Source: Naegleria gruberi | Taxonomy: Eukaryota | NCBI GenBank assembly: GCA_000004985.1 | Contig: GG738856.1 | DNA: 64,000 nucleotides | Reading direction: 5' to 3' (one strand) | Shown here: piece after piece, positions 1-64,000 of the stretch | Position numbering within the stretch: position 1 is the first letter of the stretch | How the letters are laid out: the number at the start of each line of letters is the position of its first letter | Position numbers and translations under genes: made by a program | Notes under the pieces: model-generated | Told to the model about the DNA's origin: nothing | What the model saw: only the letters and a program-made list of their open reading frames with translations | The model's database searches: none

Positions 1-208
1 AAAGAAGTGAAGACTCATTGAACAAATTGAAAGTGAGCTACATTAACAGTCTGACAATTGAGGAAAAGATTGCACTCAAAGAATTGGAAAAGTTCGAACA
101 AACCCAAAGTCCTCAAGTTTTCAAACATTATAGAAAGACTAAATCCAAGTAATGGGAGACTATGCTGACATATGTCATAAAACCTTAATGTTTCAGATTA
201 GAATGTAA

Positions 209-280
209 GGGACCATGGTCTAGTGGTATGATTCTCGCTTTGGGTGCGAGAGGCCGTGGGTTCGATTCCCACTGGTCCCC
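209..280 (+). tRNA. tRNA-Pro (anticodon TGG)
   Basis: Hand-folded cloverleaf: acceptor GGGACCA/TGGTCCC, T-arm GTGGG-TTCGATT-CCCAC, anticodon stem CTCGC/GCGAG with loop TTTGGGT (anticodon TGG); 72 nt including the discriminator. Confidence 0.7.
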
Positions 281-378
281 TTTCCCATTTTATGTTATGT
301 TTTATTGAGGAATAATTTGTTATGTTTTTTATTAAATTTAAATAAATTAGATTATTAATTTAGAATAATGTTATTATC

Positions 379-1467
379 TTATTTGCCAGGAATGAATAGC
401 ATAGTTCCAACCAAATTATAAGCATTAGAAACTTGGTAGGTCAAAGTTTCAAGATTAATCTTTACAAAGAAAGATTGAGCTTGATGATTTTCATAGAAAA
501 CATAATAAAATTGAGAATCAATTGCAACAGCTCCTAATTGTCTAAAACCAATCTTTGAAAGATCCAAATTTGTGGTTGTCATCTTGCCAGTTTTCAAATC
601 AAGAATTGTAAATACTTCATTGACAGTTCCTACAAGTCTATTTCCAAATCTATCAAATTGAGCATTATCCAAAGATGATGGAACATTAATTTTTGCTTCC
701 AAATTTCTTTGCATTACATTATAGACATAATATTGATTAGATCCATTTCTATTCGAAACTGAAACATAATACTTGTGATTGATAGAGTCATAGGCATTTG
801 AATTTCCTTCAATTCCCTCAATTCCATCCAAATAAATCAAAACACTCTTATTACCACTCTTCAAGTCATAGGTCACAATAGCAAATCTCGAACCTTCACC
901 TGAAAGTGAAACCAATTTACCAGGAAAACTCAAATCATATTGAATATCCATTGGTGCATCATTTCCCTCCAAAACAATCTCATGCAACATTGTCAAATCA
1001 TCGACATTCCACACATCGAGAGTATTCATTCCATCTGAAACTCCATACATGTAGGCATGATGAGAAAGTGGATTATAGGCAATGTTATCATACATTTCAA
1101 TGTAGGAACCGTATTCAGTGGAGGAACGAGTCAAGTTTCCATCAATTGTGGAGAGGAAAGAGATGGTATCATTTTGTTTGGATGTGAAAGTTGTGGCGAG
1201 AATGGAACCTTTTACTGCTGCTTGTTTTCTTGTTTCGAAAGAATTTTTTAAATTGCTATTCGAAAGTCCAATATTCAAGGCTGCGGAGATTGGATTCAAG
1301 AGACATGACACTACACAACATACTGTGAAGAGAGTGAAGAGTGAGAGCGAGAGGGTCTTTTTAAAATCGTGCATTTTTTTCTTGGAAAAAATCTTTTTTG
1401 CTGTGGAATAATTGACTTGAACATTTTTGTAATTTTCGGAGTTGTTAGCAAGTATTATTCTTAACAT
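379..1467 (-). CDS. secreted hypothetical protein with predicted signal peptide, possibly a beta-propeller
   Basis: 362-aa ORF. An internal Met followed by a hydrophobic stretch (MHDFKKTLSLSLFTLFTVCCVVSCLL) looks like a signal peptide. Recurrent Y/V-rich beta-strand motifs (YYVYNV, YYVSVS). No recognisable catalytic motif. The true start is probably the internal Met. Confidence 0.55.
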   Translation of the reverse strand: MLRIILANNSENYKNVQVNYSTAKKIFSKKKMHDFKKTLSLSLFTLFTVCCVVSCLLNPISAALNIGLSNSNLKNSFETRKQAAVKGSILATTFTSKQNDTISFLSTIDGNLTRSSTEYGSYIEMYDNIAYNPLSHHAYMYGVSDGMNTLDVWNVDDLTMLHEIVLEGNDAPMDIQYDLSFPGKLVSLSGEGSRFAIVTYDLKSGNKSVLIYLDGIEGIEGNSNAYDSINHKYYVSVSNRNGSNQYYVYNVMQRNLEAKINVPSSLDNAQFDRFGNRLVGTVNEVFTILDLKTGKMTTTNLDLSKIGFRQLGAVAIDSQFYYVFYENHQAQSFFVKINLETLTYQVSNAYNLVGTMLFIPGK

Positions 1468-2031
1468 GATGATAGTAGTGGTGTTGGAAACAGAATTTTA
1501 GTTGTTTTCTTAATTTTCACAAGAACTGTTCCAGAAACAGTGCAAAAATTGTGAATTTTCATCATGAAATTATTCATCAATAGTATTTGATGTTAATAGC
1601 ATTAATACAATATCCACAATATCTATCTCTTTACATTCCACATGCTTTCCTTTCAATATTTTCCTTGAAATTTTTCACAGTTATGTCCTCATTGAATTTT
1701 CTTTCGATTTTGTGTGAAACAGTAAGGTGGAAATCTTGCAAACACGATGGATAAATAATCTAGATGACTGATGATCAAGCAAGATGATCTTTGTTTTCTT
1801 TGTTGAAAATTCACACAAATTGTTAAGATTTCCTTTTTGGGACAATATTAGATCCTCAATTCAATCAAAATGAATCGCTTGAAATCAACTAGACAATCAA
1901 TTTGATTGTAAACAGACGAAAGATCTCCTTTTTTGTCCAATTTGGCTATTTGTTGATGTTGAATTTCAACAAGTTTATTATGAAGGAAGAGGAGTTGGTT
2001 AATATTCAATTAATTTCATTAAAAAGTTGTC

Positions 2032-2796
2032 TTGATCATGATGCAGTATTCATTCCCACTTGCTCCTCCATCAAACATGAGCAGTTTGTCTAGTGACATG
2101 TTACCAATACGAAAGGAAGATAAGTGTAATCTTGTCGAAAAGAAACGAAAGGTCAGAAGTGGTAAGGAAAGACCACACCAAGATTTTATATTTCACTTAA
2201 AGATGGAAAATGAAACAAGGAAGAAGAGAAAGAAAAATCCTTCAACTTCCAATATCAATTCCACAACAGAAATTATTTCAAATTCTGGAAAATCATCAAC
2301 CACCTCAACTGTTTCAACAACAAGAACAAATATTTCAATAACTGATCAAACTAAAGTGACAACTACAACTACCACTACAACCACAACTACCACCTCAACA
2401 AGTAATATTCCAATTTCACATAATATTTCATCCAGTGACACTTCAGTTGTCAAAAAAGACAAAAGTTTGGCATCCATGATCTTTAAAATGTATAATCTAC
2501 CTCCCAAGAAGGCCTATTCTCTATCCAACACTAAATTCTATCAAAATCTGAAAGATTCCACTTCCACTCAATCGAACTCTTTCACATGTCAAGAAATTCC
2601 AAAATGCAAAAAAGTCAACCTACCACCAACCACTACAAAATCATTACTTCCACTTCCAATCAAAGAAAATTCAATTAAGAGCATGTTACTGCCCAATTTG
2701 ACAAGTGAAGGGCTGCAAGATGATGAATGGCATGATATTCCAATGTTTCACATTCCACATTTTTCATTCATTTCGAATGTGTCAAAAATTAAATAA
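2032..2796 (+). CDS. Thr/Ser-rich low-complexity hypothetical protein
   Basis: 254-aa ORF containing a poly-Thr run (TTTTTTTTTTTTS) and S/T/N-rich composition. No domain recognised. It could be an exon of a larger gene. Confidence 0.3.
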   Translation: MIMMQYSFPLAPPSNMSSLSSDMLPIRKEDKCNLVEKKRKVRSGKERPHQDFIFHLKMENETRKKRKKNPSTSNINSTTEIISNSGKSSTTSTVSTTRTNISITDQTKVTTTTTTTTTTTTSTSNIPISHNISSSDTSVVKKDKSLASMIFKMYNLPPKKAYSLSNTKFYQNLKDSTSTQSNSFTCQEIPKCKKVNLPPTTTKSLLPLPIKENSIKSMLLPNLTSEGLQDDEWHDIPMFHIPHFSFISNVSKIK

Positions 2797-2855
2797 TAGA
2801 ATGTAATATTTTTCATTTATTTACAAAATTTACAATACTACTACTACTTACAGAA

Positions 2856-4883
2856 TTACCACTTCTTTTTGGGAACTCTCTTTTCAATGACATTTCTGAA
2901 AAATGTTTTTTGAGATCTGAGCAATAATTTCAAATTTAACAAGACTGAAATGGCTCCAGATTTGGAAATATTAGATCCATCCACAGTAAATGATTGTAAT
3001 TCTTGCATGAATTGACTAGTTGCAATGTATCCAATTCCTTCATCAGTTATTTGATTGATTTTATAACATCTGAGACTTGTCAAAACGCATCCAATTTGTG
3101 AAATTAATTTCAATGAAGTATCGGTGAGAGATGTGTTTTCTGAAAGTGATAATGCAATTAAATTGACTGGTTGGGAAGAAGCCAAATATTGAATTCCTTC
3201 ATCTGTTATTTGATTATTAGATAAATGTAAGATTTTCAATTTGGTAGTCAATGCAGATGATTCGAATCCTTTCATTCCCTTATCTCCAATTTTGTTATTG
3301 CTAACATTCAATGATGTCAAATTAACTAAATACGGACTAGTTAAAATTTCAATAAAATCCTGATCATTCAAATTGCAAAATGAAATATTCAACCGAGTCA
3401 AATTTAAAAATGCTGGATTTCTTGTAATTGAGGTGATTCTTCCATTTAGGTCCATATTATTTTCTTGAGAATACCAAGTAAAAAGTTCTCCTAAACCTAA
3501 TTGTTTCAAATTGTGAAGGTATGGACTCTCAATGACATCCTTTATCAATTCGAAATTACAGGAGAAACAAATACTTGTTAAATTTGACATGGTTGGTTGC
3601 GGAATTAATTTAGAGCTCATATCTGGCAATCTAACGTACAATCTGTTCCTCTTGGTGAGATTGGTTAACTTGAGGAATGGGCTTTCGAATAGAATATTTA
3701 AATTCAATGAGATCCATTCAGCAGTTGGATACACCTCCAAATAGGTCAGAGATGCAAAAGTTGGACAATTAGCAATATATCCCAAACATTCATCGTCCAA
3801 ATTGTTATGACACAGATCCAGTACTTTCAAATTAGTTAAATAACAAGGCTTCTCAGTGAGAATTTTGAGTTTCTCTGAACCTATTCCAGAACATCCCACA
3901 TTTAAAATTTCCAAATTACCCAAATATGGACTTGCAAATATTTGCGCATTTACTCCATTATCATATAAATTCAATATTCTCAATTTTGAAAATACTGGAC
4001 TATTTGCAATGTGTAAAGATCCTTCCACAGAGATACAATTAAATTGCAAGTTTAAATTTGTTAAATTTGACAAATGTGTGCTCGTGGATAAATGTCTAAG
4101 GCCTTCATCTCCGATATAGTTATGCTGCAGATTGAGTGTTGTTAAATTCCTCATTTCAATATTATTCGAAAGCTCTATTGCGAATGCATTTCCAATATCA
4201 CAATATCTCAAATTCAAACTTTTCAAATTTTTTAAATAGGGGCTTTTTACCAATTTCTGATAAGATTCGTCATTTGTTCTATACTCCATCATGAACGCAC
4301 GTCTAGGACGATTACTAGATGCATTTGTGGAATTGTACAAATTGAGTTCTGTTAAATTTTTGAAATTTTCACTTTCTGTTAAAACTTCAAAACTTTCCTT
4401 TCCCAAATTATTAAATCTCAAATTCAAACTTTTCAAATTCTTGATAAATTCACTCTTTGAAAGAGCATTAATTCCTTCAAAATTAATTCCATTACTTCTC
4501 AAATTCAAATGTTGCAATTGACCAAAATCGGCACAATTTGCAAGTAATTTCACTCCCTTATTTCCAATATAATTGAACGAAACATTCAAACTAGTAATAT
4601 TCCTTCTCCAATTCACTTCAAAATCATCTTCCATTGTCTCTGTGAATTCTTCATCATTGGCATTCGAATTGAAAAATAAATTCAACTTGTGTGGATGAAT
4701 TTTGTGAATAGAAAAATCAAGATTCAATGCAAATCTACTTGCTGCTTGTCTCCAATCCTTGGAAACAAGTGAAAATCGTTTGATAATTTGCAAATGATCA
4801 ATAAATGTCATGATGTGAAAAATCATGTCCAGTGGAAGAATCACTGTTTGGTCAACAATATTCGGAGGAGGATTCATTTGCAT
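2856..4883 (-). CDS. F-box-like / leucine-rich-repeat (RNI-like) protein
   Basis: 675-aa uninterrupted ORF. The N-terminus (ILPLDMIFHIMTFIDHLQIIKRFSLVSKDWRQAAS) fits an F-box. It is followed by more than 15 LRRs of the LxxLxLxxNxIGxxG (ribonuclease-inhibitor-like) type. Confidence 0.85.
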   Translation of the reverse strand: MQMNPPPNIVDQTVILPLDMIFHIMTFIDHLQIIKRFSLVSKDWRQAASRFALNLDFSIHKIHPHKLNLFFNSNANDEEFTETMEDDFEVNWRRNITSLNVSFNYIGNKGVKLLANCADFGQLQHLNLRSNGINFEGINALSKSEFIKNLKSLNLRFNNLGKESFEVLTESENFKNLTELNLYNSTNASSNRPRRAFMMEYRTNDESYQKLVKSPYLKNLKSLNLRYCDIGNAFAIELSNNIEMRNLTTLNLQHNYIGDEGLRHLSTSTHLSNLTNLNLQFNCISVEGSLHIANSPVFSKLRILNLYDNGVNAQIFASPYLGNLEILNVGCSGIGSEKLKILTEKPCYLTNLKVLDLCHNNLDDECLGYIANCPTFASLTYLEVYPTAEWISLNLNILFESPFLKLTNLTKRNRLYVRLPDMSSKLIPQPTMSNLTSICFSCNFELIKDVIESPYLHNLKQLGLGELFTWYSQENNMDLNGRITSITRNPAFLNLTRLNISFCNLNDQDFIEILTSPYLVNLTSLNVSNNKIGDKGMKGFESSALTTKLKILHLSNNQITDEGIQYLASSQPVNLIALSLSENTSLTDTSLKLISQIGCVLTSLRCYKINQITDEGIGYIATSQFMQELQSFTVDGSNISKSGAISVLLNLKLLLRSQKTFFRNVIEKRVPKKKW

Positions 4884-5396
4884 GTTGTTTGGTTAATATT
4901 AACTGGTTGATTGGGTGGTGTGGGTGGTCGTTAAAAGAATATTTGGTTTTTTTCAACAACACAAGAAACAAATTGATGACCAAGTTTGAAATTTAAAGCA
5001 ATTTTCAAAAAGCTTTTTTTAGATCGAAGGAAGGTTACGTTGGAATTATTACTTTTATCCTACAATCAACTCTAAATTCTAGCTTACTGTATCTATAATT
5101 TTTCCTTTTTCTCAAGATTATTCTTATTAATGGATTCCGAGCAAAACATCTTTATCATTTTTTTAAATATTAATTGTTTTATTAAGAGTTTGATGTTTTG
5201 TATCATGAAAAAATCCACAACAATGAAGTGATTAAGAATTGTATCCATGATGAAGGAAGGATTCGTCATAACCAAATCATCTAATATTGGCCAATACACC
5301 AAGTTCATCCTTTGTTCAAACTCGTCAATACATCAATTTTAATTCTAATTAATTAGAAAAAAACAACAATTGTTGATAATTTCAGATCCAATCAAT

Positions 5397-6450
5397 ATGG
5401 AAACAATCAAGTGTGTACTTGTTGGTGCGAATAATGTTGGTAAAACGTGTAGTTTAATTTCCTATACGACCAATTATTTCCCAGAAGATTACGTTCCAAC
5501 AGTTTTTGATAATTACAGTGCTAATGTTATGGTTGATGGCAAGCCTTTTTCATTGGGTTTGTGGGATACTGGTATGTATATTGGTTATGATCATGATCAT
5601 GATCATCTTGAATCGATGATCGGGTGATTATTTACAATGAATTTAATTATTTAATTGATGATGATCTTTTAATTGGAAAATAATTTTAGCTGGACAAGAT
5701 GAATACGACAGATTGAGACCATTAAGTTATCCACAAACTGACATTTTCCTGGTCATGTTTGATGTTGGTGATCGTTCTACATTGGATAGTGCACTTGGTA
5801 AATTTGTTAATGAAATTCAACACCATTGTCCAAATGTTCCAAAATTGTTAGTTGCTAATAAGATTGATTTGGATAAGAGACAGGTCAGTAGAGAAGAAGG
5901 TGAAAGATCAAGTAGAGTGAAGGGATTTGATGGTTATTTTGAAGTTTCTGCTCGTACTCAACAAGGATTGAAGAATATATTTGATGAAGCTTGTAGAATT
6001 GCAAGTAGTAGAAAGGCTGATAGAAAGCCAGTTTCTTATGATTCAGATGCTTCATCTGAAGCTGAAGAAGAAACTGAATGGGATAAGAAGGCAAGAGAAG
6101 TTGAAGATCCATTCCCAGAAAAATACAAATTTGGTATTTATTTAATTGATCAATATGGAAAGACTGTAGAGGATAAATTCATTTTGAAAACAGAAGTTGC
6201 AAGCTATTGGAAATTACTTGTTGCACTGGTTAAGAAATTGAGAGATTTTGGTGGAAAGAAAGATGAAGAAGAGGAAGAAGAGGAAGAAAAGAAACTCGTT
6301 GCAAACTACTTTGACGATAATCAATTTAAAATTTACATTGAAGATCCAGATTTTAAGGATTTCTTCTTATTGGATTCTTTTGAATTATTGAAAGAAGTTG
6401 GTGAAAAGTCCAATAATAATGTCAAGTTGCAATTGGTTGGTAGTTGGTAA
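5397..6450 (+). CDS. Rho-family small GTPase, atypical (two exons 5397..5571 and 5690..6450; long acidic C-terminal extension, no CAAX box)
   Basis: Exon 1 encodes the P-loop [18 protein letters not shown] 118-nt intron (GTATGT...TTTTAG) splits the [21 protein letters not shown] switch II region. Exon 2 carries the LVANKIDL (NKxD) motif. The spliced product is 311 aa and ends ...LVGSW, without a prenylation motif. Confidence 0.85.
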
Positions 6451-6539
6451 AGGTGATGTCTTGCATTCATGAACAGTAGATCAATAAACTATTTTCTATA
6501 GTGAGAACGATTTGAACCCCCAAATTTGGTCAACCATAT

Positions 6540-6821
6540 TTGATTCCATTACAACAAGTTGGTAGATGTGCACGTTGTTGTAAAAGTTGTCTTTCAAAAA
6601 AAATGGAGCATTCCGCCCCAGTAACTTCACCAACTTCACAATGCAAGCAAAGTTGTGTTTGTTTTTACTGTCCTAAACCTGACACTCTCATTGAAGATTT
6701 CAAAACTGGATGTTTAATTTGTTATGAGTGTGGCTATACTATTCAGTCAACTTATGAGTGGATGGATAGATCGGATGGTCCAATAGATTACCAATCGAGT
6801 TATGATATTATTTACCGATAA
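6540..6821 (+). CDS. small ORF encoding a TFIIB-type zinc ribbon only (gene fragment or mini-protein)
   Basis: CFYCPKPDTLIEDFKTGCLICYECGYTI matches the TFIIB/Brf N-terminal Zn-ribbon consensus (CPxHPDAxLVEDYRAGDMICxECGLVV). The ORF stops after 93 aa and no cyclin-fold core domain follows. It lies only 120 bp from the 3' end of the convergent P450 gene. Confidence 0.4.
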   Translation: MIPLQQVGRCARCCKSCLSKKMEHSAPVTSPTSQCKQSCVCFYCPKPDTLIEDFKTGCLICYECGYTIQSTYEWMDRSDGPIDYQSSYDIIYR

Positions 6822-6940
6822 ATATTTGATATTAGTCCATGTTTCGTAATTATGGATAACGAAATGCTGTCCAATCTTCAAATCCAACTATTTGAGTAAT
6901 AAAGAAACTTCTTCGAATAATCTATTGGCCAATAGTTATT

Positions 6941-8535
6941 TTAATTAGTTCTCTTGCTAATAGAAATCTTCAAATTATCCGGTTTGGTAGTAACACTAAT
7001 CTTTTTCCCAACTGGATCCACACTCTCATCATTCAACAATTCAAAATCAAATTTCCTCAATAGAGAACTAAGAATTGCTGTAATTTCTGCTAAAGCCATT
7101 TTGTATCCTATGCATTTACGATTTCCCAAACTGAAAGCAATCCATGTGAAATCATTTTGAGCTCTTTCTTTTTGCTCAGGAGTGAGGAATCGTTCTGGAA
7201 TGAATTCTTGTGCATTCGTCCAATATTTTTCATTTCGGTTGACTTCACAGAGAAGGAGATGAAGGGAAGTTCCTTTTGGAACTGCAAATTCTCCAATGGT
7301 TGCATTCTTCTTACAAACATATTTGGCAACTTCAGCTATTGGTGGATGTAGTCTCAATCCTTCGAATATTACTGCATTGAGATAATGGAAATTGTTGTAA
7401 TCATCCAATGACATCCCTTGTTTTCCTTTCAAGACCGTGTCGATTTCTTGTTGGCATTTGAGTTGAATTTCTCTTCTTTTGGCCAATTCATAGATTATCC
7501 ACTTTGAATAGGCTTAATAACATCATCGAATAAGAAACTTACGGAAATGGCTGTTGAAGTTGTTTCAAATGCAGCTAAAGCAAACAAAATTACATTACTT
7601 TTCAATTCCATATTTGTCAAAATATTATCTTCCATGTTGGCTTTTACCAACAAGCTTAACAAATCTCTTCTTCCTTCTGTTGTGTCATTCATTTTGAATT
7701 CCTTCTTTCTCTCACTAATGGCATTATCCAACACGTTGCCCACAACATTTAATGCATTTTCCACTCCACTAATCTTTGAAAATATTGGGAACAACCAATC
7801 CTTCTCATCGAAGAATCTTCTCAAAATCAATGCTCTTTTCATGATTAATTGTAAACTTGAAATGAATTCATGATTTTCATTCTCAAAAATTGAAACATTT
7901 TTCAATCCAAAAGCTGCTTTCAATAAAACATTGGAGGTAATCTTGTCGAAATCTGTCAATTCCAAAAGAGAACTGTCAGATGTTTTGTTTGACCATTGTT
8001 CCATAATTTTTTCACTCGATTTCACAGCAACATCACAAACCAATTCCAAATTAGCAGTAGAAAATGCAGGAGATGCCACTCTATGGTGCTTCTTCCAATT
8101 TTCATAACTGTCAGCAGACAAGATATTTTCACCAAACAAACTAAACATTTCATAAATAAAACTTGGCTTTCCAAAACTGCTTGCCTTACTCACACAAACC
8201 TCCTTCATCAATTCCTTATCAGTAATCCACACTGTATTATGATTAAACATGGAAACTTTAAACAATGGCAATGGAACTTTTGAATTGTTATTCAATTTCA
8301 AAGTATGAGAAGCCGTCTGCTCAGCTCCAATAAAATAGACATACGGAGAAATGATCGGAATGGCCATTGGAGTGATCGTGAATTGAACAAAGCCTGGAAT
8401 ATGTTGCAAGAGTTTGTAATTTTGGTAAATTTTGGTGGAAATGTAAATGATCAGTGAAGCGATCAAGCAGGTAAGAAGAGTCATCATCACACTCGTATTT
8501 TCCGTAAGGGAAAAAGTGGATTCACTTTGAGACAT
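6941..8535 (-). CDS. cytochrome P450 monooxygenase (two exons 8535..7543 and 7501..6941; 41-nt intron)
   Basis: N-terminal membrane anchor, I-helix AAFETTSTAIS, ExxR (EGLRLHPP), PERF, and heme-binding FSLGNRKCIGYKMA. The two listed ORFs are joined by a GTAAGT...CAAAG intron, giving ...TAIS|WIIYELAKRREIQ. Exon lengths are 993 and 561 nt, both in frame, for a total of 517 aa. Confidence 0.85.
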
Positions 8536-8693
8536 TTTTTTTAATAATAAAATTAAAGAATTATTGAAATTATTGAAATTAAATTTATTTTACATGTAAT
8601 ACTATTGAAATTATTGAAAATAGATTACGAATCAAGGAAGACTATTTTTGTAAAGTATTTAATTATGTAATATTTTACAAAATCCTAAAAAAG

Positions 8694-10379
8694 TTGGAAA
8701 AATTAATCAAAAAAAAATGTCATCACTATTGTATCATCACCTTGATTGATTTTCACTCCCCGAACACAACCAGCACACAACAAACAGCATCGGCATCATT
8801 TCTTTATTCCTTACTCCGAGAATTTTATGCAACCGTACAAGAAAAACAAGTAAAACGTTTAATGCAAATGGATATGCTTAGGCTGATTGAGTATGATCCG
8901 CACAATTTTCATTTATTGATGGAGGATTGTGAGGCACGAGATGAATTGTTGGATAATGAGGAGTTTATGATGAAAGTTGTGAGTTGTGATGGAAGATTAT
9001 TCGAATATGTGAGTGTGAGATTGAAAGAGTATTTTCCACTCATGTTGGAGGCTGTTAAACAGAATGGTATGATGATAGGTGAAATGGAAGAAGAATTTTA
9101 TACGAAAGAATTAGTGTTACAAGCTGTGAAAGAAGATGGACAGGCTTTTCCAGGGTTTGGGCAATATGATATGGAAATTGCAAGAACAGCTGTTGAAAAT
9201 AATGGACTAGCTCTGGAGAATATAAGTGCCTCATTAATGACAGATGAAATAATTCATTTAGCTTGTGAAGAGAATCCAATGGCAAGAGAGTTAGTCCTTA
9301 ATCAACGAATCAGGAACGAACATGTGGCGAATTTAGTGGCGGGGGAATTGATTGGGATTCCAAAGATGATTCAATTGCAGAGAAGATACTCAAAACAGTC
9401 ATGAAAGAACACCCAGAATCTTGTGAATACTTGGATAACTTTCATCTCTCAGAGGAAAAGTATTTCCAATTAACCAAAACTGCTCTCAAATATTCGCAAG
9501 ATTTGACTATTTTAGATTTTAGTAGAGGTTTCACAAATGAAGAATATGAAGAATTGGCTAAATATGATGGCGATATATTATCCATGGTTGATGCATATTT
9601 TCACACGAGACGAATGGTTTGTAATGCTGTGGAAAATAATGGAGCTTTAGATTTAGCTGCTGAGGAATGGCTTGATGATTGCTGCTTGATGAAGGACTTG
9701 CATTGGGATTTGCATCAGAAGAATTGCAGAGAGATGAGGAAATTGTAATGGCAGCTATAAGTAATTGTGGACTAGCTCTTGAATATGTGGATGATAAGTT
9801 TTATTATGATAGGGATGTAATTTTGAAAGCTGTTTCTCAGAATGGACTTGCTTTGGAACACGCCAGTTACCAAGATGAGGAAATAATTAAGGCTGCACTC
9901 AATCAAACCGTGCTAGCTTCGTTTCATTCGTTCAACATGAATTGCTCACAAAAGAAATTATAATTACAGTTCAGAAATTTGGAGGAAATTTACGTTATGC
10001 ATCGACATTGAGATCTGATAAGGAAGTTGTGTTGGCTGCTGTAAATTCTTGTGGATTGTCCTTGAAATATGCTGATAGCAAGTTGTTGGATGATCCTGAG
10101 ATTGTGAAAGCTGCCATTCTCAATAATCCTTTCAGTATAAGGTATGCCTCCAAAAAATTAAGATTGGATCTGAGCTTTGCTAGACTTGCCAAAGAACTGA
10201 GAGAAGCTGACCTTTCCAGATTTGATACATGGCAAGACATTACATGTATGTACAAAAAACGAAGTAGAGCTACCTTTGATGATTCTGAATCAGATACAGA
10301 CGATGAGGATGAGGAGGAAGAAACCGAGAGTGATAAAGATGAATTGTCCCAACCACCAAAACAATTCAAAGTTGAGTAA
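8694..10379 (+). pseudogene. DUF4116-like repeat protein gene interrupted by at least 3 frameshifts (pseudogene, or indel errors within a tandem-repeat gene)
   Basis: Four consecutive ORFs (8694..9404, 9401..9748, 9679..9963, 9942..10379) each carry the same roughly 35-aa repeat (AV..NGLALEYAS..L..D.EIV). The repeat phase continues across the frame changes. One junction shows a short duplicated motif (cttgatga) that creates the indel. No convincing GT..AG introns restore the frame. It ends in an acidic D/E tail. Confidence 0.5.
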
Positions 10380-10385
10380 AAATTC

Positions 10386-10465
10386 GCGGTCTACAGGATT
10401 CGAACCTGTGCGGGTCGCCCCAATTGATTTCTAGTCAATCACCTTAACCACTCGGTCAAGACCGC
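10386..10465 (-). tRNA. tRNA-Ser (anticodon AGA)
   Basis: Reverse complement folds as GCGGTCT...AGACCGC acceptor, anticodon loop CTAGAAA, long variable arm (TGGGGCGACCCGCA), and T-arm CAGGTTCGAATCCTG. Confidence 0.75.
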
Positions 10466-10548
10466 TTCTCCTTAATATTGTGATAAATCCTCTGCTGTCA
10501 TTTTACTTCTAATATGTTGCAACTTCCAAAAAATTGCATAATGCTACC

Positions 10549-11739
10549 TCACCTAAATTTTTCAATGGCAAGAAATTCATAATTGTTATTATCTAGAAGC
10601 TTTCTCAATTCCACACTTATTGAAGGGTTATTTGAAATGGCCAAAAGCTTTAGCCATGTCATGTCTAGTATTGAAGTAACTCCCTGATCACCAACAGTGC
10701 AATAATTGACAAAAAGAGAGTGCAGTTTTTTCATTCTACTTATAAATTCAATTCCAATATCACCAATAGGATTGTGATTAATGCTGAGAATTTTCAATTT
10801 GGCAAGCTTACTCAATACTTTCGCTCCAGAAGGACCAAAATCATTACAATCAGCATGTAAGCATGTCAAGTTTTTCAATTGGCCAACAATTTGTGCTCCA
10901 GCATCCCCAATATTATTATAACTAACATCAAGAAAAGTCAAATTATAAAGTTTTTCCATAAATAATGATCCCTCAATACCAATATCATTGCTTCTAATGT
11001 CCAGTTTTGTTAAATTAGTCAATTTACCTATGAAACTCCTCCTTTACTCCAATCTTGTAGCCTAGAATATTCAAATCTGTCAAGTTTGTTAGCTGGCTCA
11101 AACATTGAGCTACCTCAGCACCAATATANNNNNNNNNNNNNNNNNNNNNNNNNNNNNNNNNNNNNNNNNNNNNNNNNNNNNNNNNNNNNNNNNNNNNNNN
11201 NNNNNNNNNNNNNNNNNNNNNNNNNNNNNNNNNNNNNNNNNNNNNNNNNNNNNNNNNNNNNNNNNNNNNNNNNNNNNNNNNNNNNNNNNNNNNNNNNNNN
11301 NNNNNNNNNNNNNNNNNNNNNNNNNNNNNNTCACCAAACGACTATTTACAATGTCCAACTCTTTTAATTGTTGCAAATCGCCAATCCTTCGGACGAGTGC
11401 CATATCATTAATTCCACTAAACGAAACTCTAACTAAATTAGGCATCATAATCATTGCCTCCAAAACATTCACATTTCCACTATTTAAATTTACACATGTA
11501 ATCCTCTCCAAAAATTGACTCTGTTTTAACAATTCGGCCCGTCCACCATCAAATTCCCTTTTAAAATCAAGCGATAATCGAATTGTTTGCTTGATAATTC
11601 TTTTCCATTGTTTGGAAATCAATACGCAATTTTTCAAAATAAAAAACGAGTCGAGATGAGTCAAAATTTCATAGCAAACATCATCAGGAAATTCGCAGCC
11701 GCCGCCGATGCGAGCAGGAAGTAGAAGGCTTTCAATCAT
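10549..11739 (-). CDS. F-box-like / LRR protein, interrupted by assembly gap 11129..11330
   Basis: The upstream ORF (11739..) starts with an F-box-like segment (DDVCYEILTHLDSFFILKNCVLISKQWKRII) followed by LRRs. The downstream ORF 10549..11022 is pure RNI-type LRR (LxxLDxSxNxIGDxG). The join lies in an N-run plus an unresolved junction at 11023..11109. Confidence 0.6.
11129..11330. other. assembly gap (N run)
   Basis: Contiguous N characters. Confidence 0.99.
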
Positions 11740-12778
11740 TTTTTTTAAAAAGTTACATGATTATTGAGCAAGTCAACCGAGTTCGTTTGGATTACAATTG
11801 ATTGAAAGAAGTGACTATCTAACATTAAGGTGTTTCTCAATTTCAGCAACTGTATTTGAGGGTTAAATCATTTCCCGCCAAAACCGCATAATAACCAAAA
11901 ATGACAAAAATTCCATTCATTCTCTCGCAACATCCATATTAATAACAATAATCAATAGAAGGCAACAACAAATTGTAAAGCATGCATTGTATAAAATATA
12001 CAACTTGTGATAGCAATATTGTAATGAAGAAAAATTGTCCTCAGATTCGCATAAGTTTCATCCTTTACCATACATGGATGTAAAAATACAAAAGAATCTC
12101 TAGAAATCCAAAAACTCAAGATATGTGATATCACATCAAAAAAAGCATATATTCAATGAACCTTTCCACTATGTGTCGGCGGTGTGAAAACCTTTCGAAA
12201 TTTGTTGTCATCCAATACACAGCCCAATACAGTTCATTTCTAATAGATGCCATCTTGCATGTTTCAATTATTGTAAGAAATTATTCGATTCACCTTGCAA
12301 ATTCTGAACCATTCGAATCTTAACTTTCTATATGTGTGCGCGCTAAAACATTGATTCACCATGAGCTCTCCCAAACACGTGTAGTAAGTCCTTGAACGTG
12401 ATTTGTCACACACAACCGACAATTTTTTCTTGCTTTCTTGTTCATCAGAGAACGTGAACAAAATTTTACTGTTTGTTGGTTGTGGGAAAAACGTGAAGAA
12501 AAAAAACCAAGTTTTTGACTCGTTGAAGATTTTTAAAGTCAACAACTGTTGGTTGTTTATTATTAATAGGGGAGCTTACGAAGGGGTTTACAAAGTGAAT
12601 TCACAACCAGCAATCACGTTTAACATCCAATTAATACCCTACCATTTGATTGTATCATTTTTCATTTCCTATTTTGTAGATTGCCTTACGAAGAGAACAA
12701 TTGCTTTACCAAATAAGTCTTGTAGGAACAAAACGCAAACAAATTTAAAAAAAAAACCGCAACAACACAAGCTGCTGT

Positions 12779-14149
12779 TTGAGCCACCCAAAACCTCCCA
12801 TCAAGCCACATCATCATCATCAGCTGCTTCAGCAAGAAACAGTAAAATTCGCCTCCAACACAATGATGATGATCACACAACAACAGCAACAACAACAACA
12901 ACCTTTCACTATTAATAACAATTATAACACAACTCCTAAAACAGTAGAAGAAGAAGCAATAAGAAGTAGAAGCAGAAGAAATATCGGTCAAATGTTGAAC
13001 AAGATAAAGAAGAGTCTATTCAAGAGATTTGGTACTCAGAGTCAAATCTATAATAACAACGACATTAACAATAATAATAATTCAACTTCAACAACTACAA
13101 TACGACATGTTGATAATACATGTAATGACAGAAGTTCGAGAATTTCATGGTCGTTGGTGATGGAAAATTCTCAAGCCGAATTCCTCTATCAAAATATCTT
13201 CTCGTGGCTTGATCATACAACGGTGATGAGACTTTCAATGGTAAATCGATACATGAGAGCAATTTGTGTAGAGTTTCATCCAGTGTGCTTTAGGATGGAA
13301 TGGTGGAATTTGACAGAATATAAAAAGACGAGTTGTGAATTCCCATTTGAAAAGGTGATTCGTGTACAGTTGGAAGGAGAACCAATGCTTGAATACATGC
13401 CAAGGATTAACTGGGAAAATGTTCAATCCTTGCGAATGAATGTTCACTATTATAAGAATGTCGACGAGTGTAGCAAGATTATTGGTCATGCCCTTGAAGA
13501 ATCCTCGCTGCTCCTGAGAGAATTAGTATTGAATGGAAAGCAACGTGAGATGAATGAGAGATTTACACTGACCAATGTACTGGACAAGGTTAATGTGAGA
13601 GGTTTGAAATTGGAGAGATTGACCACTAATCTTCCAGTAGATGTAAATAGACTCCTCCAATATGAAATGACCATCAATAAGATTATCATTGGAGAATACT
13701 TTTGTACAGACAGTCCTTCTGCTGCTTTCTCTATGAGTCAATCGACAAGTTCAGTTTGTTGTGGTTCAGCAACATCCTCTACAAGCATGATGAATGAAAT
13801 TGTACAATCTACTCCCACTGTAAATAGAACTAATCAATGCCTTATCAAAGTCTTTCGATGCAAAGTTACAGAGAAGAATCTGAAAGAATTTTGTGCATTA
13901 ATTGCCATGCCTCAATTCCAAACTCAAATTTTGGAAATTACACTCACACCAGCACTCATTGCTCCAGAAATTCTGTCCACACTCATTGATTTGTTTGTTG
14001 CCCACCTGAAACATGTAAAGAAAGTTGCCATTGCTAGTAGTCTTGATCCACTTTTACTCAAGAAGGTATTCGGATCCTTTCGAACAAATTCTAATACTTT
14101 TGAATTGGTTTTGGTTAAAAAACAAGACAAGCATCATAAAAAATGTTAA
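12779..14149 (+). CDS. polyQ / F-box-like hypothetical protein, member A of a 2-copy family in this window
   Basis: 456-aa ORF with a His/Gln-rich N-terminus and an F-box-like segment (FLYQNIFSWLDHTTVMRLSMVNRYMRAICVEF). A conserved block LRMNVHYYKNVDECSKIIGHALEES is shared with the 33989..35602 protein. The true start may lie upstream (overlapping ORF 12403..12915). Confidence 0.6.
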   Translation: MSHPKPPIKPHHHHQLLQQETVKFASNTMMMITQQQQQQQQPFTINNNYNTTPKTVEEEAIRSRSRRNIGQMLNKIKKSLFKRFGTQSQIYNNNDINNNNNSTSTTTIRHVDNTCNDRSSRISWSLVMENSQAEFLYQNIFSWLDHTTVMRLSMVNRYMRAICVEFHPVCFRMEWWNLTEYKKTSCEFPFEKVIRVQLEGEPMLEYMPRINWENVQSLRMNVHYYKNVDECSKIIGHALEESSLLLRELVLNGKQREMNERFTLTNVLDKVNVRGLKLERLTTNLPVDVNRLLQYEMTINKIIIGEYFCTDSPSAAFSMSQSTSSVCCGSATSSTSMMNEIVQSTPTVNRTNQCLIKVFRCKVTEKNLKEFCALIAMPQFQTQILEITLTPALIAPEILSTLIDLFVAHLKHVKKVAIASSLDPLLLKKVFGSFRTNSNTFELVLVKKQDKHHKKC

Positions 14150-14290
14150 ATTAATATTCAAAATTTATTCATTCTCATTATTGAAATTGATATCTTTTTA
14201 ATACTATTAAATACTACTTTACAATATTAAAAATTGAGCCCATTTTTGGTCATTTGCTAAACACATCCAAATTTAACACTTCAAAAAAAA

Positions 14291-14860
14291 ATGCTCGAAA
14301 GATACTTGAAATCCCTGCTGACAGGAAGCAAATTCAATCTACCAACAACCTTCTCTCAACTTTTCCGATCCCCTCATTTCGAAACCATGATGGGCATGGG
14401 TAATTTAGATTATGCTCATCCGGAGGTGAAACGAATTCTTCGTCATCACTCTCACGATCCAAAGACTTTCTTTGTATTCGAGCCTCCAATCGATGTCAGA
14501 GAACACGAGAAGAAATTCATCATTCATGCAGATGTTCCAGGCTTTCACAAGAATAATATTTCAGTGACGGTCACTGATGAAGAAAGAGGAGAAATTTGTA
14601 TTAAGGGAAATTTAGTAGATTTAGAGGAAAAACAAATGAAAGAGGAGGAACAAGTTTTTGGAAAGTATCTCATACAGGAAAGAGTTTTAGTTCCAGAATT
14701 TGAAAGGAAAGTAGTCTTGCATAATCCATCAGAAATTGATTGGGATAATATTAATGCTTCCATTGCTCATGGTCAACTCAATATTGATATTCCAAAGAAG
14801 GATGTTCCTTCCAAACCACCAAAGGAATCAAAAATTATTCCAATCTCTGAAGAACCTTAA
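14291..14860 (+). CDS. small heat-shock protein (HSP20/alpha-crystallin domain)
   Basis: 189-aa ORF containing FIIHADVPGFHKNNISVTV ... AHGQLNIDIPKK, the characteristic alpha-crystallin domain signature. Unspliced. Confidence 0.85.
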   Translation: MLERYLKSLLTGSKFNLPTTFSQLFRSPHFETMMGMGNLDYAHPEVKRILRHHSHDPKTFFVFEPPIDVREHEKKFIIHADVPGFHKNNISVTVTDEERGEICIKGNLVDLEEKQMKEEEQVFGKYLIQERVLVPEFERKVVLHNPSEIDWDNINASIAHGQLNIDIPKKDVPSKPPKESKIIPISEEP

Positions 14861-15311
14861 TTAAAAGTATGTGTAAATATATTTAAGAAACTTTGTTTGA
14901 TAGGTAACATAATAGGTTTGTGAAGTTGGCTGAACCAAGTTCATTGTTCTCTCATTTTTCATCTTTGAAAAAAACGAACTAAAATTTATTGTGGTTTTTT
15001 GTTGTTTAATATTGGATAGTGGACAACGAATTTTGATTTTCCTTGTAATTGTTGTGTTTGATTGGAAAACAAAAACGATAATAGGAGTTAATAGCGCACC
15101 TGTGTTGGATTTTTTGGTGCTTTTGATTCTTCTGTGATCATATTCGGATAAGAGGAAAATTATCATCATCAATTATTTAATTTAATTTATTATTATTAAA
15201 ATCTTAGAGTCGACTTGTAAAATTGTAGAATAACGACATTATCAAACACCTGTACTACTAGTTTAATTTATTATTATTATTGTAAAATACCTTTAAAAAT
15301 CTTCACGAATA

Positions 15312-16470
15312 ATGGATCAATATTAGTAAGTACAAGACATGATGATTGTGGATTTAATCAATGATGCGGATATTCAAACAACAGTATCATTAAAATCTTG
15401 GGAAGAGGTTCTGAAGGTAAGTGGCTTGGTGAAATGTTCATGTCACTAATCAATCAATAGGACAAGTATTGTTAGCAGAACACAAGAAAACTCATGAAGA
15501 AGTTGCCATCAAGCGTATGGAATGGGCTTCTTTCGACGATGCTAACCTTCATTTAAACGAAGCTCAAAAGTTGCGAGATTTAAATCACAAGAATATTATG
15601 AAATACCTCAAGGTATTCTTGAACAAGTATAGTACAGACACTCACTTTGTTTGTCTGTGTATAGAGTACTGCCCTGGAGGAGATTTACAACAATTCATTT
15701 CGAGTACATGCAAGAAGGGAAAAATAGCAGAGAAGGATATTCTCAGCTATGCAGAACAAATAGCAGCAGGTCTTCAATATTTACACGAGCACAATATTAT
15801 TCACAGAGATTTGAAACCTCAGAATATTTTAATTGCTGCAGGTAGGTCACAAACATTTTCAATTGATTTTACAAATATTATAAGATGGTACACTTAAAAT
15901 TGGAGATTTTGGAATTAGTAGACAATTGGGAACTCAATCTATGGCCAATACTCAATGTGGTACTATTCAATATATGAGCTATGAAATGCTTAACATGGCA
16001 CCTTATGATCAAGCAACTGACATGTACTCATTTGGAGTGTAAGTTGATTTTAAAAAGCTCATATATTTTTCTAACTATTATGGTCAACCATTTCATTGGA
16101 TAGAATTCTTCTTCAAATGATTACTGGAAAGCAAATGATGATTCCTATGGAACTGAGAAAGAATCCAAACTTTCTCGTTGAATTGGAACATCAATGTGTC
16201 AAGACATTGGGCTACTCTCAGGAATTATTTGCCCTAGCCAAAAATTTAGTGAGCTATGATCCAAGAGAACGGCCAACGGCAGAGAAGGTTCTCAAATCCC
16301 TGACAAAAATCAGATCGAGCGACAAGCATGGAAATTTGAAATTGGTATTTAAGGATTTTAACCAATTATCTGACGTTTTAAAAATTAGAGTATTTTCCTT
16401 TTTACAAATTGAAGACATGTATCATGTAGGTCTATCATGTAGACAATATTATTGGTTATGGGAACAACAT
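15312..16470 (+). CDS. Ser/Thr protein kinase (NEK-like) with a C-terminal F-box motif; exons 15312..15325, 15385..15416, 15461..15841, 15885..16038, 16104..16470
   Basis: Hand-built model. MDQYY|IIKILGRGSEG|QVLLAEHKKTHEEVAIKRM has the Gly-loop and VAIK. HRDLKPQNILIAA|DGTLKIGDFG and DMYSFGV|ILLQMITG follow. The introns are 59, 44, 43 and 65 nt with GTAAGT or GTAGGT donors and YAG acceptors. The last exon continues in frame into LSDVLKIRVFSFLQIEDMYHVGLSCRQYYWLWEQH, an F-box consensus. This exon ends at a canonical GTAAGT donor (16471). Confidence 0.75.
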
Positions 16471-16606
16471 GTAAGTTTTTTTCAATTCCTAACCTCCTCA
16501 TCAATTCATATTTTTTTGCATGTATTCAATTCAATATTTCCTTTAACTTTTTACCAAATTGGTAATAACTTGAATGCATACAACATTTACATTCAATTTT
16601 ACATAG

Positions 16607-17810
16607 TGGTGGAGCCAATTTATGAATACCAAAGCAGGAGAGGAGATTTTAAAGAATTCTTCCTCAATCTATTCCAAACCAACTCCAAGAAAACGAGCTG
16701 GGAGCGCCAACAATAATCACAGACCTGGTAGTGAGCTATCTCTAGAATCAATGACCACCAGTGCTGAGAAAGTTTCTTCTCCCCTATCCACATCACTCCC
16801 AACCACACAAACAGAAAAGAATATTTTCAAACAACAAGCATTCAACTATGTCAAAATCCAAAAACCTAAAAAGAGACGTGACATGAATAAGAGAGGTAAA
16901 AGTGTTGTCAGTGAAATACATCCATCACAAGTCCAAGAAGCAGCTACCTTCCTCATGAATTGTTTCAAATCTCCAAACTTTAACAAGTATTCCTCCACTA
17001 ACGATGCTGAAAATACAGCTCCAATTACATCTTCCAATTATGAATCAGGCCAAACATCCAAAACGTCCGAGCAAAGCAAACGAGACAGTGGCATTACTGC
17101 TGAAACCTCTACCACATCCACACTGATGGAAACTAACGAATTGCACCCACTCTTGAGTTACATTTTCAAAACTGGGATTATGGAAGATGTATCGGATGAA
17201 GCTCTTCTGTTCCTCTGTACCATGATCGTCAAGTACGGTATCAAATATGGTAGGATTTATGTCAGTACACACTATCCACTCAATAATGAATCAAAGGAGA
17301 TTCAAGCCATTTCCATATGGCAACATCCATTCAACTCAAAGGGAGTAGATTTGTGGAAATTAGTAAGACTGGGTATTGGGAAGGCTCCCAAAGCTCTGTA
17401 AGTATTTTTTTATGTAATGCTCATATTTGATTCATCATTATGATGATGGTTGTTGTTTGCTATTTAGTGGTTTCAAAGGTCTATATCGAGTCAACAAGGC
17501 TGCCAAAGCATTAGAAATGGTACATGGTAAGCTTCTTCCCCAAAACGATAAACCACATTGGACTCTTCTAAGTTTGGTTGTCAAACCAGAATTGAGACGC
17601 AGGGGCCTTGGCTCTGAAGTTATTCTACCAATCATTAGATTATCAGATGAAGCAACACTCCCCATCTATACATTTGTTTATCACTACGAGTCCAAAACAA
17701 AAGAAAATAAGCTCATCAATTTCCTTAAAAGGCAAGGTTTTGATGTTCGTGAAAACATTGCTCCAGCAAACGGCCCTCCTTTTACAGTTCTGATAAGGTA
17801 TGGCAATTAA
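16607..17810 (+). CDS. S/T-rich linker plus GNAT-family N-acetyltransferase-like domain (exons 16607..17397 and 17468..17810), probably the 3' part of the kinase/F-box gene
   Basis: Acceptor ACATAG|TGG at 16606 is in phase with the donor at 16470 (136-nt intron). A 70-nt GTAAGT..TATTTAG intron joins the two ORFs. The C-terminal HWTLLSLVVKPELRRRGLGSEVIL resembles GNAT acetyl-CoA-binding motif A (R/Q-x-x-G-x-G/A). Alternatively it is a separate gene starting at ATG 16622. Confidence 0.55.
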
Positions 17811-18340
17811 TAAAACAAAATTGTCAAATTCCATCTCAAGAGCATGAATTGACAAACATAGAACAGCTCAACAGGAAATTAGCACTGCTTAAAATCCACT
17901 ACCACCATTTTGAGTGCTGTAAATTGTTTGAACATTTTTGAACTCAGTTGTGGCCTCAAATTGTCAGATTCATTTCCTCGCAAAATATTGTGCATATTAT
18001 TAAGATGCATAACTCTAACACCTCAGCTTGTCTATTAATAATTATTTCACTGGATTGATCAACAATACGCAATATATTCAAAATGGTCTTGATAAAGTGG
18101 AAGCTCTTCTCCACACGCATGATCAAAAAGGTTTTCCCTTATTCATGCTCGATTTGTGGGATCCTCACACTTAATAAAACCACCAGAAAAAAAACCCAAT
18201 CACAGCCACCATCATCCTCTCTCTCCGTTTTTCCTTAAAAAATTACCGCAAAGAAGAGTTTGATTTTTCCAATTTACACCACCAACAAGCCTCATTATCC
18301 TCCTCTTCAATTATAATAATCTAAATACAACAACAACATC

Positions 18341-18745
18341 ATGCCTAATAATAATAGTATATCGAACGTACCAATCTTGGACTCACAATTAGTCAGTAAG
18401 GTAAAGCTGGAATTGAAAATGAAGGAGGAAACAATTAAGGAATTAAGAAATCAATTGAAATATTATCAGGAAACACAATGTTCTGCCTGTTTAGCCAATA
18501 GATCCTATCACGCCCCTCCTTCGGATGATGAGCATGACGAAGATGAACATGATCAACATCATTTGGAGAATTATACAATTACTAAAACAACCACGGAACC
18601 AGGGGTTGTCTATAACACTGAAGCACACAATATGGGTCTTAAGAACGATTGGCTTGCACCAGCAACAACAGGAAGAAGACAATCCATACAATTGAATAAC
18701 ATATATGAAAGTGAAATTCAAGATTTAATTGCAAAGAAGAAATAG
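18341..18745 (+). CDS. hypothetical coiled-coil protein
   Basis: 134-aa ORF with a heptad-like N-terminus (KVKLELKMKEETIKELRNQLKYYQE) and an acidic/His patch. No domain identified. Confidence 0.3.
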   Translation: MPNNNSISNVPILDSQLVSKVKLELKMKEETIKELRNQLKYYQETQCSACLANRSYHAPPSDDEHDEDEHDQHHLENYTITKTTTEPGVVYNTEAHNMGLKNDWLAPATTGRRQSIQLNNIYESEIQDLIAKKK

Positions 18746-18994
18746 TAGTAATTAGCTGCCTCCATAGATTGGAAGAAATAACACACTATTGTGTTGCGCA
18801 CATTGAACATAATGACCATTAGTCTTATGGATCATCCTTAATAAATATTTAACCACCAACGCCAGGAATTTTCTACGTTACCGTAAATCTTTAGCCAGAT
18901 TGGAAATCTTGACCAAATCCTCATATCCATTCATAACAAACCATTCCTTATCCAGAGTGAAAAATTAGAGAACAAATGGATAAATGGAAATTTT

Positions 18995-21541
18995 TTATTG
19001 GTAGGTTGGTTGGGTGTAAAGTTGAATCAATTGTGCTTTGAGAGGATGATTGTGTGGATCGTGGGCAATGTGGAATAAAATGTGGTGGAATTGAGGGAGA
19101 TTTCTTGGGATTAACTTTAAAATATTGGAAAGGATTGGGTACAGGATATCAGGAGTCAATGTGTGATAATATGACATAAAGAAAGGAATAAATTGTTGGA
19201 TGAGAGTTTGATACCACATATTGAGTTGTACCATTTGCTGTTGTTGATATTTAGGAGAGAGTATGGTAATAGCTCTATTGAGCAAGGCGTTGAGGAATTC
19301 AATGGAGGAAGGTGGACTTCTCATTAATTGTACCAACACTAGTGTAATTGTACCAATATTGACTATCGAATTCAAGCTCTTAATCATGGATTCTACAAGT
19401 TGAGGATTGGTGGAATGTTCAGCAATCAAAATTGGAATCATATCAAGGAGCAACTTGGTATTGAAAGGTTGTGGAAGAATATTGAGACACTTGCAAATAA
19501 ATTTCTTTCCTTTTGGAATATTCCAAATTTCTTGGTGATATAAAAGATAGGAAGCAACAGTTTGACAATTAACATAAGAAGATTCAGCAACTTTTGGAGA
19601 AATTTCCTTAGAATGTTGAGCAACAGTTTGGAATTCTTCAATTTCAATCAAAAGAGTCAAACCATTCTCAATGCATGTTCTCAATTGAATTGGATTGTTA
19701 TAGACAAGTCTAGTACGTAACTCTGATGGTATTCTCTTATGTTTGTAATATTGGTCGACAACTTCATCACGGAATACATTAGTATCAAAGCATGTTCTTG
19801 GAGTTCTGACATTTTGAGATGGAATTCTACCAAATAATCTAGCAGGTGGTGTTGTTGTTGTTGTGGTGGTTGTAGAAGTATTATTGGTTCCTTGTTGTTG
19901 ATTAGATGTGGCTGTTTGTCTGGCATTTTCTCTTTCTTCCTCTTCTTCAGTTAGATGCTTGCTAAGAAGGTCAATAGTTTGTTCAGTATTGTTATTTTTC
20001 ACAAAGTAATAATAATCATCAGAGTATCCATTGTGTACTTGTAAATCTACCATTTGTTGACGAATAATAGTTTCCACTTCATCAATTCTCATAAATTGGA
20101 TAATTCTATGTGGTTTTTCATTGTTATTATTATTGTTGTTGTGAGATCTATTATTATTGTTAAATCTGTGGAACTTGTTTCTTTGATCTTGAGGTGTTGG
20201 AATCTTGTTCAAAACTTCATTAACTACAACCTTGTTAATAACATTGTAACAGTCAGTCTTATCTTCAGTATTATAAGTATTATATTTAACCATCAAATAG
20301 GAAGGTGTAGAAGTTTGTTGATTTGTTGTTGTTCCTCCTGATGTAGTATTGTTGGTAGTACTTGTTGTTGTTGGTGCTTGTTGCTTTTCTCCCTTTACTA
20401 ATTCGGGATGTTTGTGAGCAACAGTAGTTGGTAAAAATTCGAGAGGTTCCAAACCACCAGAGATTGGAATTCTTGAATTTGCTGCAATAGTAGCACTAAC
20501 TTCAGTATTGGTAAATCCAAAAGGTGAATTGGCACCACTTGATAATTGATGAGTACTAGATCTACCACTTCCACTGCTCTTATCATCTTCATCTTCCTCA
20601 GAAATCAAGTCTGTGATATAGTGAAGTCCTGTACTTTGTTTTGTAGAAGAACCAGAAGTTGTGTGGTGATGAGTGCCTACAGTTGATACACCTCCTGATG
20701 AACCACTACCGGAACCAGCAAAGAATGAACCAAGGAAGGCATCATCATTTTGATTATCATTAGCAGTACCCCACAAGGAAGCACTTCCATTATTACTTCC
20801 TTGACGAATGTGTTGTCCTCCACCAATAATTGATGATTGTGTAGCACCACTATTTGGACTGGCTCCCAAAATATTAGAAAGGAATGAACCAGAAGGTGAT
20901 GTAGCGGAAGGAGAACCTAACAAGATATTTGTTGCTCTTGGTGAAGAAATAACTGGTTGATGTGTAAAACTTCCAAAACTACCACTATTATTACTACCAA
21001 AACTACCAAAAGAACCAGTGTTTGTATGGTGATGAGAAGGTGTTCCACCAGGAATATAATTTGATGGTGAAGATGGTGAATGTCCAATAGGAATACCAAA
21101 ACCGCTACCAGTGCTACTTCCACTTGTATTTAAAGAAGAGTGAGCATTGTGAAAACCAGCAGCACTTCCTCCTGGAGAGCTAGTAGAGCCAAACAAGGAA
21201 TGTTGTTGTTGAGAATGTTGATAGTGGTGTTGTTGTGAATGTTGTGGGAGGCTTGATGTTGTATGGCTGGAAAAAGCCTTCTTTCCATTCCAATCATCAT
21301 CCACAGAATAGTATGGACGGGATCCACGAACAAGATCAGAAGCATCATTGTTAGAAATAAAAAAGCCTCCATCATCACCTTCATCACCAAAAGTTTCATC
21401 ATTTTTATCATCATCATACTCATTAACGGATAGTTTTTTAGCGAGACGATTATCCAAGTCATCGAACGAACCCTGTCCTAAATCATCATTCAACAAGGAA
21501 GGGTTGAAAAAGTCATTATCATCCTCACTTGGCGAAGACAT
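18995..21541 (-). CDS. PAT1-like protein (mRNA decapping/decay factor homologue) with a long low-complexity middle region
   Basis: 848-aa ORF. The acidic N-terminus contains KNDETFGDEGDDGGF, the conserved Pat1 N-terminal DETFG motif. The central portion is S/G/N/Q/H-rich and low-complexity. The C-terminal roughly 300 aa are predicted helical (Pat1 C-domain-like). Unspliced. Confidence 0.65.
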   Translation of the reverse strand: MSSPSEDDNDFFNPSLLNDDLGQGSFDDLDNRLAKKLSVNEYDDDKNDETFGDEGDDGGFFISNNDASDLVRGSRPYYSVDDDWNGKKAFSSHTTSSLPQHSQQHHYQHSQQQHSLFGSTSSPGGSAAGFHNAHSSLNTSGSSTGSGFGIPIGHSPSSPSNYIPGGTPSHHHTNTGSFGSFGSNNSGSFGSFTHQPVISSPRATNILLGSPSATSPSGSFLSNILGASPNSGATQSSIIGGGQHIRQGSNNGSASLWGTANDNQNDDAFLGSFFAGSGSGSSGGVSTVGTHHHTTSGSSTKQSTGLHYITDLISEEDEDDKSSGSGRSSTHQLSSGANSPFGFTNTEVSATIAANSRIPISGGLEPLEFLPTTVAHKHPELVKGEKQQAPTTTSTTNNTTSGGTTTNQQTSTPSYLMVKYNTYNTEDKTDCYNVINKVVVNEVLNKIPTPQDQRNKFHRFNNNNRSHNNNNNNNEKPHRIIQFMRIDEVETIIRQQMVDLQVHNGYSDDYYYFVKNNNTEQTIDLLSKHLTEEEEERENARQTATSNQQQGTNNTSTTTTTTTTPPARLFGRIPSQNVRTPRTCFDTNVFRDEVVDQYYKHKRIPSELRTRLVYNNPIQLRTCIENGLTLLIEIEEFQTVAQHSKEISPKVAESSYVNCQTVASYLLYHQEIWNIPKGKKFICKCLNILPQPFNTKLLLDMIPILIAEHSTNPQLVESMIKSLNSIVNIGTITLVLVQLMRSPPSSIEFLNALLNRAITILSPKYQQQQMVQLNMWYQTLIQQFIPFFMSYYHTLTPDILYPILSNILKLIPRNLPQFHHILFHIAHDPHNHPLKAQLIQLYTQPTYQ

Positions 21542-21717
21542 TTTTTTTAAATAATATTAAAAATTTTAAAATATTTTTAAATTCCTGATGATAATTCTTA
21601 TTTGGATTTTTAACAGTTGTTGTTGTTTGCTTTGGAACTTGAGCAGAATGTGAGAGTCGCATTTTGTAAATGAAGCTAGTCCATAGGATTGAATAATTAA
21701 TGAAAATAAATAATTAT

Positions 21718-22840
21718 TTATTGATCAGTGAGAGTAAAGTTGGCAGTGGTGGTAGCAAGAACTCTACTATTTGGATGCTTGGATCCACATTCACCTTCAC
21801 AAGCAGCAGAGAAGAAAGTATATTTACCTGGTTCAAAGACAATTTGGTTTTGTTCATCATCTTGAGTTTGGACTTTAACTTGAATTTCAAAAGTACCTGG
21901 TTGGAAACCGTTAGCAACCAATTCACCTCCAGAAATGTCAGCAGTAGTTGGTCCATCACTGTGATAGTATCATTCCACAAAATATGTTCCAACAAGTGTG
22001 TGTGAAAAATCAATGATTAATATTGTAAAATATGAAAATGATTAGAATCATAAAATTAGATTGATACAAACACTTCAAAGTAAAGTTCACCAGTACCAGT
22101 TTGATTGTAGACTCTCAATTGAGTAACAGCAGTGAAAGTGGTACCCTTTGGAGCAGATTGTGGAACAACTCTAGAGTTGAAGAATTGAGCACAAGTTGGG
22201 AGCTTGCAGTTTCTGACTGGACACAAGGAGACCAATTGGCATCCATAGATAGCATCCAAATCAGCCTTATCAATCAAATTGATGAATTCGTTAACACCCA
22301 AGTAATCACAGACCAAGCTACAGGCAGCAACAACGAGAGAACCAACTCCCTATTGTTATGGTTGTATTCACAATCACACATTGGTTGTAACAATGTTGTC
22401 AAAATGTCAAGTGTTAAATGTCATGACGGTTTTAAGAAATATTTGATTAGTTTGATCAGAGACTTGTCAAGATAACTTACCTTCAAATATCCACACAATT
22501 CACCACATGATCCAATAACACCAACGTTCAAGATAATGTTCAACAATTGGTTGATGGTTTGATCCAACAATTGAATACACATATCACACAATTCATAATC
22601 ACCCTTGATCATTCTTGATCTCATTTGGGTGGCCATAGCTGGGTTTGATTCTTCAACCTTGTTAATAGCAAAGCTCAAAATCTTTGACTTTAAAGCAGAA
22701 CTTCCATGAATTCTAGCCTTGATTTGATTCTTCAAACTTTCTTGATCAGCACCGAATCTTGGTGTAGCCTTCATCATGACAAAAGGAGTCAAGTACAAAC
22801 ACAAGACAACGAGTGCGAGGACGATTTGTGTAGCCTTCAT
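21718..22840 (-). CDS. secreted saposin-like (SapB/amoebapore/countin-like) cysteine-rich protein, about 3 exons
   Basis: Exon 1 (22840..22481) encodes a signal peptide (MKATQIVLALVVLCLYLTPFV) and a Cys-paired helical segment (CDMCIQLLDQ...SCGELCGYLK), then a GTAAGT donor. Exon 2 (about 22350..22060) continues GVGSLVVAACSLVCDYLGVNEFINLIDKADLDAIYGCQLVSLCPVRNC. A third exon (about 21990..21718) encodes a Cys-containing beta-rich tail. The exon 2/3 boundary is not resolved exactly. Note: the displayed text and the ORF track disagree by one A near 22258..22261. Confidence 0.6.
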
Positions 22841-23407
22841 CTCTGAGTTTTAATTGTTTTTTTTCGAGAATGTTTTTCTGTGAGCGCAAAGCCTTCTTGT
22901 TCCTTTCACTTCCGCATTCTCTGCTGAACCACACAAGCAAAAGCCTTTTGCTTTGAGATTATCTCTCGCGTTTTTTCTTCTGTGATTATCGGGCCTTATT
23001 TTACGTAGAGAAATGCGCGCCAAAAATACTGTGCCGTTACAATGGTCATCAAGCAAATTTGATTGGTTTGTGAAAAAGTTGTGATGTGAAATGTGAAAGA
23101 AGTGATCTTCTATTGTGGCTCTTGGTGGGCTTGCATGAAGATTTTGAATAGAATGTGTTTTTGGTTTTTTGGTCAACCGTAGTGTGATAGTTTTACTGTA
23201 ATCTTGATATCATTAGTAGAGTTGTTGTGAAATAAGAACTTCCTGCAATGATTTGTGTGGTTTCAAGTAAACATCAACTCGAATTTTAAAATTGTTATTA
23301 GGAGAATTTGAAAAACCGTTGGTGTGAAATTTTTTCACATCATGTCCTGACAGAGGAAGCTCAATATTCGAATAAGTAGTGGGTCAATTGTTGAACACAT
23401 CAAAACT

Positions 23408-24055
23408 TTGTTTAAAAAAATGCAAAAACAACTCACCATCACATTTTTGATTACAATTCTTCTTTCATTAGTCCTTCTTCTTTCGTCTAACATTTCTGCC
23501 GAAAGTACAACATGCAATTTTGATGAGAAGATTTTTATGTTATCACCAGGAGAAAGTTACTTTCCACTCGAATGCACCATTTCACCATTCAATGAAATTC
23601 GTACCGATATCGAACTTGTCGGAAGAGGCATCACGTTATACTTGTTGACAGCTGACCAAAAACAAGATTACCTCCAAAAAACAAAAGATGACATTTACTA
23701 TCTACCTACCTTCTCCAATTCCCTTCAAAGTTTTGTCCTCCAAGATGAGTCAACCACTTCAATTTCACTCTCCTCAACCAAGAGAATGGATGGCATTGAT
23801 AAGGTTTTCATTCTCATGAAGGAACACAAGACCTACACTGTGGAATCTTCAGTTAGAGTTAAAATATTGATTACTCCACAACAAGCTACTGATTCGAGTA
23901 ATGCTGGAGCAATTGTTGGAGGAATTTTGGGAACTTTTACAATTTTGGGATTGTGTGTAATTGGTGGAGTGATTGGAGGAGCTATTTTGTGGAAGAAGAA
24001 GATTTTGCAACGTTGGTTGAAACGTGGTGGAGAGGAATATCAAACTGTTTTATAA
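23408..24055 (+). CDS. type I single-pass membrane protein (hypothetical)
   Basis: ATG at 23420, signal peptide LTITFLITILLSLVLLLSS, a roughly 150-aa ectodomain, a TM helix AIVGGILGTFTILGLCVIGGVIGGAILW, and a basic stop-transfer tail KKKILQRWLKRGG. Confidence 0.55.
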   Translation: MFKKMQKQLTITFLITILLSLVLLLSSNISAESTTCNFDEKIFMLSPGESYFPLECTISPFNEIRTDIELVGRGITLYLLTADQKQDYLQKTKDDIYYLPTFSNSLQSFVLQDESTTSISLSSTKRMDGIDKVFILMKEHKTYTVESSVRVKILITPQQATDSSNAGAIVGGILGTFTILGLCVIGGVIGGAILWKKKILQRWLKRGGEEYQTVL

Positions 24056-24171
24056 AGAGATTTCGCTATAGAATATATTGTGTAAAACAAAGTTGGAATA
24101 AACAATATAGGAAATGAGTGAAGTTAAGAACATTTGGAGTAATTTATTTTAGTGGATGTGATCCCCCTTAG

Positions 24172-24244
24172 CTCAGTCGGTAGAGCGTCAGACTGTTAAT
24201 CTGCAGGTCGGTGGTTCGAGCCCACCAGGGGGAGATTACTTTTT
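24172..24244 (+). tRNA. tRNA-Asn (anticodon GTT)
   Basis: Acceptor TCCCCCT/AGGGGGA, D-arm GCTCAGTCGGTAGAGC, anticodon loop CTGTTAA, T-arm GGTGGTTCGAGCCCACC. There is a 27-43 mismatch and position 1 is T (paired with A72), both unusual. Confidence 0.65.
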
Positions 24245-24290
24245 GCTACAACAAATTTTTAACTAAATCCTTGCATCAATTTAAAAAAAA

Positions 24291-25409
24291 ATGGGAACAA
24301 AGCCATCACGTACCTTGATGCCAATACGAACCATCATTCAACAGAAATTAACTAAAAAAGTTCTATTACTCGGTACCTCCGATTCTGGTAAATCCACATT
24401 ATTCCACATGTTGCAATTGATAACTTTCGGCCATAAAGTTGATGAAAAGTTTGAAAATAATTTGCGAATTGTTTGCTCATGGGTTGTTGAGCGAATTTGG
24501 GAAGTGATGGGAGAGCAAGACCGAAATCACTTGAAAGATCTCATCAACCCAGAACTGAGATTAGTGTTCGAAACTGCACGAAATACTTGTTTAGCTACTG
24601 AATTGCAAAATAGAGATTGTTGTGAAATATTGGTCAATCTTTGGAAAATTCCATTCTTTAGAGAGTTTTACGAATCAGTGTGGAGTAGAGATGGAATCAC
24701 AATGTACGAAAATGTCAAGGAATTAGTTTCAAGAATTGAAAACAGGAAAATCTTTTCTCCATATTCATTAATTCATTGTAGGACGGCTGGAATGTCGACA
24801 GACGAACCAATCAGAAACAACATTGAACTGATCGATGTTGGAGGACAGAGAAAAGAAAGAAGGAAATGGATTTATTGCTTTGAAGATGTTCATACAGTGA
24901 TTTATATGGTTTCTCTTTCAGAATTTAATCAATTTTTATTTGAAGATAACATTACTAATAGAATGGAAGAATCACTATCCTTATTTAGTGAGGTTATGAA
25001 TTCGAGATGGCTTGGTCCTGCTCGTAACATAATTCTCTTTGTAAAACCAGATGTTCTATGGAAAAAATTGGAAAATGGAGTGAAATATGATAGAGAACTC
25101 AATACTAATATTATAGCAGAGCTAGACAGAATTCCTGATCAGTATCTTAAACTGGTTATCAACTCGATCATTTCAGAATATTTCAAGAAAATAGATAGAA
25201 CTACAATTGATTCCTATCATATTGTGAATACAATCTCAGAAGAGGATATCAAATCTGTTTGTGAAATAATCTTTGGAGAGAGAATAGATCAAAAAACAAC
25301 CTTCATCTCACCATGTATCATTCCTGACAACAATAGAATGATACGGTGCCTCTTCAATAATTATCTGAATGAAAAATTGACAGATATACAAATCATTACT
25401 TCCGACTGA
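24291..25409 (+). CDS. heterotrimeric G-protein alpha subunit (divergent)
   Basis: MGTKPS N-myristoylation context, LLLGTSDSGKSTLF P-loop, DVGGQRKERRKWIYCFEDVHTVIYMVSLSEF (switch II), NRMEESLSLF, and a degenerate NKxD (VKPD). 372 aa, unspliced. Confidence 0.8.
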   Translation: MGTKPSRTLMPIRTIIQQKLTKKVLLLGTSDSGKSTLFHMLQLITFGHKVDEKFENNLRIVCSWVVERIWEVMGEQDRNHLKDLINPELRLVFETARNTCLATELQNRDCCEILVNLWKIPFFREFYESVWSRDGITMYENVKELVSRIENRKIFSPYSLIHCRTAGMSTDEPIRNNIELIDVGGQRKERRKWIYCFEDVHTVIYMVSLSEFNQFLFEDNITNRMEESLSLFSEVMNSRWLGPARNIILFVKPDVLWKKLENGVKYDRELNTNIIAELDRIPDQYLKLVINSIISEYFKKIDRTTIDSYHIVNTISEEDIKSVCEIIFGERIDQKTTFISPCIIPDNNRMIRCLFNNYLNEKLTDIQIITSD

Positions 25410-25552
25410 GATGTTAACTTATTAGGATAAATAGAGCTACATACAGATTTCAATTCATCTTTGCCAATTCGTCGTTAATTCAGAAGAGAGTGAAGGATAC
25501 AATATTGAGAAAAAGATATTTACGAATCATGTAGTTTATTATTTAAAATAAT

Positions 25553-27160
25553 TTAAAGAGTTGGATATTCTGCCTTATCATAACCATGAGGACGAGGAGG
25601 AATTAAGAATTGATTAACAGTTTGACTCATTTGAACAACTGGTTTCAGATATTTTACAGGTTGATAACTGAATGGAGTTTCTTCAAAACAACCAAGATGT
25701 TCCAATAAACGTGGAGCTCTCTTAATCATTCCCATCAATGACTTGGTTGCCAATGCAGCCATTGTATCAAAATGACGATATGGGACACCAAATTTCTCAT
25801 TCAATTCCTTCATCTCATCAGCTGAATATTCACCAAGATCTTGAACCCAATCATTGTACTTGGTCAGAGAGGTTGTTACATGATAGGATCCTCCTTGTTT
25901 GGATCTTCTCCAAAGACCATCGAGAGCACCACAAGTTCCCATCACTCCACAGCAATAGTCTGAGATTGGTAAGAGTGGCAAGACTGGTTCATCCAATCCT
26001 AAGGCCTTTCCTTGTTTCCAAGCAAGACCAGAGACACAATCAGCAATTTGTTGCCAACCAGATCTGTATGAAAGTGGACCATCATTTCCATAACAATTCT
26101 CAGAGACATAGACAATACCATAACCACGATCCTTTACCATCTCTGTTACTTGTTTGAATCCAAAACCTAATTTTTCCAAAGCTCCTGGTCTGTATCCTTG
26201 AACGAAAATATCACACTCCTTAATGAGCTCCCTCAGTTTTGATTTTCCTTCTTCAGTTTTCAAATCAATAAAACATGAATTTTGTCCAATATTATCCAAT
26301 TGGAATGCACTTCCATCAGGACTGTGTGGTCCAATAACTTTCAAAACTTGAGCTCCATATTCTGATAAATTACGACCAATGACAGGACCTGCAATAGCTC
26401 TCCCCAAACTCAAAACTTTAACACCATCAAGAATATTTCTTGTACCAGTAATTGGCTGAGGTTTTCCTTCTGAAATACTTTCAACTTCCCACAATGGCTT
26501 TGCATGAATGATTTGTCCGTGTTCACTTTCCAAAAATTCCTCTCTCGTCAAGCAAGTAACACCTGCTTGTTTGTATTGTTCATTTGAAACTTTCTCAATA
26601 TCAGAAGAGTTCCATTCCAATACCTTTTCTTGAATAAATGCAAATGCTTCAGCTGCATTGAGATTTTGATTATGTGGAATTCCCAACATGTCAAAAGTTG
26701 GTGTAGCATTCAAAGAACCATGCAAGTGATAGAATTTACCATCCTTACATTTGTAAATATTGGTACTTGCAAATCGATATTCATTACTGAATGTATCATG
26801 ATAATCAGTATTTGGTAAAATCTTCATAAGAGCTGGAGTGGCAGCAAACAGTACAGTATTCAAGTACATCAAGGCACGATCCAAATTGACTGTGACATTT
26901 TGCTCACCAAATCTTTCCTTACCAAGTAAATTTGCCAAACTTCCTTCAATTCCCTTCAGTACAGAAACTGCTTCTTGTTGTTTGACAGGACATGGAAGTA
27001 TTGGTTCCACAAGTCCAATACTTGATTCAAATTTGACCTTCTCCAAGAGTTCAACCACCTCTTGATCAATTCCAACTGGTAAATCCTTACCGATCGATTC
27101 AACAATTGTTTTAATAGTCTCTTCAAGTCTTGCCATTATAATAATACACAGATCACACAC
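25553..27160 (-). CDS. CoA-transferase family III (CaiB/BaiF-type) protein with a roughly 200-aa N-terminal extension
   Basis: GTRNILDGVKVLSLGRAIAGPVIGRNLSEYGAQVLKVIGP matches the family III signature (VLDLSRVLAGP...LGAEVIKVE). The probable start is the second Met (MARLEE, 27136). Confidence 0.8.
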   Translation of the reverse strand: MCDLCIIIMARLEETIKTIVESIGKDLPVGIDQEVVELLEKVKFESSIGLVEPILPCPVKQQEAVSVLKGIEGSLANLLGKERFGEQNVTVNLDRALMYLNTVLFAATPALMKILPNTDYHDTFSNEYRFASTNIYKCKDGKFYHLHGSLNATPTFDMLGIPHNQNLNAAEAFAFIQEKVLEWNSSDIEKVSNEQYKQAGVTCLTREEFLESEHGQIIHAKPLWEVESISEGKPQPITGTRNILDGVKVLSLGRAIAGPVIGRNLSEYGAQVLKVIGPHSPDGSAFQLDNIGQNSCFIDLKTEEGKSKLRELIKECDIFVQGYRPGALEKLGFGFKQVTEMVKDRGYGIVYVSENCYGNDGPLSYRSGWQQIADCVSGLAWKQGKALGLDEPVLPLLPISDYCCGVMGTCGALDGLWRRSKQGGSYHVTTSLTKYNDWVQDLGEYSADEMKELNEKFGVPYRHFDTMAALATKSLMGMIKRAPRLLEHLGCFEETPFSYQPVKYLKPVVQMSQTVNQFLIPPRPHGYDKAEYPTL

Positions 27161-27649
27161 AACAATTATTCAACTCAAAAAGCCAATGATGACAATTAAT
27201 GTTAATTTTTTTTTAATTCATTTCCCGACGACGCACAGTTAAACCTTTTTAAATCAATTACCGCCTCATCAAAAGAAATGGAAATATAACGCTTTTGCTG
27301 ATCAATATGATGACGATGATTGGAACTGAATGGTTTTGATAATATGTGCTGGTAGTAGCATTGTAAGGCGTAGCCTGCTTTAAATAATTTTCATTTTTTT
27401 TGTAAGCGGGATTGAACGCAGCGGTAAAGACTTTCCCGCCAAGCCCGAAATTGTGCTATTTGCTGATTTTGAGTGGGAACCCGAAAATGTTAGATTGATC
27501 CGAAGCCCAGTTGGTATTTTGAATAATTAGAAGGAAGGTTGTGACAAATTTTCAAAATAAAAACAATCAAATTGATCTCTGTAAAGTGTTTGATCAGTTT
27601 TTGAAGAGTATTTGTAAAATTGTAAAGTAATTGTGAAGAATTTGAGAAA
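27161..27649. promoter_or_regulatory. shared divergent intergenic region (putative bidirectional promoter) between the CoA-transferase and AtuA-like genes
   Basis: 489-bp AT-rich spacer between two head-to-head start codons. No motif was identified, so this is inferred from arrangement only. Confidence 0.3.
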
Positions 27650-29455
27650 ATGAAGAGACCTCTAAATATTGCAGCTTGTTCTGGAGTAACTGGTGACAAT
27701 CCGAATGCAATTTATGATCAAGCAGTTGGTGATCATCCAATCGATGTCATTATTGGTGATTATTTGGCTGAGGTTAATATTGCATGGCATGCATTGGCTA
27801 GAAAAACAGATCCATCCAAAGGATACGATGAGGGTTTCGTTGAGAATTTGAAACCAGCATTGCCAGTTTTAAAGGAGAAAGGTATCAAGGTTGTTGTGAA
27901 TGCTGGGGCCTTGAATCCTTCAGGTTTAGTCCAAGAATTGAGAAAGGTCTTGAATGAGCAAAAGATTGAAATGAATATTGCTTGGATTGAAGGTGATGAC
28001 ATTGTAAGAAAGATTCCTGAATTAATTGAAACTGGAAATGAGTTTATTCACTTGGATAATCCAAATGTCAAGTTATCCGAATGGAGATGCACTCCAATTT
28101 CTGCAAATGCTTATTTGGGTGCTTGGGGAATTGCCAAAGCATTGAATGAAGGAGCAGACATTGTCATTTGTCCAAGAGTTACTGATGCTTCACTTGTGGT
28201 TGGATGTGGTATTTGGTGGCATGATTGGAAAAAAGATCAATTTGACATTTTGGCAGGTGCTGTCATGACAGGACATTTAATTGAATGCAGTGCTTATATT
28301 ACAGGAGGAAATTATGCAGGTTTTAGAAATGTCAAGAATAATGTCGATTTACCATTTCCAATTGTTGAACTAGCTCATGATGGCAGTTGTGTCATTACAA
28401 AACATTCAAACACAAATGGTGAAATCTCACTTGGAACTGTCACTACCCAATTCCTATATGAAATTCAAGGACCTATCTATTTAAACCCTGATGTAACCTG
28501 TCATCTCAGTACTGCTCAAATTACAGAAATTGCTCCTGACAGAGTTGCATTGACAGGTATTAAGGGAAGTGCTCCATCCAAGCAAACTAAAGTTGCCATC
28601 TGTGGAATTGGTGGCTATCAAGTTGAATTCTCTGTTTACATGACAAGTCCAAACGTCCAAGAAAAGGAAGATCATTTCAGAAAGCAAATGATGAGGATGG
28701 TCAACCCAGAAAAATTCCTAGTTCTTGATGTGACCAGATATGGAGGACAAGTTCAAGATCCAAAATCTCAAGCAGAGGCAACTTGTCAAATTCGTGTTTT
28801 TGCTCAAGCTATTGATGCCGAAACAGTTTCGTTTAAGAATTTCACTGGACGAATCTTGTCAACTGGAATGCAAGGATTTGGAGGTTTCCACTTGAATATG
28901 GATTTCAGAACTGCTCAACCAAAACCTTTCATTGAATATTATCCAGCACTTCTTGATGTATCCTCTCTAGAACACACAGTTTTTGTAAACGACAAGGAAT
29001 TCATTGTAAACGATTTGGAAATTCCAAGACAAGAAATTTCCTGCTCAGTCAACCAACTTCCAACTCTCGAATTTGACCCTTCTAAATATCCAGAAACAAT
29101 CAGGGCTCCACTAGGAAGAGTAGCCCTTGCTCGTTCTGGAGATAAAGGAGGAAACATGAATGTTGGAATCTATGTCCTTCATGACCAAGCATGGCCATGG
29201 CTTAAATCCTTCCTCAACGAGGAAACTTTTAGAAAATTGCTTGGAAATGATAATTCTCCCGACTATATTATCGAAAGATGTGAATTTGAAAATTTGAGAG
29301 CTGTTCACTTTAAAGTGATTGGAATTTTGGGAAAGGGAGTTTCAAGTACTGCAAGAATGGATTCATTCGCCAAATCTTGGGGTGAGTTTTTGAGAGCTCG
29401 ACATGTGGACATTCCATTGGAAATTTATGAAAATTGCAGTGTAGATTTATTGTAA
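27650..29455 (+). CDS. AtuA-like protein (DUF1446 N-domain plus DUF4387-type C-domain; acyclic terpene utilisation family)
   Basis: The N-terminus MKRPLNIAACSGVTGDNPNAIYDQAVGDHPIDVIIGDYLAEVNIAWHALARKTDPSKGYDEGFV fits the DUF1446/AtuA N-terminal consensus. The length (601 aa) is typical of the family. Unspliced. Confidence 0.7.
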   Translation: MKRPLNIAACSGVTGDNPNAIYDQAVGDHPIDVIIGDYLAEVNIAWHALARKTDPSKGYDEGFVENLKPALPVLKEKGIKVVVNAGALNPSGLVQELRKVLNEQKIEMNIAWIEGDDIVRKIPELIETGNEFIHLDNPNVKLSEWRCTPISANAYLGAWGIAKALNEGADIVICPRVTDASLVVGCGIWWHDWKKDQFDILAGAVMTGHLIECSAYITGGNYAGFRNVKNNVDLPFPIVELAHDGSCVITKHSNTNGEISLGTVTTQFLYEIQGPIYLNPDVTCHLSTAQITEIAPDRVALTGIKGSAPSKQTKVAICGIGGYQVEFSVYMTSPNVQEKEDHFRKQMMRMVNPEKFLVLDVTRYGGQVQDPKSQAEATCQIRVFAQAIDAETVSFKNFTGRILSTGMQGFGGFHLNMDFRTAQPKPFIEYYPALLDVSSLEHTVFVNDKEFIVNDLEIPRQEISCSVNQLPTLEFDPSKYPETIRAPLGRVALARSGDKGGNMNVGIYVLHDQAWPWLKSFLNEETFRKLLGNDNSPDYIIERCEFENLRAVHFKVIGILGKGVSSTARMDSFAKSWGEFLRARHVDIPLEIYENCSVDLL

Positions 29456-29485
29456 ACGTAACAAGTTTCGATTCGAACTTTAAAA

Positions 29486-30415
29486 ATGTTGGAAAAAATG
29501 CAACAAGAAGAAGAAAAATCAAAGAATTGTTTTGCTCTCTTTTCTGATCATGATGAAACAATTTGTTCTACCAAGCCGAGTCCACAATTAGCACCTCCCG
29601 ATCATCAATTTTTCAATAAATTTGGGAAAATCAAGATGGTTGTATGTCGAGTAAATAATTGTTTTGTAGTTTCGGAACACGATGAAGTATTTGTTGGTAG
29701 TAAGAGCGGGTGGCAACGATTGGGAACAAGTTTTAAATTTACCAATGAGAAAATAGTGCATATCAGTGCAAGTTATCATATTCTTGTTATGATTTTACAA
29801 TCTGGCAATACTACAAATATTGGGACAAGAGTATTTTGGTGTTTTATTAATACTAATGGAGGTGGTAATAAATTTGGAGAGACAATTACTGAATGTACAG
29901 AGTTGGTGGATCATTTCTCCAATAAGGAAGGACCTCAAACTACTACTTGGTATCATTTGCAAGATTTTGAATTGATGGATGGGGAATATGTTAATTATAC
30001 TTCATGTGCTGCATATGCCTGTACATTTATTACATCCCATGGAAGACTTTTTGCATGTGGTAGTAATCAATTTGGTGAAATAGCTCAACCAACAATTAGT
30101 TTTAGAACAAGTAATGTTATTTGCAAAGTTAATCTTTGTAATCTTGATCCTTTGAATGAATGTAAAAATCCATTCTTTGTCAAATCAGTGAATGGGGATC
30201 ACAATATTATTGCCTTGACAAAGGATCATAATATTTTCTATTGTGGATATCAAATGGAAGCTGGAGGTAAAGATCTACCAATGATGAGACAATTGAAACG
30301 ACATGACACAATGGAACCTTATGAATACAGGAATATCAAGAAAAAAGACGAGTTCAAGCACTGTTTTATGCCATGCAAGGGCTTGTGGAGCAACGATTTG
30401 GAATGGAATCTTTGA
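29486..30415 (+). CDS. RCC1-like repeat (beta-propeller) protein
   Basis: Repeats of the form hhxxxxxhhxxxSxGxxxxCGxNxFGEI (VVCRVNNCFVVSEHDEVFVGS; YACTFITSHGRLFACGSNQFGEIAQ; HNIIALTKDHNIFYCGYQ). The 3' end overlaps the next ORF in another frame. Confidence 0.55.
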   Translation: MLEKMQQEEEKSKNCFALFSDHDETICSTKPSPQLAPPDHQFFNKFGKIKMVVCRVNNCFVVSEHDEVFVGSKSGWQRLGTSFKFTNEKIVHISASYHILVMILQSGNTTNIGTRVFWCFINTNGGGNKFGETITECTELVDHFSNKEGPQTTTWYHLQDFELMDGEYVNYTSCAAYACTFITSHGRLFACGSNQFGEIAQPTISFRTSNVICKVNLCNLDPLNECKNPFFVKSVNGDHNIIALTKDHNIFYCGYQMEAGGKDLPMMRQLKRHDTMEPYEYRNIKKKDEFKHCFMPCKGLWSNDLEWNL

Positions 30416-31512
30416 GGTCAATTGAGAAATGCCGAGAATTGCTCTCGAAAAATTTTGACAATTTCACAAATTATACAGTGGCTTGCACTTATAAATTACT
30501 GAGTCGATATGAAATGGGATATGGAAGGGTTAATTATTCGAGATTCTATCTGAATTGTGTCAAGTCCTATTTTGATGGAAATGAGCCAAAGAATTCATTT
30601 GAGAGGAATATGAAACAATTGATTAGAACAGCTGAAATTGTGGACTCACATAATGAGATGGGTCATTTATTTGTCAAGAATTTGCCAGAAATATTTGAAG
30701 CAATTACCAATCTTCCATTACCAGATGAAATTATTAAGGTATTGCAGCAAGACTCCGTCAACTCAACTAATTATTTGGATCAAATGAAAATTATTGAAAT
30801 AATTGTAAATCACACTGTCCAATTCTCTAAAGAAAAGACAAATTCCTATAAGACAGAAGAACAGAGAAAGTTTATTGACAACTATCTTGAGAATTTCAAA
30901 TCCATCTTTTTGAATGGTTTGAGCATTTCAATGCTTATGCGCTCTGGACAGGGAAATGAACTAATTGAAGAAGCTGCTTTGAAAGTTACCTATTCATCAG
31001 AGACTGAATACTTTCCCTTGCTTCCTATATTTGTTCTGCCATATGTTGCTTTGGCCAGTCGTTTCCATTTACAAATAGTGAAACAGATCGAAAATGGGCA
31101 AACACAACAGGAAAGCAAGAAGAATCCAACAAGTGTAGATTATTACGAAATTCTAGCCAAAGATTTACTAGCTTTGAGAGTGCTTGCAAAGAGATACAAA
31201 CGAGTTGAATTTTCTTATGGAACCATGATGAATGAAATGGACGAAATTTTAAAGAAGAAAGTTGAACAATCATCTCAACAGAATGTGGAATTCAGCACAA
31301 CTTCTGACGTGGCCACGCCACAAACTACTCACGTGGAGAGTTCTTGTCTAATTGATGAACAGCCACTTTCCTTTTTATTGGGATTTGTTAATGAGGCAGC
31401 TCAACACTCACAACCATTCGAAAGTTCAAACCAACACATTGCAGAAAATCCATTCCACTTTCTTTCTGAGGATTTTTCACAAATGCTCTCTCCCGATTTT
31501 TCATTCTTTTAG
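30373..31512 (+). CDS. hypothetical protein (possibly the continuation of the RCC1-like gene after a frameshift)
   Basis: 379-aa ORF with no recognised domain. Both frames are open across 30325..30415, and no GT..AG intron of the right phase restores continuity. The start could be a downstream ATG (30403). Confidence 0.45.
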   Translation: MQGLVEQRFGMESLRSIEKCRELLSKNFDNFTNYTVACTYKLLSRYEMGYGRVNYSRFYLNCVKSYFDGNEPKNSFERNMKQLIRTAEIVDSHNEMGHLFVKNLPEIFEAITNLPLPDEIIKVLQQDSVNSTNYLDQMKIIEIIVNHTVQFSKEKTNSYKTEEQRKFIDNYLENFKSIFLNGLSISMLMRSGQGNELIEEAALKVTYSSETEYFPLLPIFVLPYVALASRFHLQIVKQIENGQTQQESKKNPTSVDYYEILAKDLLALRVLAKRYKRVEFSYGTMMNEMDEILKKKVEQSSQQNVEFSTTSDVATPQTTHVESSCLIDEQPLSFLLGFVNEAAQHSQPFESSNQHIAENPFHFLSEDFSQMLSPDFSFF

Positions 31513-31539
31513 TTTTCACACAAATATATTTGAGTTTAT

Positions 31540-32466
31540 TTAGAATAATGAGAAAATAATCATGGCAACCATCAGGACAAAACCACCCAAACTCAATCCT
31601 GAAGCTCCACTAGTAGAACGATCTTTAGTCAAGGTTGTCAAAAGAGTTCCAAAGATATTCTCAGCTGTAATTGTAATACTGAAAGATTCAGCAGTAGTAG
31701 AAACAGGGAATGTAAAAATAGTTGAGCCAGAGTAGATGTTTAAAGTTGAAACAGTTGCAGAATAGGAAGCACTCTTAGCAGTTACAGTAATGGTAGAACC
31801 AGAATAGATCCACAACTTTCCATCATTTCCGTACAATTCAACCAAAACTTTCAACTTTCCATCTTGGAAATAACTTGTTGCATTAATATTATTCAATCCA
31901 ATATAACAAGTTCCAGTATACTTGTACTTGGTTGTGCAAGTAGTAGCATTAGCAACTGAAGATTCACATCTGTAAGTGGTAATGACATTTGGAGAATTGA
32001 AAATAGTTCCAGAAGCACTCAAACAATTGGTGGTTAAAGGACTTGGAGAAATTGGAACAGCAGTATTACCAGCATCAAACTTTCTGAATTCAGCTTCTTT
32101 GAAGTAGTATATTCTGTACATTTCTTTAGTATTGTCAGAACCCAAGTTGATAGAATTGGAGGCAAAGTTTCTGGAATCCAAACATGTAGTGTTAAACTTG
32201 TAGAATTGTTGGTTGACATCTGTGAAAGTGGTACAACCAGAACAAGCACAATCAAGGGAAGCTCTTGGAGCAGCGATGGATTTGAAATTGTTGTTGGATG
32301 GGAGGATGAATGATTTGGCTGAATCCATGGTTGACCTAACGAGAGGAGATGATTCTTCGTAGGTTGAACCCATTGGACCACCTAAACCTTTTTCAATGGA
32401 AATGGTGGAGCTTTGGACAAGTTGACACAAGACCAAGATGAGAGCGATAGCAATAATTGATTTCAT
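31540..32466 (-). CDS. S/T-rich cell-surface protein with signal peptide and GPI-anchor-like C-terminus
   Basis: MKSIIAIALILVLCQLVQSST signal peptide, a Cys/Ser/Thr/Asn-rich body, and a C-terminal ...SGASGLSLGGFVLMVAMIIFSLF hydrophobic tail after a small-residue omega region. Confidence 0.6.
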   Translation of the reverse strand: MKSIIAIALILVLCQLVQSSTISIEKGLGGPMGSTYEESSPLVRSTMDSAKSFILPSNNNFKSIAAPRASLDCACSGCTTFTDVNQQFYKFNTTCLDSRNFASNSINLGSDNTKEMYRIYYFKEAEFRKFDAGNTAVPISPSPLTTNCLSASGTIFNSPNVITTYRCESSVANATTCTTKYKYTGTCYIGLNNINATSYFQDGKLKVLVELYGNDGKLWIYSGSTITVTAKSASYSATVSTLNIYSGSTIFTFPVSTTAESFSITITAENIFGTLLTTLTKDRSTSGASGLSLGGFVLMVAMIIFSLF

Positions 32467-32880
32467 TTTGTTTTTTTCAATGGACTGTCCAGAGGCATGG
32501 TTGCGTTGTGAATTTAAATGTTTTTCACACTGTTACACTGCTTTATTGATGGGCTTCAAAATACATTTACTTTAGTCCAACACATGCCCTCTCATGGAAA
32601 GGGAATTTATTTTTTTCAAGTGAAAACCAATGAAATAGAGAGTTTACAACAGTTGAGTGAACATTTCTGTCTGAATATGGAAATTGGTTTTATCCAAAGG
32701 GCGAGGGTTCCATGATTTTAATTGGTTGCTGAAGAAGATTATGAACATTTTCCCTGTTTTTCAGTTGACTATTTGTTCAAACTTCAAGAGTTGTTGGAAA
32801 CCAAATGCCAACGCCCACAACTTTTTAAAGTGCATTCCTTAAACGGTAAGTGTCGTATTAACAAAAATTTTGTAAATAAT

Positions 32881-33798
32881 TTAATATTTATCTTTCAGGT
32901 CACGTACAGTTTGCAAGATTTTAACACTTGACCAAGTCTTTAAATCATCCTCAGTGGCAGAACCATCTTTAATCATCTTATCAAAGAATTCTCTTCTTGT
33001 TTCAAAAGATTCCAAGAGGGCTGCTTTAAAGTATGGATTGTACTCTTTCTCATCTTGCCATGTGGAAGGAACAGTTCCATGAGATTCCTCCATCAAGTTC
33101 TTATACTTGTTCAAATATTTTCTACTTGTTTCTGTATCAGAAATCTTATCCACAATGAATTGCATATTCTTGAGTGTATATTCATGACCACAACACAATA
33201 GCATTCTCTCTGGATCTTTAATTTCCTTATTCAATTTTACAATATTATCAAACATTTGTTGAGCAGTTCCTTCAAAGAATTTTCCACATCCTCCCACAAA
33301 GAATGTATCTCCACAGAATAAACAATCGAAATTGCCTCCCTCTTCATCTGATGTTCTGACAAGATAACAAACATGTCCATTGGTATGACATGGAGTGTGA
33401 TAAGCCTGAACCACAGTCTTATCATCAAAGATTGTAAATGACTCCAAATCACTCTTCAATTCTTGATTGACTCCTTCACATTCTCCATTTCCAACAACTT
33501 GTACTTTTTCCAATGATGAAAATTCCTTCCAATTCTTTACAAAATACAAATTACCTCCGGCATGATCCCAATGTTTATGAGTCGTCAGAATAGTAGAAAG
33601 ACTCTTTTGATTGAATAATGATTGTCCCTCATTGCTATTCAAATATTGATGAATCTTTTTAGAATCGGAAGGATCAACCATTGCATATTGATTAGTATGA
33701 TGATTGATCAGAAAATAACAATAATTATCGGAGAGGATTGGTAGAATATGCAGTGAGAGTTTGCGACTGAGAGGAATGGTGCGTGTATGGATGGACAT
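32881..33798 (-). CDS. hydroxyacylglutathione hydrolase (glyoxalase II, metallo-beta-lactamase fold)
   Basis: ILPILSDNYCYFLINH...AMVDP, THKHWDHAGGN (HxHxDH metal site), GHTNGHVCY, and CCGHEYT. 305 aa including a C-terminal extension. Confidence 0.85.
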   Translation of the reverse strand: MSIHTRTIPLSRKLSLHILPILSDNYCYFLINHHTNQYAMVDPSDSKKIHQYLNSNEGQSLFNQKSLSTILTTHKHWDHAGGNLYFVKNWKEFSSLEKVQVVGNGECEGVNQELKSDLESFTIFDDKTVVQAYHTPCHTNGHVCYLVRTSDEEGGNFDCLFCGDTFFVGGCGKFFEGTAQQMFDNIVKLNKEIKDPERMLLCCGHEYTLKNMQFIVDKISDTETSRKYLNKYKNLMEESHGTVPSTWQDEKEYNPYFKAALLESFETRREFFDKMIKDGSATEDDLKTWSSVKILQTVRDLKDKY

Positions 33799-33988
33799 TT
33801 TTTTTTTAATTTGAAAATTTAATAAATTTCAATCTTTGAGTGCGTATTAATTTATTTGGAAAGTTTACAATTTTGTAAAGAGAATTGGAATATTTTTTAA
33901 TGAGCGCGTGCGTACGCATCTGGATGAATATTTGCTCTTGTTGAATTGAGGGGATTGGCTTGGAAATGAATGAAAAAATTCAAATTTA

Positions 33989-35602
33989 CTATGGAAGTAT
34001 TTTCAAATAAGGAAAGTAAGGTTTACACTTTTTGAATTTCAAATCTAGTAAGGTACAATTATCTTTGAGGAATTGGGATTCATTCTTTCGTTTGTTAATT
34101 TTCTGCAATCGATCAAAATTAAACTTGCTAGCACCTATTATATTATCCGATTCTAAACTATTCGTTCTCCTGTAAAATAGAATATTTGAAAGTTGCAGCT
34201 TGTTGGAATTGGTAAACTCATACTTGGCTATTGTGAAAATTTTCTCATTCTCGCAGACAACACATAATAATTCCATTTTTGGAAGTCTCTTCAATATTTC
34301 AATGAATTCAGAAAGCTCACTTTCATTCTCTATTGAAACACTAATTGAGAATATTCTAGAATTGAACCAACATGACTCGAATTCAGAGAATTTGATACAA
34401 ATCGGATCTTTGATCACTATTTCAGTTTGTTGTAAGGTAGTTTGTGAGTTCAGTAGTTTGAATAAACTGACACCATCAACAGATTGATGAAATATTACAG
34501 TTTTGATCATTTTTTGATTAACTTGTTCTATAATTCTAGATAGGAATGGAAGAACAGATGCATTTCCTTGAATTTCCAATTGTTTCACTTTAAACTTTTC
34601 ATGATTGACTAATTTTTCAAACTTGTGCAAATTATATGAAGTTAATTGACATTTAAACAAGTTCAAACAAACATCATCATGAACCTTCTTCCACTTGATA
34701 CTGAAAATTGATCCAACAATCAAATTTTCCACTCTGAAATATTTCAATAAAACATGCATCCTTATTGGAATTAAACATGTTATTGTTGGAATTGGGATTC
34801 CTTTCCTTTTTTTCATCATGTGGATGATATTTGGTAAATTGAGTGATGTATTCTCATTCAGATTGAAAGTATTTTCAATTTGCAAATGTTTCATTTTGGT
34901 AAATTGTTGTTGATTTTCAATATTTTCAAGAAAATGTTCCAAAATTTTGCTCATCTCGCTAACATTACTATAATAATGAACATTGAATGCCAAACTTCTC
35001 AAATGTTTGAAACTTTCAATGGTGGGAATTTGATAAAACTTTGGATTTCCAATTATGGAAAATTTCACAACCTTCTTGAATGGCAAAGAGCTCTTAATTT
35101 TTTCCACCAGAACATTCCCACTCCCCACAACATACACTGAAAAGTTCTCATCATGAACTTGATCCACACTCTCACTACCCTCCACATCTTCACTCAAATT
35201 TAACACAGCATGATTTGCATTCCTCTTACATGCCACATCCACATGAAGAATGTTTTCATCCAAATGACTATCATACTTGATGTGTATTGGTAAATAACAA
35301 CAGCAAATTTGTCGAAAGTATCGACAGACATGACTAAGGCAATTCATCACTTCATCATGACAAAACCACTTGAACACATTTTCATAGACAAAATCTGGAT
35401 GAAACTGTTCCAACAAGATGTAATACTCCATCAATTTCTGCCTATTCTGCTGTTGCTGCTGCTGATGATGATGTTGATGTGTAAGTGTTGTTGTTGCTGA
35501 ATTGGATTGTCTTCTCCGAAAGGGTTTCATAAATCGTGTTTCCTCTCCATCTTCATTACAGACAATCCATCCCATGCAAGAAGTCAATGTTTCCTTCATC
35601 AT
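33989..35602 (-). CDS. polyQ / F-box-like hypothetical protein, member B of the 2-copy family
   Basis: 537 aa: HQHHHQQQQQQNRQ, the F-box-like FVYENVFKWFCHDEVMNCLSHVCRYFRQICCCYLP, and the block LRSLAFNVHYYSNVSEMSKILEHFLENIEN paralogous to 12779..14149. Confidence 0.65.
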   Translation of the reverse strand: MMKETLTSCMGWIVCNEDGEETRFMKPFRRRQSNSATTTLTHQHHHQQQQQQNRQKLMEYYILLEQFHPDFVYENVFKWFCHDEVMNCLSHVCRYFRQICCCYLPIHIKYDSHLDENILHVDVACKRNANHAVLNLSEDVEGSESVDQVHDENFSVYVVGSGNVLVEKIKSSLPFKKVVKFSIIGNPKFYQIPTIESFKHLRSLAFNVHYYSNVSEMSKILEHFLENIENQQQFTKMKHLQIENTFNLNENTSLNLPNIIHMMKKRKGIPIPTITCLIPIRMHVLLKYFRVENLIVGSIFSIKWKKVHDDVCLNLFKCQLTSYNLHKFEKLVNHEKFKVKQLEIQGNASVLPFLSRIIEQVNQKMIKTVIFHQSVDGVSLFKLLNSQTTLQQTEIVIKDPICIKFSEFESCWFNSRIFSISVSIENESELSEFIEILKRLPKMELLCVVCENEKIFTIAKYEFTNSNKLQLSNILFYRRTNSLESDNIIGASKFNFDRLQKINKRKNESQFLKDNCTLLDLKFKKCKPYFPYLKILP

Positions 35603-36135
35603 GTTATATGTACTCTTATTCCTTTCTAATGATGATGATGATGATTAAAATAGTAAGTTGATATTGAATATTAAGGTTTTGCTGTTTTTTCTTCTTCTAT
35701 AATTTAAGTCCATTGAATGAACATGAACACCCTTTTCGCCCTAATTGATATATAGTCCAAATGGAGTTGATCTCTTTCTCTTATATCCCTTCTTACTGTA
35801 TTCAAAGTGACTGTAATGCAAAAAGAGGTGCAGTTTGTGATCATGTGATAGTGAGGAAGGATGTTGTGATGTTAATGCTGTGTGCACACAGTATAGGAAG
35901 AATACAACGTAAGGAGCATGATGTAGTGATTTGGATTCAATATATCTCTTGGGATCTTTTGGATTTTAAAGAAAATATGGATTAAGAGTTGAAAGGGTTA
36001 TTAAGGAAATTTTGAGGAATGGAGATATGATTGAATAATGGAACGTCTTGATTTGGGAGTGTATTAAGTAATAATATTGTAATTAAATTATTTAATATTT
36101 AATTATTTAAATATTTAAATAGTATTTAAAAAAAA

Positions 36136-37782
36136 ATGTCAAAAGATGATCGGCACATATCGGGATTTAACAATACAATAACTTATCAACAAGATGCCGG
36201 CACGACTGATGCAACGACGAACAGGATAGCTCTCACCGAACAATCATCCCTTCTCCATCATCAGGAAAATAATAATTTAAATAATAATCGTGATGATGAT
36301 GAGGAAAATCACACTTTGGAAGGCTTTGAAAATTCAAATCACATCGAGGATGATAATGAGAATTATTTAAATAATTACTTTACCCAATCAATTTCTAAAC
36401 ATTATAGGAAAACTCTCTACTCTCAATGTTTTGCCTTGATTTTGAATAGGAGAATTGAAAATGTTGCCTCCTTTATGTGTTCGATTGTTTTGGCAGTAGC
36501 TTTGGCCATGATTGCGTCGACACTCTCGGCCACTCACACAATGATTGAAGATGCCGACTGTACTGCTGCATTACAAGTGAAGGAGATGTGTAAGGTGTGG
36601 AGTAGTGAATTGAACTGTACGAGATATGATGGACAAGAGTTGAGGATTGGTGGATATGTATTTGATGAGAGTTCTCTCTTTTATGCCAACGTAAATAGGA
36701 GCAAATCGATGGGAAGGTGGTACCAGCGAAATAGTATTGCATTGGCTTGTCCTGTTTTGTGTAGTTCGGATAATGTAACTTGGAGTTATAAGGATTGTGA
36801 AAATGTGGAAAATCAAACACTCATTGATAATGTTTGTTTAAAGTTCGATTCAGTCTTTTGCTCTGCGAACATGTTGGTAGAAGAAACGATATTTTCAGTA
36901 TTTGCCAAATTGAAGGACAGTAGCTTTGATGTATGGTTATCTTTTGCACCACTTCAATCACCAATTGTAATTTTATTGTTGAAGGCATTCATGTCTATTC
37001 CTTCAAGTATTTTCAAAATTGATCATATGCTGTATATTTTGGTACCATTCTTCATGTCTTGGATTGCTGTCAAGGCGAGAATTCTTGCCATTTTGGGAGT
37101 TTATAATGTGGCTGAAGAGGCTGTGCCTTTTATATTCTCAATTATTTTACAATTATTGTCTGATATTATATTCCCCTTCTTTGGAGCTTTTTTTGAAACC
37201 ATTGGTCACATGTTGGGAAAATTAGGAAGCAAGATTGCTCAATCATGTAAACCACCAAAAGAAGACGATTGTTGTTACTGCTGTGTGAATTGTCCACCAT
37301 GCCCAACTTGTCATTTTGGATTAATTGAATATTTCAATACGGATATTTCTATTGCTGATTATATTTTCCCAGATAGAAAAGGAAGGTATTATACCATGTT
37401 TTCAATTTGGTTTGGAACTCACAAAGAAAATGAAATACCAACGTCAAAGGATTACGGATACATTGGAGGATGGAGAATATTCATTGGAATTGTTATTGTG
37501 ATGGTTTGCATTCTTGCCATGACCATCATTGTGATTATCAACAACTTTTTCCCAATTCTGAGTCATGAACGAATTATGATTGTCTATTTCTTTTTATTTT
37601 ACTCTGTTTTACATCATTCTTATGGATTTATCAGCGTCATTCTCTACTTGATTCACATGAAAAGAGGAAAGAATATGTATATTAGGGTCGTATTTTTACT
37701 GGTTAGAGTAATTGGATTATTCTTGATTATTGGAACAATGTTTCACTTTGCATTTATTGAATTTTTCCCTTATACTTGGTAA
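36136..37782 (+). CDS. multi-pass membrane protein with a Cys-rich cluster (hypothetical)
   Basis: 548 aa. An acidic/N-rich N-terminus is followed by several predicted TM helices (SIVLAVALAMIASTL; ILVPFFMSWIAV; IVIVMVCILAMTIIVII; VVFLLVRVIGLFLIIG) and a CCYCCVNCPPCPTC motif. Confidence 0.6.
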   Translation: MSKDDRHISGFNNTITYQQDAGTTDATTNRIALTEQSSLLHHQENNNLNNNRDDDEENHTLEGFENSNHIEDDNENYLNNYFTQSISKHYRKTLYSQCFALILNRRIENVASFMCSIVLAVALAMIASTLSATHTMIEDADCTAALQVKEMCKVWSSELNCTRYDGQELRIGGYVFDESSLFYANVNRSKSMGRWYQRNSIALACPVLCSSDNVTWSYKDCENVENQTLIDNVCLKFDSVFCSANMLVEETIFSVFAKLKDSSFDVWLSFAPLQSPIVILLLKAFMSIPSSIFKIDHMLYILVPFFMSWIAVKARILAILGVYNVAEEAVPFIFSIILQLLSDIIFPFFGAFFETIGHMLGKLGSKIAQSCKPPKEDDCCYCCVNCPPCPTCHFGLIEYFNTDISIADYIFPDRKGRYYTMFSIWFGTHKENEIPTSKDYGYIGGWRIFIGIVIVMVCILAMTIIVIINNFFPILSHERIMIVYFFLFYSVLHHSYGFISVILYLIHMKRGKNMYIRVVFLLVRVIGLFLIIGTMFHFAFIEFFPYTW

Positions 37783-37817
37783 TAATTTAACCAATACATG
37801 TGTATAATTGAAAGAAA

Positions 37818-38516
37818 TTAATCAATACACCAACCAACTCCAATGCTCTCTGCAAAATCATAATCATTAACAATATCCAATCCTGCACATTTCATCAATT
37901 CAGTAACGATTTCAAAAAATTCACCTTCCAAAGCAGCATGTAGAGGTGTAATCCTCCTTTCTATATGTCCTTCTTCAGTATTTTCACACGATTGATTCTC
38001 TAAATCAATTGGACCCAAATTAACATCCAAACCAGGTTGCTGAATTAAAAGCTCTACAATTTCCAAATTACCATTCTTACACGCCTGATACAGAGGAGAT
38101 TCTCCTGCATTGATATCAATTGGAAGTGAGGAACATGTCAGAAGAGTTTTGACTACTTCTGTATTATTATTTTTACAAGCAATATATAATGGACTGGTTG
38201 TGGAGTTTCCCTTGTTGATGTCAATTTGAGGATGAGATAATATTTCTAAAATTACATCTATCTGGCCTTTATTTGAAGCAATGTAGAGAGGTGTGCCAGA
38301 AATTGAGCTTTGATTCACGTCAATATTTTGTTGGGATAGCAAATATTTGACAATTTCTAAATTTGAATTTTGACAAGCAAGTGTCAATAAGGTTTCTTGC
38401 TCTTTTGAAAGACTTTTTAATATTTCATCAGACAGGAATGTCATTTGGAGTTTTTCCAAATCACCTTCTTTAATACACGAAACTGCTTGGTCAAAACATA
38501 GTTTGTCATTTGCCAT
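37818..38516 (-). CDS. ankyrin-repeat protein
   Basis: At least 5 ANK repeats (TPLYIASNKGQIDVILEILSHPQIDIN; SPLYIACKNNNTEVVKTLL; SPLYQACKNGNLEIVELLIQQPGLDVN; TPLHAALEGEFFEIVTELM). Confidence 0.8.
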   Translation of the reverse strand: MANDKLCFDQAVSCIKEGDLEKLQMTFLSDEILKSLSKEQETLLTLACQNSNLEIVKYLLSQQNIDVNQSSISGTPLYIASNKGQIDVILEILSHPQIDINKGNSTTSPLYIACKNNNTEVVKTLLTCSSLPIDINAGESPLYQACKNGNLEIVELLIQQPGLDVNLGPIDLENQSCENTEEGHIERRITPLHAALEGEFFEIVTELMKCAGLDIVNDYDFAESIGVGWCID

Positions 38517-38639
38517 TTTTTAAAAAGAATTGAAGCTGTAATTATTTACCACAAGCATCATTGCAAGTCAGATCTCTCTCAATATTCTTGAAAATAAATG
38601 ACATCGGCCTTAGAAACTCAATTATCAACAGGAGTTTAT

Positions 38640-40541
38640 TTAAAAGAAGTTTCTATTGTCCATGAAGATATTGTTTGGATCTAAAGTTCTCTTGGATGCA
38701 ACAAATTGATTATATGAACATTTTCCAAAGTACTTCTTCCAATCACTATTACCAAAATCTGGAATATAATTAGAGGCATAAAGGGTAGCACGTGGACGAT
38801 CGAATTGGAATACAGATCTAGTCATATCATCCCAAATCTTTCTATTGTCAAAAGCTTGATAATTCAATCCAGCATCAGTTCCAAATGCATCATCTCTACC
38901 GACAACCATCAAATAACTCCACTTTGAAGTGGTTGGAACTGAAAGGAATGGCAATGAGGCTGATGTAAAGAGAGGTGATGTTAAAATTGGATAAAGACCG
39001 ATGTGTCCAAAACCAGTTGATTTGAGTGGTGTGAATCTATCAATAAGTCTGTCAAAATCACTCTTTCCAGTTTCGTCTCTAACAAAAACATCACCTGCCA
39101 AATAAATATTAAGCCATGGATGACGTTGTGTCCAAGCACCAGTTTGAATTAAAGCTGGTAAACTGAAATAGTACAATCTTTCATCCCAAATATTGGTTGG
39201 CATATCATCAACAACAGCCAAATCAAATGTTTCATCACATAAGGCAGCAATTTGTTCAAGGCTTTCAGCAGTACTATCAAATCTCTTGGTCATTTCCAAT
39301 AAATAAATGTAAGTCAATCCTTGAGAAACCAAAGCATTAACTTGAGCTTCTTCTTCTGGTGAACGGTAAGTGGTACGTCCATTCAAAACCCAATTAATGA
39401 TAAAATCTAAAGTTCCTGGAACGATAAAGGTTTGGACAGTATTAACATGGACACTTCCTTGGTTGACTTGTTGAATCTTGTCAACAGCTCTCAACAATAC
39501 ATTAATATCAGTTGAGACATAGTGGTAAATACGAGTGAATGGATGATTAGGTTCCAAATTAATACGAACACGAGTCATGATACCAAATTGACCCATACCT
39601 CCCAAAACAGATTTGAACAAATTGGAGGTTGGAGTAACAGTAAGAACATCTCCATCACTATTAACAACTTCCAATTCAGCAACGTGGTGAGCACAGAGAC
39701 CTCTGAAAGCAGAGTCACCTCCAACACCTCCAATTGACAATGATCCACCCAATGTAATTCCAAAATAGTCAGGAGCAACATAAGGTCTCAATCCAAGAGT
39801 TGCAGCAGCACGAGTAAAAGCAAGCCAAGTGGCACCAGCTGAAGCCCACAATGACTTTTGACTTCCAACAGTAGTAGCTTGAGTAGCAACAGAGTTCAAT
39901 CTAGATCCCAAATCCAAGAGAATTTGCAATGGTGGAATAGTATTATCATCATCCAATTCTTGCTTGGAAATCAAAGTGGCAACATCAACAATTTGTGAAC
40001 CACCTTCAACATTACCTCCTGCACCTCTAATAACAATCTTGACAGGAGCAAATTGACTATTACAAGGTACAGACTTGACAGCCTTGACCAACTTGGCAAC
40101 TAATGCAGTTGTGCTTGGAACAACAACCACCATTGGAGTATTGTGAACTATGTGTCCATAATCTTCAGCATACTTTCTCAAAGTAGCTTCTTGACCATTT
40201 CCACCCAACAAGGACGAAATGATAAAATTGTCAGCCTTTTCAGAAGCACTGAATGATAACAAGACCTTTTGAAGAGAAATCTTGAAGGCATTCAAAACAC
40301 TAGTTGAAGGAACAGTACATCTAGTGGATGTAAAGTTGAAGGCATTATATTCGAAAGGATCAAAAGCAGCATATGGAGCAAAATTTGGATCAGAAACTCC
40401 AGACGAAGCAACCAGAGCAGATTGAGTCAGGGAAGTAGTGGTAAAAGTTGTGGCAGTATGGAAAGCAACTGGAGCATTAGCAGCCAAAGTACCTACACTG
40501 CAAATAGTTGCAATCAATACCAATCCAATGATCAATTTCAT
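38640..40541 (-). CDS. secreted FAD-linked oxidase, cytokinin-dehydrogenase (CKX)-like, PCMH-type FAD-binding domain
   Basis: Signal peptide MKLIIGLVLIATICSVGTLA. FAD-binding motifs IVIRGAGGNVEGGS and LGGSLSIGGVGG. GGMGQFGIMTRVRINLEPNHP matches the CKX-family GGLGQFGIITRARIxLEPAP. The C-terminus RTLDPNNIFMDNRNFF is CKX/BBE-like. Confidence 0.75.
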   Translation of the reverse strand: MKLIIGLVLIATICSVGTLAANAPVAFHTATTFTTTSLTQSALVASSGVSDPNFAPYAAFDPFEYNAFNFTSTRCTVPSTSVLNAFKISLQKVLLSFSASEKADNFIISSLLGGNGQEATLRKYAEDYGHIVHNTPMVVVVPSTTALVAKLVKAVKSVPCNSQFAPVKIVIRGAGGNVEGGSQIVDVATLISKQELDDDNTIPPLQILLDLGSRLNSVATQATTVGSQKSLWASAGATWLAFTRAAATLGLRPYVAPDYFGITLGGSLSIGGVGGDSAFRGLCAHHVAELEVVNSDGDVLTVTPTSNLFKSVLGGMGQFGIMTRVRINLEPNHPFTRIYHYVSTDINVLLRAVDKIQQVNQGSVHVNTVQTFIVPGTLDFIINWVLNGRTTYRSPEEEAQVNALVSQGLTYIYLLEMTKRFDSTAESLEQIAALCDETFDLAVVDDMPTNIWDERLYYFSLPALIQTGAWTQRHPWLNIYLAGDVFVRDETGKSDFDRLIDRFTPLKSTGFGHIGLYPILTSPLFTSASLPFLSVPTTSKWSYLMVVGRDDAFGTDAGLNYQAFDNRKIWDDMTRSVFQFDRPRATLYASNYIPDFGNSDWKKYFGKCSYNQFVASKRTLDPNNIFMDNRNFF

Positions 40542-42503
40542 TATCCTTGTGTGATCTGTGTTTCATCATCATCATCATCATCATTATATATAAAGTTTTA
40601 ATCCAAATAAGAATTATATCCCAAACATGAATATTGGATAAGTCCATGGTCATTATCAAATTAATAGTAAAGATGACATCCAGATCAGAAGCGCATTCCG
40701 TAGTTAGAAGAGAAATATGATCAACGCAGTAGTAGAAGAAAGCAGATCATCAAATTGATATTGTTGTGATGAAGAGGTTGAGGGTAAGAAAAGGCAGCTG
40801 TAATTATGTAACGTACCTAACTGAAAATTGGAGGCAAATAAATTAGAGGTTTTTTTTACTGTGATGATAATAATACCAAAAAATTGTCTTTCACTTCTCT
40901 CTCATCAAATATGAAGAGTTTTGGAATTATTTCATAGAAGAGGAAGGTAAATACCGAAAAATATTTTGTTTATCAGTGATGGAAGTGCATTATTGAATGA
41001 AAGTGATGGTGAATTTTGATAGAGGAAAAATTGAAGTGATTGTGTGGGTGCTTTCCGATGATGAGATTGTGTTCATGGTATTAATAATGATGACTACCAC
41101 CTAGTTATGCAAGTAATTTGAATTCGGCATCAACATTATTAAATTTATTTAGAAGGATATGAATTTCATGTGGCTTATCTTGTTAAACAATGTTTTGTTA
41201 CTGCAACAGAGCTTCTAATTAGAAGAGTATTATGTACTATTATTACGAAACAACAAGTATGCAGTCACGGTTGCACTACAGTTTTGATAGTATTGTAAAC
41301 CAGAATTTACTGTAATTCACTGTGATTTTTTGATTCTTTTTGGAATTATTAAGCTGTTACTTGACATTGGAACATTTTCTCTTTACAACACAGCACTAGA
41401 TCTGTAAAAAATCTAAATTGAACACCTCTATTATAATTTTGAAGAAATAATAATAAAAGAAATTCATCAAAACAATCAATTACTAATTTCTTTACAATGC
41501 ACAATCGTGTCATTTCCAGACTTCTTTTTCAAGCTAGTACAACTCCAGCTATTTGATATGAGCTGATGAAATACCTTCTATCTCAATTAATTTAACAGAT
41601 GTTGAATACAGAGAGAATATATCAGTGGAAAATATCTACTTCTAATGAATGTTTCTCATCCCTTATTCATTGAATATAATAGTATAGTATCACAAATATT
41701 AAAAGTAAAATATCCAATAATAGTGAAAATTACTGGAAAATATAATTATCTGGTAGAGAATGGATGAATGACATGCTGTTCGTGATGTTTCAGTGAGAAG
41801 ACAATATCCACATCATGAGAAAAACAATAAAAACATGAAAATATCAGATATCCATGATTTTCACAAATTATGCTACAAGACTCGAAATTATACATTTAAT
41901 AACATAATAAACATTATGAATTGTTTTATTATTATTGTTTGATTTGTAATTGGGCCATGAATCAACTCTGGCAGCATCAAATATCGGAACTTGGTAAATT
42001 GACAACATGATGAAAATCTGATAATAAATATGATGTTTATTATCTATTTAAATAGTAGTACTAAAAGACATGATTCAAGTTGGTGAAGTACATGTTGAGT
42101 TAATGGTGCATGTACTTTTTCAAAATCACAATGTACCTATCCCTATCATAACTTGACCAAAATTGATAAGAGAAAATTCTCCTACCTACTATTGACCATT
42201 CCGAACGATACTACATTCACAGTTTTCCAACTTGTCCAGTAGATCCAGCAGTGATGATGAATTTAGTGAAAATTTTGACATTTCTCCAAAATTACATTAC
42301 TAACAATTAATTTCCACAAATACTATTATTATATTGATGGAAAACAATAATGATGATGGTTGGTGAATGATCCGATGATGGAACACCAAATTGTGATTTT
42401 CCATCATGAAAAATAAATTCCAATTTCATGATGATAATCCACCAATAAAAATTACTATTATTACTACTATATAGATCATGTTGAGATGATGATGTGAAAG
42501 TTG

Positions 42504-42952
42504 NNNNNNNNNNNNNNNNNNNNNNNNNNNNNNNNNNNNNNNNNNNNNNNNNNNNNNNNNNNNNNNNNNNNNNNNNNNNNNNNNNNNNNNNNNNNNNNNN
42601 NNNNNNNNNNNNNNNNNNNNNNNNNNNNNNNNNNNNNNNNNNNNNNNNNNNNNNNNNNNNNNNNNNNNNNNNNNNNNNNNNNNNNNNNNNNNNNNNNNNN
42701 NNNNNNNNNNNNNNNNNNNNNNNNNNNNNNNNNNNNNNNNNNNNNNNNNNNNNNNNNNNNNNNNNNNNNNNNNNNNNNNNNNNNNNNNNNNNNNNNNNNN
42801 NNNNNNNNNNNNNNNNNNNNNNNNNNNNNNNNNNNNNNNNNNNNNNNNNNNNNNNNNNNNNNNNNNNNNNNNNNNNNNNNNNNNNNNNNNNNNNNNNNNN
42901 NNNNNNNNNNNNNNNNNNNNNNNNNNNNNNNNNNNNNNNNNNNNNNNNNNNN
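42504..42952. other. assembly gap (N run)
   Basis: Contiguous N characters. Confidence 0.99.
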
Positions 42953-43041
42953 TGTGAGATAACAAACACCATATTTATTATCAGATTGAATCCCGCCAAA
43001 ATCCAGTAACAAAAATCATTTAAAAAAATCATTTCATTAAA

Positions 43042-44334
43042 ATGTCTTTGAATGAAGCAATCTATTATTCGTGCGAGAATGCAGAGAAGGAAACGTCATC
43101 ACAACCCACCAAGACAAAACAACAGGAAAGATTGCAAGATTTGAAGGCGTTCGATGCAGAATGTCATTATCGGAATAATAATTCATCTCATCATCATGAA
43201 GAGATTTCTAAAGGATTCATCACCCTAGATTCATCATTACTAATTAAATACAATAATAATAATAACAATAACAAATGTATAGTAGGAGAAATAATTAGTG
43301 AGGAAGAACAGGAGGGAGTGACCATCACTCTAATAGATTTTAGTAATAATATTGAAGTTGATGTTTTTGAAAAACTTGTTAGCAAGATGAGGACAAGAAA
43401 TGTTGGATTTTCCAATCAATTTATACATGTACATACCTTGATGGATTTGGGAGAAGTAGTCACAACAGGTCACGGGCCATATAATTGGCCTTATGGTGTT
43501 GCCATCTCACACAAGTGTAAATGTATTTTAATTAGTGACCAATACTCGAATAATATTAGTATCTTTGATCTGGAGAGTAAGAAACTAAAGACTAAACTAA
43601 CAACATTATTTGATCCTGGATGCTTGTGTATTGAGAGTGGAAAATCTGAACGTGATGACGATTCACTCATTGTCAGTTCCTGTAAGAATCGAGTGATATA
43701 TAAGTGGAATAATTTAGAGAGTGTGGTGATAAAAAGTATCAATAAGGAACGGATGCCACCGTTCGTTTGGAAACAAGGAGATTTCGGAACGCCTAGAGGA
43801 ATTACAATTCGCTATGAAAAGCAATCCAGTTTTAACACTATATTTGTTTGTGACAATACTAAACATAATGTAACATTACTAAACTCAGAGACTGGTCAAA
43901 TATTGAGGGCCATCAGCAAATTGGATGGTATTTACTTTGGAGAGCCATTCGGTATTGCTCTAAATAATTATGGTGACTTGATAGTAAGCGAGAAGTATTT
44001 CAATAGAGTACAAATTCTTTACCTCGATTCCAATAGTGGTGAATGGATTTCAAAAATCAAATTTGGAAGTAAGGAAGGTACACTAAAGTGTCCTAGTGGA
44101 TTACTTTTTGATAGAGTTAGAGAACAAATAATTGTTTGCGACCAAGAAAATCAGAGAATTTCAATTTACAAGGAAAATGGTGAATTGCTCACAACATTTG
44201 GTACTTTTGGTGTGTGTAAGAGCTCAAAGGATCCAAACTTACTGAATTACCCAACTACGGTTTGTCTTGATGAGAAGAGTGGAGAATTGTTTGTTGTGGA
44301 TTCGTGGAATATTCGTGTACTTGTATTCAAATAA
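43042..44334 (+). CDS. NHL-repeat (six-bladed beta-propeller) protein
   Basis: Six NHL-like blades (PYGVAISHKCKCILISDQYSNNISIFDLE; PRGITIRYEK...IFVCDNTKHNVTLLN; PFGIALNNYGDLIVSEKYFNRVQILY; PSGLLFDRVREQIIVCDQENQRISIY; PTTVCLDEKSGELFVVDSWNIRVLVF). No RING or B-box is present. Confidence 0.75.
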   Translation: MSLNEAIYYSCENAEKETSSQPTKTKQQERLQDLKAFDAECHYRNNNSSHHHEEISKGFITLDSSLLIKYNNNNNNNKCIVGEIISEEEQEGVTITLIDFSNNIEVDVFEKLVSKMRTRNVGFSNQFIHVHTLMDLGEVVTTGHGPYNWPYGVAISHKCKCILISDQYSNNISIFDLESKKLKTKLTTLFDPGCLCIESGKSERDDDSLIVSSCKNRVIYKWNNLESVVIKSINKERMPPFVWKQGDFGTPRGITIRYEKQSSFNTIFVCDNTKHNVTLLNSETGQILRAISKLDGIYFGEPFGIALNNYGDLIVSEKYFNRVQILYLDSNSGEWISKIKFGSKEGTLKCPSGLLFDRVREQIIVCDQENQRISIYKENGELLTTFGTFGVCKSSKDPNLLNYPTTVCLDEKSGELFVVDSWNIRVLVFK

Positions 44335-44444
44335 TTTATTTTTGAAATATTAATATAGAATCTATTTCAGTTAATTATTTTGTATTGTTAACAAATTGAA
44401 GAATGATATTAGAATTTACTAATTATATACATTTATTTACTGAA

Positions 44445-45641
44445 TTATTCAATTATTTCTGAAGATAATACCTTTTCTCTCTCATTCTCCACGCTCACAT
44501 TATTCAATGAAGTACTAAATTTGGATCTATAATGTTTGACAGACTCTGAAATATTCTCATTGCCATTAGAAATATTTAACATATTATCCAAAGAGTTGAC
44601 CAATCTACGAGCCACCTTATCATCAGGATTATTAGTTAAATATCCATTCAAAATATTTAAGGACTTGTTGACCTCATCCAAAGTCAAACTCTCTTGTCCG
44701 AAAATGGTGAATGCACTTTGGAAGTCTTTGAACCTTTGGTTTGCCTTGTGTTGCTCAACTTCATATAACCATTCATCACATTCAACAACATTTTCCTTGA
44801 TGATTTCATGAAGAGATGTCACTTGCTTGCCTTCCAATTCGAATCTATCAACAGGTCTTGTAACAAACAAGGAACTGGCATCTGTAATTGATTGGTCATC
44901 TGCCAATACTTTACAACCAGAATTTTTAGCAAAAAGTCCAATATTCTTTGCATTACAAGTGAGTGGACCTACAATGGAATAGCATCTCAATGAGTTATTA
45001 CCCAAATTTCCAATATTTGCGGCTCCACTAGAAATACCAATTGCATATGAAATGTTCTTTCCTGACTTGCCATGCAAATTATCCAAAACTTTGCAAATTT
45101 TGAGGGCAGATTCCATGGCTGCGATATTTGACTTTTTCTTATTGTCCACAAATGTTAATTGGAATTCTTCGACAGAAACAATTTGTAAATCTGTTACTTG
45201 CATGGTTTTAGCCAGAGTTGACAATCCAGAAGCAATCTTACCAAATAAGGAAGTTATTTCACTTGGGGAGTGAGTCTTACTGAAACCATAGAGTTTCAAA
45301 TTCAATACAGAAACTTCCTTATGCAGTGAAAGGCCCAACTTGAATAATCCTCCTGCATCCAATTTCATACTGTTCTTACTTTGTTTTGAGAAGTTAGAAT
45401 GCATTGAATTTTTGGAGTTTTGCTCTGATGAAGCCAGTGAACCACTTTCATCTCTTCTATCCACTGATGATCTTGCTTTCTTATCTTCCGTTGATGCTTC
45501 CTTATTTCCTCCTTCTTCATTCAATCCCATAGATCTTAATTGATTGAAAACGTTTTCTGGAATGAAAGATTTGAATTCATTGAGCCACTTTACCATTTCG
45601 TGTAGATCAGTATAGATGCTATCCACTTCTCTGAACTTGCT
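44445..45641 (-). CDS. partial CDS (3' part): class III adenylate/guanylate cyclase homology domain, probably catalytically degenerate; the N-terminus is lost in gap 45642..49534
   Basis: ISYAIGISSGAANIGNLGNNSLRCYSIVGPLTCNAKNIG aligns to the cyclase core RIGIHSGPVVAGVIGxxxPxYDIWGNTVNVASRMES. The canonical GDxY/metal Asp region is replaced (VEEFQL) and R is replaced by K in NAK. The ORF is uninterrupted for 1.2 kb with its stop at 44445. Confidence 0.6.
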   Translation of the reverse strand, partial: SKFREVDSIYTDLHEMVKWLNEFKSFIPENVFNQLRSMGLNEEGGNKEASTEDKKARSSVDRRDESGSLASSEQNSKNSMHSNFSKQSKNSMKLDAGGLFKLGLSLHKEVSVLNLKLYGFSKTHSPSEITSLFGKIASGLSTLAKTMQVTDLQIVSVEEFQLTFVDNKKKSNIAAMESALKICKVLDNLHGKSGKNISYAIGISSGAANIGNLGNNSLRCYSIVGPLTCNAKNIGLFAKNSGCKVLADDQSITDASSLFVTRPVDRFELEGKQVTSLHEIIKENVVECDEWLYEVEQHKANQRFKDFQSAFTIFGQESLTLDEVNKSLNILNGYLTNNPDDKVARRLVNSLDNMLNISNGNENISESVKHYRSKFSTSLNNVSVENEREKVLSSEIIE

Positions 45642-48600
45642 NNNNNNNNNNNNNNNNNNNNNNNNNNNNNNNNNNNNNNNNNNNNNNNNNNNNNNNNNNN
45701 NNNNNNNNNNNNNNNNNNNNNNNNNNNNNNNNNNNNNNNNNNNNNNNNNNNNNNNNNNNNNNNNNNNNNNNNNNNNNNNNNNNNNNNNNNNNNNNNNNNN
45801 NNNNNNNNNNNNNNNNNNNNNNNNNNNNNNNNNNNNNNNNNNNNNNNNNNNNNNNNNNNNNNNNNNNNNNNNNNNNNNNNNNNNNNNNNNNNNNNNNNNN
45901 NNNNNNNNNNNNNNNNNNNNNNNNNNNNNNNNNNNNNNNNNNNNNNNNNNNNNNNNNNNNNNNNNNNNNNNNNNNNNNNNNNNNNNNNNNNNNNNNNNNN
46001 NNNNNNNNNNNNNNNNNNNNNNNNNNNNNNNNNNNNNNNNNNNNNNNNNNNNNNNNNNNNNNNNNNNNNNNNNNNNNNNNNNNNNNNNNNNNNNNNNNNN
46101 NNNNNNNNNNNNNNNNNNNNNNNNNNNNNNNNNNNNNNNNNNNNNNNNNNNNNNNNNNNNNNNNNNNNNNNNNNNNNNNNNNNNNNNNNNNNNNNNNNNN
46201 NNNNNNNNNNNNNNNNNNNNNNNNNNNNNNNNNNNNNNNNNNNNNNNNNNNNNNNNNNNNNNNNNNNNNNNNNNNNNNNNNNNNNNNNNNNNNNNNNNNN
46301 NNNNNNNNNNNNNNNNNNNNNNNNNNNNNNNNNNNNNNNNNNNNNNNNNNNNNNNNNNNNNNNNNNNNNNNNNNNNNNNNNNNNNNNNNNNNNNNNNNNN
46401 NNNNNNNNNNNNNNNNNNNNNNNNNNNNNNNNNNNNNNNNNNNNNNNNNNNNNNNNNNNNNNNNNNNNNNNNNNNNNNNNNNNNNNNNNNNNNNNNNNNN
46501 NNNNNNNNNNNNNNNNNNNNNNNNNNNNNNNNNNNNNNNNNNNNNNNNNNNNNNNNNNNNNNNNNNNNNNNNNNNNNNNNNNNNNNNNNNNNNNNNNNNN
46601 NNNNNNNNNNNNNNNNNNNNNNNNNNNNNNNNNNNNNNNNNNNNNNNNNNNNNNNNNNNNNNNNNNNNNNNNNNNNNNNNNNNNNNNNNNNNNNNNNNNN
46701 NNNNNNNNNNNNNNNNNNNNNNNNNNNNNNNNNNNNNNNNNNNNNNNNNNNNNNNNNNNNNNNNNNNNNNNNNNNNNNNNNNNNNNNNNNNNNNNNNNNN
46801 NNNNNNNNNNNNNNNNNNNNNNNNNNNNNNNNNNNNNNNNNNNNNNNNNNNNNNNNNNNNNNNNNNNNNNNNNNNNNNNNNNNNNNNNNNNNNNNNNNNN
46901 NNNNNNNNNNNNNNNNNNNNNNNNNNNNNNNNNNNNNNNNNNNNNNNNNNNNNNNNNNNNNNNNNNNNNNNNNNNNNNNNNNNNNNNNNNNNNNNNNNNN
47001 NNNNNNNNNNNNNNNNNNNNNNNNNNNNNNNNNNNNNNNNNNNNNNNNNNNNNNNNNNNNNNNNNNNNNNNNNNNNNNNNNNNNNNNNNNNNNNNNNNNN
47101 NNNNNNNNNNNNNNNNNNNNNNNNNNNNNNNNNNNNNNNNNNNNNNNNNNNNNNNNNNNNNNNNNNNNNNNNNNNNNNNNNNNNNNNNNNNNNNNNNNNN
47201 NNNNNNNNNNNNNNNNNNNNNNNNNNNNNNNNNNNNNNNNNNNNNNNNNNNNNNNNNNNNNNNNNNNNNNNNNNNNNNNNNNNNNNNNNNNNNNNNNNNN
47301 NNNNNNNNNNNNNNNNNNNNNNNNNNNNNNNNNNNNNNNNNNNNNNNNNNNNNNNNNNNNNNNNNNNNNNNNNNNNNNNNNNNNNNNNNNNNNNNNNNNN
47401 NNNNNNNNNNNNNNNNNNNNNNNNNNNNNNNNNNNNNNNNNNNNNNNNNNNNNNNNNNNNNNNNNNNNNNNNNNNNNNNNNNNNNNNNNNNNNNNNNNNN
47501 NNNNNNNNNNNNNNNNNNNNNNNNNNNNNNNNNNNNNNNNNNNNNNNNNNNNNNNNNNNNNNNNNNNNNNNNNNNNNNNNNNNNNNNNNNNNNNNNNNNN
47601 NNNNNNNNNNNNNNNNNNNNNNNNNNNNNNNNNNNNNNNNNNNNNNNNNNNNNNNNNNNNNNNNNNNNNNNNNNNNNNNNNNNNNNNNNNNNNNNNNNNN
47701 NNNNNNNNNNNNNNNNNNNNNNNNNNNNNNNNNNNNNNNNNNNNNNNNNNNNNNNNNNNNNNNNNNNNNNNNNNNNNNNNNNNNNNNNNNNNNNNNNNNN
47801 NNNNNNNNNNNNNNNNNNNNNNNNNNNNNNNNNNNNNNNNNNNNNNNNNNNNNNNNNNNNNNNNNNNNNNNNNNNNNNNNNNNNNNNNNNNNNNNNNNNN
47901 NNNNNNNNNNNNNNNNNNNNNNNNNNNNNNNNNNNNNNNNNNNNNNNNNNNNNNNNNNNNNNNNNNNNNNNNNNNNNNNNNNNNNNNNNNNNNNNNNNNN
48001 NNNNNNNNNNNNNNNNNNNNNNNNNNNNNNNNNNNNNNNNNNNNNNNNNNNNNNNNNNNNNNNNNNNNNNNNNNNNNNNNNNNNNNNNNNNNNNNNNNNN
48101 NNNNNNNNNNNNNNNNNNNNNNNNNNNNNNNNNNNNNNNNNNNNNNNNNNNNNNNNNNNNNNNNNNNNNNNNNNNNNNNNNNNNNNNNNNNNNNNNNNNN
48201 NNNNNNNNNNNNNNNNNNNNNNNNNNNNNNNNNNNNNNNNNNNNNNNNNNNNNNNNNNNNNNNNNNNNNNNNNNNNNNNNNNNNNNNNNNNNNNNNNNNN
48301 NNNNNNNNNNNNNNNNNNNNNNNNNNNNNNNNNNNNNNNNNNNNNNNNNNNNNNNNNNNNNNNNNNNNNNNNNNNNNNNNNNNNNNNNNNNNNNNNNNNN
48401 NNNNNNNNNNNNNNNNNNNNNNNNNNNNNNNNNNNNNNNNNNNNNNNNNNNNNNNNNNNNNNNNNNNNNNNNNNNNNNNNNNNNNNNNNNNNNNNNNNNN
48501 NNNNNNNNNNNNNNNNNNNNNNNNNNNNNNNNNNNNNNNNNNNNNNNNNNNNNNNNNNNNNNNNNNNNNNNNNNNNNNNNNNNNNNNNNNNNNNNNNNNN

Positions 48601-49534
48601 NNNNNNNNNNNNNNNNNNNNNNNNNNNNNNNNNNNNNNNNNNNNNNNNNNNNNNNNNNNNNNNNNNNNNNNNNNNNNNNNNNNNNNNNNNNNNNNNNNNN
48701 NNNNNNNNNNNNNNNNNNNNNNNNNNNNNNNNNNNNNNNNNNNNNNNNNNNNNNNNNNNNNNNNNNNNNNNNNNNNNNNNNNNNNNNNNNNNNNNNNNNN
48801 NNNNNNNNNNNNNNNNNNNNNNNNNNNNNNNNNNNNNNNNNNNNNNNNNNNNNNNNNNNNNNNNNNNNNNNNNNNNNNNNNNNNNNNNNNNNNNNNNNNN
48901 NNNNNNNNNNNNNNNNNNNNNNNNNNNNNNNNNNNNNNNNNNNNNNNNNNNNNNNNNNNNNNNNNNNNNNNNNNNNNNNNNNNNNNNNNNNNNNNNNNNN
49001 NNNNNNNNNNNNNNNNNNNNNNNNNNNNNNNNNNNNNNNNNNNNNNNNNNNNNNNNNNNNNNNNNNNNNNNNNNNNNNNNNNNNNNNNNNNNNNNNNNNN
49101 NNNNNNNNNNNNNNNNNNNNNNNNNNNNNNNNNNNNNNNNNNNNNNNNNNNNNNNNNNNNNNNNNNNNNNNNNNNNNNNNNNNNNNNNNNNNNNNNNNNN
49201 NNNNNNNNNNNNNNNNNNNNNNNNNNNNNNNNNNNNNNNNNNNNNNNNNNNNNNNNNNNNNNNNNNNNNNNNNNNNNNNNNNNNNNNNNNNNNNNNNNNN
49301 NNNNNNNNNNNNNNNNNNNNNNNNNNNNNNNNNNNNNNNNNNNNNNNNNNNNNNNNNNNNNNNNNNNNNNNNNNNNNNNNNNNNNNNNNNNNNNNNNNNN
49401 NNNNNNNNNNNNNNNNNNNNNNNNNNNNNNNNNNNNNNNNNNNNNNNNNNNNNNNNNNNNNNNNNNNNNNNNNNNNNNNNNNNNNNNNNNNNNNNNNNNN
49501 NNNNNNNNNNNNNNNNNNNNNNNNNNNNNNNNNN
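45642..49534. other. assembly gap (N run, 3.9 kb)
   Basis: Contiguous N characters. Confidence 0.99.
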
Positions 49535-51436
49535 TGTTTTCCATCTGTGGAATAACTTTCACTTGCATCCAATAGAATATTTTCACAACTTGAATATGTT
49601 GTTTTTGAAGAAATTACAATTGTTGGGCGAATTGGATTTTCAGCATTTCCAATTTTGAATGATTGATAATCCTTTCCTAATTTGTTTCTATTAAACACAT
49701 TTCTATTCAACAAAATTTCTTGATCAACTTGAATAGAATGATCAGTTCCCAATTCAATAATAAAATCATTGGATGTCTTATTAGAATATCTACAAACTAC
49801 ATTAGAACCAAATGAGGAAATACTTGAAGAATCTAATAAATTGTTACAATCAACATTTAAGGATGTGAAATGATTTGGAGAGGTCATTTTGAAAAGTAAT
49901 CCATTTCCTTCATTATTGAAATGTACATTGGACATTTGAGTCATGCAATCTTCTCCATAAAATCCATCGTTGCAAGTATTACAATTAGTTCCATTCCAAT
50001 AACCGTTAGTTTCGTCTTGGAAACAAGTACAGAAACCATAGCCATCACATGTACCATGTGAATTGCATTTCAATGTAGCATTACATTTTTCAATAACTGT
50101 ACAATTAATTCCAGAGTATGGAATTTTACACTTGTCACATGTTTTTCCAACAAAGTGACCATCAATGTCATTATCAAAACATGAACAGTTATTTGGAGCA
50201 TTACATTTACCAACTCCATTGCAAACTTTCTTTGAATTCGATGAAATTCCATAGCAGATTGGATACTGACATATTGGCCCTTCGTAACCTTCCTCACAAA
50301 AACATCCAACAGTTGACATGTTGAATTTACATATACCATGTTGAGAACAAACTTTTGGATCTTTTTGTGGTAACCACATATCAACTCCTGCCTTACATAA
50401 AATCGTTTCACATTGTGGACCTATTGCTCTTCCACTTTCGGATTCCAAACAAGTGCATTGATTGGGACCTGTACATTTTCCTTGACCATTCGTGCAAACT
50501 CTAGAGTCATTATTGGATTTAAAACCAAAGCATGTATGAGAGGAACAAGTTTCTCCATCATATCCACCAAAACATTTGCATGTGTCCATGGTTGTGCATT
50601 GGCCATGGGAGGAACAAACTGATGAATTGAAAGATGGAATTCCAAAACAAGAATGGGAATCACATTTAGCCCCAAACCATTTAGGATTACACAAACAAAC
50701 ATCAGGGGAGAGGCATTTACCATGACCAGCACATACATTTGAATAGTTTGCTGGTAATCCAAAACACTTTGGAATTTCACAGAATTGTCCTGTCCAATGT
50801 GGATTGCATGAACACACATCTGTAGATACACAATCACCATTACCATTATTACAAACGTTTTGCACATCTTGTGAACTAGTTCCATTACACGAATGAACTG
50901 AACAATCAGCTCCAAACCAGCCCTTATTACAACGACAAGTGTCAGCATTAATACATTGACCATGACTTGAACAAACTGAAATATCACTGGAATTCACTGC
51001 AAAACATTTAGGAATTTCACACAATTGACCTGTCCATGTTTCATTACATAAACACAAATCTGTTCCAATGCACTGACCTCTTCCTCCATTACAAACATTT
51101 TGTAAATCTTGAGAGCTTGTTCCATTACATGAATGAATTGAACAATCAGCTCCAAACCATCCACTATTACAAGAGCATTTATCAGAGCTTATGCAATCTC
51201 CATGACCAGCACACACTTTTTTAGCAGTTGAAGCTAATCCGAAACATGTTGGAATTTCACAGAACTGGCCTGTCCAACCAGATTTACAATCACACTTATC
51301 CATTTGAATACATTCTCCATTACCCCCAGTGCACACGTGTTTTACATCTTGTGAGATTGTTCCATTACAGGAGTGAATATTACATAATGGACCAAACCAA
51401 CCTGTATTACATGGCAAGTATTAATATCAGTACAAT
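49535..51436 (-). CDS. partial CDS: tandem tenascin/laminin-type EGF-like Cys-rich repeats followed by a non-repeat segment; both ends run into gaps
   Basis: Ten or more units of CxxGWFGxxCxxHSCNGTSSQDxxNVCNGGxGxCxxxDxCxCNxxWTGQxCEIPKCFG. The repeats are also very similar at the DNA level (e.g. 50860..50940 vs 51100..51180). The C-terminal visible part (NVHFNNEGNG...SCENILLDASESYSTDGK) is non-repetitive. Confidence 0.75.
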
Positions 51437-54400
51437 ANNNNNNNNNNNNNNNNNNNNNNNNNNNNNNNNNNNNNNNNNNNNNNNNNNNNNNNNNNNNNNN
51501 NNNNNNNNNNNNNNNNNNNNNNNNNNNNNNNNNNNNNNNNNNNNNNNNNNNNNNNNNNNNNNNNNNNNNNNNNNNNNNNNNNNNNNNNNNNNNNNNNNNN
51601 NNNNNNNNNNNNNNNNNNNNNNNNNNNNNNNNNNNNNNNNNNNNNNNNNNNNNNNNNNNNNNNNNNNNNNNNNNNNNNNNNNNNNNNNNNNNNNNNNNNN
51701 NNNNNNNNNNNNNNNNNNNNNNNNNNNNNNNNNNNNNNNNNNNNNNNNNNNNNNNNNNNNNNNNNNNNNNNNNNNNNNNNNNNNNNNNNNNNNNNNNNNN
51801 NNNNNNNNNNNNNNNNNNNNNNNNNNNNNNNNNNNNNNNNNNNNNNNNNNNNNNNNNNNNNNNNNNNNNNNNNNNNNNNNNNNNNNNNNNNNNNNNNNNN
51901 NNNNNNNNNNNNNNNNNNNNNNNNNNNNNNNNNNNNNNNNNNNNNNNNNNNNNNNNNNNNNNNNNNNNNNNNNNNNNNNNNNNNNNNNNNNNNNNNNNNN
52001 NNNNNNNNNNNNNNNNNNNNNNNNNNNNNNNNNNNNNNNNNNNNNNNNNNNNNNNNNNNNNNNNNNNNNNNNNNNNNNNNNNNNNNNNNNNNNNNNNNNN
52101 NNNNNNNNNNNNNNNNNNNNNNNNNNNNNNNNNNNNNNNNNNNNNNNNNNNNNNNNNNNNNNNNNNNNNNNNNNNNNNNNNNNNNNNNNNNNNNNNNNNN
52201 NNNNNNNNNNNNNNNNNNNNNNNNNNNNNNNNNNNNNNNNNNNNNNNNNNNNNNNNNNNNNNNNNNNNNNNNNNNNNNNNNNNNNNNNNNNNNNNNNNNN
52301 NNNNNNNNNNNNNNNNNNNNNNNNNNNNNNNNNNNNNNNNNNNNNNNNNNNNNNNNNNNNNNNNNNNNNNNNNNNNNNNNNNNNNNNNNNNNNNNNNNNN
52401 NNNNNNNNNNNNNNNNNNNNNNNNNNNNNNNNNNNNNNNNNNNNNNNNNNNNNNNNNNNNNNNNNNNNNNNNNNNNNNNNNNNNNNNNNNNNNNNNNNNN
52501 NNNNNNNNNNNNNNNNNNNNNNNNNNNNNNNNNNNNNNNNNNNNNNNNNNNNNNNNNNNNNNNNNNNNNNNNNNNNNNNNNNNNNNNNNNNNNNNNNNNN
52601 NNNNNNNNNNNNNNNNNNNNNNNNNNNNNNNNNNNNNNNNNNNNNNNNNNNNNNNNNNNNNNNNNNNNNNNNNNNNNNNNNNNNNNNNNNNNNNNNNNNN
52701 NNNNNNNNNNNNNNNNNNNNNNNNNNNNNNNNNNNNNNNNNNNNNNNNNNNNNNNNNNNNNNNNNNNNNNNNNNNNNNNNNNNNNNNNNNNNNNNNNNNN
52801 NNNNNNNNNNNNNNNNNNNNNNNNNNNNNNNNNNNNNNNNNNNNNNNNNNNNNNNNNNNNNNNNNNNNNNNNNNNNNNNNNNNNNNNNNNNNNNNNNNNN
52901 NNNNNNNNNNNNNNNNNNNNNNNNNNNNNNNNNNNNNNNNNNNNNNNNNNNNNNNNNNNNNNNNNNNNNNNNNNNNNNNNNNNNNNNNNNNNNNNNNNNN
53001 NNNNNNNNNNNNNNNNNNNNNNNNNNNNNNNNNNNNNNNNNNNNNNNNNNNNNNNNNNNNNNNNNNNNNNNNNNNNNNNNNNNNNNNNNNNNNNNNNNNN
53101 NNNNNNNNNNNNNNNNNNNNNNNNNNNNNNNNNNNNNNNNNNNNNNNNNNNNNNNNNNNNNNNNNNNNNNNNNNNNNNNNNNNNNNNNNNNNNNNNNNNN
53201 NNNNNNNNNNNNNNNNNNNNNNNNNNNNNNNNNNNNNNNNNNNNNNNNNNNNNNNNNNNNNNNNNNNNNNNNNNNNNNNNNNNNNNNNNNNNNNNNNNNN
53301 NNNNNNNNNNNNNNNNNNNNNNNNNNNNNNNNNNNNNNNNNNNNNNNNNNNNNNNNNNNNNNNNNNNNNNNNNNNNNNNNNNNNNNNNNNNNNNNNNNNN
53401 NNNNNNNNNNNNNNNNNNNNNNNNNNNNNNNNNNNNNNNNNNNNNNNNNNNNNNNNNNNNNNNNNNNNNNNNNNNNNNNNNNNNNNNNNNNNNNNNNNNN
53501 NNNNNNNNNNNNNNNNNNNNNNNNNNNNNNNNNNNNNNNNNNNNNNNNNNNNNNNNNNNNNNNNNNNNNNNNNNNNNNNNNNNNNNNNNNNNNNNNNNNN
53601 NNNNNNNNNNNNNNNNNNNNNNNNNNNNNNNNNNNNNNNNNNNNNNNNNNNNNNNNNNNNNNNNNNNNNNNNNNNNNNNNNNNNNNNNNNNNNNNNNNNN
53701 NNNNNNNNNNNNNNNNNNNNNNNNNNNNNNNNNNNNNNNNNNNNNNNNNNNNNNNNNNNNNNNNNNNNNNNNNNNNNNNNNNNNNNNNNNNNNNNNNNNN
53801 NNNNNNNNNNNNNNNNNNNNNNNNNNNNNNNNNNNNNNNNNNNNNNNNNNNNNNNNNNNNNNNNNNNNNNNNNNNNNNNNNNNNNNNNNNNNNNNNNNNN
53901 NNNNNNNNNNNNNNNNNNNNNNNNNNNNNNNNNNNNNNNNNNNNNNNNNNNNNNNNNNNNNNNNNNNNNNNNNNNNNNNNNNNNNNNNNNNNNNNNNNNN
54001 NNNNNNNNNNNNNNNNNNNNNNNNNNNNNNNNNNNNNNNNNNNNNNNNNNNNNNNNNNNNNNNNNNNNNNNNNNNNNNNNNNNNNNNNNNNNNNNNNNNN
54101 NNNNNNNNNNNNNNNNNNNNNNNNNNNNNNNNNNNNNNNNNNNNNNNNNNNNNNNNNNNNNNNNNNNNNNNNNNNNNNNNNNNNNNNNNNNNNNNNNNNN
54201 NNNNNNNNNNNNNNNNNNNNNNNNNNNNNNNNNNNNNNNNNNNNNNNNNNNNNNNNNNNNNNNNNNNNNNNNNNNNNNNNNNNNNNNNNNNNNNNNNNNN
54301 NNNNNNNNNNNNNNNNNNNNNNNNNNNNNNNNNNNNNNNNNNNNNNNNNNNNNNNNNNNNNNNNNNNNNNNNNNNNNNNNNNNNNNNNNNNNNNNNNNNN

Positions 54401-57400
54401 NNNNNNNNNNNNNNNNNNNNNNNNNNNNNNNNNNNNNNNNNNNNNNNNNNNNNNNNNNNNNNNNNNNNNNNNNNNNNNNNNNNNNNNNNNNNNNNNNNNN
54501 NNNNNNNNNNNNNNNNNNNNNNNNNNNNNNNNNNNNNNNNNNNNNNNNNNNNNNNNNNNNNNNNNNNNNNNNNNNNNNNNNNNNNNNNNNNNNNNNNNNN
54601 NNNNNNNNNNNNNNNNNNNNNNNNNNNNNNNNNNNNNNNNNNNNNNNNNNNNNNNNNNNNNNNNNNNNNNNNNNNNNNNNNNNNNNNNNNNNNNNNNNNN
54701 NNNNNNNNNNNNNNNNNNNNNNNNNNNNNNNNNNNNNNNNNNNNNNNNNNNNNNNNNNNNNNNNNNNNNNNNNNNNNNNNNNNNNNNNNNNNNNNNNNNN
54801 NNNNNNNNNNNNNNNNNNNNNNNNNNNNNNNNNNNNNNNNNNNNNNNNNNNNNNNNNNNNNNNNNNNNNNNNNNNNNNNNNNNNNNNNNNNNNNNNNNNN
54901 NNNNNNNNNNNNNNNNNNNNNNNNNNNNNNNNNNNNNNNNNNNNNNNNNNNNNNNNNNNNNNNNNNNNNNNNNNNNNNNNNNNNNNNNNNNNNNNNNNNN
55001 NNNNNNNNNNNNNNNNNNNNNNNNNNNNNNNNNNNNNNNNNNNNNNNNNNNNNNNNNNNNNNNNNNNNNNNNNNNNNNNNNNNNNNNNNNNNNNNNNNNN
55101 NNNNNNNNNNNNNNNNNNNNNNNNNNNNNNNNNNNNNNNNNNNNNNNNNNNNNNNNNNNNNNNNNNNNNNNNNNNNNNNNNNNNNNNNNNNNNNNNNNNN
55201 NNNNNNNNNNNNNNNNNNNNNNNNNNNNNNNNNNNNNNNNNNNNNNNNNNNNNNNNNNNNNNNNNNNNNNNNNNNNNNNNNNNNNNNNNNNNNNNNNNNN
55301 NNNNNNNNNNNNNNNNNNNNNNNNNNNNNNNNNNNNNNNNNNNNNNNNNNNNNNNNNNNNNNNNNNNNNNNNNNNNNNNNNNNNNNNNNNNNNNNNNNNN
55401 NNNNNNNNNNNNNNNNNNNNNNNNNNNNNNNNNNNNNNNNNNNNNNNNNNNNNNNNNNNNNNNNNNNNNNNNNNNNNNNNNNNNNNNNNNNNNNNNNNNN
55501 NNNNNNNNNNNNNNNNNNNNNNNNNNNNNNNNNNNNNNNNNNNNNNNNNNNNNNNNNNNNNNNNNNNNNNNNNNNNNNNNNNNNNNNNNNNNNNNNNNNN
55601 NNNNNNNNNNNNNNNNNNNNNNNNNNNNNNNNNNNNNNNNNNNNNNNNNNNNNNNNNNNNNNNNNNNNNNNNNNNNNNNNNNNNNNNNNNNNNNNNNNNN
55701 NNNNNNNNNNNNNNNNNNNNNNNNNNNNNNNNNNNNNNNNNNNNNNNNNNNNNNNNNNNNNNNNNNNNNNNNNNNNNNNNNNNNNNNNNNNNNNNNNNNN
55801 NNNNNNNNNNNNNNNNNNNNNNNNNNNNNNNNNNNNNNNNNNNNNNNNNNNNNNNNNNNNNNNNNNNNNNNNNNNNNNNNNNNNNNNNNNNNNNNNNNNN
55901 NNNNNNNNNNNNNNNNNNNNNNNNNNNNNNNNNNNNNNNNNNNNNNNNNNNNNNNNNNNNNNNNNNNNNNNNNNNNNNNNNNNNNNNNNNNNNNNNNNNN
56001 NNNNNNNNNNNNNNNNNNNNNNNNNNNNNNNNNNNNNNNNNNNNNNNNNNNNNNNNNNNNNNNNNNNNNNNNNNNNNNNNNNNNNNNNNNNNNNNNNNNN
56101 NNNNNNNNNNNNNNNNNNNNNNNNNNNNNNNNNNNNNNNNNNNNNNNNNNNNNNNNNNNNNNNNNNNNNNNNNNNNNNNNNNNNNNNNNNNNNNNNNNNN
56201 NNNNNNNNNNNNNNNNNNNNNNNNNNNNNNNNNNNNNNNNNNNNNNNNNNNNNNNNNNNNNNNNNNNNNNNNNNNNNNNNNNNNNNNNNNNNNNNNNNNN
56301 NNNNNNNNNNNNNNNNNNNNNNNNNNNNNNNNNNNNNNNNNNNNNNNNNNNNNNNNNNNNNNNNNNNNNNNNNNNNNNNNNNNNNNNNNNNNNNNNNNNN
56401 NNNNNNNNNNNNNNNNNNNNNNNNNNNNNNNNNNNNNNNNNNNNNNNNNNNNNNNNNNNNNNNNNNNNNNNNNNNNNNNNNNNNNNNNNNNNNNNNNNNN
56501 NNNNNNNNNNNNNNNNNNNNNNNNNNNNNNNNNNNNNNNNNNNNNNNNNNNNNNNNNNNNNNNNNNNNNNNNNNNNNNNNNNNNNNNNNNNNNNNNNNNN
56601 NNNNNNNNNNNNNNNNNNNNNNNNNNNNNNNNNNNNNNNNNNNNNNNNNNNNNNNNNNNNNNNNNNNNNNNNNNNNNNNNNNNNNNNNNNNNNNNNNNNN
56701 NNNNNNNNNNNNNNNNNNNNNNNNNNNNNNNNNNNNNNNNNNNNNNNNNNNNNNNNNNNNNNNNNNNNNNNNNNNNNNNNNNNNNNNNNNNNNNNNNNNN
56801 NNNNNNNNNNNNNNNNNNNNNNNNNNNNNNNNNNNNNNNNNNNNNNNNNNNNNNNNNNNNNNNNNNNNNNNNNNNNNNNNNNNNNNNNNNNNNNNNNNNN
56901 NNNNNNNNNNNNNNNNNNNNNNNNNNNNNNNNNNNNNNNNNNNNNNNNNNNNNNNNNNNNNNNNNNNNNNNNNNNNNNNNNNNNNNNNNNNNNNNNNNNN
57001 NNNNNNNNNNNNNNNNNNNNNNNNNNNNNNNNNNNNNNNNNNNNNNNNNNNNNNNNNNNNNNNNNNNNNNNNNNNNNNNNNNNNNNNNNNNNNNNNNNNN
57101 NNNNNNNNNNNNNNNNNNNNNNNNNNNNNNNNNNNNNNNNNNNNNNNNNNNNNNNNNNNNNNNNNNNNNNNNNNNNNNNNNNNNNNNNNNNNNNNNNNNN
57201 NNNNNNNNNNNNNNNNNNNNNNNNNNNNNNNNNNNNNNNNNNNNNNNNNNNNNNNNNNNNNNNNNNNNNNNNNNNNNNNNNNNNNNNNNNNNNNNNNNNN
57301 NNNNNNNNNNNNNNNNNNNNNNNNNNNNNNNNNNNNNNNNNNNNNNNNNNNNNNNNNNNNNNNNNNNNNNNNNNNNNNNNNNNNNNNNNNNNNNNNNNNN

Positions 57401-60400
57401 NNNNNNNNNNNNNNNNNNNNNNNNNNNNNNNNNNNNNNNNNNNNNNNNNNNNNNNNNNNNNNNNNNNNNNNNNNNNNNNNNNNNNNNNNNNNNNNNNNNN
57501 NNNNNNNNNNNNNNNNNNNNNNNNNNNNNNNNNNNNNNNNNNNNNNNNNNNNNNNNNNNNNNNNNNNNNNNNNNNNNNNNNNNNNNNNNNNNNNNNNNNN
57601 NNNNNNNNNNNNNNNNNNNNNNNNNNNNNNNNNNNNNNNNNNNNNNNNNNNNNNNNNNNNNNNNNNNNNNNNNNNNNNNNNNNNNNNNNNNNNNNNNNNN
57701 NNNNNNNNNNNNNNNNNNNNNNNNNNNNNNNNNNNNNNNNNNNNNNNNNNNNNNNNNNNNNNNNNNNNNNNNNNNNNNNNNNNNNNNNNNNNNNNNNNNN
57801 NNNNNNNNNNNNNNNNNNNNNNNNNNNNNNNNNNNNNNNNNNNNNNNNNNNNNNNNNNNNNNNNNNNNNNNNNNNNNNNNNNNNNNNNNNNNNNNNNNNN
57901 NNNNNNNNNNNNNNNNNNNNNNNNNNNNNNNNNNNNNNNNNNNNNNNNNNNNNNNNNNNNNNNNNNNNNNNNNNNNNNNNNNNNNNNNNNNNNNNNNNNN
58001 NNNNNNNNNNNNNNNNNNNNNNNNNNNNNNNNNNNNNNNNNNNNNNNNNNNNNNNNNNNNNNNNNNNNNNNNNNNNNNNNNNNNNNNNNNNNNNNNNNNN
58101 NNNNNNNNNNNNNNNNNNNNNNNNNNNNNNNNNNNNNNNNNNNNNNNNNNNNNNNNNNNNNNNNNNNNNNNNNNNNNNNNNNNNNNNNNNNNNNNNNNNN
58201 NNNNNNNNNNNNNNNNNNNNNNNNNNNNNNNNNNNNNNNNNNNNNNNNNNNNNNNNNNNNNNNNNNNNNNNNNNNNNNNNNNNNNNNNNNNNNNNNNNNN
58301 NNNNNNNNNNNNNNNNNNNNNNNNNNNNNNNNNNNNNNNNNNNNNNNNNNNNNNNNNNNNNNNNNNNNNNNNNNNNNNNNNNNNNNNNNNNNNNNNNNNN
58401 NNNNNNNNNNNNNNNNNNNNNNNNNNNNNNNNNNNNNNNNNNNNNNNNNNNNNNNNNNNNNNNNNNNNNNNNNNNNNNNNNNNNNNNNNNNNNNNNNNNN
58501 NNNNNNNNNNNNNNNNNNNNNNNNNNNNNNNNNNNNNNNNNNNNNNNNNNNNNNNNNNNNNNNNNNNNNNNNNNNNNNNNNNNNNNNNNNNNNNNNNNNN
58601 NNNNNNNNNNNNNNNNNNNNNNNNNNNNNNNNNNNNNNNNNNNNNNNNNNNNNNNNNNNNNNNNNNNNNNNNNNNNNNNNNNNNNNNNNNNNNNNNNNNN
58701 NNNNNNNNNNNNNNNNNNNNNNNNNNNNNNNNNNNNNNNNNNNNNNNNNNNNNNNNNNNNNNNNNNNNNNNNNNNNNNNNNNNNNNNNNNNNNNNNNNNN
58801 NNNNNNNNNNNNNNNNNNNNNNNNNNNNNNNNNNNNNNNNNNNNNNNNNNNNNNNNNNNNNNNNNNNNNNNNNNNNNNNNNNNNNNNNNNNNNNNNNNNN
58901 NNNNNNNNNNNNNNNNNNNNNNNNNNNNNNNNNNNNNNNNNNNNNNNNNNNNNNNNNNNNNNNNNNNNNNNNNNNNNNNNNNNNNNNNNNNNNNNNNNNN
59001 NNNNNNNNNNNNNNNNNNNNNNNNNNNNNNNNNNNNNNNNNNNNNNNNNNNNNNNNNNNNNNNNNNNNNNNNNNNNNNNNNNNNNNNNNNNNNNNNNNNN
59101 NNNNNNNNNNNNNNNNNNNNNNNNNNNNNNNNNNNNNNNNNNNNNNNNNNNNNNNNNNNNNNNNNNNNNNNNNNNNNNNNNNNNNNNNNNNNNNNNNNNN
59201 NNNNNNNNNNNNNNNNNNNNNNNNNNNNNNNNNNNNNNNNNNNNNNNNNNNNNNNNNNNNNNNNNNNNNNNNNNNNNNNNNNNNNNNNNNNNNNNNNNNN
59301 NNNNNNNNNNNNNNNNNNNNNNNNNNNNNNNNNNNNNNNNNNNNNNNNNNNNNNNNNNNNNNNNNNNNNNNNNNNNNNNNNNNNNNNNNNNNNNNNNNNN
59401 NNNNNNNNNNNNNNNNNNNNNNNNNNNNNNNNNNNNNNNNNNNNNNNNNNNNNNNNNNNNNNNNNNNNNNNNNNNNNNNNNNNNNNNNNNNNNNNNNNNN
59501 NNNNNNNNNNNNNNNNNNNNNNNNNNNNNNNNNNNNNNNNNNNNNNNNNNNNNNNNNNNNNNNNNNNNNNNNNNNNNNNNNNNNNNNNNNNNNNNNNNNN
59601 NNNNNNNNNNNNNNNNNNNNNNNNNNNNNNNNNNNNNNNNNNNNNNNNNNNNNNNNNNNNNNNNNNNNNNNNNNNNNNNNNNNNNNNNNNNNNNNNNNNN
59701 NNNNNNNNNNNNNNNNNNNNNNNNNNNNNNNNNNNNNNNNNNNNNNNNNNNNNNNNNNNNNNNNNNNNNNNNNNNNNNNNNNNNNNNNNNNNNNNNNNNN
59801 NNNNNNNNNNNNNNNNNNNNNNNNNNNNNNNNNNNNNNNNNNNNNNNNNNNNNNNNNNNNNNNNNNNNNNNNNNNNNNNNNNNNNNNNNNNNNNNNNNNN
59901 NNNNNNNNNNNNNNNNNNNNNNNNNNNNNNNNNNNNNNNNNNNNNNNNNNNNNNNNNNNNNNNNNNNNNNNNNNNNNNNNNNNNNNNNNNNNNNNNNNNN
60001 NNNNNNNNNNNNNNNNNNNNNNNNNNNNNNNNNNNNNNNNNNNNNNNNNNNNNNNNNNNNNNNNNNNNNNNNNNNNNNNNNNNNNNNNNNNNNNNNNNNN
60101 NNNNNNNNNNNNNNNNNNNNNNNNNNNNNNNNNNNNNNNNNNNNNNNNNNNNNNNNNNNNNNNNNNNNNNNNNNNNNNNNNNNNNNNNNNNNNNNNNNNN
60201 NNNNNNNNNNNNNNNNNNNNNNNNNNNNNNNNNNNNNNNNNNNNNNNNNNNNNNNNNNNNNNNNNNNNNNNNNNNNNNNNNNNNNNNNNNNNNNNNNNNN
60301 NNNNNNNNNNNNNNNNNNNNNNNNNNNNNNNNNNNNNNNNNNNNNNNNNNNNNNNNNNNNNNNNNNNNNNNNNNNNNNNNNNNNNNNNNNNNNNNNNNNN

Positions 60401-63089
60401 NNNNNNNNNNNNNNNNNNNNNNNNNNNNNNNNNNNNNNNNNNNNNNNNNNNNNNNNNNNNNNNNNNNNNNNNNNNNNNNNNNNNNNNNNNNNNNNNNNNN
60501 NNNNNNNNNNNNNNNNNNNNNNNNNNNNNNNNNNNNNNNNNNNNNNNNNNNNNNNNNNNNNNNNNNNNNNNNNNNNNNNNNNNNNNNNNNNNNNNNNNNN
60601 NNNNNNNNNNNNNNNNNNNNNNNNNNNNNNNNNNNNNNNNNNNNNNNNNNNNNNNNNNNNNNNNNNNNNNNNNNNNNNNNNNNNNNNNNNNNNNNNNNNN
60701 NNNNNNNNNNNNNNNNNNNNNNNNNNNNNNNNNNNNNNNNNNNNNNNNNNNNNNNNNNNNNNNNNNNNNNNNNNNNNNNNNNNNNNNNNNNNNNNNNNNN
60801 NNNNNNNNNNNNNNNNNNNNNNNNNNNNNNNNNNNNNNNNNNNNNNNNNNNNNNNNNNNNNNNNNNNNNNNNNNNNNNNNNNNNNNNNNNNNNNNNNNNN
60901 NNNNNNNNNNNNNNNNNNNNNNNNNNNNNNNNNNNNNNNNNNNNNNNNNNNNNNNNNNNNNNNNNNNNNNNNNNNNNNNNNNNNNNNNNNNNNNNNNNNN
61001 NNNNNNNNNNNNNNNNNNNNNNNNNNNNNNNNNNNNNNNNNNNNNNNNNNNNNNNNNNNNNNNNNNNNNNNNNNNNNNNNNNNNNNNNNNNNNNNNNNNN
61101 NNNNNNNNNNNNNNNNNNNNNNNNNNNNNNNNNNNNNNNNNNNNNNNNNNNNNNNNNNNNNNNNNNNNNNNNNNNNNNNNNNNNNNNNNNNNNNNNNNNN
61201 NNNNNNNNNNNNNNNNNNNNNNNNNNNNNNNNNNNNNNNNNNNNNNNNNNNNNNNNNNNNNNNNNNNNNNNNNNNNNNNNNNNNNNNNNNNNNNNNNNNN
61301 NNNNNNNNNNNNNNNNNNNNNNNNNNNNNNNNNNNNNNNNNNNNNNNNNNNNNNNNNNNNNNNNNNNNNNNNNNNNNNNNNNNNNNNNNNNNNNNNNNNN
61401 NNNNNNNNNNNNNNNNNNNNNNNNNNNNNNNNNNNNNNNNNNNNNNNNNNNNNNNNNNNNNNNNNNNNNNNNNNNNNNNNNNNNNNNNNNNNNNNNNNNN
61501 NNNNNNNNNNNNNNNNNNNNNNNNNNNNNNNNNNNNNNNNNNNNNNNNNNNNNNNNNNNNNNNNNNNNNNNNNNNNNNNNNNNNNNNNNNNNNNNNNNNN
61601 NNNNNNNNNNNNNNNNNNNNNNNNNNNNNNNNNNNNNNNNNNNNNNNNNNNNNNNNNNNNNNNNNNNNNNNNNNNNNNNNNNNNNNNNNNNNNNNNNNNN
61701 NNNNNNNNNNNNNNNNNNNNNNNNNNNNNNNNNNNNNNNNNNNNNNNNNNNNNNNNNNNNNNNNNNNNNNNNNNNNNNNNNNNNNNNNNNNNNNNNNNNN
61801 NNNNNNNNNNNNNNNNNNNNNNNNNNNNNNNNNNNNNNNNNNNNNNNNNNNNNNNNNNNNNNNNNNNNNNNNNNNNNNNNNNNNNNNNNNNNNNNNNNNN
61901 NNNNNNNNNNNNNNNNNNNNNNNNNNNNNNNNNNNNNNNNNNNNNNNNNNNNNNNNNNNNNNNNNNNNNNNNNNNNNNNNNNNNNNNNNNNNNNNNNNNN
62001 NNNNNNNNNNNNNNNNNNNNNNNNNNNNNNNNNNNNNNNNNNNNNNNNNNNNNNNNNNNNNNNNNNNNNNNNNNNNNNNNNNNNNNNNNNNNNNNNNNNN
62101 NNNNNNNNNNNNNNNNNNNNNNNNNNNNNNNNNNNNNNNNNNNNNNNNNNNNNNNNNNNNNNNNNNNNNNNNNNNNNNNNNNNNNNNNNNNNNNNNNNNN
62201 NNNNNNNNNNNNNNNNNNNNNNNNNNNNNNNNNNNNNNNNNNNNNNNNNNNNNNNNNNNNNNNNNNNNNNNNNNNNNNNNNNNNNNNNNNNNNNNNNNNN
62301 NNNNNNNNNNNNNNNNNNNNNNNNNNNNNNNNNNNNNNNNNNNNNNNNNNNNNNNNNNNNNNNNNNNNNNNNNNNNNNNNNNNNNNNNNNNNNNNNNNNN
62401 NNNNNNNNNNNNNNNNNNNNNNNNNNNNNNNNNNNNNNNNNNNNNNNNNNNNNNNNNNNNNNNNNNNNNNNNNNNNNNNNNNNNNNNNNNNNNNNNNNNN
62501 NNNNNNNNNNNNNNNNNNNNNNNNNNNNNNNNNNNNNNNNNNNNNNNNNNNNNNNNNNNNNNNNNNNNNNNNNNNNNNNNNNNNNNNNNNNNNNNNNNNN
62601 NNNNNNNNNNNNNNNNNNNNNNNNNNNNNNNNNNNNNNNNNNNNNNNNNNNNNNNNNNNNNNNNNNNNNNNNNNNNNNNNNNNNNNNNNNNNNNNNNNNN
62701 NNNNNNNNNNNNNNNNNNNNNNNNNNNNNNNNNNNNNNNNNNNNNNNNNNNNNNNNNNNNNNNNNNNNNNNNNNNNNNNNNNNNNNNNNNNNNNNNNNNN
62801 NNNNNNNNNNNNNNNNNNNNNNNNNNNNNNNNNNNNNNNNNNNNNNNNNNNNNNNNNNNNNNNNNNNNNNNNNNNNNNNNNNNNNNNNNNNNNNNNNNNN
62901 NNNNNNNNNNNNNNNNNNNNNNNNNNNNNNNNNNNNNNNNNNNNNNNNNNNNNNNNNNNNNNNNNNNNNNNNNNNNNNNNNNNNNNNNNNNNNNNNNNNN
63001 NNNNNNNNNNNNNNNNNNNNNNNNNNNNNNNNNNNNNNNNNNNNNNNNNNNNNNNNNNNNNNNNNNNNNNNNNNNNNNNNNNNNNNNNN
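51437..63089. other. assembly gap (N run, 11.65 kb)
   Basis: Contiguous N characters. Confidence 0.99.
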
Positions 63090-63551
63090 GTATCAAGTGG
63101 ATCAGCCATGTACCATGAAATGATATGGATGATCTTCAAAATCATATAGATATATTTAATTATCATGTATAGATGTATTGGAAGTGAATTGAAGTGGTAT
63201 AGATTTCTATCTTCAATGTTAGTATAGGTCAGTTGACAAGTTGAATAGTTAATTTCCTTAGATGATTCCACAGTACCTGAAATTGATACATGTTGTTACT
63301 AACATGATTTATAAGGTGATGTATTGATTTGAATTGATTTAGAAATGTATTCATTGACATTCTTATTGTCTAATCCATTATATGAAGTTCAATTGTGTAA
63401 GTCATTATAATGATGTAATATTATGTTATTATATGATTATATATTCAATTTGGAGTATATTGATATATAATATATTGATTTATAATGAGTATTTATTGAG
63501 ATAATTAATTAAGATGAATAAAAGTAAAAATGTTGGGTCTGACCTTAGTCG

Positions 63552-64000
63552 TGGGTTTGGGTTTGGGTTTGGGTTTGGGTTTGGGTTTGGGTTTGGGTTT
63601 GGGTTTGGGTTTGGGTTTGGGTTTGGGTTTGGATTTGGGTTTGGGTTTGGGTTTGGGTTTGGGTTTGGGTTTGGGTTTGGGTTTGGGTTTGGGTTTGGGT
63701 TTGGGTTTGGGTTTGGGTTTGGGTTTGGGTTTGGGTTTGGGTTTGGGTTTGGGTTTGGGTTTGGGTTTGGGTTTGGGTTTGGGTTTGGGTTTGGGTTTGG
63801 GTTTGGGTTTGGGTTTGGGTTTGGGTTTGGGTTTGGGTTTGGGTTTGGGTTTGGGTTTGGGTTTGGGTTTGGGTTTGGGTTTGGGTTTGGGTTTGGGTTT
63901 GGGTTTGGGTTTGGGTTTGGGTTTGGGTTTGGGTTTGGGCCTGGGTTTGGGTTTGGGTTTGGGTTTGGGCCTGGGTTTGGGTTTGGGTTTGGGTTTGGGA
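63552..64000 (+). repeat. telomeric repeat array (TTTGGG)n, G-rich strand 5'->3' toward the window end, about 75 units with rare variants (GGATTT, GGGCCT)
   Basis: A perfect hexamer tandem array starts after GACCTTAGTCGT and continues to the last base. Orientation and composition fit a right-end telomere. It is preceded by 460 bp of AT-rich non-coding subtelomeric sequence (63090..63551). Confidence 0.85.

Follow-up and report, generated by a model that had tools for sequence, protein, structure and literature searches.

Two genes near a Naegleria gruberi scaffold end belong to a three-member family of putative divergent F-box/leucine-rich-repeat proteins

Two genes, A and B, lie near one end of a Naegleria gruberi scaffold, in a stretch of 64,000 nucleotides from contig GG738856.1 that was analysed as a whole (the window). 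The original prediction took them for paralogues carrying an F-box-like motif and viewed them, together with several F-box genes nearby, as a subtelomeric expansion of substrate adaptors. We asked whether the two genes are related, what kind of protein they encode, and whether their position reflects such an expansion. The window is a scaffold terminus, closing with about 75 TTTGGG repeats; it holds roughly 35 genes, and the GC content of the genome is 33%.

12863..14149, + strand: gene A (NAEGRDRAFT_78985, XP_002679765), intronless coding sequence, 428 aa
33989..35602, - strand: gene B (NAEGRDRAFT_65126, XP_002679907), intronless coding sequence, 537 aa
63552..63999, + strand: telomere-type array, 74.7 copies of TTTGGG, at the window terminus

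Both open reading frames are present where they had been placed, and the B protein matches N. gruberi XP_002679907 at 100% identity. The start of A shifts from the TTG at 12779, which made the mechanical reading frame too long, most probably to the ATG at 12863 used in the NCBI model. A metagenome allele (L001), 98% identical to A, has a 1-bp indel at 12796, upstream of this ATG, that breaks the 'HHHH' frame; therefore A carries a Q9 run only and no His/Gln-rich N-terminus. The sole indel inside the A coding sequence keeps the frame. In this one allele pair A is under purifying selection: pN/pS is 0.23 over the gene, and the structured part shows 5 synonymous and 0 non-synonymous changes (pN/pS 0; P=4e-4).

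A and B are indeed paralogues of an uncharacterised family, with similarity that extends beyond polyQ. BLASTP aligned 374 aa at 23% identity (E=2e-20; A 117-433, B 53-386, all outside polyQ), and tblastn with SEG masking gave E=5e-17. Among 1.84 billion representative proteins scanned exhaustively with HMMER there was one additional member, C (NAEGRDRAFT_66277), on a different N. gruberi scaffold of 507 kb, and there were no relatives in other species, so that the family numbers three. Pairwise phmmer scores among the members were 58-80 bits, and identities were 23% for A-B, 25% for A-C and 23% for B-C. The paralogues are ancient and the family is N. gruberi-specific. Word-indexed homologue searches with A, B and a 5-sequence profile returned their own clusters only. 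We also scanned IMG/VR viral contigs and JGI metagenomes, where no relatives were found, and a giant-virus or environmental-relative connection was rejected as far as detectable. C lacks polyQ altogether, so polyQ/His does not characterise the family. Of the domain order that had been ascribed to A and B, F-box-like helices followed by the NVHYYKNVDECSKI/NVHYYSNVSEMSKI block were confirmed.

13175..13270, + strand: F-box-like helices of A, AEFLYQNIFSWLDHTTVMRLSMVNRYMRAICV; sub-threshold in Pfam, in register by hhalign
35303..35401, - strand: F-box-like helices of B, HPDFVYENVFKWFCHDEVMNCLSHVCRYFRQIC; sub-threshold in Pfam (F-box, 10.9 bits, E=0.49), in register by hhalign

Each of the three proteins had an F-box model as its best Pfam match, at an equivalent position and in register. 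The F-box/F-box-like scores were 16.4/16.6 bits for A and 18.9/12.2 bits for C (E-values of 0.007-0.009 and 0.0015), which, like that of B, are below the gathering cut-offs of 20.5 bits (PF00646) and 24.3 bits (PF12937). We then aligned the family profile by hhalign with 13 canonical F-boxes, a set entered by hand and not taken from a curated file, and obtained P=9e-6 and a probability of 83% over 32 aligned columns. The alignment was in register from the Leu-Pro (LP) position to the VCxxW helix (H1-H3), and its score of 26.9 compares with a mean of 8.7, a standard deviation of 1.7 and a maximum of 14.4 in 300 column shuffles. The F-box-like assignment of A and B was thus upheld at the profile-profile level. 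In an AF2 model of B, this region forms three short predicted helices (H69-75, H82-91 and H94-103; pLDDT 46-66).

13340..14113, + strand: C-terminal LRR-like solenoid region of A, from the alignment to B and C; fold inferred from the B model
13439..13480, + strand: conserved block NVHYYKNVDECSKI of A, inside the C-terminal LRR-like region
34163..35086, - strand: predicted LRR-type alpha/beta solenoid of B, aa 173-480, from the AF2 model
34943..34984, - strand: NVHYYSNVSEMSKI block of B, predicted second repeat (strand, loop and helix start)

The remainder of the proteins had been described as free of any known domain, and sequence searches bear this out. Pfam LRR models gave no match at E<=10 in A, B or C, and a PDB sequence search with the whole-family profile returned chance matches only, with nothing for the C-terminal region. 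The predicted fold, on the other hand, is a leucine-rich-repeat (LRR) solenoid. When modelled with the family alignment, B adopted a curved alpha/beta solenoid with a parallel beta-sheet and about 12 strand/helix repeats, at moderate confidence (mean pLDDT 56.8, 60-82 over aa 171-400; pTM 0.54); the single-sequence model, at pLDDT 41, was too poor for use. Foldseek matches of the B model were weak (E-values >=1e-3, TM 0.2-0.36), and the predicted repeats are irregular, with a strand-to-strand spacing of 20-42 residues. The invariant columns F316 C318 T321 N324 L325 F328 L331 ... L342 E343 fit the pattern FxCxxTxxNLxxFxxL, which resembles cysteine-containing FBXL repeats. Seven LxxLxLxx(N/C) matches in B fall on 7 consecutive predicted strands; however, the loose LxxLxLxxN expression was no more frequent than in shuffles (10 matches, against 8.9 +/- 2.6). 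The C-terminal region of A also contains a Ser/Thr-rich low-complexity insert.

A predicted LRR solenoid after an F-box gives the classical F-box+LRR architecture, and we consider it fairly probable that A, B and C form a small, lineage-restricted family of divergent, putative FBXL-type SCF substrate receptors. Each protein would begin with a disordered low-complexity part, continue with a divergent F-box and end in a degenerate solenoid of leucine-rich repeats, in which the NVHYY..S.I block would form the second repeat. Within an SCF (Skp1-Cul1-Rbx1) ubiquitin ligase, the F-box helices would attach to Skp1, and the concave face of the solenoid would bind a substrate, which may then be ubiquitinated. 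The order of an F-box-like three-helix motif and then an LRR-type solenoid is common to FBXL proteins such as SKP2, FBXL2, FBXL3, FBXL17 and plant TIR1/COI1. Unlike these, A, B and C reach no Pfam F-box or LRR threshold, have mostly lost the LP of the F-box and carry repeats that are predicted to be irregular; a sequence relationship to any FBXL protein was not detectable. The three would thus be proteins of a common type whose sequences are unusual, and they do not attest to a recent expansion at a chromosome end. If true, three unannotated N. gruberi 'predicted proteins' would gain a candidate function as SCF substrate receptors. They would also illustrate how F-box/LRR adaptors can diverge so far that domain databases no longer detect them, which bears on counts of ubiquitin-ligase adaptors in deep-branching eukaryotes. 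The general picture is unchanged, as F-box+LRR adaptors are ubiquitous and this family is tiny.

Alternatively, the proteins could be LRR-like solenoids of F-box descent, acting outside SCF ligases, for example as scaffolds or binding proteins, in which the F-box has degenerated and Skp1 recruitment has been lost. The sub-threshold Pfam scores in all three members and the low model confidence in the F-box helices are in line with this, as is the state of the Leu-Pro position, which contacts Skp1 in canonical F-boxes and reads QA in A, SS in C and HP in B, the proline being kept in B only. However, several functional F-boxes, e.g. those of TIR1 and FBXL3, deviate from an exact LP. Moreover, few parts of the family are better conserved than the F-box region, in which eight residues are invariant across A, B and C (F71, N75, V85, M86, L89, S90, V92 and R97), and it carries 0 non-synonymous changes between the A alleles, indicating that the region is constrained. 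We therefore regard a loss of Skp1 recruitment as unlikely.

The locus had been credited with at least five F-box-type genes, viewed as consistent with a subtelomeric expansion.

2856..4883, - strand: F-box + RI-type LRR_6 protein, 675 aa; F-box at 4731..4838
10549..11739, - strand: F-box-like + LRR_6 gene, split by an assembly gap at 11129..11330
15469..16716, + strand: protein kinase gene with at least two exons, Pkinase E=5.5e-29
16381..16452, + strand: weak F-box-like stretch after the kinase domain, 13.5 bits, E=0.065

The gene at 2856..4883 encodes a bona fide F-box, which passes Pfam at 22.6 bits (cut-off 20.5), with LRR_6 at E=5.9e-37. Of the other four, A, B and 10549..11739 (18.3/17.4 bits) are sub-threshold, and the stretch in the kinase gene is weak, reaching E=4e-4 with a home-made F-box HMM over 270 window ORFs. 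The F-boxes of 10549..11739 and 2856..4883 match each other at E=2e-5, and these two genes are related. Like A and B, they combine an N-terminal F-box with a C-terminal LRR in the same neighbourhood, but their regular 28-residue RI-type repeats (LRR_6 E=1e-21 to 1e-37) differ from those of A, B and C. When A, B and C were compared with 2856..4883 by hhalign, the sole match was one F-box helix in the same register (E=0.23), with nothing in the repeat region; on this basis we rejected an origin of A and B as divergent copies from the local F-box/LRR_6 family. The F-box-type genes in the window thus form at least three classes (the A/B family, LRR_6 and a kinase fusion) that are unrelated outside the F-box, and do not make up one expanding family.

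The location does favour an expansion. Two of the three members, A and B, lie about 49 kb and 28 kb from the TTTGGG array, and 4-5 of the roughly 35 window genes have F-box-type motifs, a share that would exceed the 0.3-3% typical of eukaryotic proteomes. Against it, 16 kb of the distance to the telomere is an N-gap of estimated size. The divergence pattern leaves the idea unsupported: A and B are no closer to each other than either is to C, which lies on another scaffold, and since all three are about equally distant (23-25% identity), A and B did not arise by recent duplication, whether local or subtelomeric. Their flanking genes differ, the window holds no further copy, and the family stops at three members. 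A recent subtelomeric expansion is thus quite unlikely; searches of the literature for subtelomeres of Naegleria or for its number of F-box genes returned nothing. The fast-evolving plant FBX/FBD-LRR and nematode FBA/FTH families, with tens to hundreds of tandem duplicates and signs of positive selection, are likewise lineage-restricted within a narrow taxon and have highly divergent substrate-binding domains. A, B and C differ from them in being three old, dispersed members, with purifying selection in the one allele pair.

A resemblance to F-boxes by chance, in an orphan family whose N-terminal helical motif is its own and whose function is unrelated, strikes us as very doubtful. It would fit the lack of detectable relatives among the 1.84 billion representative proteins, and a PDB search with the F-box-region profile yielded only ferritin, at a chance-level E of about 2. 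However, a control search with the Pfam-passing F-box of 2856..4883 likewise yielded no F-box protein, so the PDB negatives carry no weight. Against coincidence, three paralogues match F-box models in register, 0 of 300 shuffles scored above 14.4 where 26.9 was observed (P of about 1e-5), and the motif precedes an LRR-type fold as in the classical architecture.

Innate-immunity roles have been proposed for the F-box expansions of nematodes and plants. By analogy, A, B and C could be fast-evolving Naegleria-specific SCF receptors near chromosome ends that target non-self proteins, which we consider highly improbable; candidate targets may be effector proteins from Legionella, chlamydial symbionts or Naegleria giant viruses. 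Such a role, if true, would be a case of F-box/LRR proteins serving innate immunity in an amoeba. Finally, that the reading frames are decaying pseudogenes or annotation artefacts of a repeat-rich chromosome end, as the failure to find homologues outside N. gruberi might suggest, is scarcely credible for long, intact frames of 428-537 aa in a genome of this GC content, with the same blocks conserved in three paralogues, all five changes in the structured region of A synonymous and only an in-frame indel in its coding sequence.

Homology, F-box profile similarity, a predicted leucine-rich repeat (LRR) fold and selective constraint together favour, as the best-supported reading, that three Naegleria gruberi genes (A, B and C) encode FBXL-type substrate receptors of SCF ubiquitin ligases, in which the F-box would dock Skp1 and the solenoid would capture the substrate, as is established for F-box proteins. 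Two of them lie in the window and the third on another scaffold:

A: 12863..14149 (+), NAEGRDRAFT_78985, XP_002679765, 428 aa
B: 33989..35602 (-), NAEGRDRAFT_65126, XP_002679907, 537 aa
C: NAEGRDRAFT_66277, XP_002678572, 481 aa, on a different 507-kb scaffold

Both window ORFs translated as originally described, and pairwise BLASTP confirmed that A and B are paralogues (E=2e-20, 23% identity over 374 aligned positions; A 117-433 / B 53-386), with the alignment lying wholly outside the Q-runs. The match was also recovered by tblastn with low-complexity masking (E=5e-17), which identified no further A/B copy in the window. The conserved block was likewise found in the two proteins (NVHYYKNVDECSKI / NVHYYSNVSEMSKI). 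At 100% identity, B matched an N. gruberi 'predicted protein' on a 602-kb scaffold.

The start codon of A and the His/polyQ N-terminus ascribed to the pair needed correction. The ORF first proposed for A (12779..14149) opens with TTG, while the NCBI model XP_002679765 starts at the ATG at 12863. Moreover, a metagenome contig 98.2% identical to this region (L001) carries a 6-bp deletion at 12755-12760 and a 1-bp indel at 12796, the latter disrupting the frame of the 'HHHH' stretch upstream of the ATG, indicating that this stretch is not coding; the His-rich stretch at 12779-12862 is probably 5' UTR. C lacks polyQ, so polyQ is not a family trait.

To delimit the family, an exhaustive HMMER scan of 1.84 billion representative proteins was performed with an A+B profile (E<=0.001), and only three clusters were returned: B, A and, at E=2e-27, C. 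Word-indexed searches yielded nothing beyond these three and near-identical copies, and no relatives were identified in the viral contigs and JGI metagenomes scanned. Pairwise identities (A-B 23%, A-C 25%, B-C 23%) and scores were similar, indicating that the three are old, roughly equidistant paralogues; B and C share a C-terminal extension that A lacks. A and B are no closer to each other than either is to C, which rules out a recent local duplication, and they have no flanking genes in common. With three members and restricted to one species, the family represents a strongly diverged form of a protein architecture that is itself very well known.

We then examined the F-box. The best Pfam matches of A, B and C were F-box models at a homologous position, all below the gathering scores (A 16.4-16.6, B 10.9 and C 18.9 bits; lowest E-value 0.0015). 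The canonical Leu-Pro is only partly kept (A, Q-A; B, H-P; C, S-S), and an F-box that has degenerated and no longer binds Skp1 is the first rival to the receptor reading. A second rival is that the F-box resemblance arose by chance. A PDB sequence-profile search with the family motif retrieved no F-box proteins, but neither did a control search with the window's Pfam-passing F-box, so this negative carries no meaning. Using hhalign, we compared the motif with a reference profile of 13 canonical F-boxes, a hand-assembled rather than curated set, which is a caveat, and obtained P=9e-6 and a probability of 83%, with an in-register alignment spanning the 'LP' position to helix 3. The score was 26.9; shuffling the columns of the family alignment 300 times gave a mean of 8.7 (sd 1.7, maximum 14.4), and the reversed alignment gave 11.2. 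When the family was compared with the neighbouring bona fide F-box/LRR protein, the sole hhalign match fell in the same F-box register. These comparisons indicate that the motif is a divergent F-box.

In the C-terminal region, no domain was identified by any sequence method. AlphaFold2 gave a pLDDT of 41 for B alone, and a pTM of 0.54 with pLDDT 60-82 over residues 171-400 when a five-row family alignment was supplied. The model of B contains about 12 alternating strand/helix units, and seven LxxLxLxx[NCT]-type motifs, whose count alone is not above chance, fall on seven consecutive predicted strands. Within this model, the conserved block covers the end of a strand, a loop and the beginning of a helix in the second repeat, and it lies in the region of highest confidence. 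The invariant family columns read FxCxxTxxNLxxFxxL...LE, resembling cysteine-containing FBXL repeats. From the predicted repeats and these FBXL-like columns, the modelled architecture is read as classical F-box+LRR, its repeats having degenerated too far for sequence models to recognise.

Near-identical copies of A and C were present in one ENA metagenome sample (ERZ929261; contigs k127_186306 and k127_128843, L001 and L002). One contig matches window 12685-14977 at 98.2% DNA identity and carries A and the adjoining HSP20 gene in the same order, and the other holds the copy of C; for B, the sample yielded no counterpart. The contigs come from a close relative of this strain. Between A and its 98%-identical allele, pN/pS was 0.23, with all 9.5 non-synonymous changes and the single 9-bp in-frame indel in low-complexity segments. 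In the structured part (F-box and repeats, 306 codons) there were 5 synonymous changes and no non-synonymous one (binomial P=4e-4), which argues for A being a constrained, functional protein and against the last rival, that the family consists of pseudogenes.

It had also been noted that at least five F-box-type genes lie within 35 kb, which was taken to fit a subtelomeric expansion. Five candidates were indeed found within 1-35.6 kb, A and B included, but only one is certain, three are probable and one is possible, and they belong to three unrelated families. The other three are:

2856..4883: F-box+LRR_6 gene, passing the Pfam F-box model
10549..11739: F-box-like+LRR_6 gene, broken by the gap at 11129-11330; F-box matches that of 2856..4883 at E=2e-5
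16096-16716: C-lobe ORF of a kinase gene, also bearing a weakly F-box-like stretch (13.5 bits, E=0.065; E=4e-4 with a small home-made HMM among 270 ORFs)

A recent local expansion of the A/B/C family was ruled out by the divergence pattern. We infer that an F-box share of 4-5 of about 35 window genes looks high compared with other eukaryotes. The remaining genes are varied (P450, Ras, G-alpha, CoA-transferase, AtuA, RCC1-like, glyoxalase II, ankyrin, FAD oxidase, NHL and HSP20); GC content is about 33% and ORFs are mostly intronless.

The predicted proximity of a chromosome end was supported by a TTTGGG-type hexamer array at the scaffold terminus (63552-63999; 74.7 copies, 97% matches), indicating that the window is a chromosome or scaffold end; a few GGGCCT variants occur close to the terminus. 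The hexamer may be the N. gruberi telomere repeat; telomeres in this species were described as entirely unknown in a 2013 survey (PMC3622300). The array lies about 28 kb from B and 49 kb from A, distances that are only estimates since about 16 kb of them is the estimated size of the last two of four N-gaps (11129-11330, 42504-42952, 45642-49534 and 51438-63089).

Other features of the window were as follows. Same-strand ORFs across 15469-17810, which include the kinase C-lobe, may belong to a single multi-exon gene or to two genes. No Pfam family was matched at E<=0.01 by five long ORFs (305-848 aa); in the longest (848 aa), a long N-terminal half of low complexity, rich in Ser/Gly/Asn, precedes an ordered C-terminal half.

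15469-15897: kinase N-lobe
16622-17401: Ser/Thr-rich ORF
17427-17810: GNAT acetyltransferase domain (PF00583, E=6e-5)
18995-21541, 36136-37782, 30373-31512, 31540-32466 and 379-1467: long ORFs without a Pfam family
38640-40541: FAD-binding oxidase; its domain of cytokinin-dehydrogenase type matches PF09265 (E=7e-9)
8694-9404: DUF4116-repeat protein (E=5e-21)

At 25553-29455, a CoA-transferase family III gene (-) divergently adjoins AtuA (acyclic terpene utilisation; E=2.5e-157). Both families are mainly bacterial, and the two genes may therefore be an acquired metabolic pair.

Follow-up and report, generated by a model that had tools for sequence, protein, structure and literature searches.

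The window analysed here, a stretch of 64,000 nucleotides of Naegleria gruberi DNA (contig GG738856.1, assembly GCA_000004985.1), raises the question of whether the coding segments for a Ser/Thr kinase, an F-box-like motif and a GNAT acetyltransferase-like fold that follow one another at its positions 15312-17810 belong to one spliced gene or to two adjacent ones. A preliminary description, made from the DNA letters, had favoured a single gene, and this view is supported by the comparison with relatives as well as by transcript evidence obtained for them. We conclude that one N. gruberi gene of seven exons on the + strand very probably encodes a three-module kinase/F-box/GNAT protein of 693 aa; its structure, the homologies of its three domains and the conservation of their fusion across Heterolobosea are established by the comparisons given here. 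Proteins of this kind are already present in public annotations and the modules are familiar singly. It is their joining in one chain that is unusual, and no published description of a kinase-F-box-acetyltransferase architecture was found in the literature.

Gene model and the junction between F-box and GNAT

The gene model was rebuilt from the sequence (Table 1). Its seven exons yield a coding sequence of 2082 nt, and all of its introns are of the GT..AG type with lengths of 43-136 nt. The N-terminus MDQYYIIKILGRGSEG occurs with the same letters in N. fowleri (P0001), in locus L003 and in Willaertia magna, and an in-frame TAA is located 18 nt upstream of the ATG at 15312. Comparison with an N. 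gruberi-like strain (L006, 98.9% identical) supports, at the level of sequence, the partition into exons and introns: 351 nt of non-exonic sequence contained 15 differing positions, all of them intronic and made up of 4 indels and 5 substitutions (2 of these substitutions in intron 5), as compared to 2 differences in 1126 nt of exonic sequence, one synonymous and one changing Ile to Val. Exact look-up in the protein collection of the 693-aa model, of a 397-aa kinase with read-through and of a 372-aa GNAT protein starting from the ATG at 16622 gave no match; that collection does contain EFC47022 and EFC47024, which flank the locus in N. gruberi, and the official N. gruberi model for the locus is presumably EFC47023/D2V8D1. 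No paralogue of the fusion gene was detected elsewhere within the 64-kb window.

Table 1. Exons, selected introns and encoded motifs of the fusion gene, in window coordinates
Feature	Position	Strand	Content
Exon 1	15312..15325	+	Met1, MDQY and split codon
Exon 2	15385..15416	+	Start of Gly-rich loop; GT..AG borders
Exon 3	15461..15841	+	Kinase N-lobe and catalytic loop; VAIK Lys33 15502-15519; HRDLKPQN 15802-15825
Exon 4	15885..16038	+	DFG 15905-15913; activation segment; GTIQYMSYE 15959-15985
Exon 5	16104..16470	+	Kinase C-lobe (Pkinase end aa 259, 16299), short spacer, F-box core
F-box core LSDVLKIRVFSFLQIEDMYHVGLSCRQYYWLWEQH	16366-16470 (aa 282-316)	+	In exon 5
Intron 5	16471..16606	+	136 nt, phase 0, GTAAGT..TAG, 25% GC
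Exon 6	16607..17397	+	WW motif, linker, basic motif, GNAT N-terminal parts
WWSQFMNTKAGEEILK motif	16607-16654	+	Start of exon 6, followed by S/T-rich linker
Basic motif KPKKRRDMNKRGK	16862-16900	+	Exon 6, after S/T-rich linker
GNAT beta1-alpha1 VVSEIHPSQVQEAATFLMNCF	16904-16966	+	Exon 6
Low-complexity insert, ~50 aa	16967-17140	+	Exon 6, within GNAT domain
GNAT alpha2 to helical hairpin	from 17141	+	Exon 6
Intron 6	17398..17467	+	70 nt, GTAAGT..TAG, inside GNAT domain
Exon 7	17468..17810	+	GNAT C-terminal half; stop TAA 17808-17810
KPHWTL	17550-17567	+	Exon 7
Acetyl-CoA P-loop RRRGLGSEV	17595-17621 (aa 623-631)	+	Exon 7
NFLKRQGF	17718-17741	+	Exon 7; Leu666 in place of usual Tyr

The exon encoding the F-box ends exactly at the GTAAGT donor at 16471 and the next exon starts at 16607 after a TAG, in accordance with the preliminary description, which had also correctly placed the stop reached by reading through past 16470 at about 16716. 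Its term "frame-preserving" is right in that the intron is in phase 0 and its removal keeps the ORF, but a length of 136 nt is not a multiple of three. Intron 5 is the longest intron of the model and lies between the F-box core and the conserved WW continuation of this motif. Its position is shared among relatives, with lengths of 136 nt in N. gruberi, 81 nt in N. fowleri and 37 nt in L003, and the frame is restored each time. The intron is absent from at least five loci, namely L002 (P0004), L005 (P0007), L007, L008 and P0028, in which the F-box runs directly into WWxxF..TKxGxEI; in L005 (P0007), a single ORF of 507 aa leads from Met1 into the GNAT. Similarly, the position of intron 6 is shared by N. 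fowleri (107 nt), L003 (41 nt) and L002 (48 nt), and this intron is absent from P0013, P0015 and P0028. The homologue P0028 is 41% identical to the window protein and collinear with it over residues 1-691 in one ORF of 720 aa, which was found on at least 21 cDNA-like contigs of 2.3-3.2 kb. Poly(A) about 60 nt past the stop terminates 4 of the 6 contigs examined, and 2 of these 4 start with Illumina adapter remnants. For this homologue the contig sequences show one mRNA across the three domains, and the intron-less junctions of L002, L005, L007 and L008 imply the same.

Were the locus to hold two adjacent genes, a kinase-F-box gene would end after 16470 with the stop near 16716 and a GNAT gene would begin at the ATG at 16622, an arrangement to which the end of the read-through ORF, the presence of this ATG, the length of intron 5 and the annotation of a W. 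magna isoform without the GNAT core lend some support. However, the start at 16622 considered earlier is not conserved: the codon lies inside the conserved motif that continues from the F-box, and among the seven relatives compared at the junction its Met is kept only in N. fowleri and L003, the other five (W. magna, L002, L005, L007 and L008) having Ile, Val or Cys. Upstream of it, WWSQF is conserved and contiguous with the F-box in L002, L005, L007, L008 and P0028. Moreover, the parts are fused in three annotated genomes, both W. magna isoforms span the junction between F-box and linker, the polyadenylated transcripts of the homologue hold all three domains in one ORF, and intron 5, with its GC content of 25% and its substitutions between strains, is like the other introns. 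We therefore regard two genes as highly improbable and retain the single spliced gene.

Orthologues and related fusions

Orthologues with the order kinase-F-box-linker-GNAT seen in the window are annotated as collinear single proteins in N. fowleri (FDP41_001909, XP_044563552, 708 aa), N. lovaniensis (C9374_009323, 710 aa) and W. magna (ABK040_000587, isoforms of 730 and 555 aa). Between the N. fowleri and the window protein, identity is highest in the kinase (85%), the F-box and the GNAT core reaching 68% and 69%, respectively, and the 555-aa isoform of W. magna (P0006), which is without the GNAT core, shows 76% and 64% in the kinase and the F-box, respectively. N. fowleri shares with N. gruberi the positions of the intron that follows the F-box and of the one within the GNAT; as compared to the window, its gene has extra introns, apparently including a 10-nt kinase micro-exon like one that is spliced out in L003. 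In the sources, the orthologues go under no other names than 'hypothetical protein' or 'non-specific serine/threonine protein kinase', and since kinase families alone appear in the precomputed Pfam lists, the three-domain nature is left unstated there. For W. magna T5(S)44, a genome annotated with BRAKER2 and RNA-seq has been published (PMC11702301).

Among named organisms, the family appears restricted to Heterolobosea. The word-indexed homology searches were lossy, N. fowleri P0001 having once been unlisted, and absence from their lists means little. It is also unusual that paralogues and species with as little as about 40% identity still have the three modules united. A different combination was seen in P0037 and P0040, in which the same GNAT clade (224-227 bits to an HMM of stand-alone GNATs) is likewise joined to an E3-ligase module, this being a U-box/RING (U-box 45 bits) instead of an F-box and without a kinase. 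P0037 and P0040 come from public assemblies, Logan being the source of P0037, and the U-box-GNAT sequence stems from a transcript-like contig of 45% GC. Two sequences taken at first for kinase-less F-box-GNAT proteins were rejected, since the beginning of P0032 falls within subdomain XI of a kinase and L015 carries Pkinase ORFs ahead of P0030; thus, no kinase-less version of the family is shown.

The kinase, F-box and GNAT modules

The N-terminal module, aa 1-262, is a Ser/Thr kinase and matches Pfam Pkinase (PF00069) over aa 6-259 with 207 bits (cut-off 31.7; E 3e-61). Judged by its motifs the kinase is active-looking: LGRGSEG (GxGxxG loop), VAIK (K33), E49 (alphaC Glu), HRDLKPQN, DFG, SYE and DPRERP (subdomain XI Arg) make up a complete catalytic set, in which SYE represents the APE motif with Glu kept and AP changed, and the catalytic residues are invariant in seven relatives, the AP residues excepted. 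The LGRGSEGQV loop is split across exons 2 and 3. When the family profile was compared with solved kinases, NEK1 (162 bits) and NEK2 (154 bits) scored best, 14-22 bits above ULK1 (140 bits), with NEK7 at 139 bits, and a search with the single sequence gave 114 bits for NEK1 and 107 for MARK3, a lead of only 7 bits. The earlier designation as NEK-like is in line with these scores, which modestly support NEK1/NEK2 as the closest kinases. Complete catalytic motifs are shared with NEK1, NEK2 and NEK7; the window kinase differs in the small margin over ULK1, in SYE for APE and in its C-terminal partners, F-box and GNAT, whereas those of known NEKs are coiled coils and RCC1 repeats.

F-boxes are motifs that dock proteins onto SCF ubiquitin ligases. 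The F-box of the window protein comprises aa ~279-321 and continues over intron 5 into the conserved, helix-like WWxxF..TKxGxEI. On sequence grounds, this segment is homologous to the F-boxes of FBXW7 and Skp2, a relationship that is significant only with the family profile: built from seven family F-boxes and compared with PDB sequences, the profile retrieved FBXW7 (7.8e-5) and Skp2 (5e-4), followed by KDM2A/B and FBXL3, and 19 of the 21 listed hits were F-box proteins aligned on the F-box. PF12937 was matched by six of the seven family members (best E 1.7e-7). With Skp2, FBXW7, FBXL3 and KDM2A/B the segment shares, aligned over the whole motif, the pattern L-x-x-x-L..VFS.L...D......C+.W..L of about 40 residues. 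For this copy "textbook F-box", as it had been called, is overstated because helix 1 has LS for Leu-Pro and the window copy alone, at 15.6-16.1 bits against Pfam (PF00646/PF12937), is under the cut-off of 24.3. A Leu-Pro occurs at this place in N. fowleri, N. lovaniensis and L003, and an LN in both W. magna and L002. As in classical receptors, the F-box is N-terminal to a globular C-terminal domain; in contrast to them, this domain has the fold of a GNAT instead of WD40, LRR or any other fold known from receptors, and the F-box is preceded by an entire protein kinase. The window copy further differs in its LS for LP and its sub-threshold Pfam score, and its binding to Skp1 is putative.

The low score of the window copy, the LS or LN for LP and the lower identity of the F-box between orthologues (64-68%) as compared to the kinase (76-86%) would be in line with a single fused gene whose F-box-like segment no longer binds Skp1 and would act as an interaction motif or a structural bundle of helices, leaving a kinase and acetyltransferase without a link to a ubiquitin ligase. 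We find this rather unlikely, given that nearly all sequences retrieved by the family profile are genuine Skp1-binding F-boxes with the full motif aligned, and that several paralogues exceed the Pfam F-box thresholds (P0028 with 25.3 and 23.6, P0035 with 27.5, P0048 with 29.4, P0075 with 33.7 and P0030 with 37.6 bits). Furthermore, almost every family member examined has the segment, even at identities as low as about 40%, and the independent U-box fusion of the same GNAT clade also indicates ubiquitylation.

The C-terminal module is a puromycin-N-acetyltransferase (PAC)-like GNAT domain, aa ~415-693. The GNAT-like fold proposed earlier was borne out: Acetyltransf_1 matched the C-terminal segment alone with 22.7 bits (cut-off 20.7), the match lying within the last exon, and scored 20.1 bits against the same cut-off in full-length context, and the HMM of stand-alone GNATs, built from 92 GNATs of ~205 aa, matched the window protein with an E of 1.6e-42. 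A search of NCBIfam with the GNAT domain gave no match. The domain turned out to be larger than had been thought, as its conserved beta1-alpha1 segment VVSEIHPSQVQEAATFL is encoded at 16904-16966 in exon 6; therefore, part of what had been described as a Ser/Thr-rich linker preceding the GNAT is an insertion inside it. For AlphaFold, the N. fowleri orthologue was modelled with the two GNAT exon pieces of the window as alignment rows, and a run with 11 sequences (pLDDT 61.5) was set aside for one with 100 sequences. The predicted model agrees with the GNAT fold, which is defined by a mixed sheet with a V-shaped beta4/beta5 cleft. Between its beta3 and beta4 there is a helical insertion, located where PAC has its hallmark hairpin (PMC7933286).

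Following beta4, the motif A P-loop (Q/R-x-x-G-x-G/A) reads RRRGLGS at aa 623-629 with R-x-x-G-x-G intact, and its Gly columns are conserved in 96 and 92 of 100 family sequences. By contrast, the position of Tyr171, the proposed general acid of PAC, is occupied by Leu666 in the window; the same column contains Tyr in 74, Phe in 18 and Leu in 7 of the 100 family sequences, Leu being found in those of Naegleria/Willaertia type. With Leu in place of the usual general-acid Tyr in this orthologue group and the CoA-binding loop retained, the domain may serve less for efficient catalysis than for the binding of acetyl-CoA or a ligand. Degenerate P-loops in the paralogues P0035 and P0077 and the absence of the P-loop segment from L005 further imply that GNAT catalysis is not uniformly conserved. 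The identity to PAC (PDB 7K09/7K0A) is only ~20%, and as compared to PAC and to the large PAC-related family of stand-alone GNATs of ~205 aa, the beta1-alpha1 of the window domain is split off by a low-complexity insert, and kinase and F-box are joined to it in one chain.

Proposed function and significance

We propose that the protein may serve as an SCF substrate receptor equipped with a kinase of its own. The F-box would dock it on Skp1, and the GNAT, taken as the receptor module because it takes the place of the WD40 or LRR domains of classical F-box proteins, would bind a substrate or ligand or modify a substrate. Ubiquitylation would be gated by the tethered kinase through phosphorylation of the bound target or of the S/T-rich linker within the protein itself. 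As a whole, this mechanism of Skp1 docking, GNAT receptor and gating by a tethered kinase is put forward tentatively, as possible rather than likely.

The F-box of the single fused gene might instead serve mainly the turnover or regulation of the protein itself, as with F-box proteins that undergo auto-ubiquitylation within SCF. The actual effectors would then be the kinase and a catalytically active GNAT, which might for example both phosphorylate and acetylate one nuclear target. Kinase motifs and acetyl-CoA P-loop are indeed intact, and the conserved basic motif KPKKRRDMNKRGK resembles an NLS, a matter of resemblance only. Many GNATs function without a general-acid Tyr. PAC, too, is partly active without Tyr171 (PMC7933286). 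Despite this, we consider such a role unlikely in view of the Tyr to Leu exchange in the N. gruberi orthologue group and the P-loop decay in paralogues, both of which speak against conserved catalysis.

The analysis supplies a corrected N. gruberi gene model and an improved boundary of the GNAT domain. If the F-box is functional, the protein would be an SCF substrate receptor with its own kinase and with a receptor domain of acetyltransferase fold, and a compact system in which to study how phosphorylation and ubiquitylation interact with acetylation or with the sensing of acetyl-CoA. An orthologue is present in the pathogen N. fowleri and is of some interest as a lineage-specific kinase; the family being apparently confined to Heterolobosea among named organisms, it would be absent from the human host. 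A wider reading, which we judge distinctly unlikely, is that the PAC-like GNAT clade constitutes an unrecognised substrate- or ligand-recognition module of ubiquitin ligases, combined with an F-box in Heterolobosea and with a U-box in another eukaryote. If this were true, the heterolobosean proteins would be self-contained hubs in which a NEK-like kinase writes a phospho-mark, the target or a metabolite is selected or sensed by a GNAT that binds acetyl-CoA and may be non-catalytic, and SCF ubiquitylates the target, coupling acetyl-CoA status, phosphorylation and proteolysis in one polypeptide.

Gene structure and neighbourhood

The seven-exon spliced model proposed in the preliminary description was reproduced from the sequence, with a CDS of 2082 nt encoding 693 aa, six introns of 59, 44, 43, 65, 136 and 70 nt in order, and an in-frame TAA 18 nt 5' of the start codon. 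The region is AT-rich (32-36% GC) and its introns are short with GT..AG borders, which indicates a eukaryotic region. The F-box string (aa 282-316) ends at a GTAAGT donor, and the stop predicted for read-through past this exon was present. The 136-nt intron that follows had been described as frame-preserving; it is phase 0 and the ORF is kept once it is spliced, but its length is not a multiple of three.

Positions of the gene's features (exons from the model rebuilt from the sequence) and of neighbouring ORFs
Feature	Position	Strand	Remark
Exon 1	15312-15325	+	start codon at 15312
Exon 2	15385-15416	+	
Exon 3	15461-15841	+	
Exon 4	15885-16038	+	
Exon 5	16104-16470	+	
GTAAGT donor	16471	+	
Read-through stop	about 16716	+	
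Exon 6	16607-17397	+	
Exon 7	17468-17810	+	
RRRGLGSEV	17595-17621	+	aa 623-631
189-aa ORF	14291-14860	+	upstream, intron-less; 90%-identity cluster of NAEGRDRAFT_47488
NAEGRDRAFT_65115	18341-18742		exact look-up of neighbouring ORF
NAEGRDRAFT_65116	18998-21541	minus	exact look-up of neighbouring ORF

By the look of its translation, the upstream ORF resembles a small heat-shock (alpha-crystallin-type) protein. The sole record of its exact sequence is an ENA metagenome; the clustered N. gruberi protein has 157 aa, and one end of the database model may thus be different, for instance through a start at a later Met. The neighbouring ORFs identify the source as N. gruberi. The window has 16,196 N bases, in long runs at about 46-48 kb and 52-62 kb; these are scaffold gaps (46001-62000), and the sequence flanking them at 42-46 kb and 50-52 kb is very AT-rich (25-28% GC).

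One gene or two

The possibility that two adjacent genes, instead of one fused gene, occupy this locus was rejected on the basis of relatives' annotations, splice junctions, transcripts and a strain comparison. With the C-terminal 428 aa of the window protein as query, N. fowleri FDP41_001909 (708 aa) showed 61% identity at 100% coverage; since it carries kinase Pfam domains, it is annotated as a single fused protein. N. lovaniensis C9374_009323 (710 aa) belongs to the same cluster, and the 730-aa isoform (P0027) of Willaertia magna ABK040_000587 contains all three parts. The F-box/linker junction was compared in the DNA of relatives, N. fowleri and the loci L002, L003, L005, L007 and L008 among them. 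It reads ..LWEQH, a 136-nt intron and WWSQFMNTKAGEEI in the window, ..LWEEH, an 81-nt intron and WWRIFMTTTKVGDEI in N. fowleri, and ..LWDEQ, a 37-nt intron and WWSIFMTKTKAGKEI in the metagenome locus L003, whereas the intron is missing in L002 (..IWEEEWFKNFVTSTSIGKEI), L005, L007 and L008. The three intron lengths leave different remainders modulo 3, yet splicing restores the same frame each time, and the conserved post-junction motif is directly contiguous with the F-box in every intron-less locus. Moreover, the Met at 16622, put forward as a start to be sought by 5'-RACE, is not a conserved start, since five of the seven relatives examined here have Ile, Val or Cys instead.

L005, which is genomic given the convergent GPHR gene next to it, holds one 507-aa ORF running from the kinase Met1 into the GNAT domain. 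The homologue P0028 (720 aa) is 41% identical to the window protein and collinear across residues 1-691; at least 21 contigs, each 2.3-3.2 kb long, carry it. Of six examined, four have poly(A) about 60 nt past the stop, and two of these four start with Illumina adapter remnants. These contigs are full-length mRNAs with one ORF for kinase, F-box and GNAT. Furthermore, comparison of the window with L006, a second N. gruberi-like strain, gave 15 differing alignment positions across 351 intronic nt, frame-breaking indels among them, as compared to 2 across 1126 exonic nt. Comparative evidence and relatives' transcripts hence support a single kinase-F-box-GNAT gene. A one-base frame shift in the linker of L007 (4860-4900, between ..EIMQ and NHMYRERSGSS) is probably a 1-nt assembly error and not an intron; the related L008 reads straight through.

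Kinase, F-box and GNAT domains

Pfam Pkinase matched aa 6-259 (E 3e-61), and the Gly-rich loop, VAIK Lys33, Glu49, HRDLKPQN, DFG and DPRERP are present and invariant among relatives; APE is replaced by SYE. At the sequence level the catalytic core was shown to be intact. The designation NEK-like is reasonable, but family membership is tentative: a 7-member kinase profile scored best against NEK1 among PDB sequences (162 bits; NEK2 154, ULK1 140, NEK7 139), and the single sequence slightly preferred NEK1 (114 bits) to MARK3 (107 bits). L003 has a 10-nt micro-exon (1601-1610, ATAGAGATTT) between two introns splitting the catalytic-loop codons I-I-H-R-D-L-K, and a 193-nt gap at this position in N. 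fowleri (L001 6584-6776) implies the same micro-exon; unlike in both, the stretch is one uninterrupted exon in the window.

The F-box had been called textbook, which is overstated for this copy: it scored 15.6-16.1 bits against PF12937 (cut-off 24.3), below threshold alone, and reads LS where F-boxes usually have LP. Its homology is nevertheless real, as matches of relatives and to PDB sequences show: PF12937 was matched by six of seven family members (best E 1.7e-7), the F-boxes of more distant relatives (P0028, P0035, P0048, P0075, P0030) passed Pfam thresholds, and nearly all matches of the 7-member F-box profile against all PDB sequences were F-box domains aligned across the full motif, led by FBXW7 (7.8e-5) and Skp2 (5e-4), then KDM2A/B and FBXL3.

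The predicted GNAT domain was likewise confirmed. Searched against PDB sequences, a profile built on the last 199 aa matched puromycin N-acetyltransferase (PAC, 7K09; 1.7e-4). Scanning 1.84 billion representative proteins in full yielded 1140 relatives; of the 150 listed, most stand alone and are about 205 aa long. The HMM made from 92 such stand-alone proteins matched aa 486-690 (HMM positions 19-202, E 1.6e-42). A weak second piece (HMM 7-43) matched aa 417-453 (VSEIHPSQVQEAATFL...); 10 of the other family members searched show it too, at identical HMM positions, and both pieces merge into one continuous match in P0030, which has a short insert. The domain thus starts at about aa 415 (about 16904), so that part of the supposed Ser/Thr-rich linker lies inside it, with roughly aa 437-494 forming a low-complexity insertion between alpha1 and alpha2. 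The stretch coding for alpha1 (VNEAAKFLLQSF...) is removed by splicing in the W. magna 730-aa isoform; the 555-aa isoform (P0006) reads through it and terminates before the GNAT core, which it lacks. The region is Asn-rich, and the pair could reflect either genuine alternative splicing or an artefact of gene prediction.

A helical hairpin between beta3 and beta4 is distinctive of PAC and forms the acceptor entry (PMC7933286); helices are predicted at the same place in the AlphaFold model of the N. fowleri orthologue. The P-loop R-x-x-G-x-G is intact in the window GNAT, which likely binds CoA. Tyr171 is the proposed general acid of PAC, a role held by Tyr in most GNATs, whereas the window protein has Leu666 at the aligned position (within NFLKRQGF, 17718-17741). 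Among 100 family sequences this column holds 74 Tyr, 18 Phe and 7 Leu, the latter of Naegleria/Willaertia type; the paralogue group P0028, P0013 and P0015 keeps Tyr. Efficient catalysis by the window protein is uncertain. The P-loop is degraded in some paralogues (P0035, QKKNIAS; P0077), and in the divergent copy L005 (1500-1800, JGI 3300055473 contig) the segment with P-loop, alpha3 and beta5 is missing (HMM positions 134-171). The C-terminal piece of L005 is in frame only via a non-GT donor, for which gene degeneration, non-canonical splicing or a faulty assembly may account.

Distribution and proposed function

The architecture, in whole or in part, occurs in at least eight 50%-identity clusters (P0028, P0029, P0031, P0033, P0035, P0048, P0075/P0180, P0077). 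With P0077, W. magna has a second gene of this family (ABK040_012153), and paralogues therefore exist within one species. Every named member belongs to Heterolobosea, whereas the others stem from assemblies of metagenomes or SRA data. Proteins that seemed to consist of F-box and GNAT alone proved to be the final exons of genes that also encode a kinase. In P0037 (on L018, a 1357-nt transcript-like contig of 45% GC) and P0040, a GNAT of this clade (224-227 bits to the stand-alone HMM) is joined to a U-box/RING, which we read as an E3 association that arose independently. In more distant members, P0121 (1237 aa) and P0168 (1077 aa) among them, the GNAT forms the C-terminal domain of CLU-SPRY proteins and of PEP-utilising (PPDK_N) enzymes; fusion partners in this clade vary.

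Sequence comparison shows an F-box homologue, a GNAT that resembles PAC and has a CoA P-loop, and a conserved fusion. We propose that the F-box would dock the protein on Skp1 and that the GNAT, placed where classical F-box proteins have their substrate-binding domain, would serve to select, sense or modify its target, while the kinase would phosphorylate either this target or the linker, which is S/T-rich (31-36% Ser+Thr). By resemblance only, the basic motif KPKKRRDMNKRGK is a possible NLS. This role as an SCF receptor is tentative, its chances being somewhat short of even; it competes with the views that the F-box has decayed and has no SCF role, or that it acts in turnover of the protein itself. 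Searches of the literature gave no account of a kinase-F-box-GNAT protein, and public databases already list the proteins of three relatives, labelled only as hypothetical or as generic kinases. Taken together, the protein is a new combination of known parts, lineage-restricted among named organisms, for which the functional hypothesis is plausible.

Follow-up and report, generated by a model that had tools for sequence, protein, structure and literature searches.

Two divergently oriented genes of Naegleria gruberi, encoding a predicted family III CoA-transferase and an AtuA-family protein, raise the question of how such a pair came to reside in a heterolobosean amoeba and what its two products might do together. 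AtuA/DUF1446 proteins number in the thousands and their chemistry has only lately begun to be understood, via the structure of citramalate lyase. A partner enzyme whose gene stays linked to this family in bacteria, in fungi and in an amoeba helps to narrow down the substrate. Here we examine the pair within a window of 64,000 nucleotides of contig GG738856.1 (assembly GCA_000004985.1).

Identity and surroundings of the gene pair

The two ORFs lie head to head, as had been claimed from the sequence of the window, and their features are collected in Table 1. In a bacterial-code ORF listing the transferase frame spans 25553-27160 on the minus strand and opens with a GTG at 27160. This start was dropped for the ATG at 27136, which gives the 527-aa protein of the RefSeq model and is 100% identical to XP_002679904.1 (NAEGRDRAFT_65120). 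The AtuA ORF is likewise 100% identical to XP_002679771.1 (NAEGRDRAFT_65121). With the ATG in place, the shared divergent spacer measures 513 bp rather than the 489 bp originally given. It contains no tRNA or Rfam match, only short low-complexity repeats, and one copy of the TTTCCCGC motif (27432-27439). The two genes may be co-regulated from this spacer; the divergent geometry stays below 1 kb in Naegleria and spans 0.5-1.25 kb in fungal-like contigs. A literature search returned neither functional or expression data on the two genes nor a paper mentioning their identifiers.

Table 1. Features of the divergent gene pair, in positions of the window.
Feature	Position	Strand	Remarks
Extended family III CoA-transferase CDS, NAEGRDRAFT_65120	25553..27136	-	527 aa + stop
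CoA_transf_3 core, aa 236-434, putative catalytic Asp393 (codon 25958-25960)	25835..26431	-	
N-terminal extension, aa 1-235	26432..27136	-	conserved; invariant E55 and Y128/H137/H139/S141 'YHLHGS' motif
Divergent intergenic spacer, presumed bidirectional promoter region	27137..27649	.	513 bp, from sequence
Fused AtuA-family protein CDS, NAEGRDRAFT_65121	27650..29455	+	601 aa + stop
AtuA (DUF1446) domain, aa 6-444	27665..28981	+	
Ferredoxin-like C-terminal domain, aa 487-586	29108..29407	+	invariant RSGDKGG motif; corresponds to the separate DUF4387 subunit CmlB

Contamination or an assembly artefact was ruled out by host-like composition, Naegleria flanking genes, an orthologue in N. lovaniensis and an independent environmental contig (L170). 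Because the latter carries the same transferase beside the same G-alpha gene, the locus is neither an artefact nor a contaminant. The two transferase copies share 99.4% nucleotide identity, differing synonymously at 6 codons and non-synonymously at 3. Moreover, 81/89 transferase-proximal spacer bases agree in an ungapped comparison, several of the mismatches stemming from a one-base offset at the 5′ end.

In N. gruberi the pair is flanked by the G-alpha gene and an RCC1-like gene, as identified from ORFs and Pfam matches. The original prediction pointed to the pair being intron-less in an intron-containing neighbourhood. Both genes are indeed uninterrupted ORFs, and a kinase domain split about 10 kb from the pair indicates that introns are present nearby, the intron structure of neighbours being judged from ORFs and Pfam coverage. 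However, single ORFs are also seen for the flanking G-alpha gene and for several further neighbours, and intron-lessness therefore says little. Orthologues of the pair in Aspergillus niger and Desarmillaria ectypa do carry introns.

A comparison of composition with flanking genes, proposed as a check on foreign origin, revealed nothing atypical: in GC, GC3 and codon usage both genes fully match the host. The two genes have GC contents of 0.377 and 0.383 against 0.354 +/- 0.022 for 18 window ORFs, and codon-usage distances of 0.53 and 0.52, where the mean is 0.81. N. lovaniensis possesses a transferase orthologue at 57% identity in a partly syntenic position, the RCC1-like neighbours that suggest this synteny sharing only 29% identity over 114 aa. 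No AtuA remnant was found in the 21.9-kb N. lovaniensis locus. Given the host-like composition and the divergence of the N. lovaniensis orthologue, the presumed transfer event is old.

Domain architecture of the two proteins

The transferase matches Pfam CoA_transf_3 with an E value of 8e-39 (134.2 bits against a gathering score of 23.3), although the match, at aa 244-434, covers only positions 1-197 of the 366-position profile. The core could be aligned with human SUGCT (PDB 9br6), the closest solved transferase, whose substrates are hydroxymethylglutarate and glutarate. D393, at the start of the helix that follows the Rossmann-like half, is invariant across 22 sequences and falls in register with the corresponding Asp in SUGCT and in canonical enzymes from bacteria. 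Moreover, hhalign places aa 231-526 on canonical positions 16-306 (E 2.6e-35). After the putative catalytic Asp there remain about 134 residues in the Naegleria protein; canonical enzymes have more than 220.

What sets the protein apart from canonical family III members (Frc, CaiB, SUGCT, mesaconyl-CoA transferase and BbsEF) is the N-terminal extension of about 235 residues. Searched alone, the extension has no Pfam match. It is retained in all fungal homologues, is always N-terminal in full-length matches and is represented by 215 clusters among 1.84 billion at E<=1e-3. Judged by sequence, the transferase is a member of a small, restricted subfamily defined by this conserved extension. The earlier view that both families are primarily bacterial thus needs narrowing, as family III CoA-transferases are universal and only the extended subfamily is restricted. 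Within the extension, aa 37-229 align by hhalign with canonical family III positions 156-359 (E 2.3e-5, probability 76%), and E55 falls at the position of the canonical catalytic Asp. The extension would accordingly look like a diverged copy of that canonical segment. A simple circular permutation was considered and rejected, because the C-terminal half retains its own Asp-helix; a partial duplication appears to fit better.

The AtuA protein matches Pfam AtuA (PF07287) over profile positions 2-435 of 437 (E 2.5e-157, 524.6 bits against 22.8) and AtuA_ferredoxin (PF23544) over positions 2-112 of 113 (E 2.4e-13, 50.8 bits against 27), and its AF2 model has a pLDDT of 90. A plain sequence search of the PDB gave no match; the match to citramalate lyase came solely via fold and profile searches. 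This enzyme, CmlAB of Raoultella planticola (PDB 9erq/9evf), consists of an AtuA-family large subunit and a DUF4387 small subunit. The Naegleria protein contains both the AtuA-fold large part and the DUF4387-fold small part, but as one fused chain rather than two subunits, and shares just 16% identity with CmlA.

The pairing recurs in fungi and actinomycetes

A search for the same pairing in other genomes, suggested at the outset, was successful. In A. niger a 570-aa CoA_transf_3 gene on the minus strand and a 602-aa AtuA gene on the plus strand stand head to head (An05g02530, An05g02520), and the same arrangement is found in the basidiomycete D. ectypa. Among 38 informative fungal-like metagenome loci, in which the stretch upstream of the transferase exceeds 2.5 kb, AtuA lies divergent from the transferase at 0.5-1.25 kb in 13 and beside it in any other orientation in none. 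All paired transferases form one clade in 183/200 bootstraps. No third gene is common to 12 paired eukaryotic loci, clustering of flanking ORFs having yielded antisense ORFs and chance links only. No AtuA gene was found next to the Mucoromycota (Jimgerdemannia) transferase, one copy of which lies at a contig end.

The actinomycetes Gordonia, Amycolatopsis and Pseudonocardia encode a transferase-like protein of about 495 aa directly after AtuA on the same strand, and in Gordonia the AtuA stop overlaps the transferase start. This protein comprises the N-terminal extension followed by CoA_transf_3 profile positions 1-210. It is widespread among actinomycetes and shares 31% identity with the Naegleria protein over aa 150-445. 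All AtuA/transferase pairs at the three bacterial loci examined are co-directional. Moreover, for at least 20 bacterial AtuA proteins among the closest matches, the contig agrees in length and organism name with one that carries such a transferase. Since it recurs in fungi, fungal-like metagenome contigs and actinomycetes, the pairing is far beyond chance. The suggestion of a functionally linked small module of acyl-CoA type is borne out to the extent that adjacency has been kept in three very distant lineages.

Origin of the pair

Horizontal acquisition, raised earlier as a possibility, is likely, as both genes share a topology at odds with the species tree and their linkage is kept in donor and recipient groups. 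On the question of bacterial versus eukaryotic nesting, the nearest relatives of both proteins proved to be fungal rather than bacterial, and the topology for each gene is (actinomycetes,(Naegleria, fungi)). All trees were built by neighbour-joining only, with 200 bootstraps each, and have long branches. In the AtuA tree Naegleria and fungi exclude all named bacteria (200/200), with Naegleria sister to the sampled Dikarya (193/200) and not nested within them. In the transferase tree the two Naegleria species are monophyletic (200/200) and a Mucoromycota sequence falls outside Naegleria plus Dikarya (199/200), a nested position that depends on a distant actinobacterial root and divergent fungal sequences. 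Moreover, the transferase shares the fungal state at signature columns 33 times and the actinobacterial state once, and is 36-47% identical to fungal proteins versus 31% to the actinomycete transferase. Among the best 120 matches per protein, the eukaryotes are fungi and Naegleria only, and just two AtuA entries with a EukProt source occur there (N. gruberi and A. niger).

We propose that the unit arose in actinomycetes as an AtuA-then-transferase operon, which would have entered an early fungus and there become a head-to-head pair. This pair would then have passed as one piece to the Naegleria ancestor, before N. gruberi and N. lovaniensis split, and N. lovaniensis would later have lost the AtuA gene. 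The pair probably entered the amoeba as a single transferred piece, because the unit exists as an operon in actinomycetes and fungi have it in the back-to-back form seen in Naegleria; the direction of the step between eukaryotes is one that we infer. To this explanation as a whole, a two-enzyme unit and an old cassette transferred from bacteria to fungi to Naegleria, we assign a probability of roughly 0.6.

In actinomycetes the unit exists as an operon, and these bacteria share the soil with both recipients. Fungi and Naegleria might each have received the genes independently from related actinomycetes, with the head-to-head arrangement arising twice. The sister rather than nested position of Naegleria in the AtuA tree and 8 signature columns that still share the bacterial state would agree with this. 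However, Naegleria and fungi have one common attachment point on the bacterial tree (200/200), and the signature columns and identities favour a fungal affinity for the transferase. The divergent orientation is moreover identical in fungi and Naegleria but seen in none of the three bacterial loci, and we regard two transfers as quite unlikely. Still harder to accept is vertical inheritance from an early eukaryote with loss nearly everywhere but in fungi and Naegleria. The genes are old in Naegleria and fully host-like, and the transferase is present from Mucoromycota to Dikarya, all of which would suit long residence. Yet the restriction of eukaryotic best matches to fungi and Naegleria, the small size of the N-terminal domain family and the placement of Naegleria inside fungal diversity in the transferase tree speak against this history, which would demand very many independent losses and is improbable. 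Transfer of the linked pair by way of fungi thus remains our preferred reading.

Possible function of the gene pair

CmlAB converts citramalate directly to pyruvate and acetate (bioRxiv 10.64898/2026.01.16.699985). Its genes adjoin those of the methylaspartate pathway, without a CoA-transferase (PMC4682846). CmlAB uses the free acid. Genes for methylaspartate ammonia-lyase, glutamate mutase and mesaconase are absent beside the Naegleria pair, where the G-alpha and RCC1-like genes are found instead. We hypothesise that the pair is a self-contained two-enzyme unit, in which the extended family III CoA-transferase would load or recycle CoA on a small carboxylic acid. The fused AtuA-family protein, as a CmlAB homologue, would cleave the C-C bond beside a tertiary alcohol to yield acetate or acetyl-CoA and a keto product. 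The likeliest substrate would be a hydroxy-branched dicarboxylate similar in type to citramalate or 3-hydroxy-3-methylglutarate. We infer both the substrate and the reaction order, and because identity to CmlA is so low the former may be quite different from citramalate. In known C5-dicarboxylate routes (the 3-hydroxypropionate bi-cycle and itaconate degradation) a succinyl-CoA:citramalate or itaconate CoA-transferase acts first and a citramalyl-CoA lyase follows. The logic is the same, a family III transferase activating and a lyase splitting, but the lyase there is of CitE/HpcH type rather than AtuA type. That the pair represents an undescribed two-enzyme route on a hydroxy-branched dicarboxylic or branched acid, moved intact from actinomycetes through fungi to Naegleria, is put forward tentatively.

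The transferase-like protein might instead be no CoA-transferase at all and serve as a structural or regulatory partner of AtuA, or have another family III activity such as that of a racemase, and CoA esters may not be substrates of the unit at all. The Pfam match covers half of the profile, the transferase fold aligns over about 256 of 527 residues, CmlAB works without CoA and family III includes racemases such as AMACR. Nevertheless, Naegleria, fungi and actinomycetes all retain the catalytic Asp together with the CoA-binding Rossmann-like half, and the actinomycete orthologues are 69-81% conserved among themselves, as expected for an enzyme; we consider a non-transferase unlikely. The terpenoid module of the original prediction fares worse. 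Pseudomonas AtuA, from the atuABCDEFGH cluster, has its Pfam families in common with the Naegleria protein. Next to AtuA, a carboxylase gene of methylcrotonyl/geranyl-CoA type is present at 47 of 80 bacterial loci, an enoyl-CoA hydratase gene at 42 and an acyl-CoA dehydrogenase gene at 36, and the proposed lyase chemistry would fit cleavage of hydroxy-isohexenylglutaryl-CoA. These atu/liu-like genes surround most bacterial relatives but are absent from the transferase-paired loci of Naegleria, fungi and actinomycetes; the Naegleria neighbours are unrelated, and the only structurally characterised relative is a citramalate lyase. Moreover, knocking out AtuA in a fungus leaves growth on citronellol normal (PMC13399572). 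The same paper, citing Förster-Fromme and Jendrossek 2006, gives the biochemical role of Pseudomonas AtuA as unassigned. A place in the classical breakdown of acyclic terpenes (citronellol/geraniol) or in the leucine-type catabolism of branched acyl-CoA is, on balance, highly improbable, and a self-contained unit is the reading that we retain.

The one studied homologue from fungi, the kingdom in which the Naegleria gene has its closest relatives, is VdAtuA3 of Verticillium dahliae. It was reported to be a mitochondrial protein that partners the complex I subunit Nuo1 and is itself targeted by staurosporine; the paper assigns it no enzymatic function and mentions no neighbouring CoA-transferase (PMC13399572).

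The locus is a clean case of two genes staying linked while being transferred from domain to domain and, probably, from one eukaryotic supergroup to another. Such linked transfers are few and are useful for testing how metabolic units spread. If our reading is correct, a heterolobosean would have received a divergent gene pair from another eukaryote, and the case would help to assign a function to the long-unknown AtuA family. No annotated N. fowleri homologue of either protein appeared among the best hits. N. gruberi is reported to favour lipids over glucose as an energy source. Together with the loss of AtuA in N. lovaniensis and the N. fowleri result, this suggests that an extra module of acyl-CoA type may mark a metabolic difference within the genus.

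Gene structure and genomic context

The head-to-head CoA-transferase and AtuA-like genes of the original prediction are both real and intact. Each ORF is an exact match to a RefSeq protein (see table). The minus-strand product hits Pfam CoA_transf_3 (E 8e-39, with coverage limited to positions 1-197 of the 366-position profile), and the plus-strand product matches the AtuA and AtuA_ferredoxin profiles over their full lengths. Moreover, on contig L170, environmental DNA of a near-identical strain, the transferase adjoins the G-alpha gene as it does in N. gruberi, where the two are convergent; codon differences between the two transferase copies number 6 synonymous and 3 non-synonymous. The presumed shared promoter region had been put at 489 bp. 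This figure came from a GTG start at 27160, a product of a bacterial-code ORF listing, which we set aside for the annotated ATG, giving a spacer of 513 bp. No RNA genes were found in this spacer by tRNA and Rfam scans, and its repeats are short. An E2F-site-like motif, TTTCCCGC, lies within it at 27432-27439 and a near copy, TTTCCCGAC, at 27221-27229. Exact matches to TTTCCCGC number two in the window against 0.27 expected, a count reached in 4 of 100 shuffles.

Features of the window around the divergent gene pair
Feature	Position	Strand	Remarks
tRNA genes Pro-TGG and Ser-AGA	209-280 and 10385-10465	+ and -	tRNA scan
HSP20-family ORF	14291-14860	+	Single ORF
Protein kinase ORF	15469-15897	+	Profile positions 18-133 of 263 only
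tRNA Asn-GTT	24162-24234	+	Just upstream of G-alpha gene
G-protein alpha subunit gene	24291-25409	+	Single ORF; Pfam G-alpha positions 16-329 of 333
Transferase gene	ATG at 27136	-	ORF from this ATG 100% identical to XP_002679904.1 / NAEGRDRAFT_65120
Divergent spacer	27137-27649		513 bp, between ATG 27136 and AtuA start
AtuA gene	27650-29455	+	ORF 100% identical to XP_002679771.1 / NAEGRDRAFT_65121 (N. gruberi predicted protein)
RCC1-like ORF and next ORF	29486-30415 and 30373-31512	+	43-nt overlap, different frames
Glyoxalase II-like ORF (Lactamase_B + HAGH_C)	32881-33798	-	Single ORF

The window is AT-rich eukaryotic DNA of about 35% GC with assembly gaps. Runs of N (scaffold gaps, zero GC) occupy ~45.5-49.5 kb and ~51.5-63 kb, and about a quarter of the window is without sequence. 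Downstream of the AtuA gene, the RCC1-like ORF and the ORF overlapping it may be one intron-bearing gene or two separate genes.

The pair had been described as intron-less amid intron-containing genes. The kinase gene about 10 kb away does fit this picture of the neighbours: its ORF covers only part of its profile, and the gene must therefore be split by at least one intron. But the G-alpha neighbour and many other window genes are also long single ORFs, and intron-lessness is thus weak evidence. Gene spans compared with product lengths indicate introns in the fungal orthologues, and annotation gives the N. lovaniensis transferase one as well. The latter gene (10001-11922 on contig L007) is annotated at 598 aa with extra insertions; a frame change between ~10348 and ~10573 is consistent with an intron absent in N. 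gruberi. A comparison of composition with the flanking genes gave no atypical signal: both genes are window-typical in GC, GC3 and codon usage, and lie nearer the pooled usage than most neighbours do.

The pairing recurs in fungi and actinomycetes

A search for the same pairing in other genomes was successful in fungi, in fungal-like metagenome contigs and in actinomycetes. The best match to the AtuA protein outside Naegleria is from Aspergillus niger (47% identity), where three assemblies show the gene (An05g02520) in a head-to-head arrangement with one for a 570-aa CoA_transf_3 protein (An05g02530). The same arrangement is found in the basidiomycete Desarmillaria ectypa. When metagenomes were scanned with the transferase, 80 fungal-like loci of about 50% GC were recovered. 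Sequence upstream of the transferase exceeds 2.5 kb in 38 of them; in 13 of these 38, AtuA lies at a distance of 0.5-1.25 kb on the other strand, and no locus has it in a different orientation. A single clade holds all the paired transferases (183/200 bootstraps); another fungal clade, exemplified by Pyronema, is unpaired. No third gene common to the paired loci was found. Two metagenome contigs of 34% GC (OBUW01000080.1 and OKKB01000031.1) encode a full-length transferase of the unpaired clade, and possibly derive from a yeast or protist.

A search of bacterial genomes using AtuA yielded 80 loci. Those of Gordonia desulfuricans, Amycolatopsis and Pseudonocardia kujensis are among the bacterial loci nearest to the query (42-44% identity); in each, the gene for a ~495-aa protein comes after AtuA in the same direction, and in Gordonia the AtuA stop overlaps the transferase start. 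This protein has the Naegleria architecture, a ~230-aa extension and then CoA_transf_3 positions 1-210, and is 31% identical to the Naegleria transferase over aa 150-445. It is widespread in actinomycetes (69-81% conserved), and among the top bacterial AtuA matches, at least 20 are on contigs that agree in organism name and size with those bearing extended transferases. The other bacterial AtuA loci are for the most part clusters of the atu/liu-like type. Across the 80 loci, AtuA has a carboxylase as neighbour in 47, a hydratase in 42 and an acyl-CoA dehydrogenase in 36; all three genes are absent from the transferase-paired bacterial loci.

An extended family III CoA-transferase

The transferase can be aligned with its fungal homologues over the full length, the N-terminal ~235 residues included. 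In this alignment E55, Y128, H137, H139 and S141 of the N-terminal part are invariant, as is D393 of the core, which is in register with the catalytic Asp both of human SUGCT, a family III enzyme, and of the canonical enzymes from bacteria. AlphaFold gives a confident model (pLDDT 88, pTM 0.92). In a profile-profile comparison, aa 231-526 correspond to canonical positions 16-306 (E 2.6e-35) and aa 37-229 to canonical positions 156-359 (E 2.3e-5, probability 76%), with E55 at the catalytic-Asp position. We infer, with moderate strength, that the extension arose by partial duplication of the segment comprising Asp-helix and small domain, and has since diverged. The extension family is small, with 215 representatives at 50% identity among 1.84 billion proteins; its named members are fungal, the Mucoromycota species Jimgerdemannia among them.

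Origin of the pair

Both protein families were thought to be primarily bacterial, and trees were built by neighbour-joining on Kimura distances with 200 bootstraps. For both proteins the closest relatives proved to be fungal. In the AtuA tree, Naegleria groups with all named fungi to the exclusion of every named bacterium (200/200), and the fungi are monophyletic without Naegleria (193/200). The transferase tree, with the actinomycete partners as root, unites N. gruberi and N. lovaniensis (200/200); once the paired sequences are added, 138/200 replicates recover a fungal clade that leaves Naegleria out. Inclusion of more divergent members places Jimgerdemannia outside Naegleria and Dikarya (199/200), and a Gloeophyllum paralogue likewise diverges lower in the tree. 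Moreover, signature columns of the transferase carry the fungal state in 33 cases and the actinobacterial state in one, a split that is 11 to 8 for AtuA. Two independent transfers from bacteria would be a less parsimonious account of these data.

Among the best 120 matches for each protein, no eukaryotes besides fungi and Naegleria were found, nor did the best matches include an N. fowleri homologue of either protein. Ancient vertical descent followed by massive loss would likewise be less parsimonious. The N. lovaniensis transferase (57% identity) has an RCC1-like gene as its direct head-to-head neighbour. Gene order there resembles that of N. gruberi minus AtuA, although the RCC1-like genes are only weakly similar, and no AtuA remnant was found at this locus. 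Taken together, the simplest account from the neighbour-joining trees is that an actinomycete operon entered an early fungus, where the pair would have turned divergent and the transferase later duplicated; the pair would then have moved as one piece into the ancestor of N. gruberi and N. lovaniensis, with AtuA lost in the latter lineage. The pair therefore appears to have moved as a cassette of horizontal origin.

Function of the pair

An operon with translational overlap in actinomycetes, together with divergent pairs in two eukaryotic supergroups, argues that the two proteins act jointly, and we put the probability that they form one functional unit at roughly 0.85. The original prediction of a small acyl-CoA/terpenoid-type catabolic module is supported in this part, but a classical terpene role is unlikely since carboxylase, hydratase and dehydrogenase genes are all missing.

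The model of the AtuA-like protein is confident (pLDDT 90) and has a clear structural match in CmlAB of Raoultella planticola (PDB 9erq), with an AtuA-family large subunit and a DUF4387 small subunit; a profile of 28 homologues also retrieves 9erq_A (E 6.3e-5). A 2026 preprint employs CmlAB as a two-subunit enzyme converting citramalate directly to pyruvate and acetate (bioRxiv 10.64898/2026.01.16.699985). Such citramalate cleavage accounts for the DUF1446 gene recorded in 2015 beside methylaspartate ammonia-lyase (PMC4682846). The sole study of a fungal homologue assigned it a mitochondrial regulatory role and found the gene dispensable on citronellol (PMC13399572).

Given the conserved catalytic Asp, a core akin to SUGCT and similar dicarboxylate transferases, and the lyase chemistry of the sole characterised AtuA-family enzyme, we tentatively hypothesise a mechanism by analogy, though we think it rather less than an even bet. 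The transferase would charge a carboxylic acid, most plausibly a hydroxy-branched dicarboxylate, with CoA, or recycle CoA; the AtuA-like enzyme would then perform a retro-aldol-type cleavage releasing acetate or acetyl-CoA. CoA-transferase and lyase catabolic units are known as a kind. This pair, as a probable unit of that sort, stands apart in combining an unusual transferase subfamily with a barely characterised lyase family.

In Amycolatopsis, an MFS transporter gene precedes AtuA and the extended transferase on one strand (8257-13236 of contig L014). An MFS transporter also adjoins the A. niger pair, and its presence beside both is a hint of an imported acid substrate.

Follow-up and report, generated by a model that had tools for sequence, protein, structure and literature searches.

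The window, a stretch of 64,000 nucleotides, comes from a scaffold of Naegleria gruberi, of which it forms the subtelomeric end, and carries (TTTGGG)n repeats at positions 63552-63999. It is interrupted by two assembly gaps, a run of 3,893 N (45642-49534) and a run of 11,652 N (51438-63089), the lengths of which are estimates of the real gap sizes. Between these gaps is a contig of about 1.9 kb (49535-51437), which encodes an array of EGF units and borders the larger gap on its 5' side; its position and orientation depend solely on scaffolding. Read along the minus strand, around 12 EGF units are followed by a non-EGF tail of 136 amino acids, the 3,893-N gap and a cyclase-like open reading frame (ORF) of 398 codons. 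The first-pass annotation had described the EGF and cyclase pieces as minus-strand neighbours, and indeed, the EGF ORF is still open where it reaches the 3.9-kb gap, as is the cyclase ORF at the other edge of that gap. Both pieces had also been called intron-free, which is correct within each of them; however, a TGA and a TAA codon are present in frame within 51418-51435, 18 nt upstream of the first EGF half-unit. Because of these codons, the EGF ORF is not simply continuous with the 11.6-kb gap. The contig edge (51418-51437, minus strand), with the translation LY-stop-Y-stop-YLPCNTGW and the DNA sequence tactgat ... acag/G, is a likely candidate for the 3' end of an intron.

The EGF ORF (49537-51417, minus strand) is matched by the Pfam models EGF_Teneurin (4.5e-40), EGF_2 (1.2e-39) and EGF_TEN (1.2e-25), and eight to nine stretches are scored separately with E-values of around 1e-40. 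Pfam matches and unit parsing reveal about 12 six-cysteine units of the teneurin/tenascin type in amino acids 1-491 (49945-51417, minus strand), a segment that contains 72 cysteines and 13 N-glycosylation sequons and whose first unit is entered mid-way. At the DNA level, the array includes a tandem repeat at 50755-51276 with a repeat length of 240 bp, corresponding to two units. Tenascin/laminin-type EGF repeats had previously been assigned to the entire 1.9 kb; the teneurin/tenascin type was confirmed, but the EGF units span only about 1.47 kb, and no laminin-EGF model of Pfam matches the ORF. The remaining 136 amino acids (MTQMSNVHF...ASESYSTDGK; 49537-49944, minus strand) contain three cysteines and stay in frame up to the 3.9-kb gap. 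No Pfam match at E<0.05 was obtained for this tail, and no homologue was found in a large protein collection, in metagenome contigs or among the fetched proteins. It ends in PTIVISS...C..ILLDASESYSTDG, which may resemble PKD/REJ-type repeats, and it forms a non-EGF domain that is probably still extracellular.

The EGF contig has many EGF paralogues, with which it forms a large family. Surface proteins with EGF arrays from Naegleria and other Heterolobosea, such as the EGF-TM-kinase protein P0003, the EGF-NHL proteins P0008 and P0015 and the Acrasis 'tenascin' P0011, have tandem six-cysteine EGF_2/EGF_Teneurin units in common with the window array, to which they are 32-38% identical over most of the EGF part. 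None of these protein types matches the 136-amino acid domain behind the array, and in contrast to these proteins, the N- and C-termini of the window piece are missing. A hydropathy scan of five EGF-array relatives predicted a C-terminal transmembrane (TM) anchor of their own in four of them, namely P0003 (644-662, followed by the kinase), P0004 (870-888 of 913), P0005 (925-943 of 984) and P0023 (1057-1075 of 1091), and no TM helix in P0008. The cyclase model Guanylate_cyc (PF00211) is absent from all 30 of the best EGF relatives.

The second piece is the cyclase-like ORF of 398 codons (44448-45641, minus strand) with a TAA stop codon at 44445-44447. Its amino acids 1-43 (SKFREVDSIYTDLHEMVKWLNEFKSFIPENVFNQL; 45513-45641, minus strand) form two predicted juxtamembrane helices (residues 2-24 and 29-43 of the model), which contain the family-invariant residues E5 and P28 and, as seen in the alignment with P0001, P0032 and P0033, are colinear with the segment following the second TM helix (TM2) of the paralogues. 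A HAMP domain was considered for this juxtamembrane linker and rejected, as four paralogue linkers gave no match to PF00672 in Pfam at E-values of up to 10; the segment is HAMP-like only in its position and two-helix layout. The AlphaFold model of P0032 aligns with McpB over 421 columns. The helices are followed by a Ser/Lys/Glu-rich linker of approximately amino acids 44-100 (45342-45512, minus strand), which is predicted to be disordered (pLDDT <50 at residues 45-100) and has a comparable counterpart in residues 422-474 of the P0032 model. A degenerate class III cyclase homology domain covers roughly amino acids 101-285 (44787-45341, minus strand), as supported by Pfam, the family profile, Foldseek and mapping of the catalytic hexad. 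The C-terminal tail, amino acids 286-398 (44445-44786, minus strand, including the stop codon), contains the conserved family motif DEWxYE, in which W291 is invariant, and, in the AlphaFold model, three helices (residues 291-315, 321-337 and 342-357; pLDDT of about 90-98). Weak matches of the tail to 14-3-3 proteins (E 0.06) were taken as generic helical similarity. Across 42 sequences including the window copy, E5, P28, G211, G214 and W291 are invariant.

As a single sequence, the cyclase piece reaches 20.7 bits with PF00211 (E 3.3e-4, profile positions 7-177 of 183), which is slightly under the gathering cut-off of 21.9 bits. A family profile built from the 42 sequences detects the adenylyl cyclase CyaB (3r5g, 1.3e-14) and soluble adenylyl cyclase (7.6e-14) in the PDB. 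The AlphaFold model has a pLDDT of 83 overall and of more than 90 in the core (residues 104-283), and the 50 best Foldseek matches in the PDB are all class III cyclase domains, with 1e-11 for 3r5g, a target TM-score of 0.82 for 5oyh and a maximum of 0.83. The predicted structure is in accordance with the cyclase-domain fold, a beta-alpha-beta-beta-alpha-beta core with a dimerisation arm. The earlier assignment of a class III cyclase homology domain to 44445-45641 is therefore borne out by the agreement of family profile and AlphaFold/Foldseek, and it is on this profile and the predicted structure that fold membership is based.

An exhaustive phmmer search with the cyclase piece returned 298 relatives. 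The closest full-length ones are proteins of 779-866 amino acids from N. gruberi (P0032 and P0185), N. lovaniensis (P0033 and P0040), N. fowleri (P0181 and P0189) and Willaertia (P0034 and P0038), and their match to the window copy starts exactly at the gap edge, which corresponds to their own residues 384-461. In a rough neighbour-joining distance tree, the window copy nests with P0032 and P0185, two N. gruberi paralogues of 779-839 amino acids. Heterolobosean paralogues such as NAEGRDRAFT_64921 and NAEGRDRAFT_66497 of N. gruberi, C9374_013852 of N. lovaniensis, FDP41_009360 of N. fowleri and ABK040_016284 of Willaertia are 35-46% identical to the 398-amino acid fragment over about 370 columns, are colinear with it from the juxtamembrane helix to the C-terminus and resemble it in the invariant residues and the type of degeneracy. 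The window copy has all parts that define the family downstream of the membrane, i.e., juxtamembrane helices, linker, degenerate cyclase domain, DEWxYE tail and invariant residues.

Upstream of this region, the paralogues have a common membrane module. Among the 79 relatives with a length of 700 amino acids or more, 53 have exactly two TM helices as predicted by a simple hydropathy scan, located about 320 amino acids apart where inspected. Between TM1 and TM2 is a dCache-like ectodomain of about 310 amino acids; its Pfam dCache_1 matches are weak, the family profile detects ligand-binding domains of chemoreceptors (6mni, 3.2e-10), and the P0032 AlphaFold model resembles McpB/McpC and the ligand-binding domain of CtaA. 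The paralogues thus have the architecture TM1-dCache-TM2-pseudo-cyclase, of which the TM1-dCache-TM2 module is visible in the heterolobosean proteins and, for the window copy, is predicted to lie in the gap. Two models were considered as domain swaps, P0061 (RCC1 plus cyclase domain) and P0187 (7TM-RGS plus cyclase domain), and rejected; both keep the dCache/TM module wholly or partly and appear to be merged or truncated models. Similarity to the EGF segment was detected by BLASTP in none of about 160 cyclase-piece relatives, whose N-terminal halves contain 0.2-3.2% cysteine. In N. lovaniensis, the gene of P0033 stands alone and no EGF gene is located next to it, and its locus shares only the cyclase-like gene itself with the window. 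Neither the EGF tail nor the cyclase fragment retrieved any relatives in metagenome scans.

The proposal that EGF array and cyclase domain belong to one gene is not new, as it is already made by the public gene model XP_002679910.1 (NAEGRDRAFT_65131, UniProt D2V8E7, here P0002), a 'predicted protein' of 942 amino acids from N. gruberi that is identical to both window pieces. Residues 1-562 correspond to the EGF segment (100% identical) and residues 563-942 to the cyclase segment, so the model describes the same locus, but without everything that is hidden in the gaps. At the junction ...NPIRPTI/WLNEFK..., a GT (ACAATT/GTAATT) is joined to an AG (GGTAAAG/TGGCTC) by a splice that skips about 4 kb including the gap. 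The model starts at an internal methionine and omits 54 codons at the end of the EGF contig as well as 17 codons at the start of the cyclase fragment; the 17 residues cut in this way are conserved in the family and include the invariant E5. The GT-AG intron bridging the gap is artificial, and XP_002679910.1 is probably a chimera created by the gap. Its 90% cluster consists of a single member only. Further JGI models of the cyclase family, P0001, P0037, P0061 and P0187, show visible truncation or chimerism. No sequence bridging the 3,893-N gap was obtained from two metagenome scans or from look-ups of exact proteins, the latter giving no record for the neighbouring NHL ORF, P0001 or P0032.

Taken together, it is quite likely that the locus contains two neighbouring minus-strand genes, which are arranged head-to-tail, broken by the gaps and artificially merged in the public model. 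The first gene (49537-51417 and beyond) would encode a secreted or type-I membrane protein of at least 12 teneurin/tenascin-type EGF units and a non-EGF domain. The 11.6-kb gap would contain the N-terminus of this protein, and the 3.9-kb gap its C-terminus, which is probably a single TM anchor. The second gene would consist of 44445-45641 and about 1.2-1.4 kb within the gap, a length that is expected because the relatives match from their residues 384-461 onwards. It is a paralogue and belongs to a family that has expanded in Heterolobosea, whose members have about 780-870 amino acids, with a short cytoplasmic N-terminus, TM1, a bacterial-type dCache ectodomain of about 310 amino acids and TM2, followed by two juxtamembrane helices, a disordered Ser-rich linker, the class III cyclase homology domain and the three-helix DEWxYE tail. 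We infer the boundary of the two genes and the content of the gap from these relatives: the 3.9-kb gap, which is long enough for a TM1-dCache-TM2 module and the end of a separate EGF gene, would hold the C-terminal end of the first gene, an intergenic spacer and the first 384-461 codons of the second, up to the first juxtamembrane helix.

The first-pass annotation had instead suggested a single giant gene. In such a gene, the EGF array and the 136-amino acid domain would form the ectodomain of a single- or odd-pass receptor, and about 1,300 residues encoded in the gap would separate them from the TM helix, the juxtamembrane helices and the degenerate cyclase domain; both the fusion and this layout are considered unlikely. 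The two pieces do share one strand, lie next to each other and are open on both sides of the gap, and XP_002679910.1 links them; the common orientation and the EGF ORF that is open at the gap count against two genes. Furthermore, N. gruberi joins EGF arrays to cytoplasmic signalling domains, as seen in the receptor P0003 with its kinase domain, which makes a domain shuffle conceivable. The topology would also be workable, as all full-length paralogues have a TM helix whose end is located about 30-40 residues before the position at which the fragment starts. It had been proposed that the lack of a TM segment between EGF repeats and cyclase domain would disprove a fusion; this condition does not seem to apply here, since the paralogues' TM helix sits directly upstream of the fragment start; within the window itself, no such TM segment is visible. 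However, BLASTP similarity to the EGF segment is missing in about 160 cyclase relatives and PF00211 is missing in the 30 best EGF relatives, a TM anchor of their own is present in four of the five EGF relatives scanned, and the nearest paralogues all possess the complete TM1-dCache-TM2 module. A dCache domain placed behind an extracellular EGF array would need additional TM helices, as it would otherwise face the wrong side of the membrane. The junction of the public model is an invented splice of about 4 kb, which spans N's and eliminates conserved residues, and other JGI models of this family are defective as well. The EGF array thus does not appear to be the ectodomain of the cyclase protein. 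If there were one gene after all, a dCache-type pseudo-cyclase paralogue would have gained a very large EGF ectodomain, giving a protein of more than 2,000 amino acids in all and an adhesion-type receptor coupled to a dead cyclase domain, which would be unprecedented among the roughly 160 relatives.

As a special case of two genes, the 1.9-kb EGF contig could be misplaced or reversed in the scaffold, so that its adjacency to the cyclase piece would be meaningless. The contig is isolated between 3,893 and 11,652 N's, it is internally repetitive and belongs to a large paralogue family, and the subtelomeric region is hard to assemble; however, no direct sign of misassembly is seen and paired-end scaffolding is usually right on order and orientation, which makes an artefact of this kind very unlikely.

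Under two separate genes, as preferred here, and equally under one, the cyclase domain itself is degenerate. At the six catalytic positions, the window copy has K-I-E-S-C-N, compared to D-K-D-T-N-R in CyaB. The metal-binding aspartates, located in the FSD and VGD motifs of CyaB, are replaced by Lys and Glu, so the pair of aspartates is lost, and the glycine of the GD motif is changed to Val. The adenine-binding Lys is Ile and the Thr position is occupied by Ser, leaving no canonical substrate-specifying pair. GPLTCNAKNI aligns to GREVNLASRL, whereby Asn and Arg of the transition-state motif N-x-x-x-R become Cys and Asn. The core had already been described as degenerate, with a replaced GD motif, and proves to be more so than stated; the catalytic Arg, however, is Asn and not Lys, the Lys noticed earlier being located one position before the Arg position. 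An Arg to Lys exchange is the commonest state of the family at this position, though not in the window copy. Only 3 of the 150 relatives listed have the canonical D-K-D-T-N-R: P0161, which is from a Methylococcaceae bacterium, P0169, which is from a Logan assembly contig, and P0177. A similar degeneracy is seen in almost all of the listed eukaryotic relatives, and the catalytic positions vary freely across the relatives (K/R/N/T; I/V/S; E/S/N/K).

Judged from these residues, 'pseudo-cyclase' seems a fair label for the product of 44445-45641. The domain keeps its fold with five of the six catalytic residues absent, and since these five are gone, it should be unable to provide either half of a canonical two-metal active site, be it as a homodimer or as a heterodimer. 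We infer a non-catalytic signalling role from the missing residues, next to which migrated residues or an unusual chemistry are conceivable. That the domain is an active nucleotidyl cyclase with non-canonical or relocated residues, and the protein a true receptor cyclase, is nonetheless hardly credible. In favour of activity, the model shows an intact fold with high confidence, a carboxylate (Glu) is left at the second metal position and the Thr/Asp specificity position is occupied by Ser; moreover, conservation in both Naegleria and Willaertia shows the family to be under selection, and source annotations of relatives read 'guanylate cyclase domain-containing' or 'adenylate cyclase 1-like'. 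However, Lys, Ile, Cys and Asn occupy the places of the first metal Asp, the adenine Lys, the Asn and the Arg, the free variation of the catalytic positions is unlike the pattern of a relocated active site, and the conserved residues are structural (G211 and G214) or outside the pocket (E5, P28, W291 and the DEWxYE tail). Most likely, the protein would be a ligand-sensing receptor, in which a dimeric pseudo-cyclase domain and the helical tail serve as a non-catalytic output or binding module.

Naegleria has been credited with about 80 or more adenylyl and guanylyl cyclases (PMC9283941, PMC9928731). In the subfamily of the window gene, the fold is kept and the catalytic residues are lost in N. 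gruberi, N. lovaniensis, N. fowleri and Willaertia, and the full-length heterolobosean members carry the dead cyclase domain after a bacterial-type dCache sensor and ahead of the DEWxYE tail. These members would be receptor pseudo-enzymes that have probably been counted among the roughly 80 or more predicted Naegleria cyclases, and thus part of this 'cyclase' repertoire may consist of receptor pseudo-enzymes. The degenerate hexad is found across almost all listed eukaryotic relatives, in Heterolobosea and more distant protists, and holds under either gene model; a pseudo-enzyme is far more probable than an EGF-cyclase fusion, and XP_002679910.1 is not a suitable reference for an EGF-receptor cyclase. 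It was reported that all eukaryotic dCache_1 proteins carry a VWA insertion (PMC8915833); the dCache domain of this family has no room for such an insertion, which is at odds with that statement.

EGF-ectodomain cyclases were absent from the relatives examined. Trypanosomatid receptor adenylyl cyclases and Dictyostelium ACG are active enzymes with other ectodomains. They are named among the receptor-type cyclases of other protists (PMC9928731) and likewise sense the environment by means of a large ectodomain that is combined with a TM segment and a class III domain. A close likeness is seen to the bacterial class IIIb membrane adenylyl cyclases, such as P. aeruginosa CyaB (3r5g), the best sequence-profile and structure match of the window cyclase domain, and P0161, which is annotated as 'adenylate/guanylate cyclase with integral membrane sensor'. 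These enzymes share the two-TM layout, the extracytoplasmic sensor, the juxtamembrane helices and the C-terminal class III fold with the window family; in the heterolobosean paralogues, the sensor is a dCache domain, and a dCache_1 guanylate/adenylate cyclase of Legionella represents a comparable bacterial system (PMC8915833). Whereas the bacterial cyclases keep D-K-D-T-N-R and are coupled by rigid helices, the window copy has K-I-E-S-C-N, its family possesses a disordered linker of about 55 residues, and the conserved three-helix DEWxYE tail is an addition to the bacterial design.

The two runs of N in the window, at 45642-49534 (3,893 N) and 51438-63089 (11,652 N), agree exactly with the first-pass annotation, which proposed that the minus-strand segments beside them may form one giant receptor-type gene with an EGF-repeat ectodomain and a degenerate cyclase domain. 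The window ends at 63552-63999 in 74.7 tandem TTTGGG copies, with the G-rich strand running 5' to 3' toward the end. In N. gruberi, TTTGGG has been published as the candidate telomere repeat (PMC3622300), and the array places the locus in a subtelomeric position, among the last genes of a chromosome arm. The remainder of the window carries densely packed, ordinary genes. Among these are a plus-strand gene for a heterotrimeric G-protein alpha subunit (24285-25406; PF00503, 1.9e-50) and a minus-strand gene for a cytokinin-dehydrogenase-like FAD-binding oxidase with a hydrophobic N-terminus (38643-40562; FAD_binding_4, 2.4e-11; Cytokin-bind, 7.4e-09). A CoA-transferase family III gene (25556-27169, minus strand) and the adjoining gene of the AtuA family (acyclic terpene utilisation; 27626-29452, plus strand; 2.6e-157) form a bacterial-looking pair, a possible lateral-transfer candidate. 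Convergent with the cyclase-like open reading frame is a plus-strand gene at 43042-44334, which encodes an NHL-repeat protein of 430 amino acids with an Asn run (PF01436, 1.7e-13); the two stop codons are 110 bp apart. Several Naegleria proteins combine NHL and teneurin-type EGF domains (the relatives P0008, P0015 and P0023).

The cyclase-like reading frame (44445-45641, minus strand; its gene is called gene B here) is clean over 398 codons and ends with a TAA at 44445-44447. As a single sequence, the fragment reaches 20.7 bits against the Pfam model Guanylate_cyc (cut-off 21.9), covering profile positions 7-177 of 183, and its best matches among PDB sequences are rhodopsin-guanylyl-cyclase domains (E 0.005). 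An alignment of 42 sequences of its family matches Pseudomonas aeruginosa CyaB (1.3e-14), soluble adenylyl cyclase (7.6e-14) and many other class III domains. The AlphaFold model built on this alignment has a mean pLDDT of 83, with values above 90 throughout residues 104-283, and in a Foldseek search against the PDB the best 50 matches consist entirely of catalytic domains of class III cyclases (target TM-scores up to 0.83). Based on the family-profile matches, the model and these structural matches, the product can be placed in class III; the refuting outcome named in the first-pass annotation, a failure to place it there, did not occur.

The proposed degeneracy of the catalytic core was likewise confirmed. 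The six catalytic positions of CyaB (in order metal Asp, Lys, metal Asp, Thr, Asn and Arg) were mapped through the family profile, anchored by ungapped alignments of LKLYGFS with SDIRGFT, VSVEEFQL with FVGDCVMV, and IVGPLTCNAKNI with IIGREVNLASRL; the window copy reads K-I-E-S-C-N at these positions. The domain lacks the metal-binding half of the site as well as the half for substrate and transition state. Given the established two-metal mechanism of class III cyclases, it could not complete an active site, even as part of a heterodimer. A similar loss is found in almost all eukaryotic relatives listed, which have K, R, N or T at the first position, I, V or S at the Lys position and E or S at the Asn position; the second carboxylate is the sole position that is often retained (among approximately 160 relatives, 72 have D and 17 have E). 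The canonical DKDTNR occurs in only 3 of the 150 relatives listed (P0161, P0169 and P0177), and P0161 is a protein of a Methylococcaceae bacterium. Instead, the family conserves E5, P28, G211, G214 and W291 (numbering of the 398-residue fragment) and, where a C-terminal tail of three helices begins, a DEWxYE motif. Almost all eukaryotic relatives among P0032-P0180, from Entosiphon, Lacrimia and Apiculatamorpha as well as from Naegleria and Willaertia, lack the canonical hexad but keep the two glycines, W291 and the motif in the helical tail.

An exhaustive search yielded 298 relatives of the cyclase piece. The closest full-length ones, proteins of 779-866 amino acids from N. gruberi, N. lovaniensis, N. 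fowleri and Willaertia magna, all start to match exactly at the gap edge, which corresponds to their own residues 384-461. Upstream of this point they carry a self-contained module in which two TM helices, the first at approximately residue 40-90, enclose a region of roughly 310 residues, and exactly two TM helices are predicted in 53 of the 79 relatives of at least 700 amino acids. The region between the helices gives weak matches to Pfam dCache models; the family profile matches chemoreceptor ligand-binding domains (3.2e-10), and the AlphaFold model of P0032 from N. gruberi (pLDDT 82.6) matches McpB/McpC and the ligand-binding domain of CtaA, which identifies the region as a predicted dCache sensor. 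No Pfam HAMP domain was detected in the juxtamembrane linker, which resembles HAMP by position alone. In a rough distance tree, the window copy nests with P0032 and P0185, two N. gruberi proteins of this standard architecture.

The EGF segment (49537-51417, minus strand; gene A) matches the Pfam models EGF_Teneurin (4.5e-40), EGF_2 (1.2e-39) and EGF_TEN (1.2e-25). Its EGF character holds for the first 491 residues, whose 72 cysteines form approximately 12 six-cysteine units of about 40 amino acids each; it does not extend to the final 136 residues before the gap (49537-49944, minus strand), which contain three cysteines. No relatives of this domain were detected in Pfam, an index of 5.8 billion proteins, metagenome contigs or the fetched proteins; this orphan and probably extracellular domain is interrupted by the 3.9-kb gap. 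Pairs of EGF units correspond to a 240-bp DNA tandem repeat at 50755-51276 (2.2 copies, 73% identical), which points to an internal duplication of fairly recent date and is probably one reason for the poor assembly of the region. At its other end, the array does not simply read into the 11.6-kb gap, since in-frame TGA and TAA codons lie at 51418-51435 (minus strand), 18 nt upstream of where the first half-unit starts. A tactgat resembling a branch point and an acag|G acceptor at the same edge suggest an intron that straddles the edge of the gap and has its 3' end here.

Whether both pieces belong to one gene was assessed by comparison. A fusion of the EGF array with the cyclase domain would agree with their shared orientation, with two reading frames that are open at the gap and with the existence of EGF-TM-kinase receptors in N. 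gruberi. However, BLASTP revealed no similarity to the EGF segment in any of the approximately 160 cyclase relatives, whose N-terminal halves are Cys-poor, and the closest full-length ones bring their own TM1-dCache-TM2 module. Conversely, none of the best 30 EGF relatives has a cyclase domain, and four of five checked carry a C-terminal TM anchor of their own, followed by a short tail (P0004, P0005 and P0023) or a kinase domain (P0003); P0008 has no predicted TM helix. A fusion does exist in the public databases: XP_002679910.1 (NAEGRDRAFT_65131, D2V8E7, P0002), a 942-residue N. gruberi "predicted protein" from a scaffold of 602,266 bp. Its residues 1-562 are identical to the 627-residue translation of 49537-51417 (minus strand) and its residues 563-942 to that of 44448-45587. 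Its junction (GT at ACAATT|GTAATT, AG at GGTAAAG|TGGCTC) is a splice across N's that removes family-conserved residues, among them the invariant E5; the junction is a gene-prediction artefact and no evidence for one gene. Models of sister genes in N. gruberi also look truncated or merged (P0001, 491 amino acids; P0037, 265; P0061, 890; P0187, 2154): P0061 combines RCC1 repeats with one half of a dCache module, and in P0187, possibly a genuine fusion, a 7TM-RGS protein is attached to a full TM1-ectodomain-TM2-cyclase unit. The first-pass reading is supported in part: its pseudo-cyclase holds, but a single giant EGF-receptor gene is improbable, and only a small share of the probability falls to a 1.9-kb EGF island misplaced by scaffolding. 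The relatives' self-contained module and lack of EGF similarity, the tree position of the window copy, the anchors of the EGF proteins and the room in the gap point to two genes, and the "giant receptor" is most likely an artefact of assembly and annotation. The 3.9-kb gap can hold approximately 1.2-1.4 kb of 5' region of gene B, a spacer and up to approximately 700 further codons of gene A.

Gene A would then encode a surface protein with an EGF array, a kind of protein that is abundant in Heterolobosea. Gene B would encode a two-pass receptor with an extracellular dCache-type sensor, as found in its paralogues, followed by a pair of juxtamembrane helices in a HAMP-like position, a Ser-rich linker of approximately 55 disordered residues and a dimer-forming, catalytically dead cyclase domain with the conserved helical tail; its output is presumably binding or scaffolding instead of cyclic-nucleotide synthesis.

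The locus itself is in GenBank, and UniProt labels the family in N. lovaniensis and N. fowleri as "guanylate cyclase domain-containing". Reviews on Naegleria give no more than a count of its cyclases, about 80 or more (PMC9283941, PMC9928731), and a search of the accessible literature found no account of the catalytic degeneracy or the dCache sensor of the family. The ectodomain in P0032, P0033 (N. lovaniensis), P0185 and others is a bacterial-type dCache flanked by two TM helices; it is approximately 300 amino acids long and leaves no space for a VWA insertion. Such an insertion was stated to be present in all eukaryotic dCache_1 proteins (PMC8915833); receptor pseudo-cyclases with a bacterial-type sensor that lacks it are in contrast to this statement and represent a modest lead at the family level. 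The closest known systems are the bacterial class IIIb sensor cyclases, which share layout and fold with the gene B family but, unlike it, have an intact hexad.

What the first reader, a model, noticed from the sequence alone, without database searches (positions are those of the whole stretch)
63090..64000. Chromosome terminus with (TTTGGG)n telomere
About 450 bp of perfect TTTGGG hexamers with a few GGATTT/GGGCCT variants sit at the 3' end, with the G-rich strand pointing outward. The upstream 460 bp is AT-rich with short direct repeats (gattgatttgaattgattt, atatattgattta). A TTTGGG telomere is uncommon among well-studied eukaryotes and constrains the taxonomic origin. The last mapped genes (the EGF/cyclase locus) lie 12-19 kb from the end, with an 11.6-kb unsequenced subtelomeric gap.
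Basis: seen in the sequence. Interest (0 to 1): 0.5.

Follow-up and report, generated by a model that had tools for sequence, protein, structure and literature searches.

The report
Naegleria gruberi TTTGGG telomere, already reported

Summary
Positions 63552-64000 are 74 head-to-tail hexamers: 71 perfect GGGTTT, one GGATTT and two GGGCCT. The G-rich strand runs 5'->3' into the window end. No TTTGGG dimer occurs anywhere else in the window. The 463 bp before the array are unique, non-coding and 25.5% GC. An 11,652-N gap separates them from the rest of the scaffold.

Three window ORFs are letter-for-letter identical to Naegleria gruberi proteins XP_002679771, XP_002679773 and XP_002679774, all on one 602,266-bp scaffold. 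Fulneckova et al. 2013 (PMC3622300) already named TTTGGG as the candidate N. gruberi telomere from an in-silico survey of genome assemblies, and said experimental confirmation was still needed.

The finding is therefore a correct rediscovery. Best explanation: a telomerase-made duplex telomere tract whose assembled length is probably limited by read length.

New side evidence came from a metagenome scan. All 13 TTTGGG arrays in contig set JAESGV01 are terminal and point outward. That set is probably a heterolobosean: it carries DYW-type PPR genes, and its best named protein hit is Acrasis kona.

Not shown: physical terminality, TERT or telomerase RNA, and the mate-pair link across the gap.

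Novelty: already known. Interest: low.

The parts
63552..64000 (+). Telomeric repeat tract (TTTGGG)n, G-rich strand 5'->3' towards the end. It holds 74 full units, 71 of them perfect, and its assembled length is 448 bp.
63631..63636 (+). Variant unit GGATTT (unit 14 of the tract).
63937..63972 (+). Two variant units GGGCCT (63937-63942 and 63967-63972), 30 bp apart, near the distal end of the 911-bp contig. They may be real variants or base-calling errors near a read end; this is undecided. The final base, A at 64000, also breaks the repeat.
   Evidence: The read-end explanation is inference.
63090..63551 (.). Unique subtelomeric (telomere-adjacent) sequence. It is 25.5% GC and non-coding, with no match to the rest of the window or to any fetched locus. 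The junction reads ...GACCTTAGTCG|TGGGTTTGGG.
51438..63089 (.). Scaffolding gap of 11,652 N between the terminal 911-bp contig and the rest of the scaffold. The subtelomere here is unsequenced.
44445..51417 (-). Context only: the nearest sequenced genes. These are a weak cyclase-domain ORF (44445-45641) and a teneurin-type EGF-repeat ORF (49535-51417), separated by a 3.9-kb gap.

Best explanation
This is the double-stranded telomere repeat tract at one end of a Naegleria gruberi (strain NEG-M assembly) nuclear scaffold.

Shown here: a 448-bp, 96%-perfect (TTTGGG)n tract with the G-rich strand running 5'->3' to the end of the sequence. It meets unique AT-rich non-coding DNA at a sharp junction and has no internal copies in the window.

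Inferred from general telomere biology: telomerase adds the repeats to the 3' end, copying a telomerase-RNA template of about 1.5 repeats (of the form 5'-...CCCAAACCC...-3'). The C strand is then filled in, and the tract with its G overhang is capped by telomere-binding proteins. The assembled length is a lower bound set by read length. The contig holding it is only 911 bp long, roughly the length of a single long capillary (Sanger) read.
For: - Searches give the array anatomy, its orientation, and the absence of dimers elsewhere in the window.
- One search shows the flank is unique, non-coding and has the lowest GC in the window.
- One search shows three window ORFs are exact matches to N. 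gruberi XP_002679771.1, XP_002679773.1 and XP_002679774.1, all on one 602,266-bp contig.
- (PMC3622300): an independent in-silico survey of 143 genome assemblies judged position and orientation of repeat stretches. It reports TTTGGG as the candidate telomere of N. gruberi and includes it in its summary figure, from which genomes judged inconclusive were left out.
- among 120 metagenome contigs holding (TTTGGG)6, arrays lying within 30 bp of a contig end point outward 26 times and inward 8 times (one-sided binomial p = 0.0015). All 13 contigs of set JAESGV01 are terminal and outward (2^-13, about 1.2e-4).
- The JAESGV01 ends share subtelomeric repeat families. They carry PPR-E-DYW genes. Their P4-ATPase fragment has a heterolobosean, Acrasis kona, as best named relative. 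A second, probably heterolobosean, genome therefore appears to end in the same repeat.
- About 87 kb of N. lovaniensis and 21.6 kb of A. kona DNA hold no TTTGGG dimer.
Against: - Nothing here shows physical terminality. There is no Bal31 or terminal-restriction-fragment data, and no other end of the same assembly could be read.
- Whether the window end is the scaffold end could not be verified.
- TERT and a telomerase RNA were not examined. Rfam found only three tRNAs in the window.
- The terminal contig is joined to the scaffold only across an 11.65-kb gap.
- The variant units GGGCCT lie distally. Distal repeats are normally the most uniform, so these point to sequencing error or to something not understood.
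- The one N. lovaniensis contig end that was reached, 19 kb from the orthologue of the window's cytokinin dehydrogenase gene, is an assembly break inside a gene and not a telomere. Conservation within the genus is therefore untested.
Confidence: 0.88

Rival explanations
1. It is a real N. gruberi telomere but it is attached to the wrong scaffold, or at the wrong distance. The 911-bp contig would belong to another chromosome end and would have been joined here by a false or ambiguous mate-pair link across the 11.65-kb gap.
For: The contig is only 911 bp, about one long read, and is separated from everything else by 11,652 N. Subtelomeres are often repeated between chromosome ends, as seen among the JAESGV01 ends, and that invites mis-joins.
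Against: The 463-bp flank is unique within everything fetched. No evidence of a conflict is available. Assemblers need consistent mate pairs to place and orient a contig.
Confidence: 0.08
2. It is an interstitial telomere-like microsatellite. The assembly simply stopped there because reads could not cross it, so it does not mark a chromosome end.
For: Short internal (TTTGGG)n arrays are common in environmental contigs: 91 of the 125 arrays classified are internal, 24-133 bp long. Eight arrays at contig ends point inward, showing that assemblies do break at such repeats.
Against: At 448 bp this array is more than three times longer than any internal array seen. It points outward. No internal copy exists in the window. 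The published survey placed N. gruberi among genomes with a convincing pattern of terminal, correctly oriented repeats.
Confidence: 0.03
3. It is contamination or an artefact. For example, a read from a ciliate with Paramecium-type telomeres may have been swept into the scaffold.
For: Paramecium telomeres contain TTTGGG units (PMC5855555 and PMC13085455). Some environmental ends mix TTGGGG with TTTGGG (L009, L082, L083, L088, L104).
Against: There is no TTGGGG unit among the 74, whereas Paramecium tracts are mixtures. The assembler linked the contig to N. gruberi genes. Established knowledge, not tested here: strain NEG-M is grown axenically.
Confidence: 0.01

Closest known systems
Candidate TTTGGG telomere of Naegleria gruberi (Fulneckova et al. 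2013, Genome Biol Evol 5:468, PMC3622300)
   Same: Same species and same repeat unit. It is probably from the same public assembly (the only N. gruberi genome that paper cites) and rests on the same kind of evidence, namely terminal position and orientation in the assembly.
   Different: Nothing of substance differs. This window is one concrete instance, with junction, tract length and variants described. The paper itself says experimental confirmation of terminal position is still required.
Paramecium macronuclear and micronuclear telomeres, TTGGG(G/T)
   Same: They contain TTTGGG hexamers made by telomerase, with the G strand pointing outward.
   Different: [quoted passage not shown] This arises from misincorporation or stuttering at one template position (PMC13085455, PMC5855555). 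Here 0 of 74 units are TTGGGG. The lineages are unrelated (ciliate versus heterolobosean).
TTAGGG ('human-type') telomere, the likely ancestral eukaryotic repeat, also found in trypanosomatids
   Same: It is a hexamer with a three-G block, has the same orientation rule, and is presumably made the same way by telomerase.
   Different: One base differs per unit (A to T). PMC6759080, citing Fulneckova et al. [quoted passage not shown] TTTGGG in a heterolobosean is therefore a lineage-specific change of template.
Terminal TTTGGG arrays of metagenome contig set JAESGV01
   Same: All 13 contigs end in TTTGGG with the G strand outward, next to AT-rich subtelomeres.
   Different: It is a different organism, with no DNA or protein similarity to the window. 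Its arrays are only 46-138 bp, limited by short-read assembly. Its taxonomic assignment is indirect: DYW-type PPR genes and a 42%-identical Acrasis kona best named hit.

Membership tests
Telomerase-type eukaryotic telomere repeat (TxAyGz minisatellite) | Tandem array of a short (5-8 nt) T/G-rich unit with a G block | tested here: met
   There are 74 units of TTTGGG at 97% matches.
Telomerase-type eukaryotic telomere repeat (TxAyGz minisatellite) | G-rich strand runs 5'->3' towards the chromosome end | tested here: met
   TTTGGG is on the + strand and runs into the last base of the window. This holds relative to the sequence end as given.
Telomerase-type eukaryotic telomere repeat (TxAyGz minisatellite) | Located at the physical end of the chromosome | tested here: inconclusive
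   The array is flush with the window end, and the last base breaks the repeat. The scaffold coordinates could not be retrieved, and no Bal31 or terminal-fragment data exist.
Telomerase-type eukaryotic telomere repeat (TxAyGz minisatellite) | Same repeat at the other chromosome ends, as CCCAAA at left ends | not testable with these tools
   The N. gruberi assembly is not in any searchable collection. The published survey, which judged position and orientation of repeat stretches, names TTTGGG for N. gruberi and shows it in its summary figure (PMC3622300). Its table S5 is not held.
Telomerase-type eukaryotic telomere repeat (TxAyGz minisatellite) | Rare or absent at internal positions | tested here: met
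   There is no TTTGGG or CCCAAA dimer in the other 47.8 kb of sequenced window. This covers only about 0.1% of the genome.
Telomerase-type eukaryotic telomere repeat (TxAyGz minisatellite) | Genome encodes TERT and a telomerase RNA with a complementary template | not tested
   There was no route to the N. gruberi proteome or genome. In the window, Rfam finds only 3 tRNAs. The one CAAACCCAAA 10-mer (99-108) lies inside a coding ORF.
Paramecium-type variable telomere TTGGG(G/T) | Tract is a mixture of TTGGGG and TTTGGG units | tested here: not met
   None of the 74 units is TTGGGG. The definition comes from PMC5855555 and PMC13085455.

The most novel reading that the evidence does not exclude
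TTTGGG may be the telomere repeat of Heterolobosea more widely, not a peculiarity of N. gruberi. An uncultured genome in metagenome set JAESGV01 ends in the same repeat at 13 of 13 contig ends. It has DYW-type PPR genes, and its best named protein relative is Acrasis kona at 42% identity. If this is right, the change from TTAGGG to TTTGGG happened early in the group. The still-undescribed heterolobosean telomerase RNA could then be found by looking for a CCCAAA-type template.
Probability: 0.45. Interest if true: 0.3.

Novelty: already known. Interest (0 to 1): 0.12.

Why it matters
It matters little beyond bookkeeping. The finding confirms that this scaffold reaches a chromosome end, and it identifies the source organism.

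Three modest points of value:
- It gives a concrete junction sequence (GACCTTAGTCG|TGGGTTTGGG) that could anchor a terminal-fragment or long-read test of a telomere that, as far as the searchable literature shows, has not been confirmed experimentally.
- It shows that the subtelomere of this end is essentially unsequenced, with an 11.65-kb gap.
- The side observation of a second, probably heterolobosean, genome with the same terminal repeat hints that the repeat is older than the genus. That would help a search for the unknown heterolobosean telomerase RNA.

Tried and rejected
1. My first guess was a dictyostelid genome (34% GC, poly-Asn runs, EGF repeats). Exact protein matches to N. gruberi rejected it.
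2. Retrieving the scaffold coordinates of the window failed. Three N. gruberi proteins are not in the gene-position index.
3. I looked for the same junction elsewhere. The 24-mer GACCTTAGTCGTGGGTTTGGGTTT has 0 matches in metagenome contigs.
4. I tried to test conservation in N. lovaniensis.
   - I walked to the start of contig PYSW02000068.1. That contig carries the orthologues of the window's cytokinin dehydrogenase and lactamase-B genes.
   - The contig start is an assembly break inside an ABC-transporter gene, not a telomere.
   - The contig's other end, and an Acrasis kona contig end, were 14.6 kb and 4.6 kb out of reach.
   - A related JGI contig, L127, has no array.
5. I looked for a telomerase RNA in the window.
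   - Rfam gives only tRNAs.
   - Template-like 9-mers occur 4 times against 1.6 expected.
   - The only 10-mer is inside a coding ORF.
6. A genetic-code test (standard versus ciliate) on the environmental ends was uninformative, because AT-rich DNA opens all frames when only TGA is a stop.
7. Literature searches for Naegleria, N. fowleri or Acrasis telomeres and telomerase found nothing beyond Fulneckova et al. 2013. One broad multi-term search was wasted.
8. The subtelomeric 'direct repeats' were considered as a possible feature. I set them aside as ordinary for 25% GC DNA.

Full report
**The observation.** The last 1.6 kb of the window was read directly. After an N run that ends at 63089 come 463 bp of AT-rich sequence. 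From 63552 to the last base there is an almost perfect hexamer array.
- Tandem Repeats Finder reports 63552-63999, period 6, 74.7 copies, 97% matches, no indels, score 861.
- Parsed in register from 63553, there are 71 GGGTTT, one GGATTT (63631), two GGGCCT (63937 and 63967) and a final partial unit GGGA.
- The + strand is the G-rich strand, so it runs 5'->3' into the end of the sequence. This is the orientation of every telomerase-maintained telomere.
- No TTTGGG or CCCAAA dimer occurs anywhere else in the window. Single hexamers occur 14 and 21 times, against a rough composition-based expectation of about 8 per strand (my own arithmetic, not a tool result).
- The N runs are 11129-11330, 42504-42952, 45642-49534 and 51438-63089. 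The last is 11,652 bases.

**The flank.** Positions 63090-63552 are 25.5% GC. That is below all 99 N-free 460-bp bins of the window (mean 34.3%, minimum 27.0%). The longest open frame is 68 codons, and blastn finds nothing significant in the rest of the window. They are no more than AT-rich DNA gives. One quoted string is wrong in its first base. The junction is sharp...GACCTTAGTCG followed by TGGGTTTGGG.

**The organism.**
- The window is 34.4% GC.
- An exact-sequence look-up of ten ORF translations found three letter-for-letter identical to Naegleria gruberi proteins: XP_002679771.1 (window 27650-29452), XP_002679773.1 (36136-37779) and XP_002679774.1 (43042-44331). All three lie on one contig of 602,266 bp.
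- The cytokinin-dehydrogenase-like ORF at 38640-40541 has its best named relative in N. lovaniensis, at 56% identity.
- The window is therefore part of a scaffold of the N. gruberi genome assembly.
- Whether the window end is the scaffold end could not be checked, because N. gruberi genes are not in the gene-position index. An array flush with the last base, ending in a base that breaks the repeat, fits a scaffold end.

**What is already known.** Fulneckova et al. 2013 (PMC3622300) searched 143 genome assemblies for stretches of telomere-type repeats and judged them by position and orientation. [quoted passage not shown] They add that experimental tests are still needed to confirm terminal position. 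Their supplementary table is not held. Further searches on Naegleria, N. fowleri or Acrasis telomeres and telomerase found nothing more. The N. fowleri Nanopore paper does not mention telomeres at all.

**Independent evidence obtained here.**
- The junction 24-mer has no match in metagenome contigs.
- Of the 125 arrays classified in those contigs, 91 are internal and short (24-133 bp), 26 lie within 30 bp of a contig end with the G strand outward, and 8 lie at an end pointing inward. The outward excess gives a one-sided binomial p of 0.0015.
- All 13 contigs of one WGS set, JAESGV01, are terminal and outward.
- Those ends share subtelomeric repeat families. For example, L078, L102 and L120 are 77-92% identical over 1-1.8 kb next to the array. 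They therefore come from one genome or close relatives.
- One of them, L084, has a Ty3/gypsy-like pol ORF abutting the array, followed by two PPR-E-DYW genes.
- A P4-ATPase fragment on L007 has Acrasis kona, a heterolobosean, as its best named relative at 42% identity.
- From my own knowledge, DYW-type PPR proteins outside plants are known from Naegleria and a few other protists.
- Together this suggests, but does not prove, that a second heterolobosean genome ends in TTTGGG.
- Other environmental ends mix TTGGGG with TTTGGG, as Paramecium does (PMC5855555, PMC13085455). The N. gruberi tract has no TTGGGG unit, so it is not of that type.

**Conservation within the genus.** This could not be tested. 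The N. lovaniensis contig carrying the orthologues of the window's cytokinin dehydrogenase and lactamase-B genes starts 19 kb beyond the cytokinin dehydrogenase gene, at an assembly break inside an ABC-transporter gene. The other end of that contig, and an Acrasis kona contig end, were out of reach. None of the roughly 87 kb of N. lovaniensis or 21.6 kb of A. kona DNA fetched contains a TTTGGG dimer.

**Mechanism.**
- Shown: the tract, its orientation, its position at the end of the sequence, the unique junction, and the absence of internal copies.
- Inferred from general telomere biology: synthesis by telomerase on an RNA template of about 1.5 repeats (CCCAAACCC-like), C-strand fill-in, a G overhang, and protein capping.
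- TERT and the telomerase RNA were not examined.
- In the window, Rfam finds only three tRNAs: Pro at 209-280, Ser at 10385-10465 and Asn at 24162-24234.
- The only template-like 10-mer, CAAACCCAAA at 99-108, lies in the 3' end of a coding ORF.
- The assembled length of 448 bp is a lower bound. The whole terminal contig is 911 bp, about one long Sanger read.
- This may also explain why the two GGGCCT variants and the odd last base sit at the distal end of the contig, where read quality falls. That is inference. Real variant repeats would more usually lie at the proximal end.

**Rivals.**
- A real telomere placed on the wrong scaffold or at the wrong distance remains possible, because the contig is held only across an 11.65-kb gap.
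- An interstitial array at an assembly break is unlikely. The tract is more than three times longer than any internal array seen, it points outward, and the published survey, which judged position and orientation, named TTTGGG as the candidate telomere of this genome.
- Ciliate contamination is unlikely, because there are no TTGGGG units.

**Verdict.** The novelty class is 'already known' and interest is low. The remaining open points are experimental: Bal31 or terminal-fragment analysis, long reads across the gap, a TRAP assay, and identification of TERT and the telomerase RNA. There is also the modest comparative question of whether TTTGGG is shared across Heterolobosea.

Noticed in passing
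window 38640-40541 (-): An intact 633-aa cytokinin-dehydrogenase-like ORF (FAD_binding_4 plus Cytokin-bind domains) has no N. gruberi entry in the protein collection. The only hits are a 100%-identical metagenome copy and N. lovaniensis C9374_013193 at 56% identity. It is probably a gene missed by the N. gruberi annotation.
   Followed up: partly
L001 (ENA ERZ929261, contig k127_139851) versus window 37235-41395: This metagenome contig is 98.75% identical to the window over 4.2 kb, with 27 mismatches and 6 gap openings. A second N. gruberi-like strain is present in an environmental sample.
   Followed up: partly
window 25553-27160 (-) and 27650-29455 (+): These are a CoA-transferase family III ORF and an AtuA-family (acyclic terpene utilisation) ORF lying side by side on opposite strands, about 35 kb from the chromosome end. 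From my own knowledge these families are typically bacterial, so the pair is a possible lateral-transfer candidate.
   Followed up: no
window 44445-45641 (-) and 49535-51417 (-): A weak adenylate/guanylate cyclase domain (E = 3e-4, just below Pfam's cut-off) and teneurin-type EGF repeats flank the 3.9-kb gap, on the same strand. They may be one receptor-type cyclase gene. The 240-bp tandem repeat at 50755-51276 lies within the EGF-repeat ORF and probably corresponds to its repeated units.
   Followed up: no
L084 (JAESGV010000876.1) 1-11509: In an environmental, probably heterolobosean, contig a Ty3/gypsy-like pol ORF (1254 codons) directly abuts the CCCAAA telomere array. It is followed by two PPR-E-DYW (RNA-editing type) genes.
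   Followed up: partly
L064 (LUMJ01000369.1) 5-64: A 16-kb metagenome contig ends in a CCCAAA array in outward orientation. By eye, from my own reading and not a tool result, its ORFs look like housekeeping genes such as an aminoacyl-tRNA synthetase. The organism was not identified.
   Followed up: no
L060 (Ga0116174_10070073) 1865-1984: A 120-bp CCCAAA array sits at the 3' end of a 27.8%-GC contig, which is the inward (wrong) orientation for a telomere. It is one of 8 such cases and shows that short-read assemblies also break at non-terminal copies of this repeat.
   Followed up: no
window 63937-63972 and 64000: Two identical GGGCCT variants lie 30 bp apart, and a final A breaks the repeat, all at the distal end of the tract. 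It is undecided whether these are read-end base-calling errors or real variant repeats.
   Followed up: no
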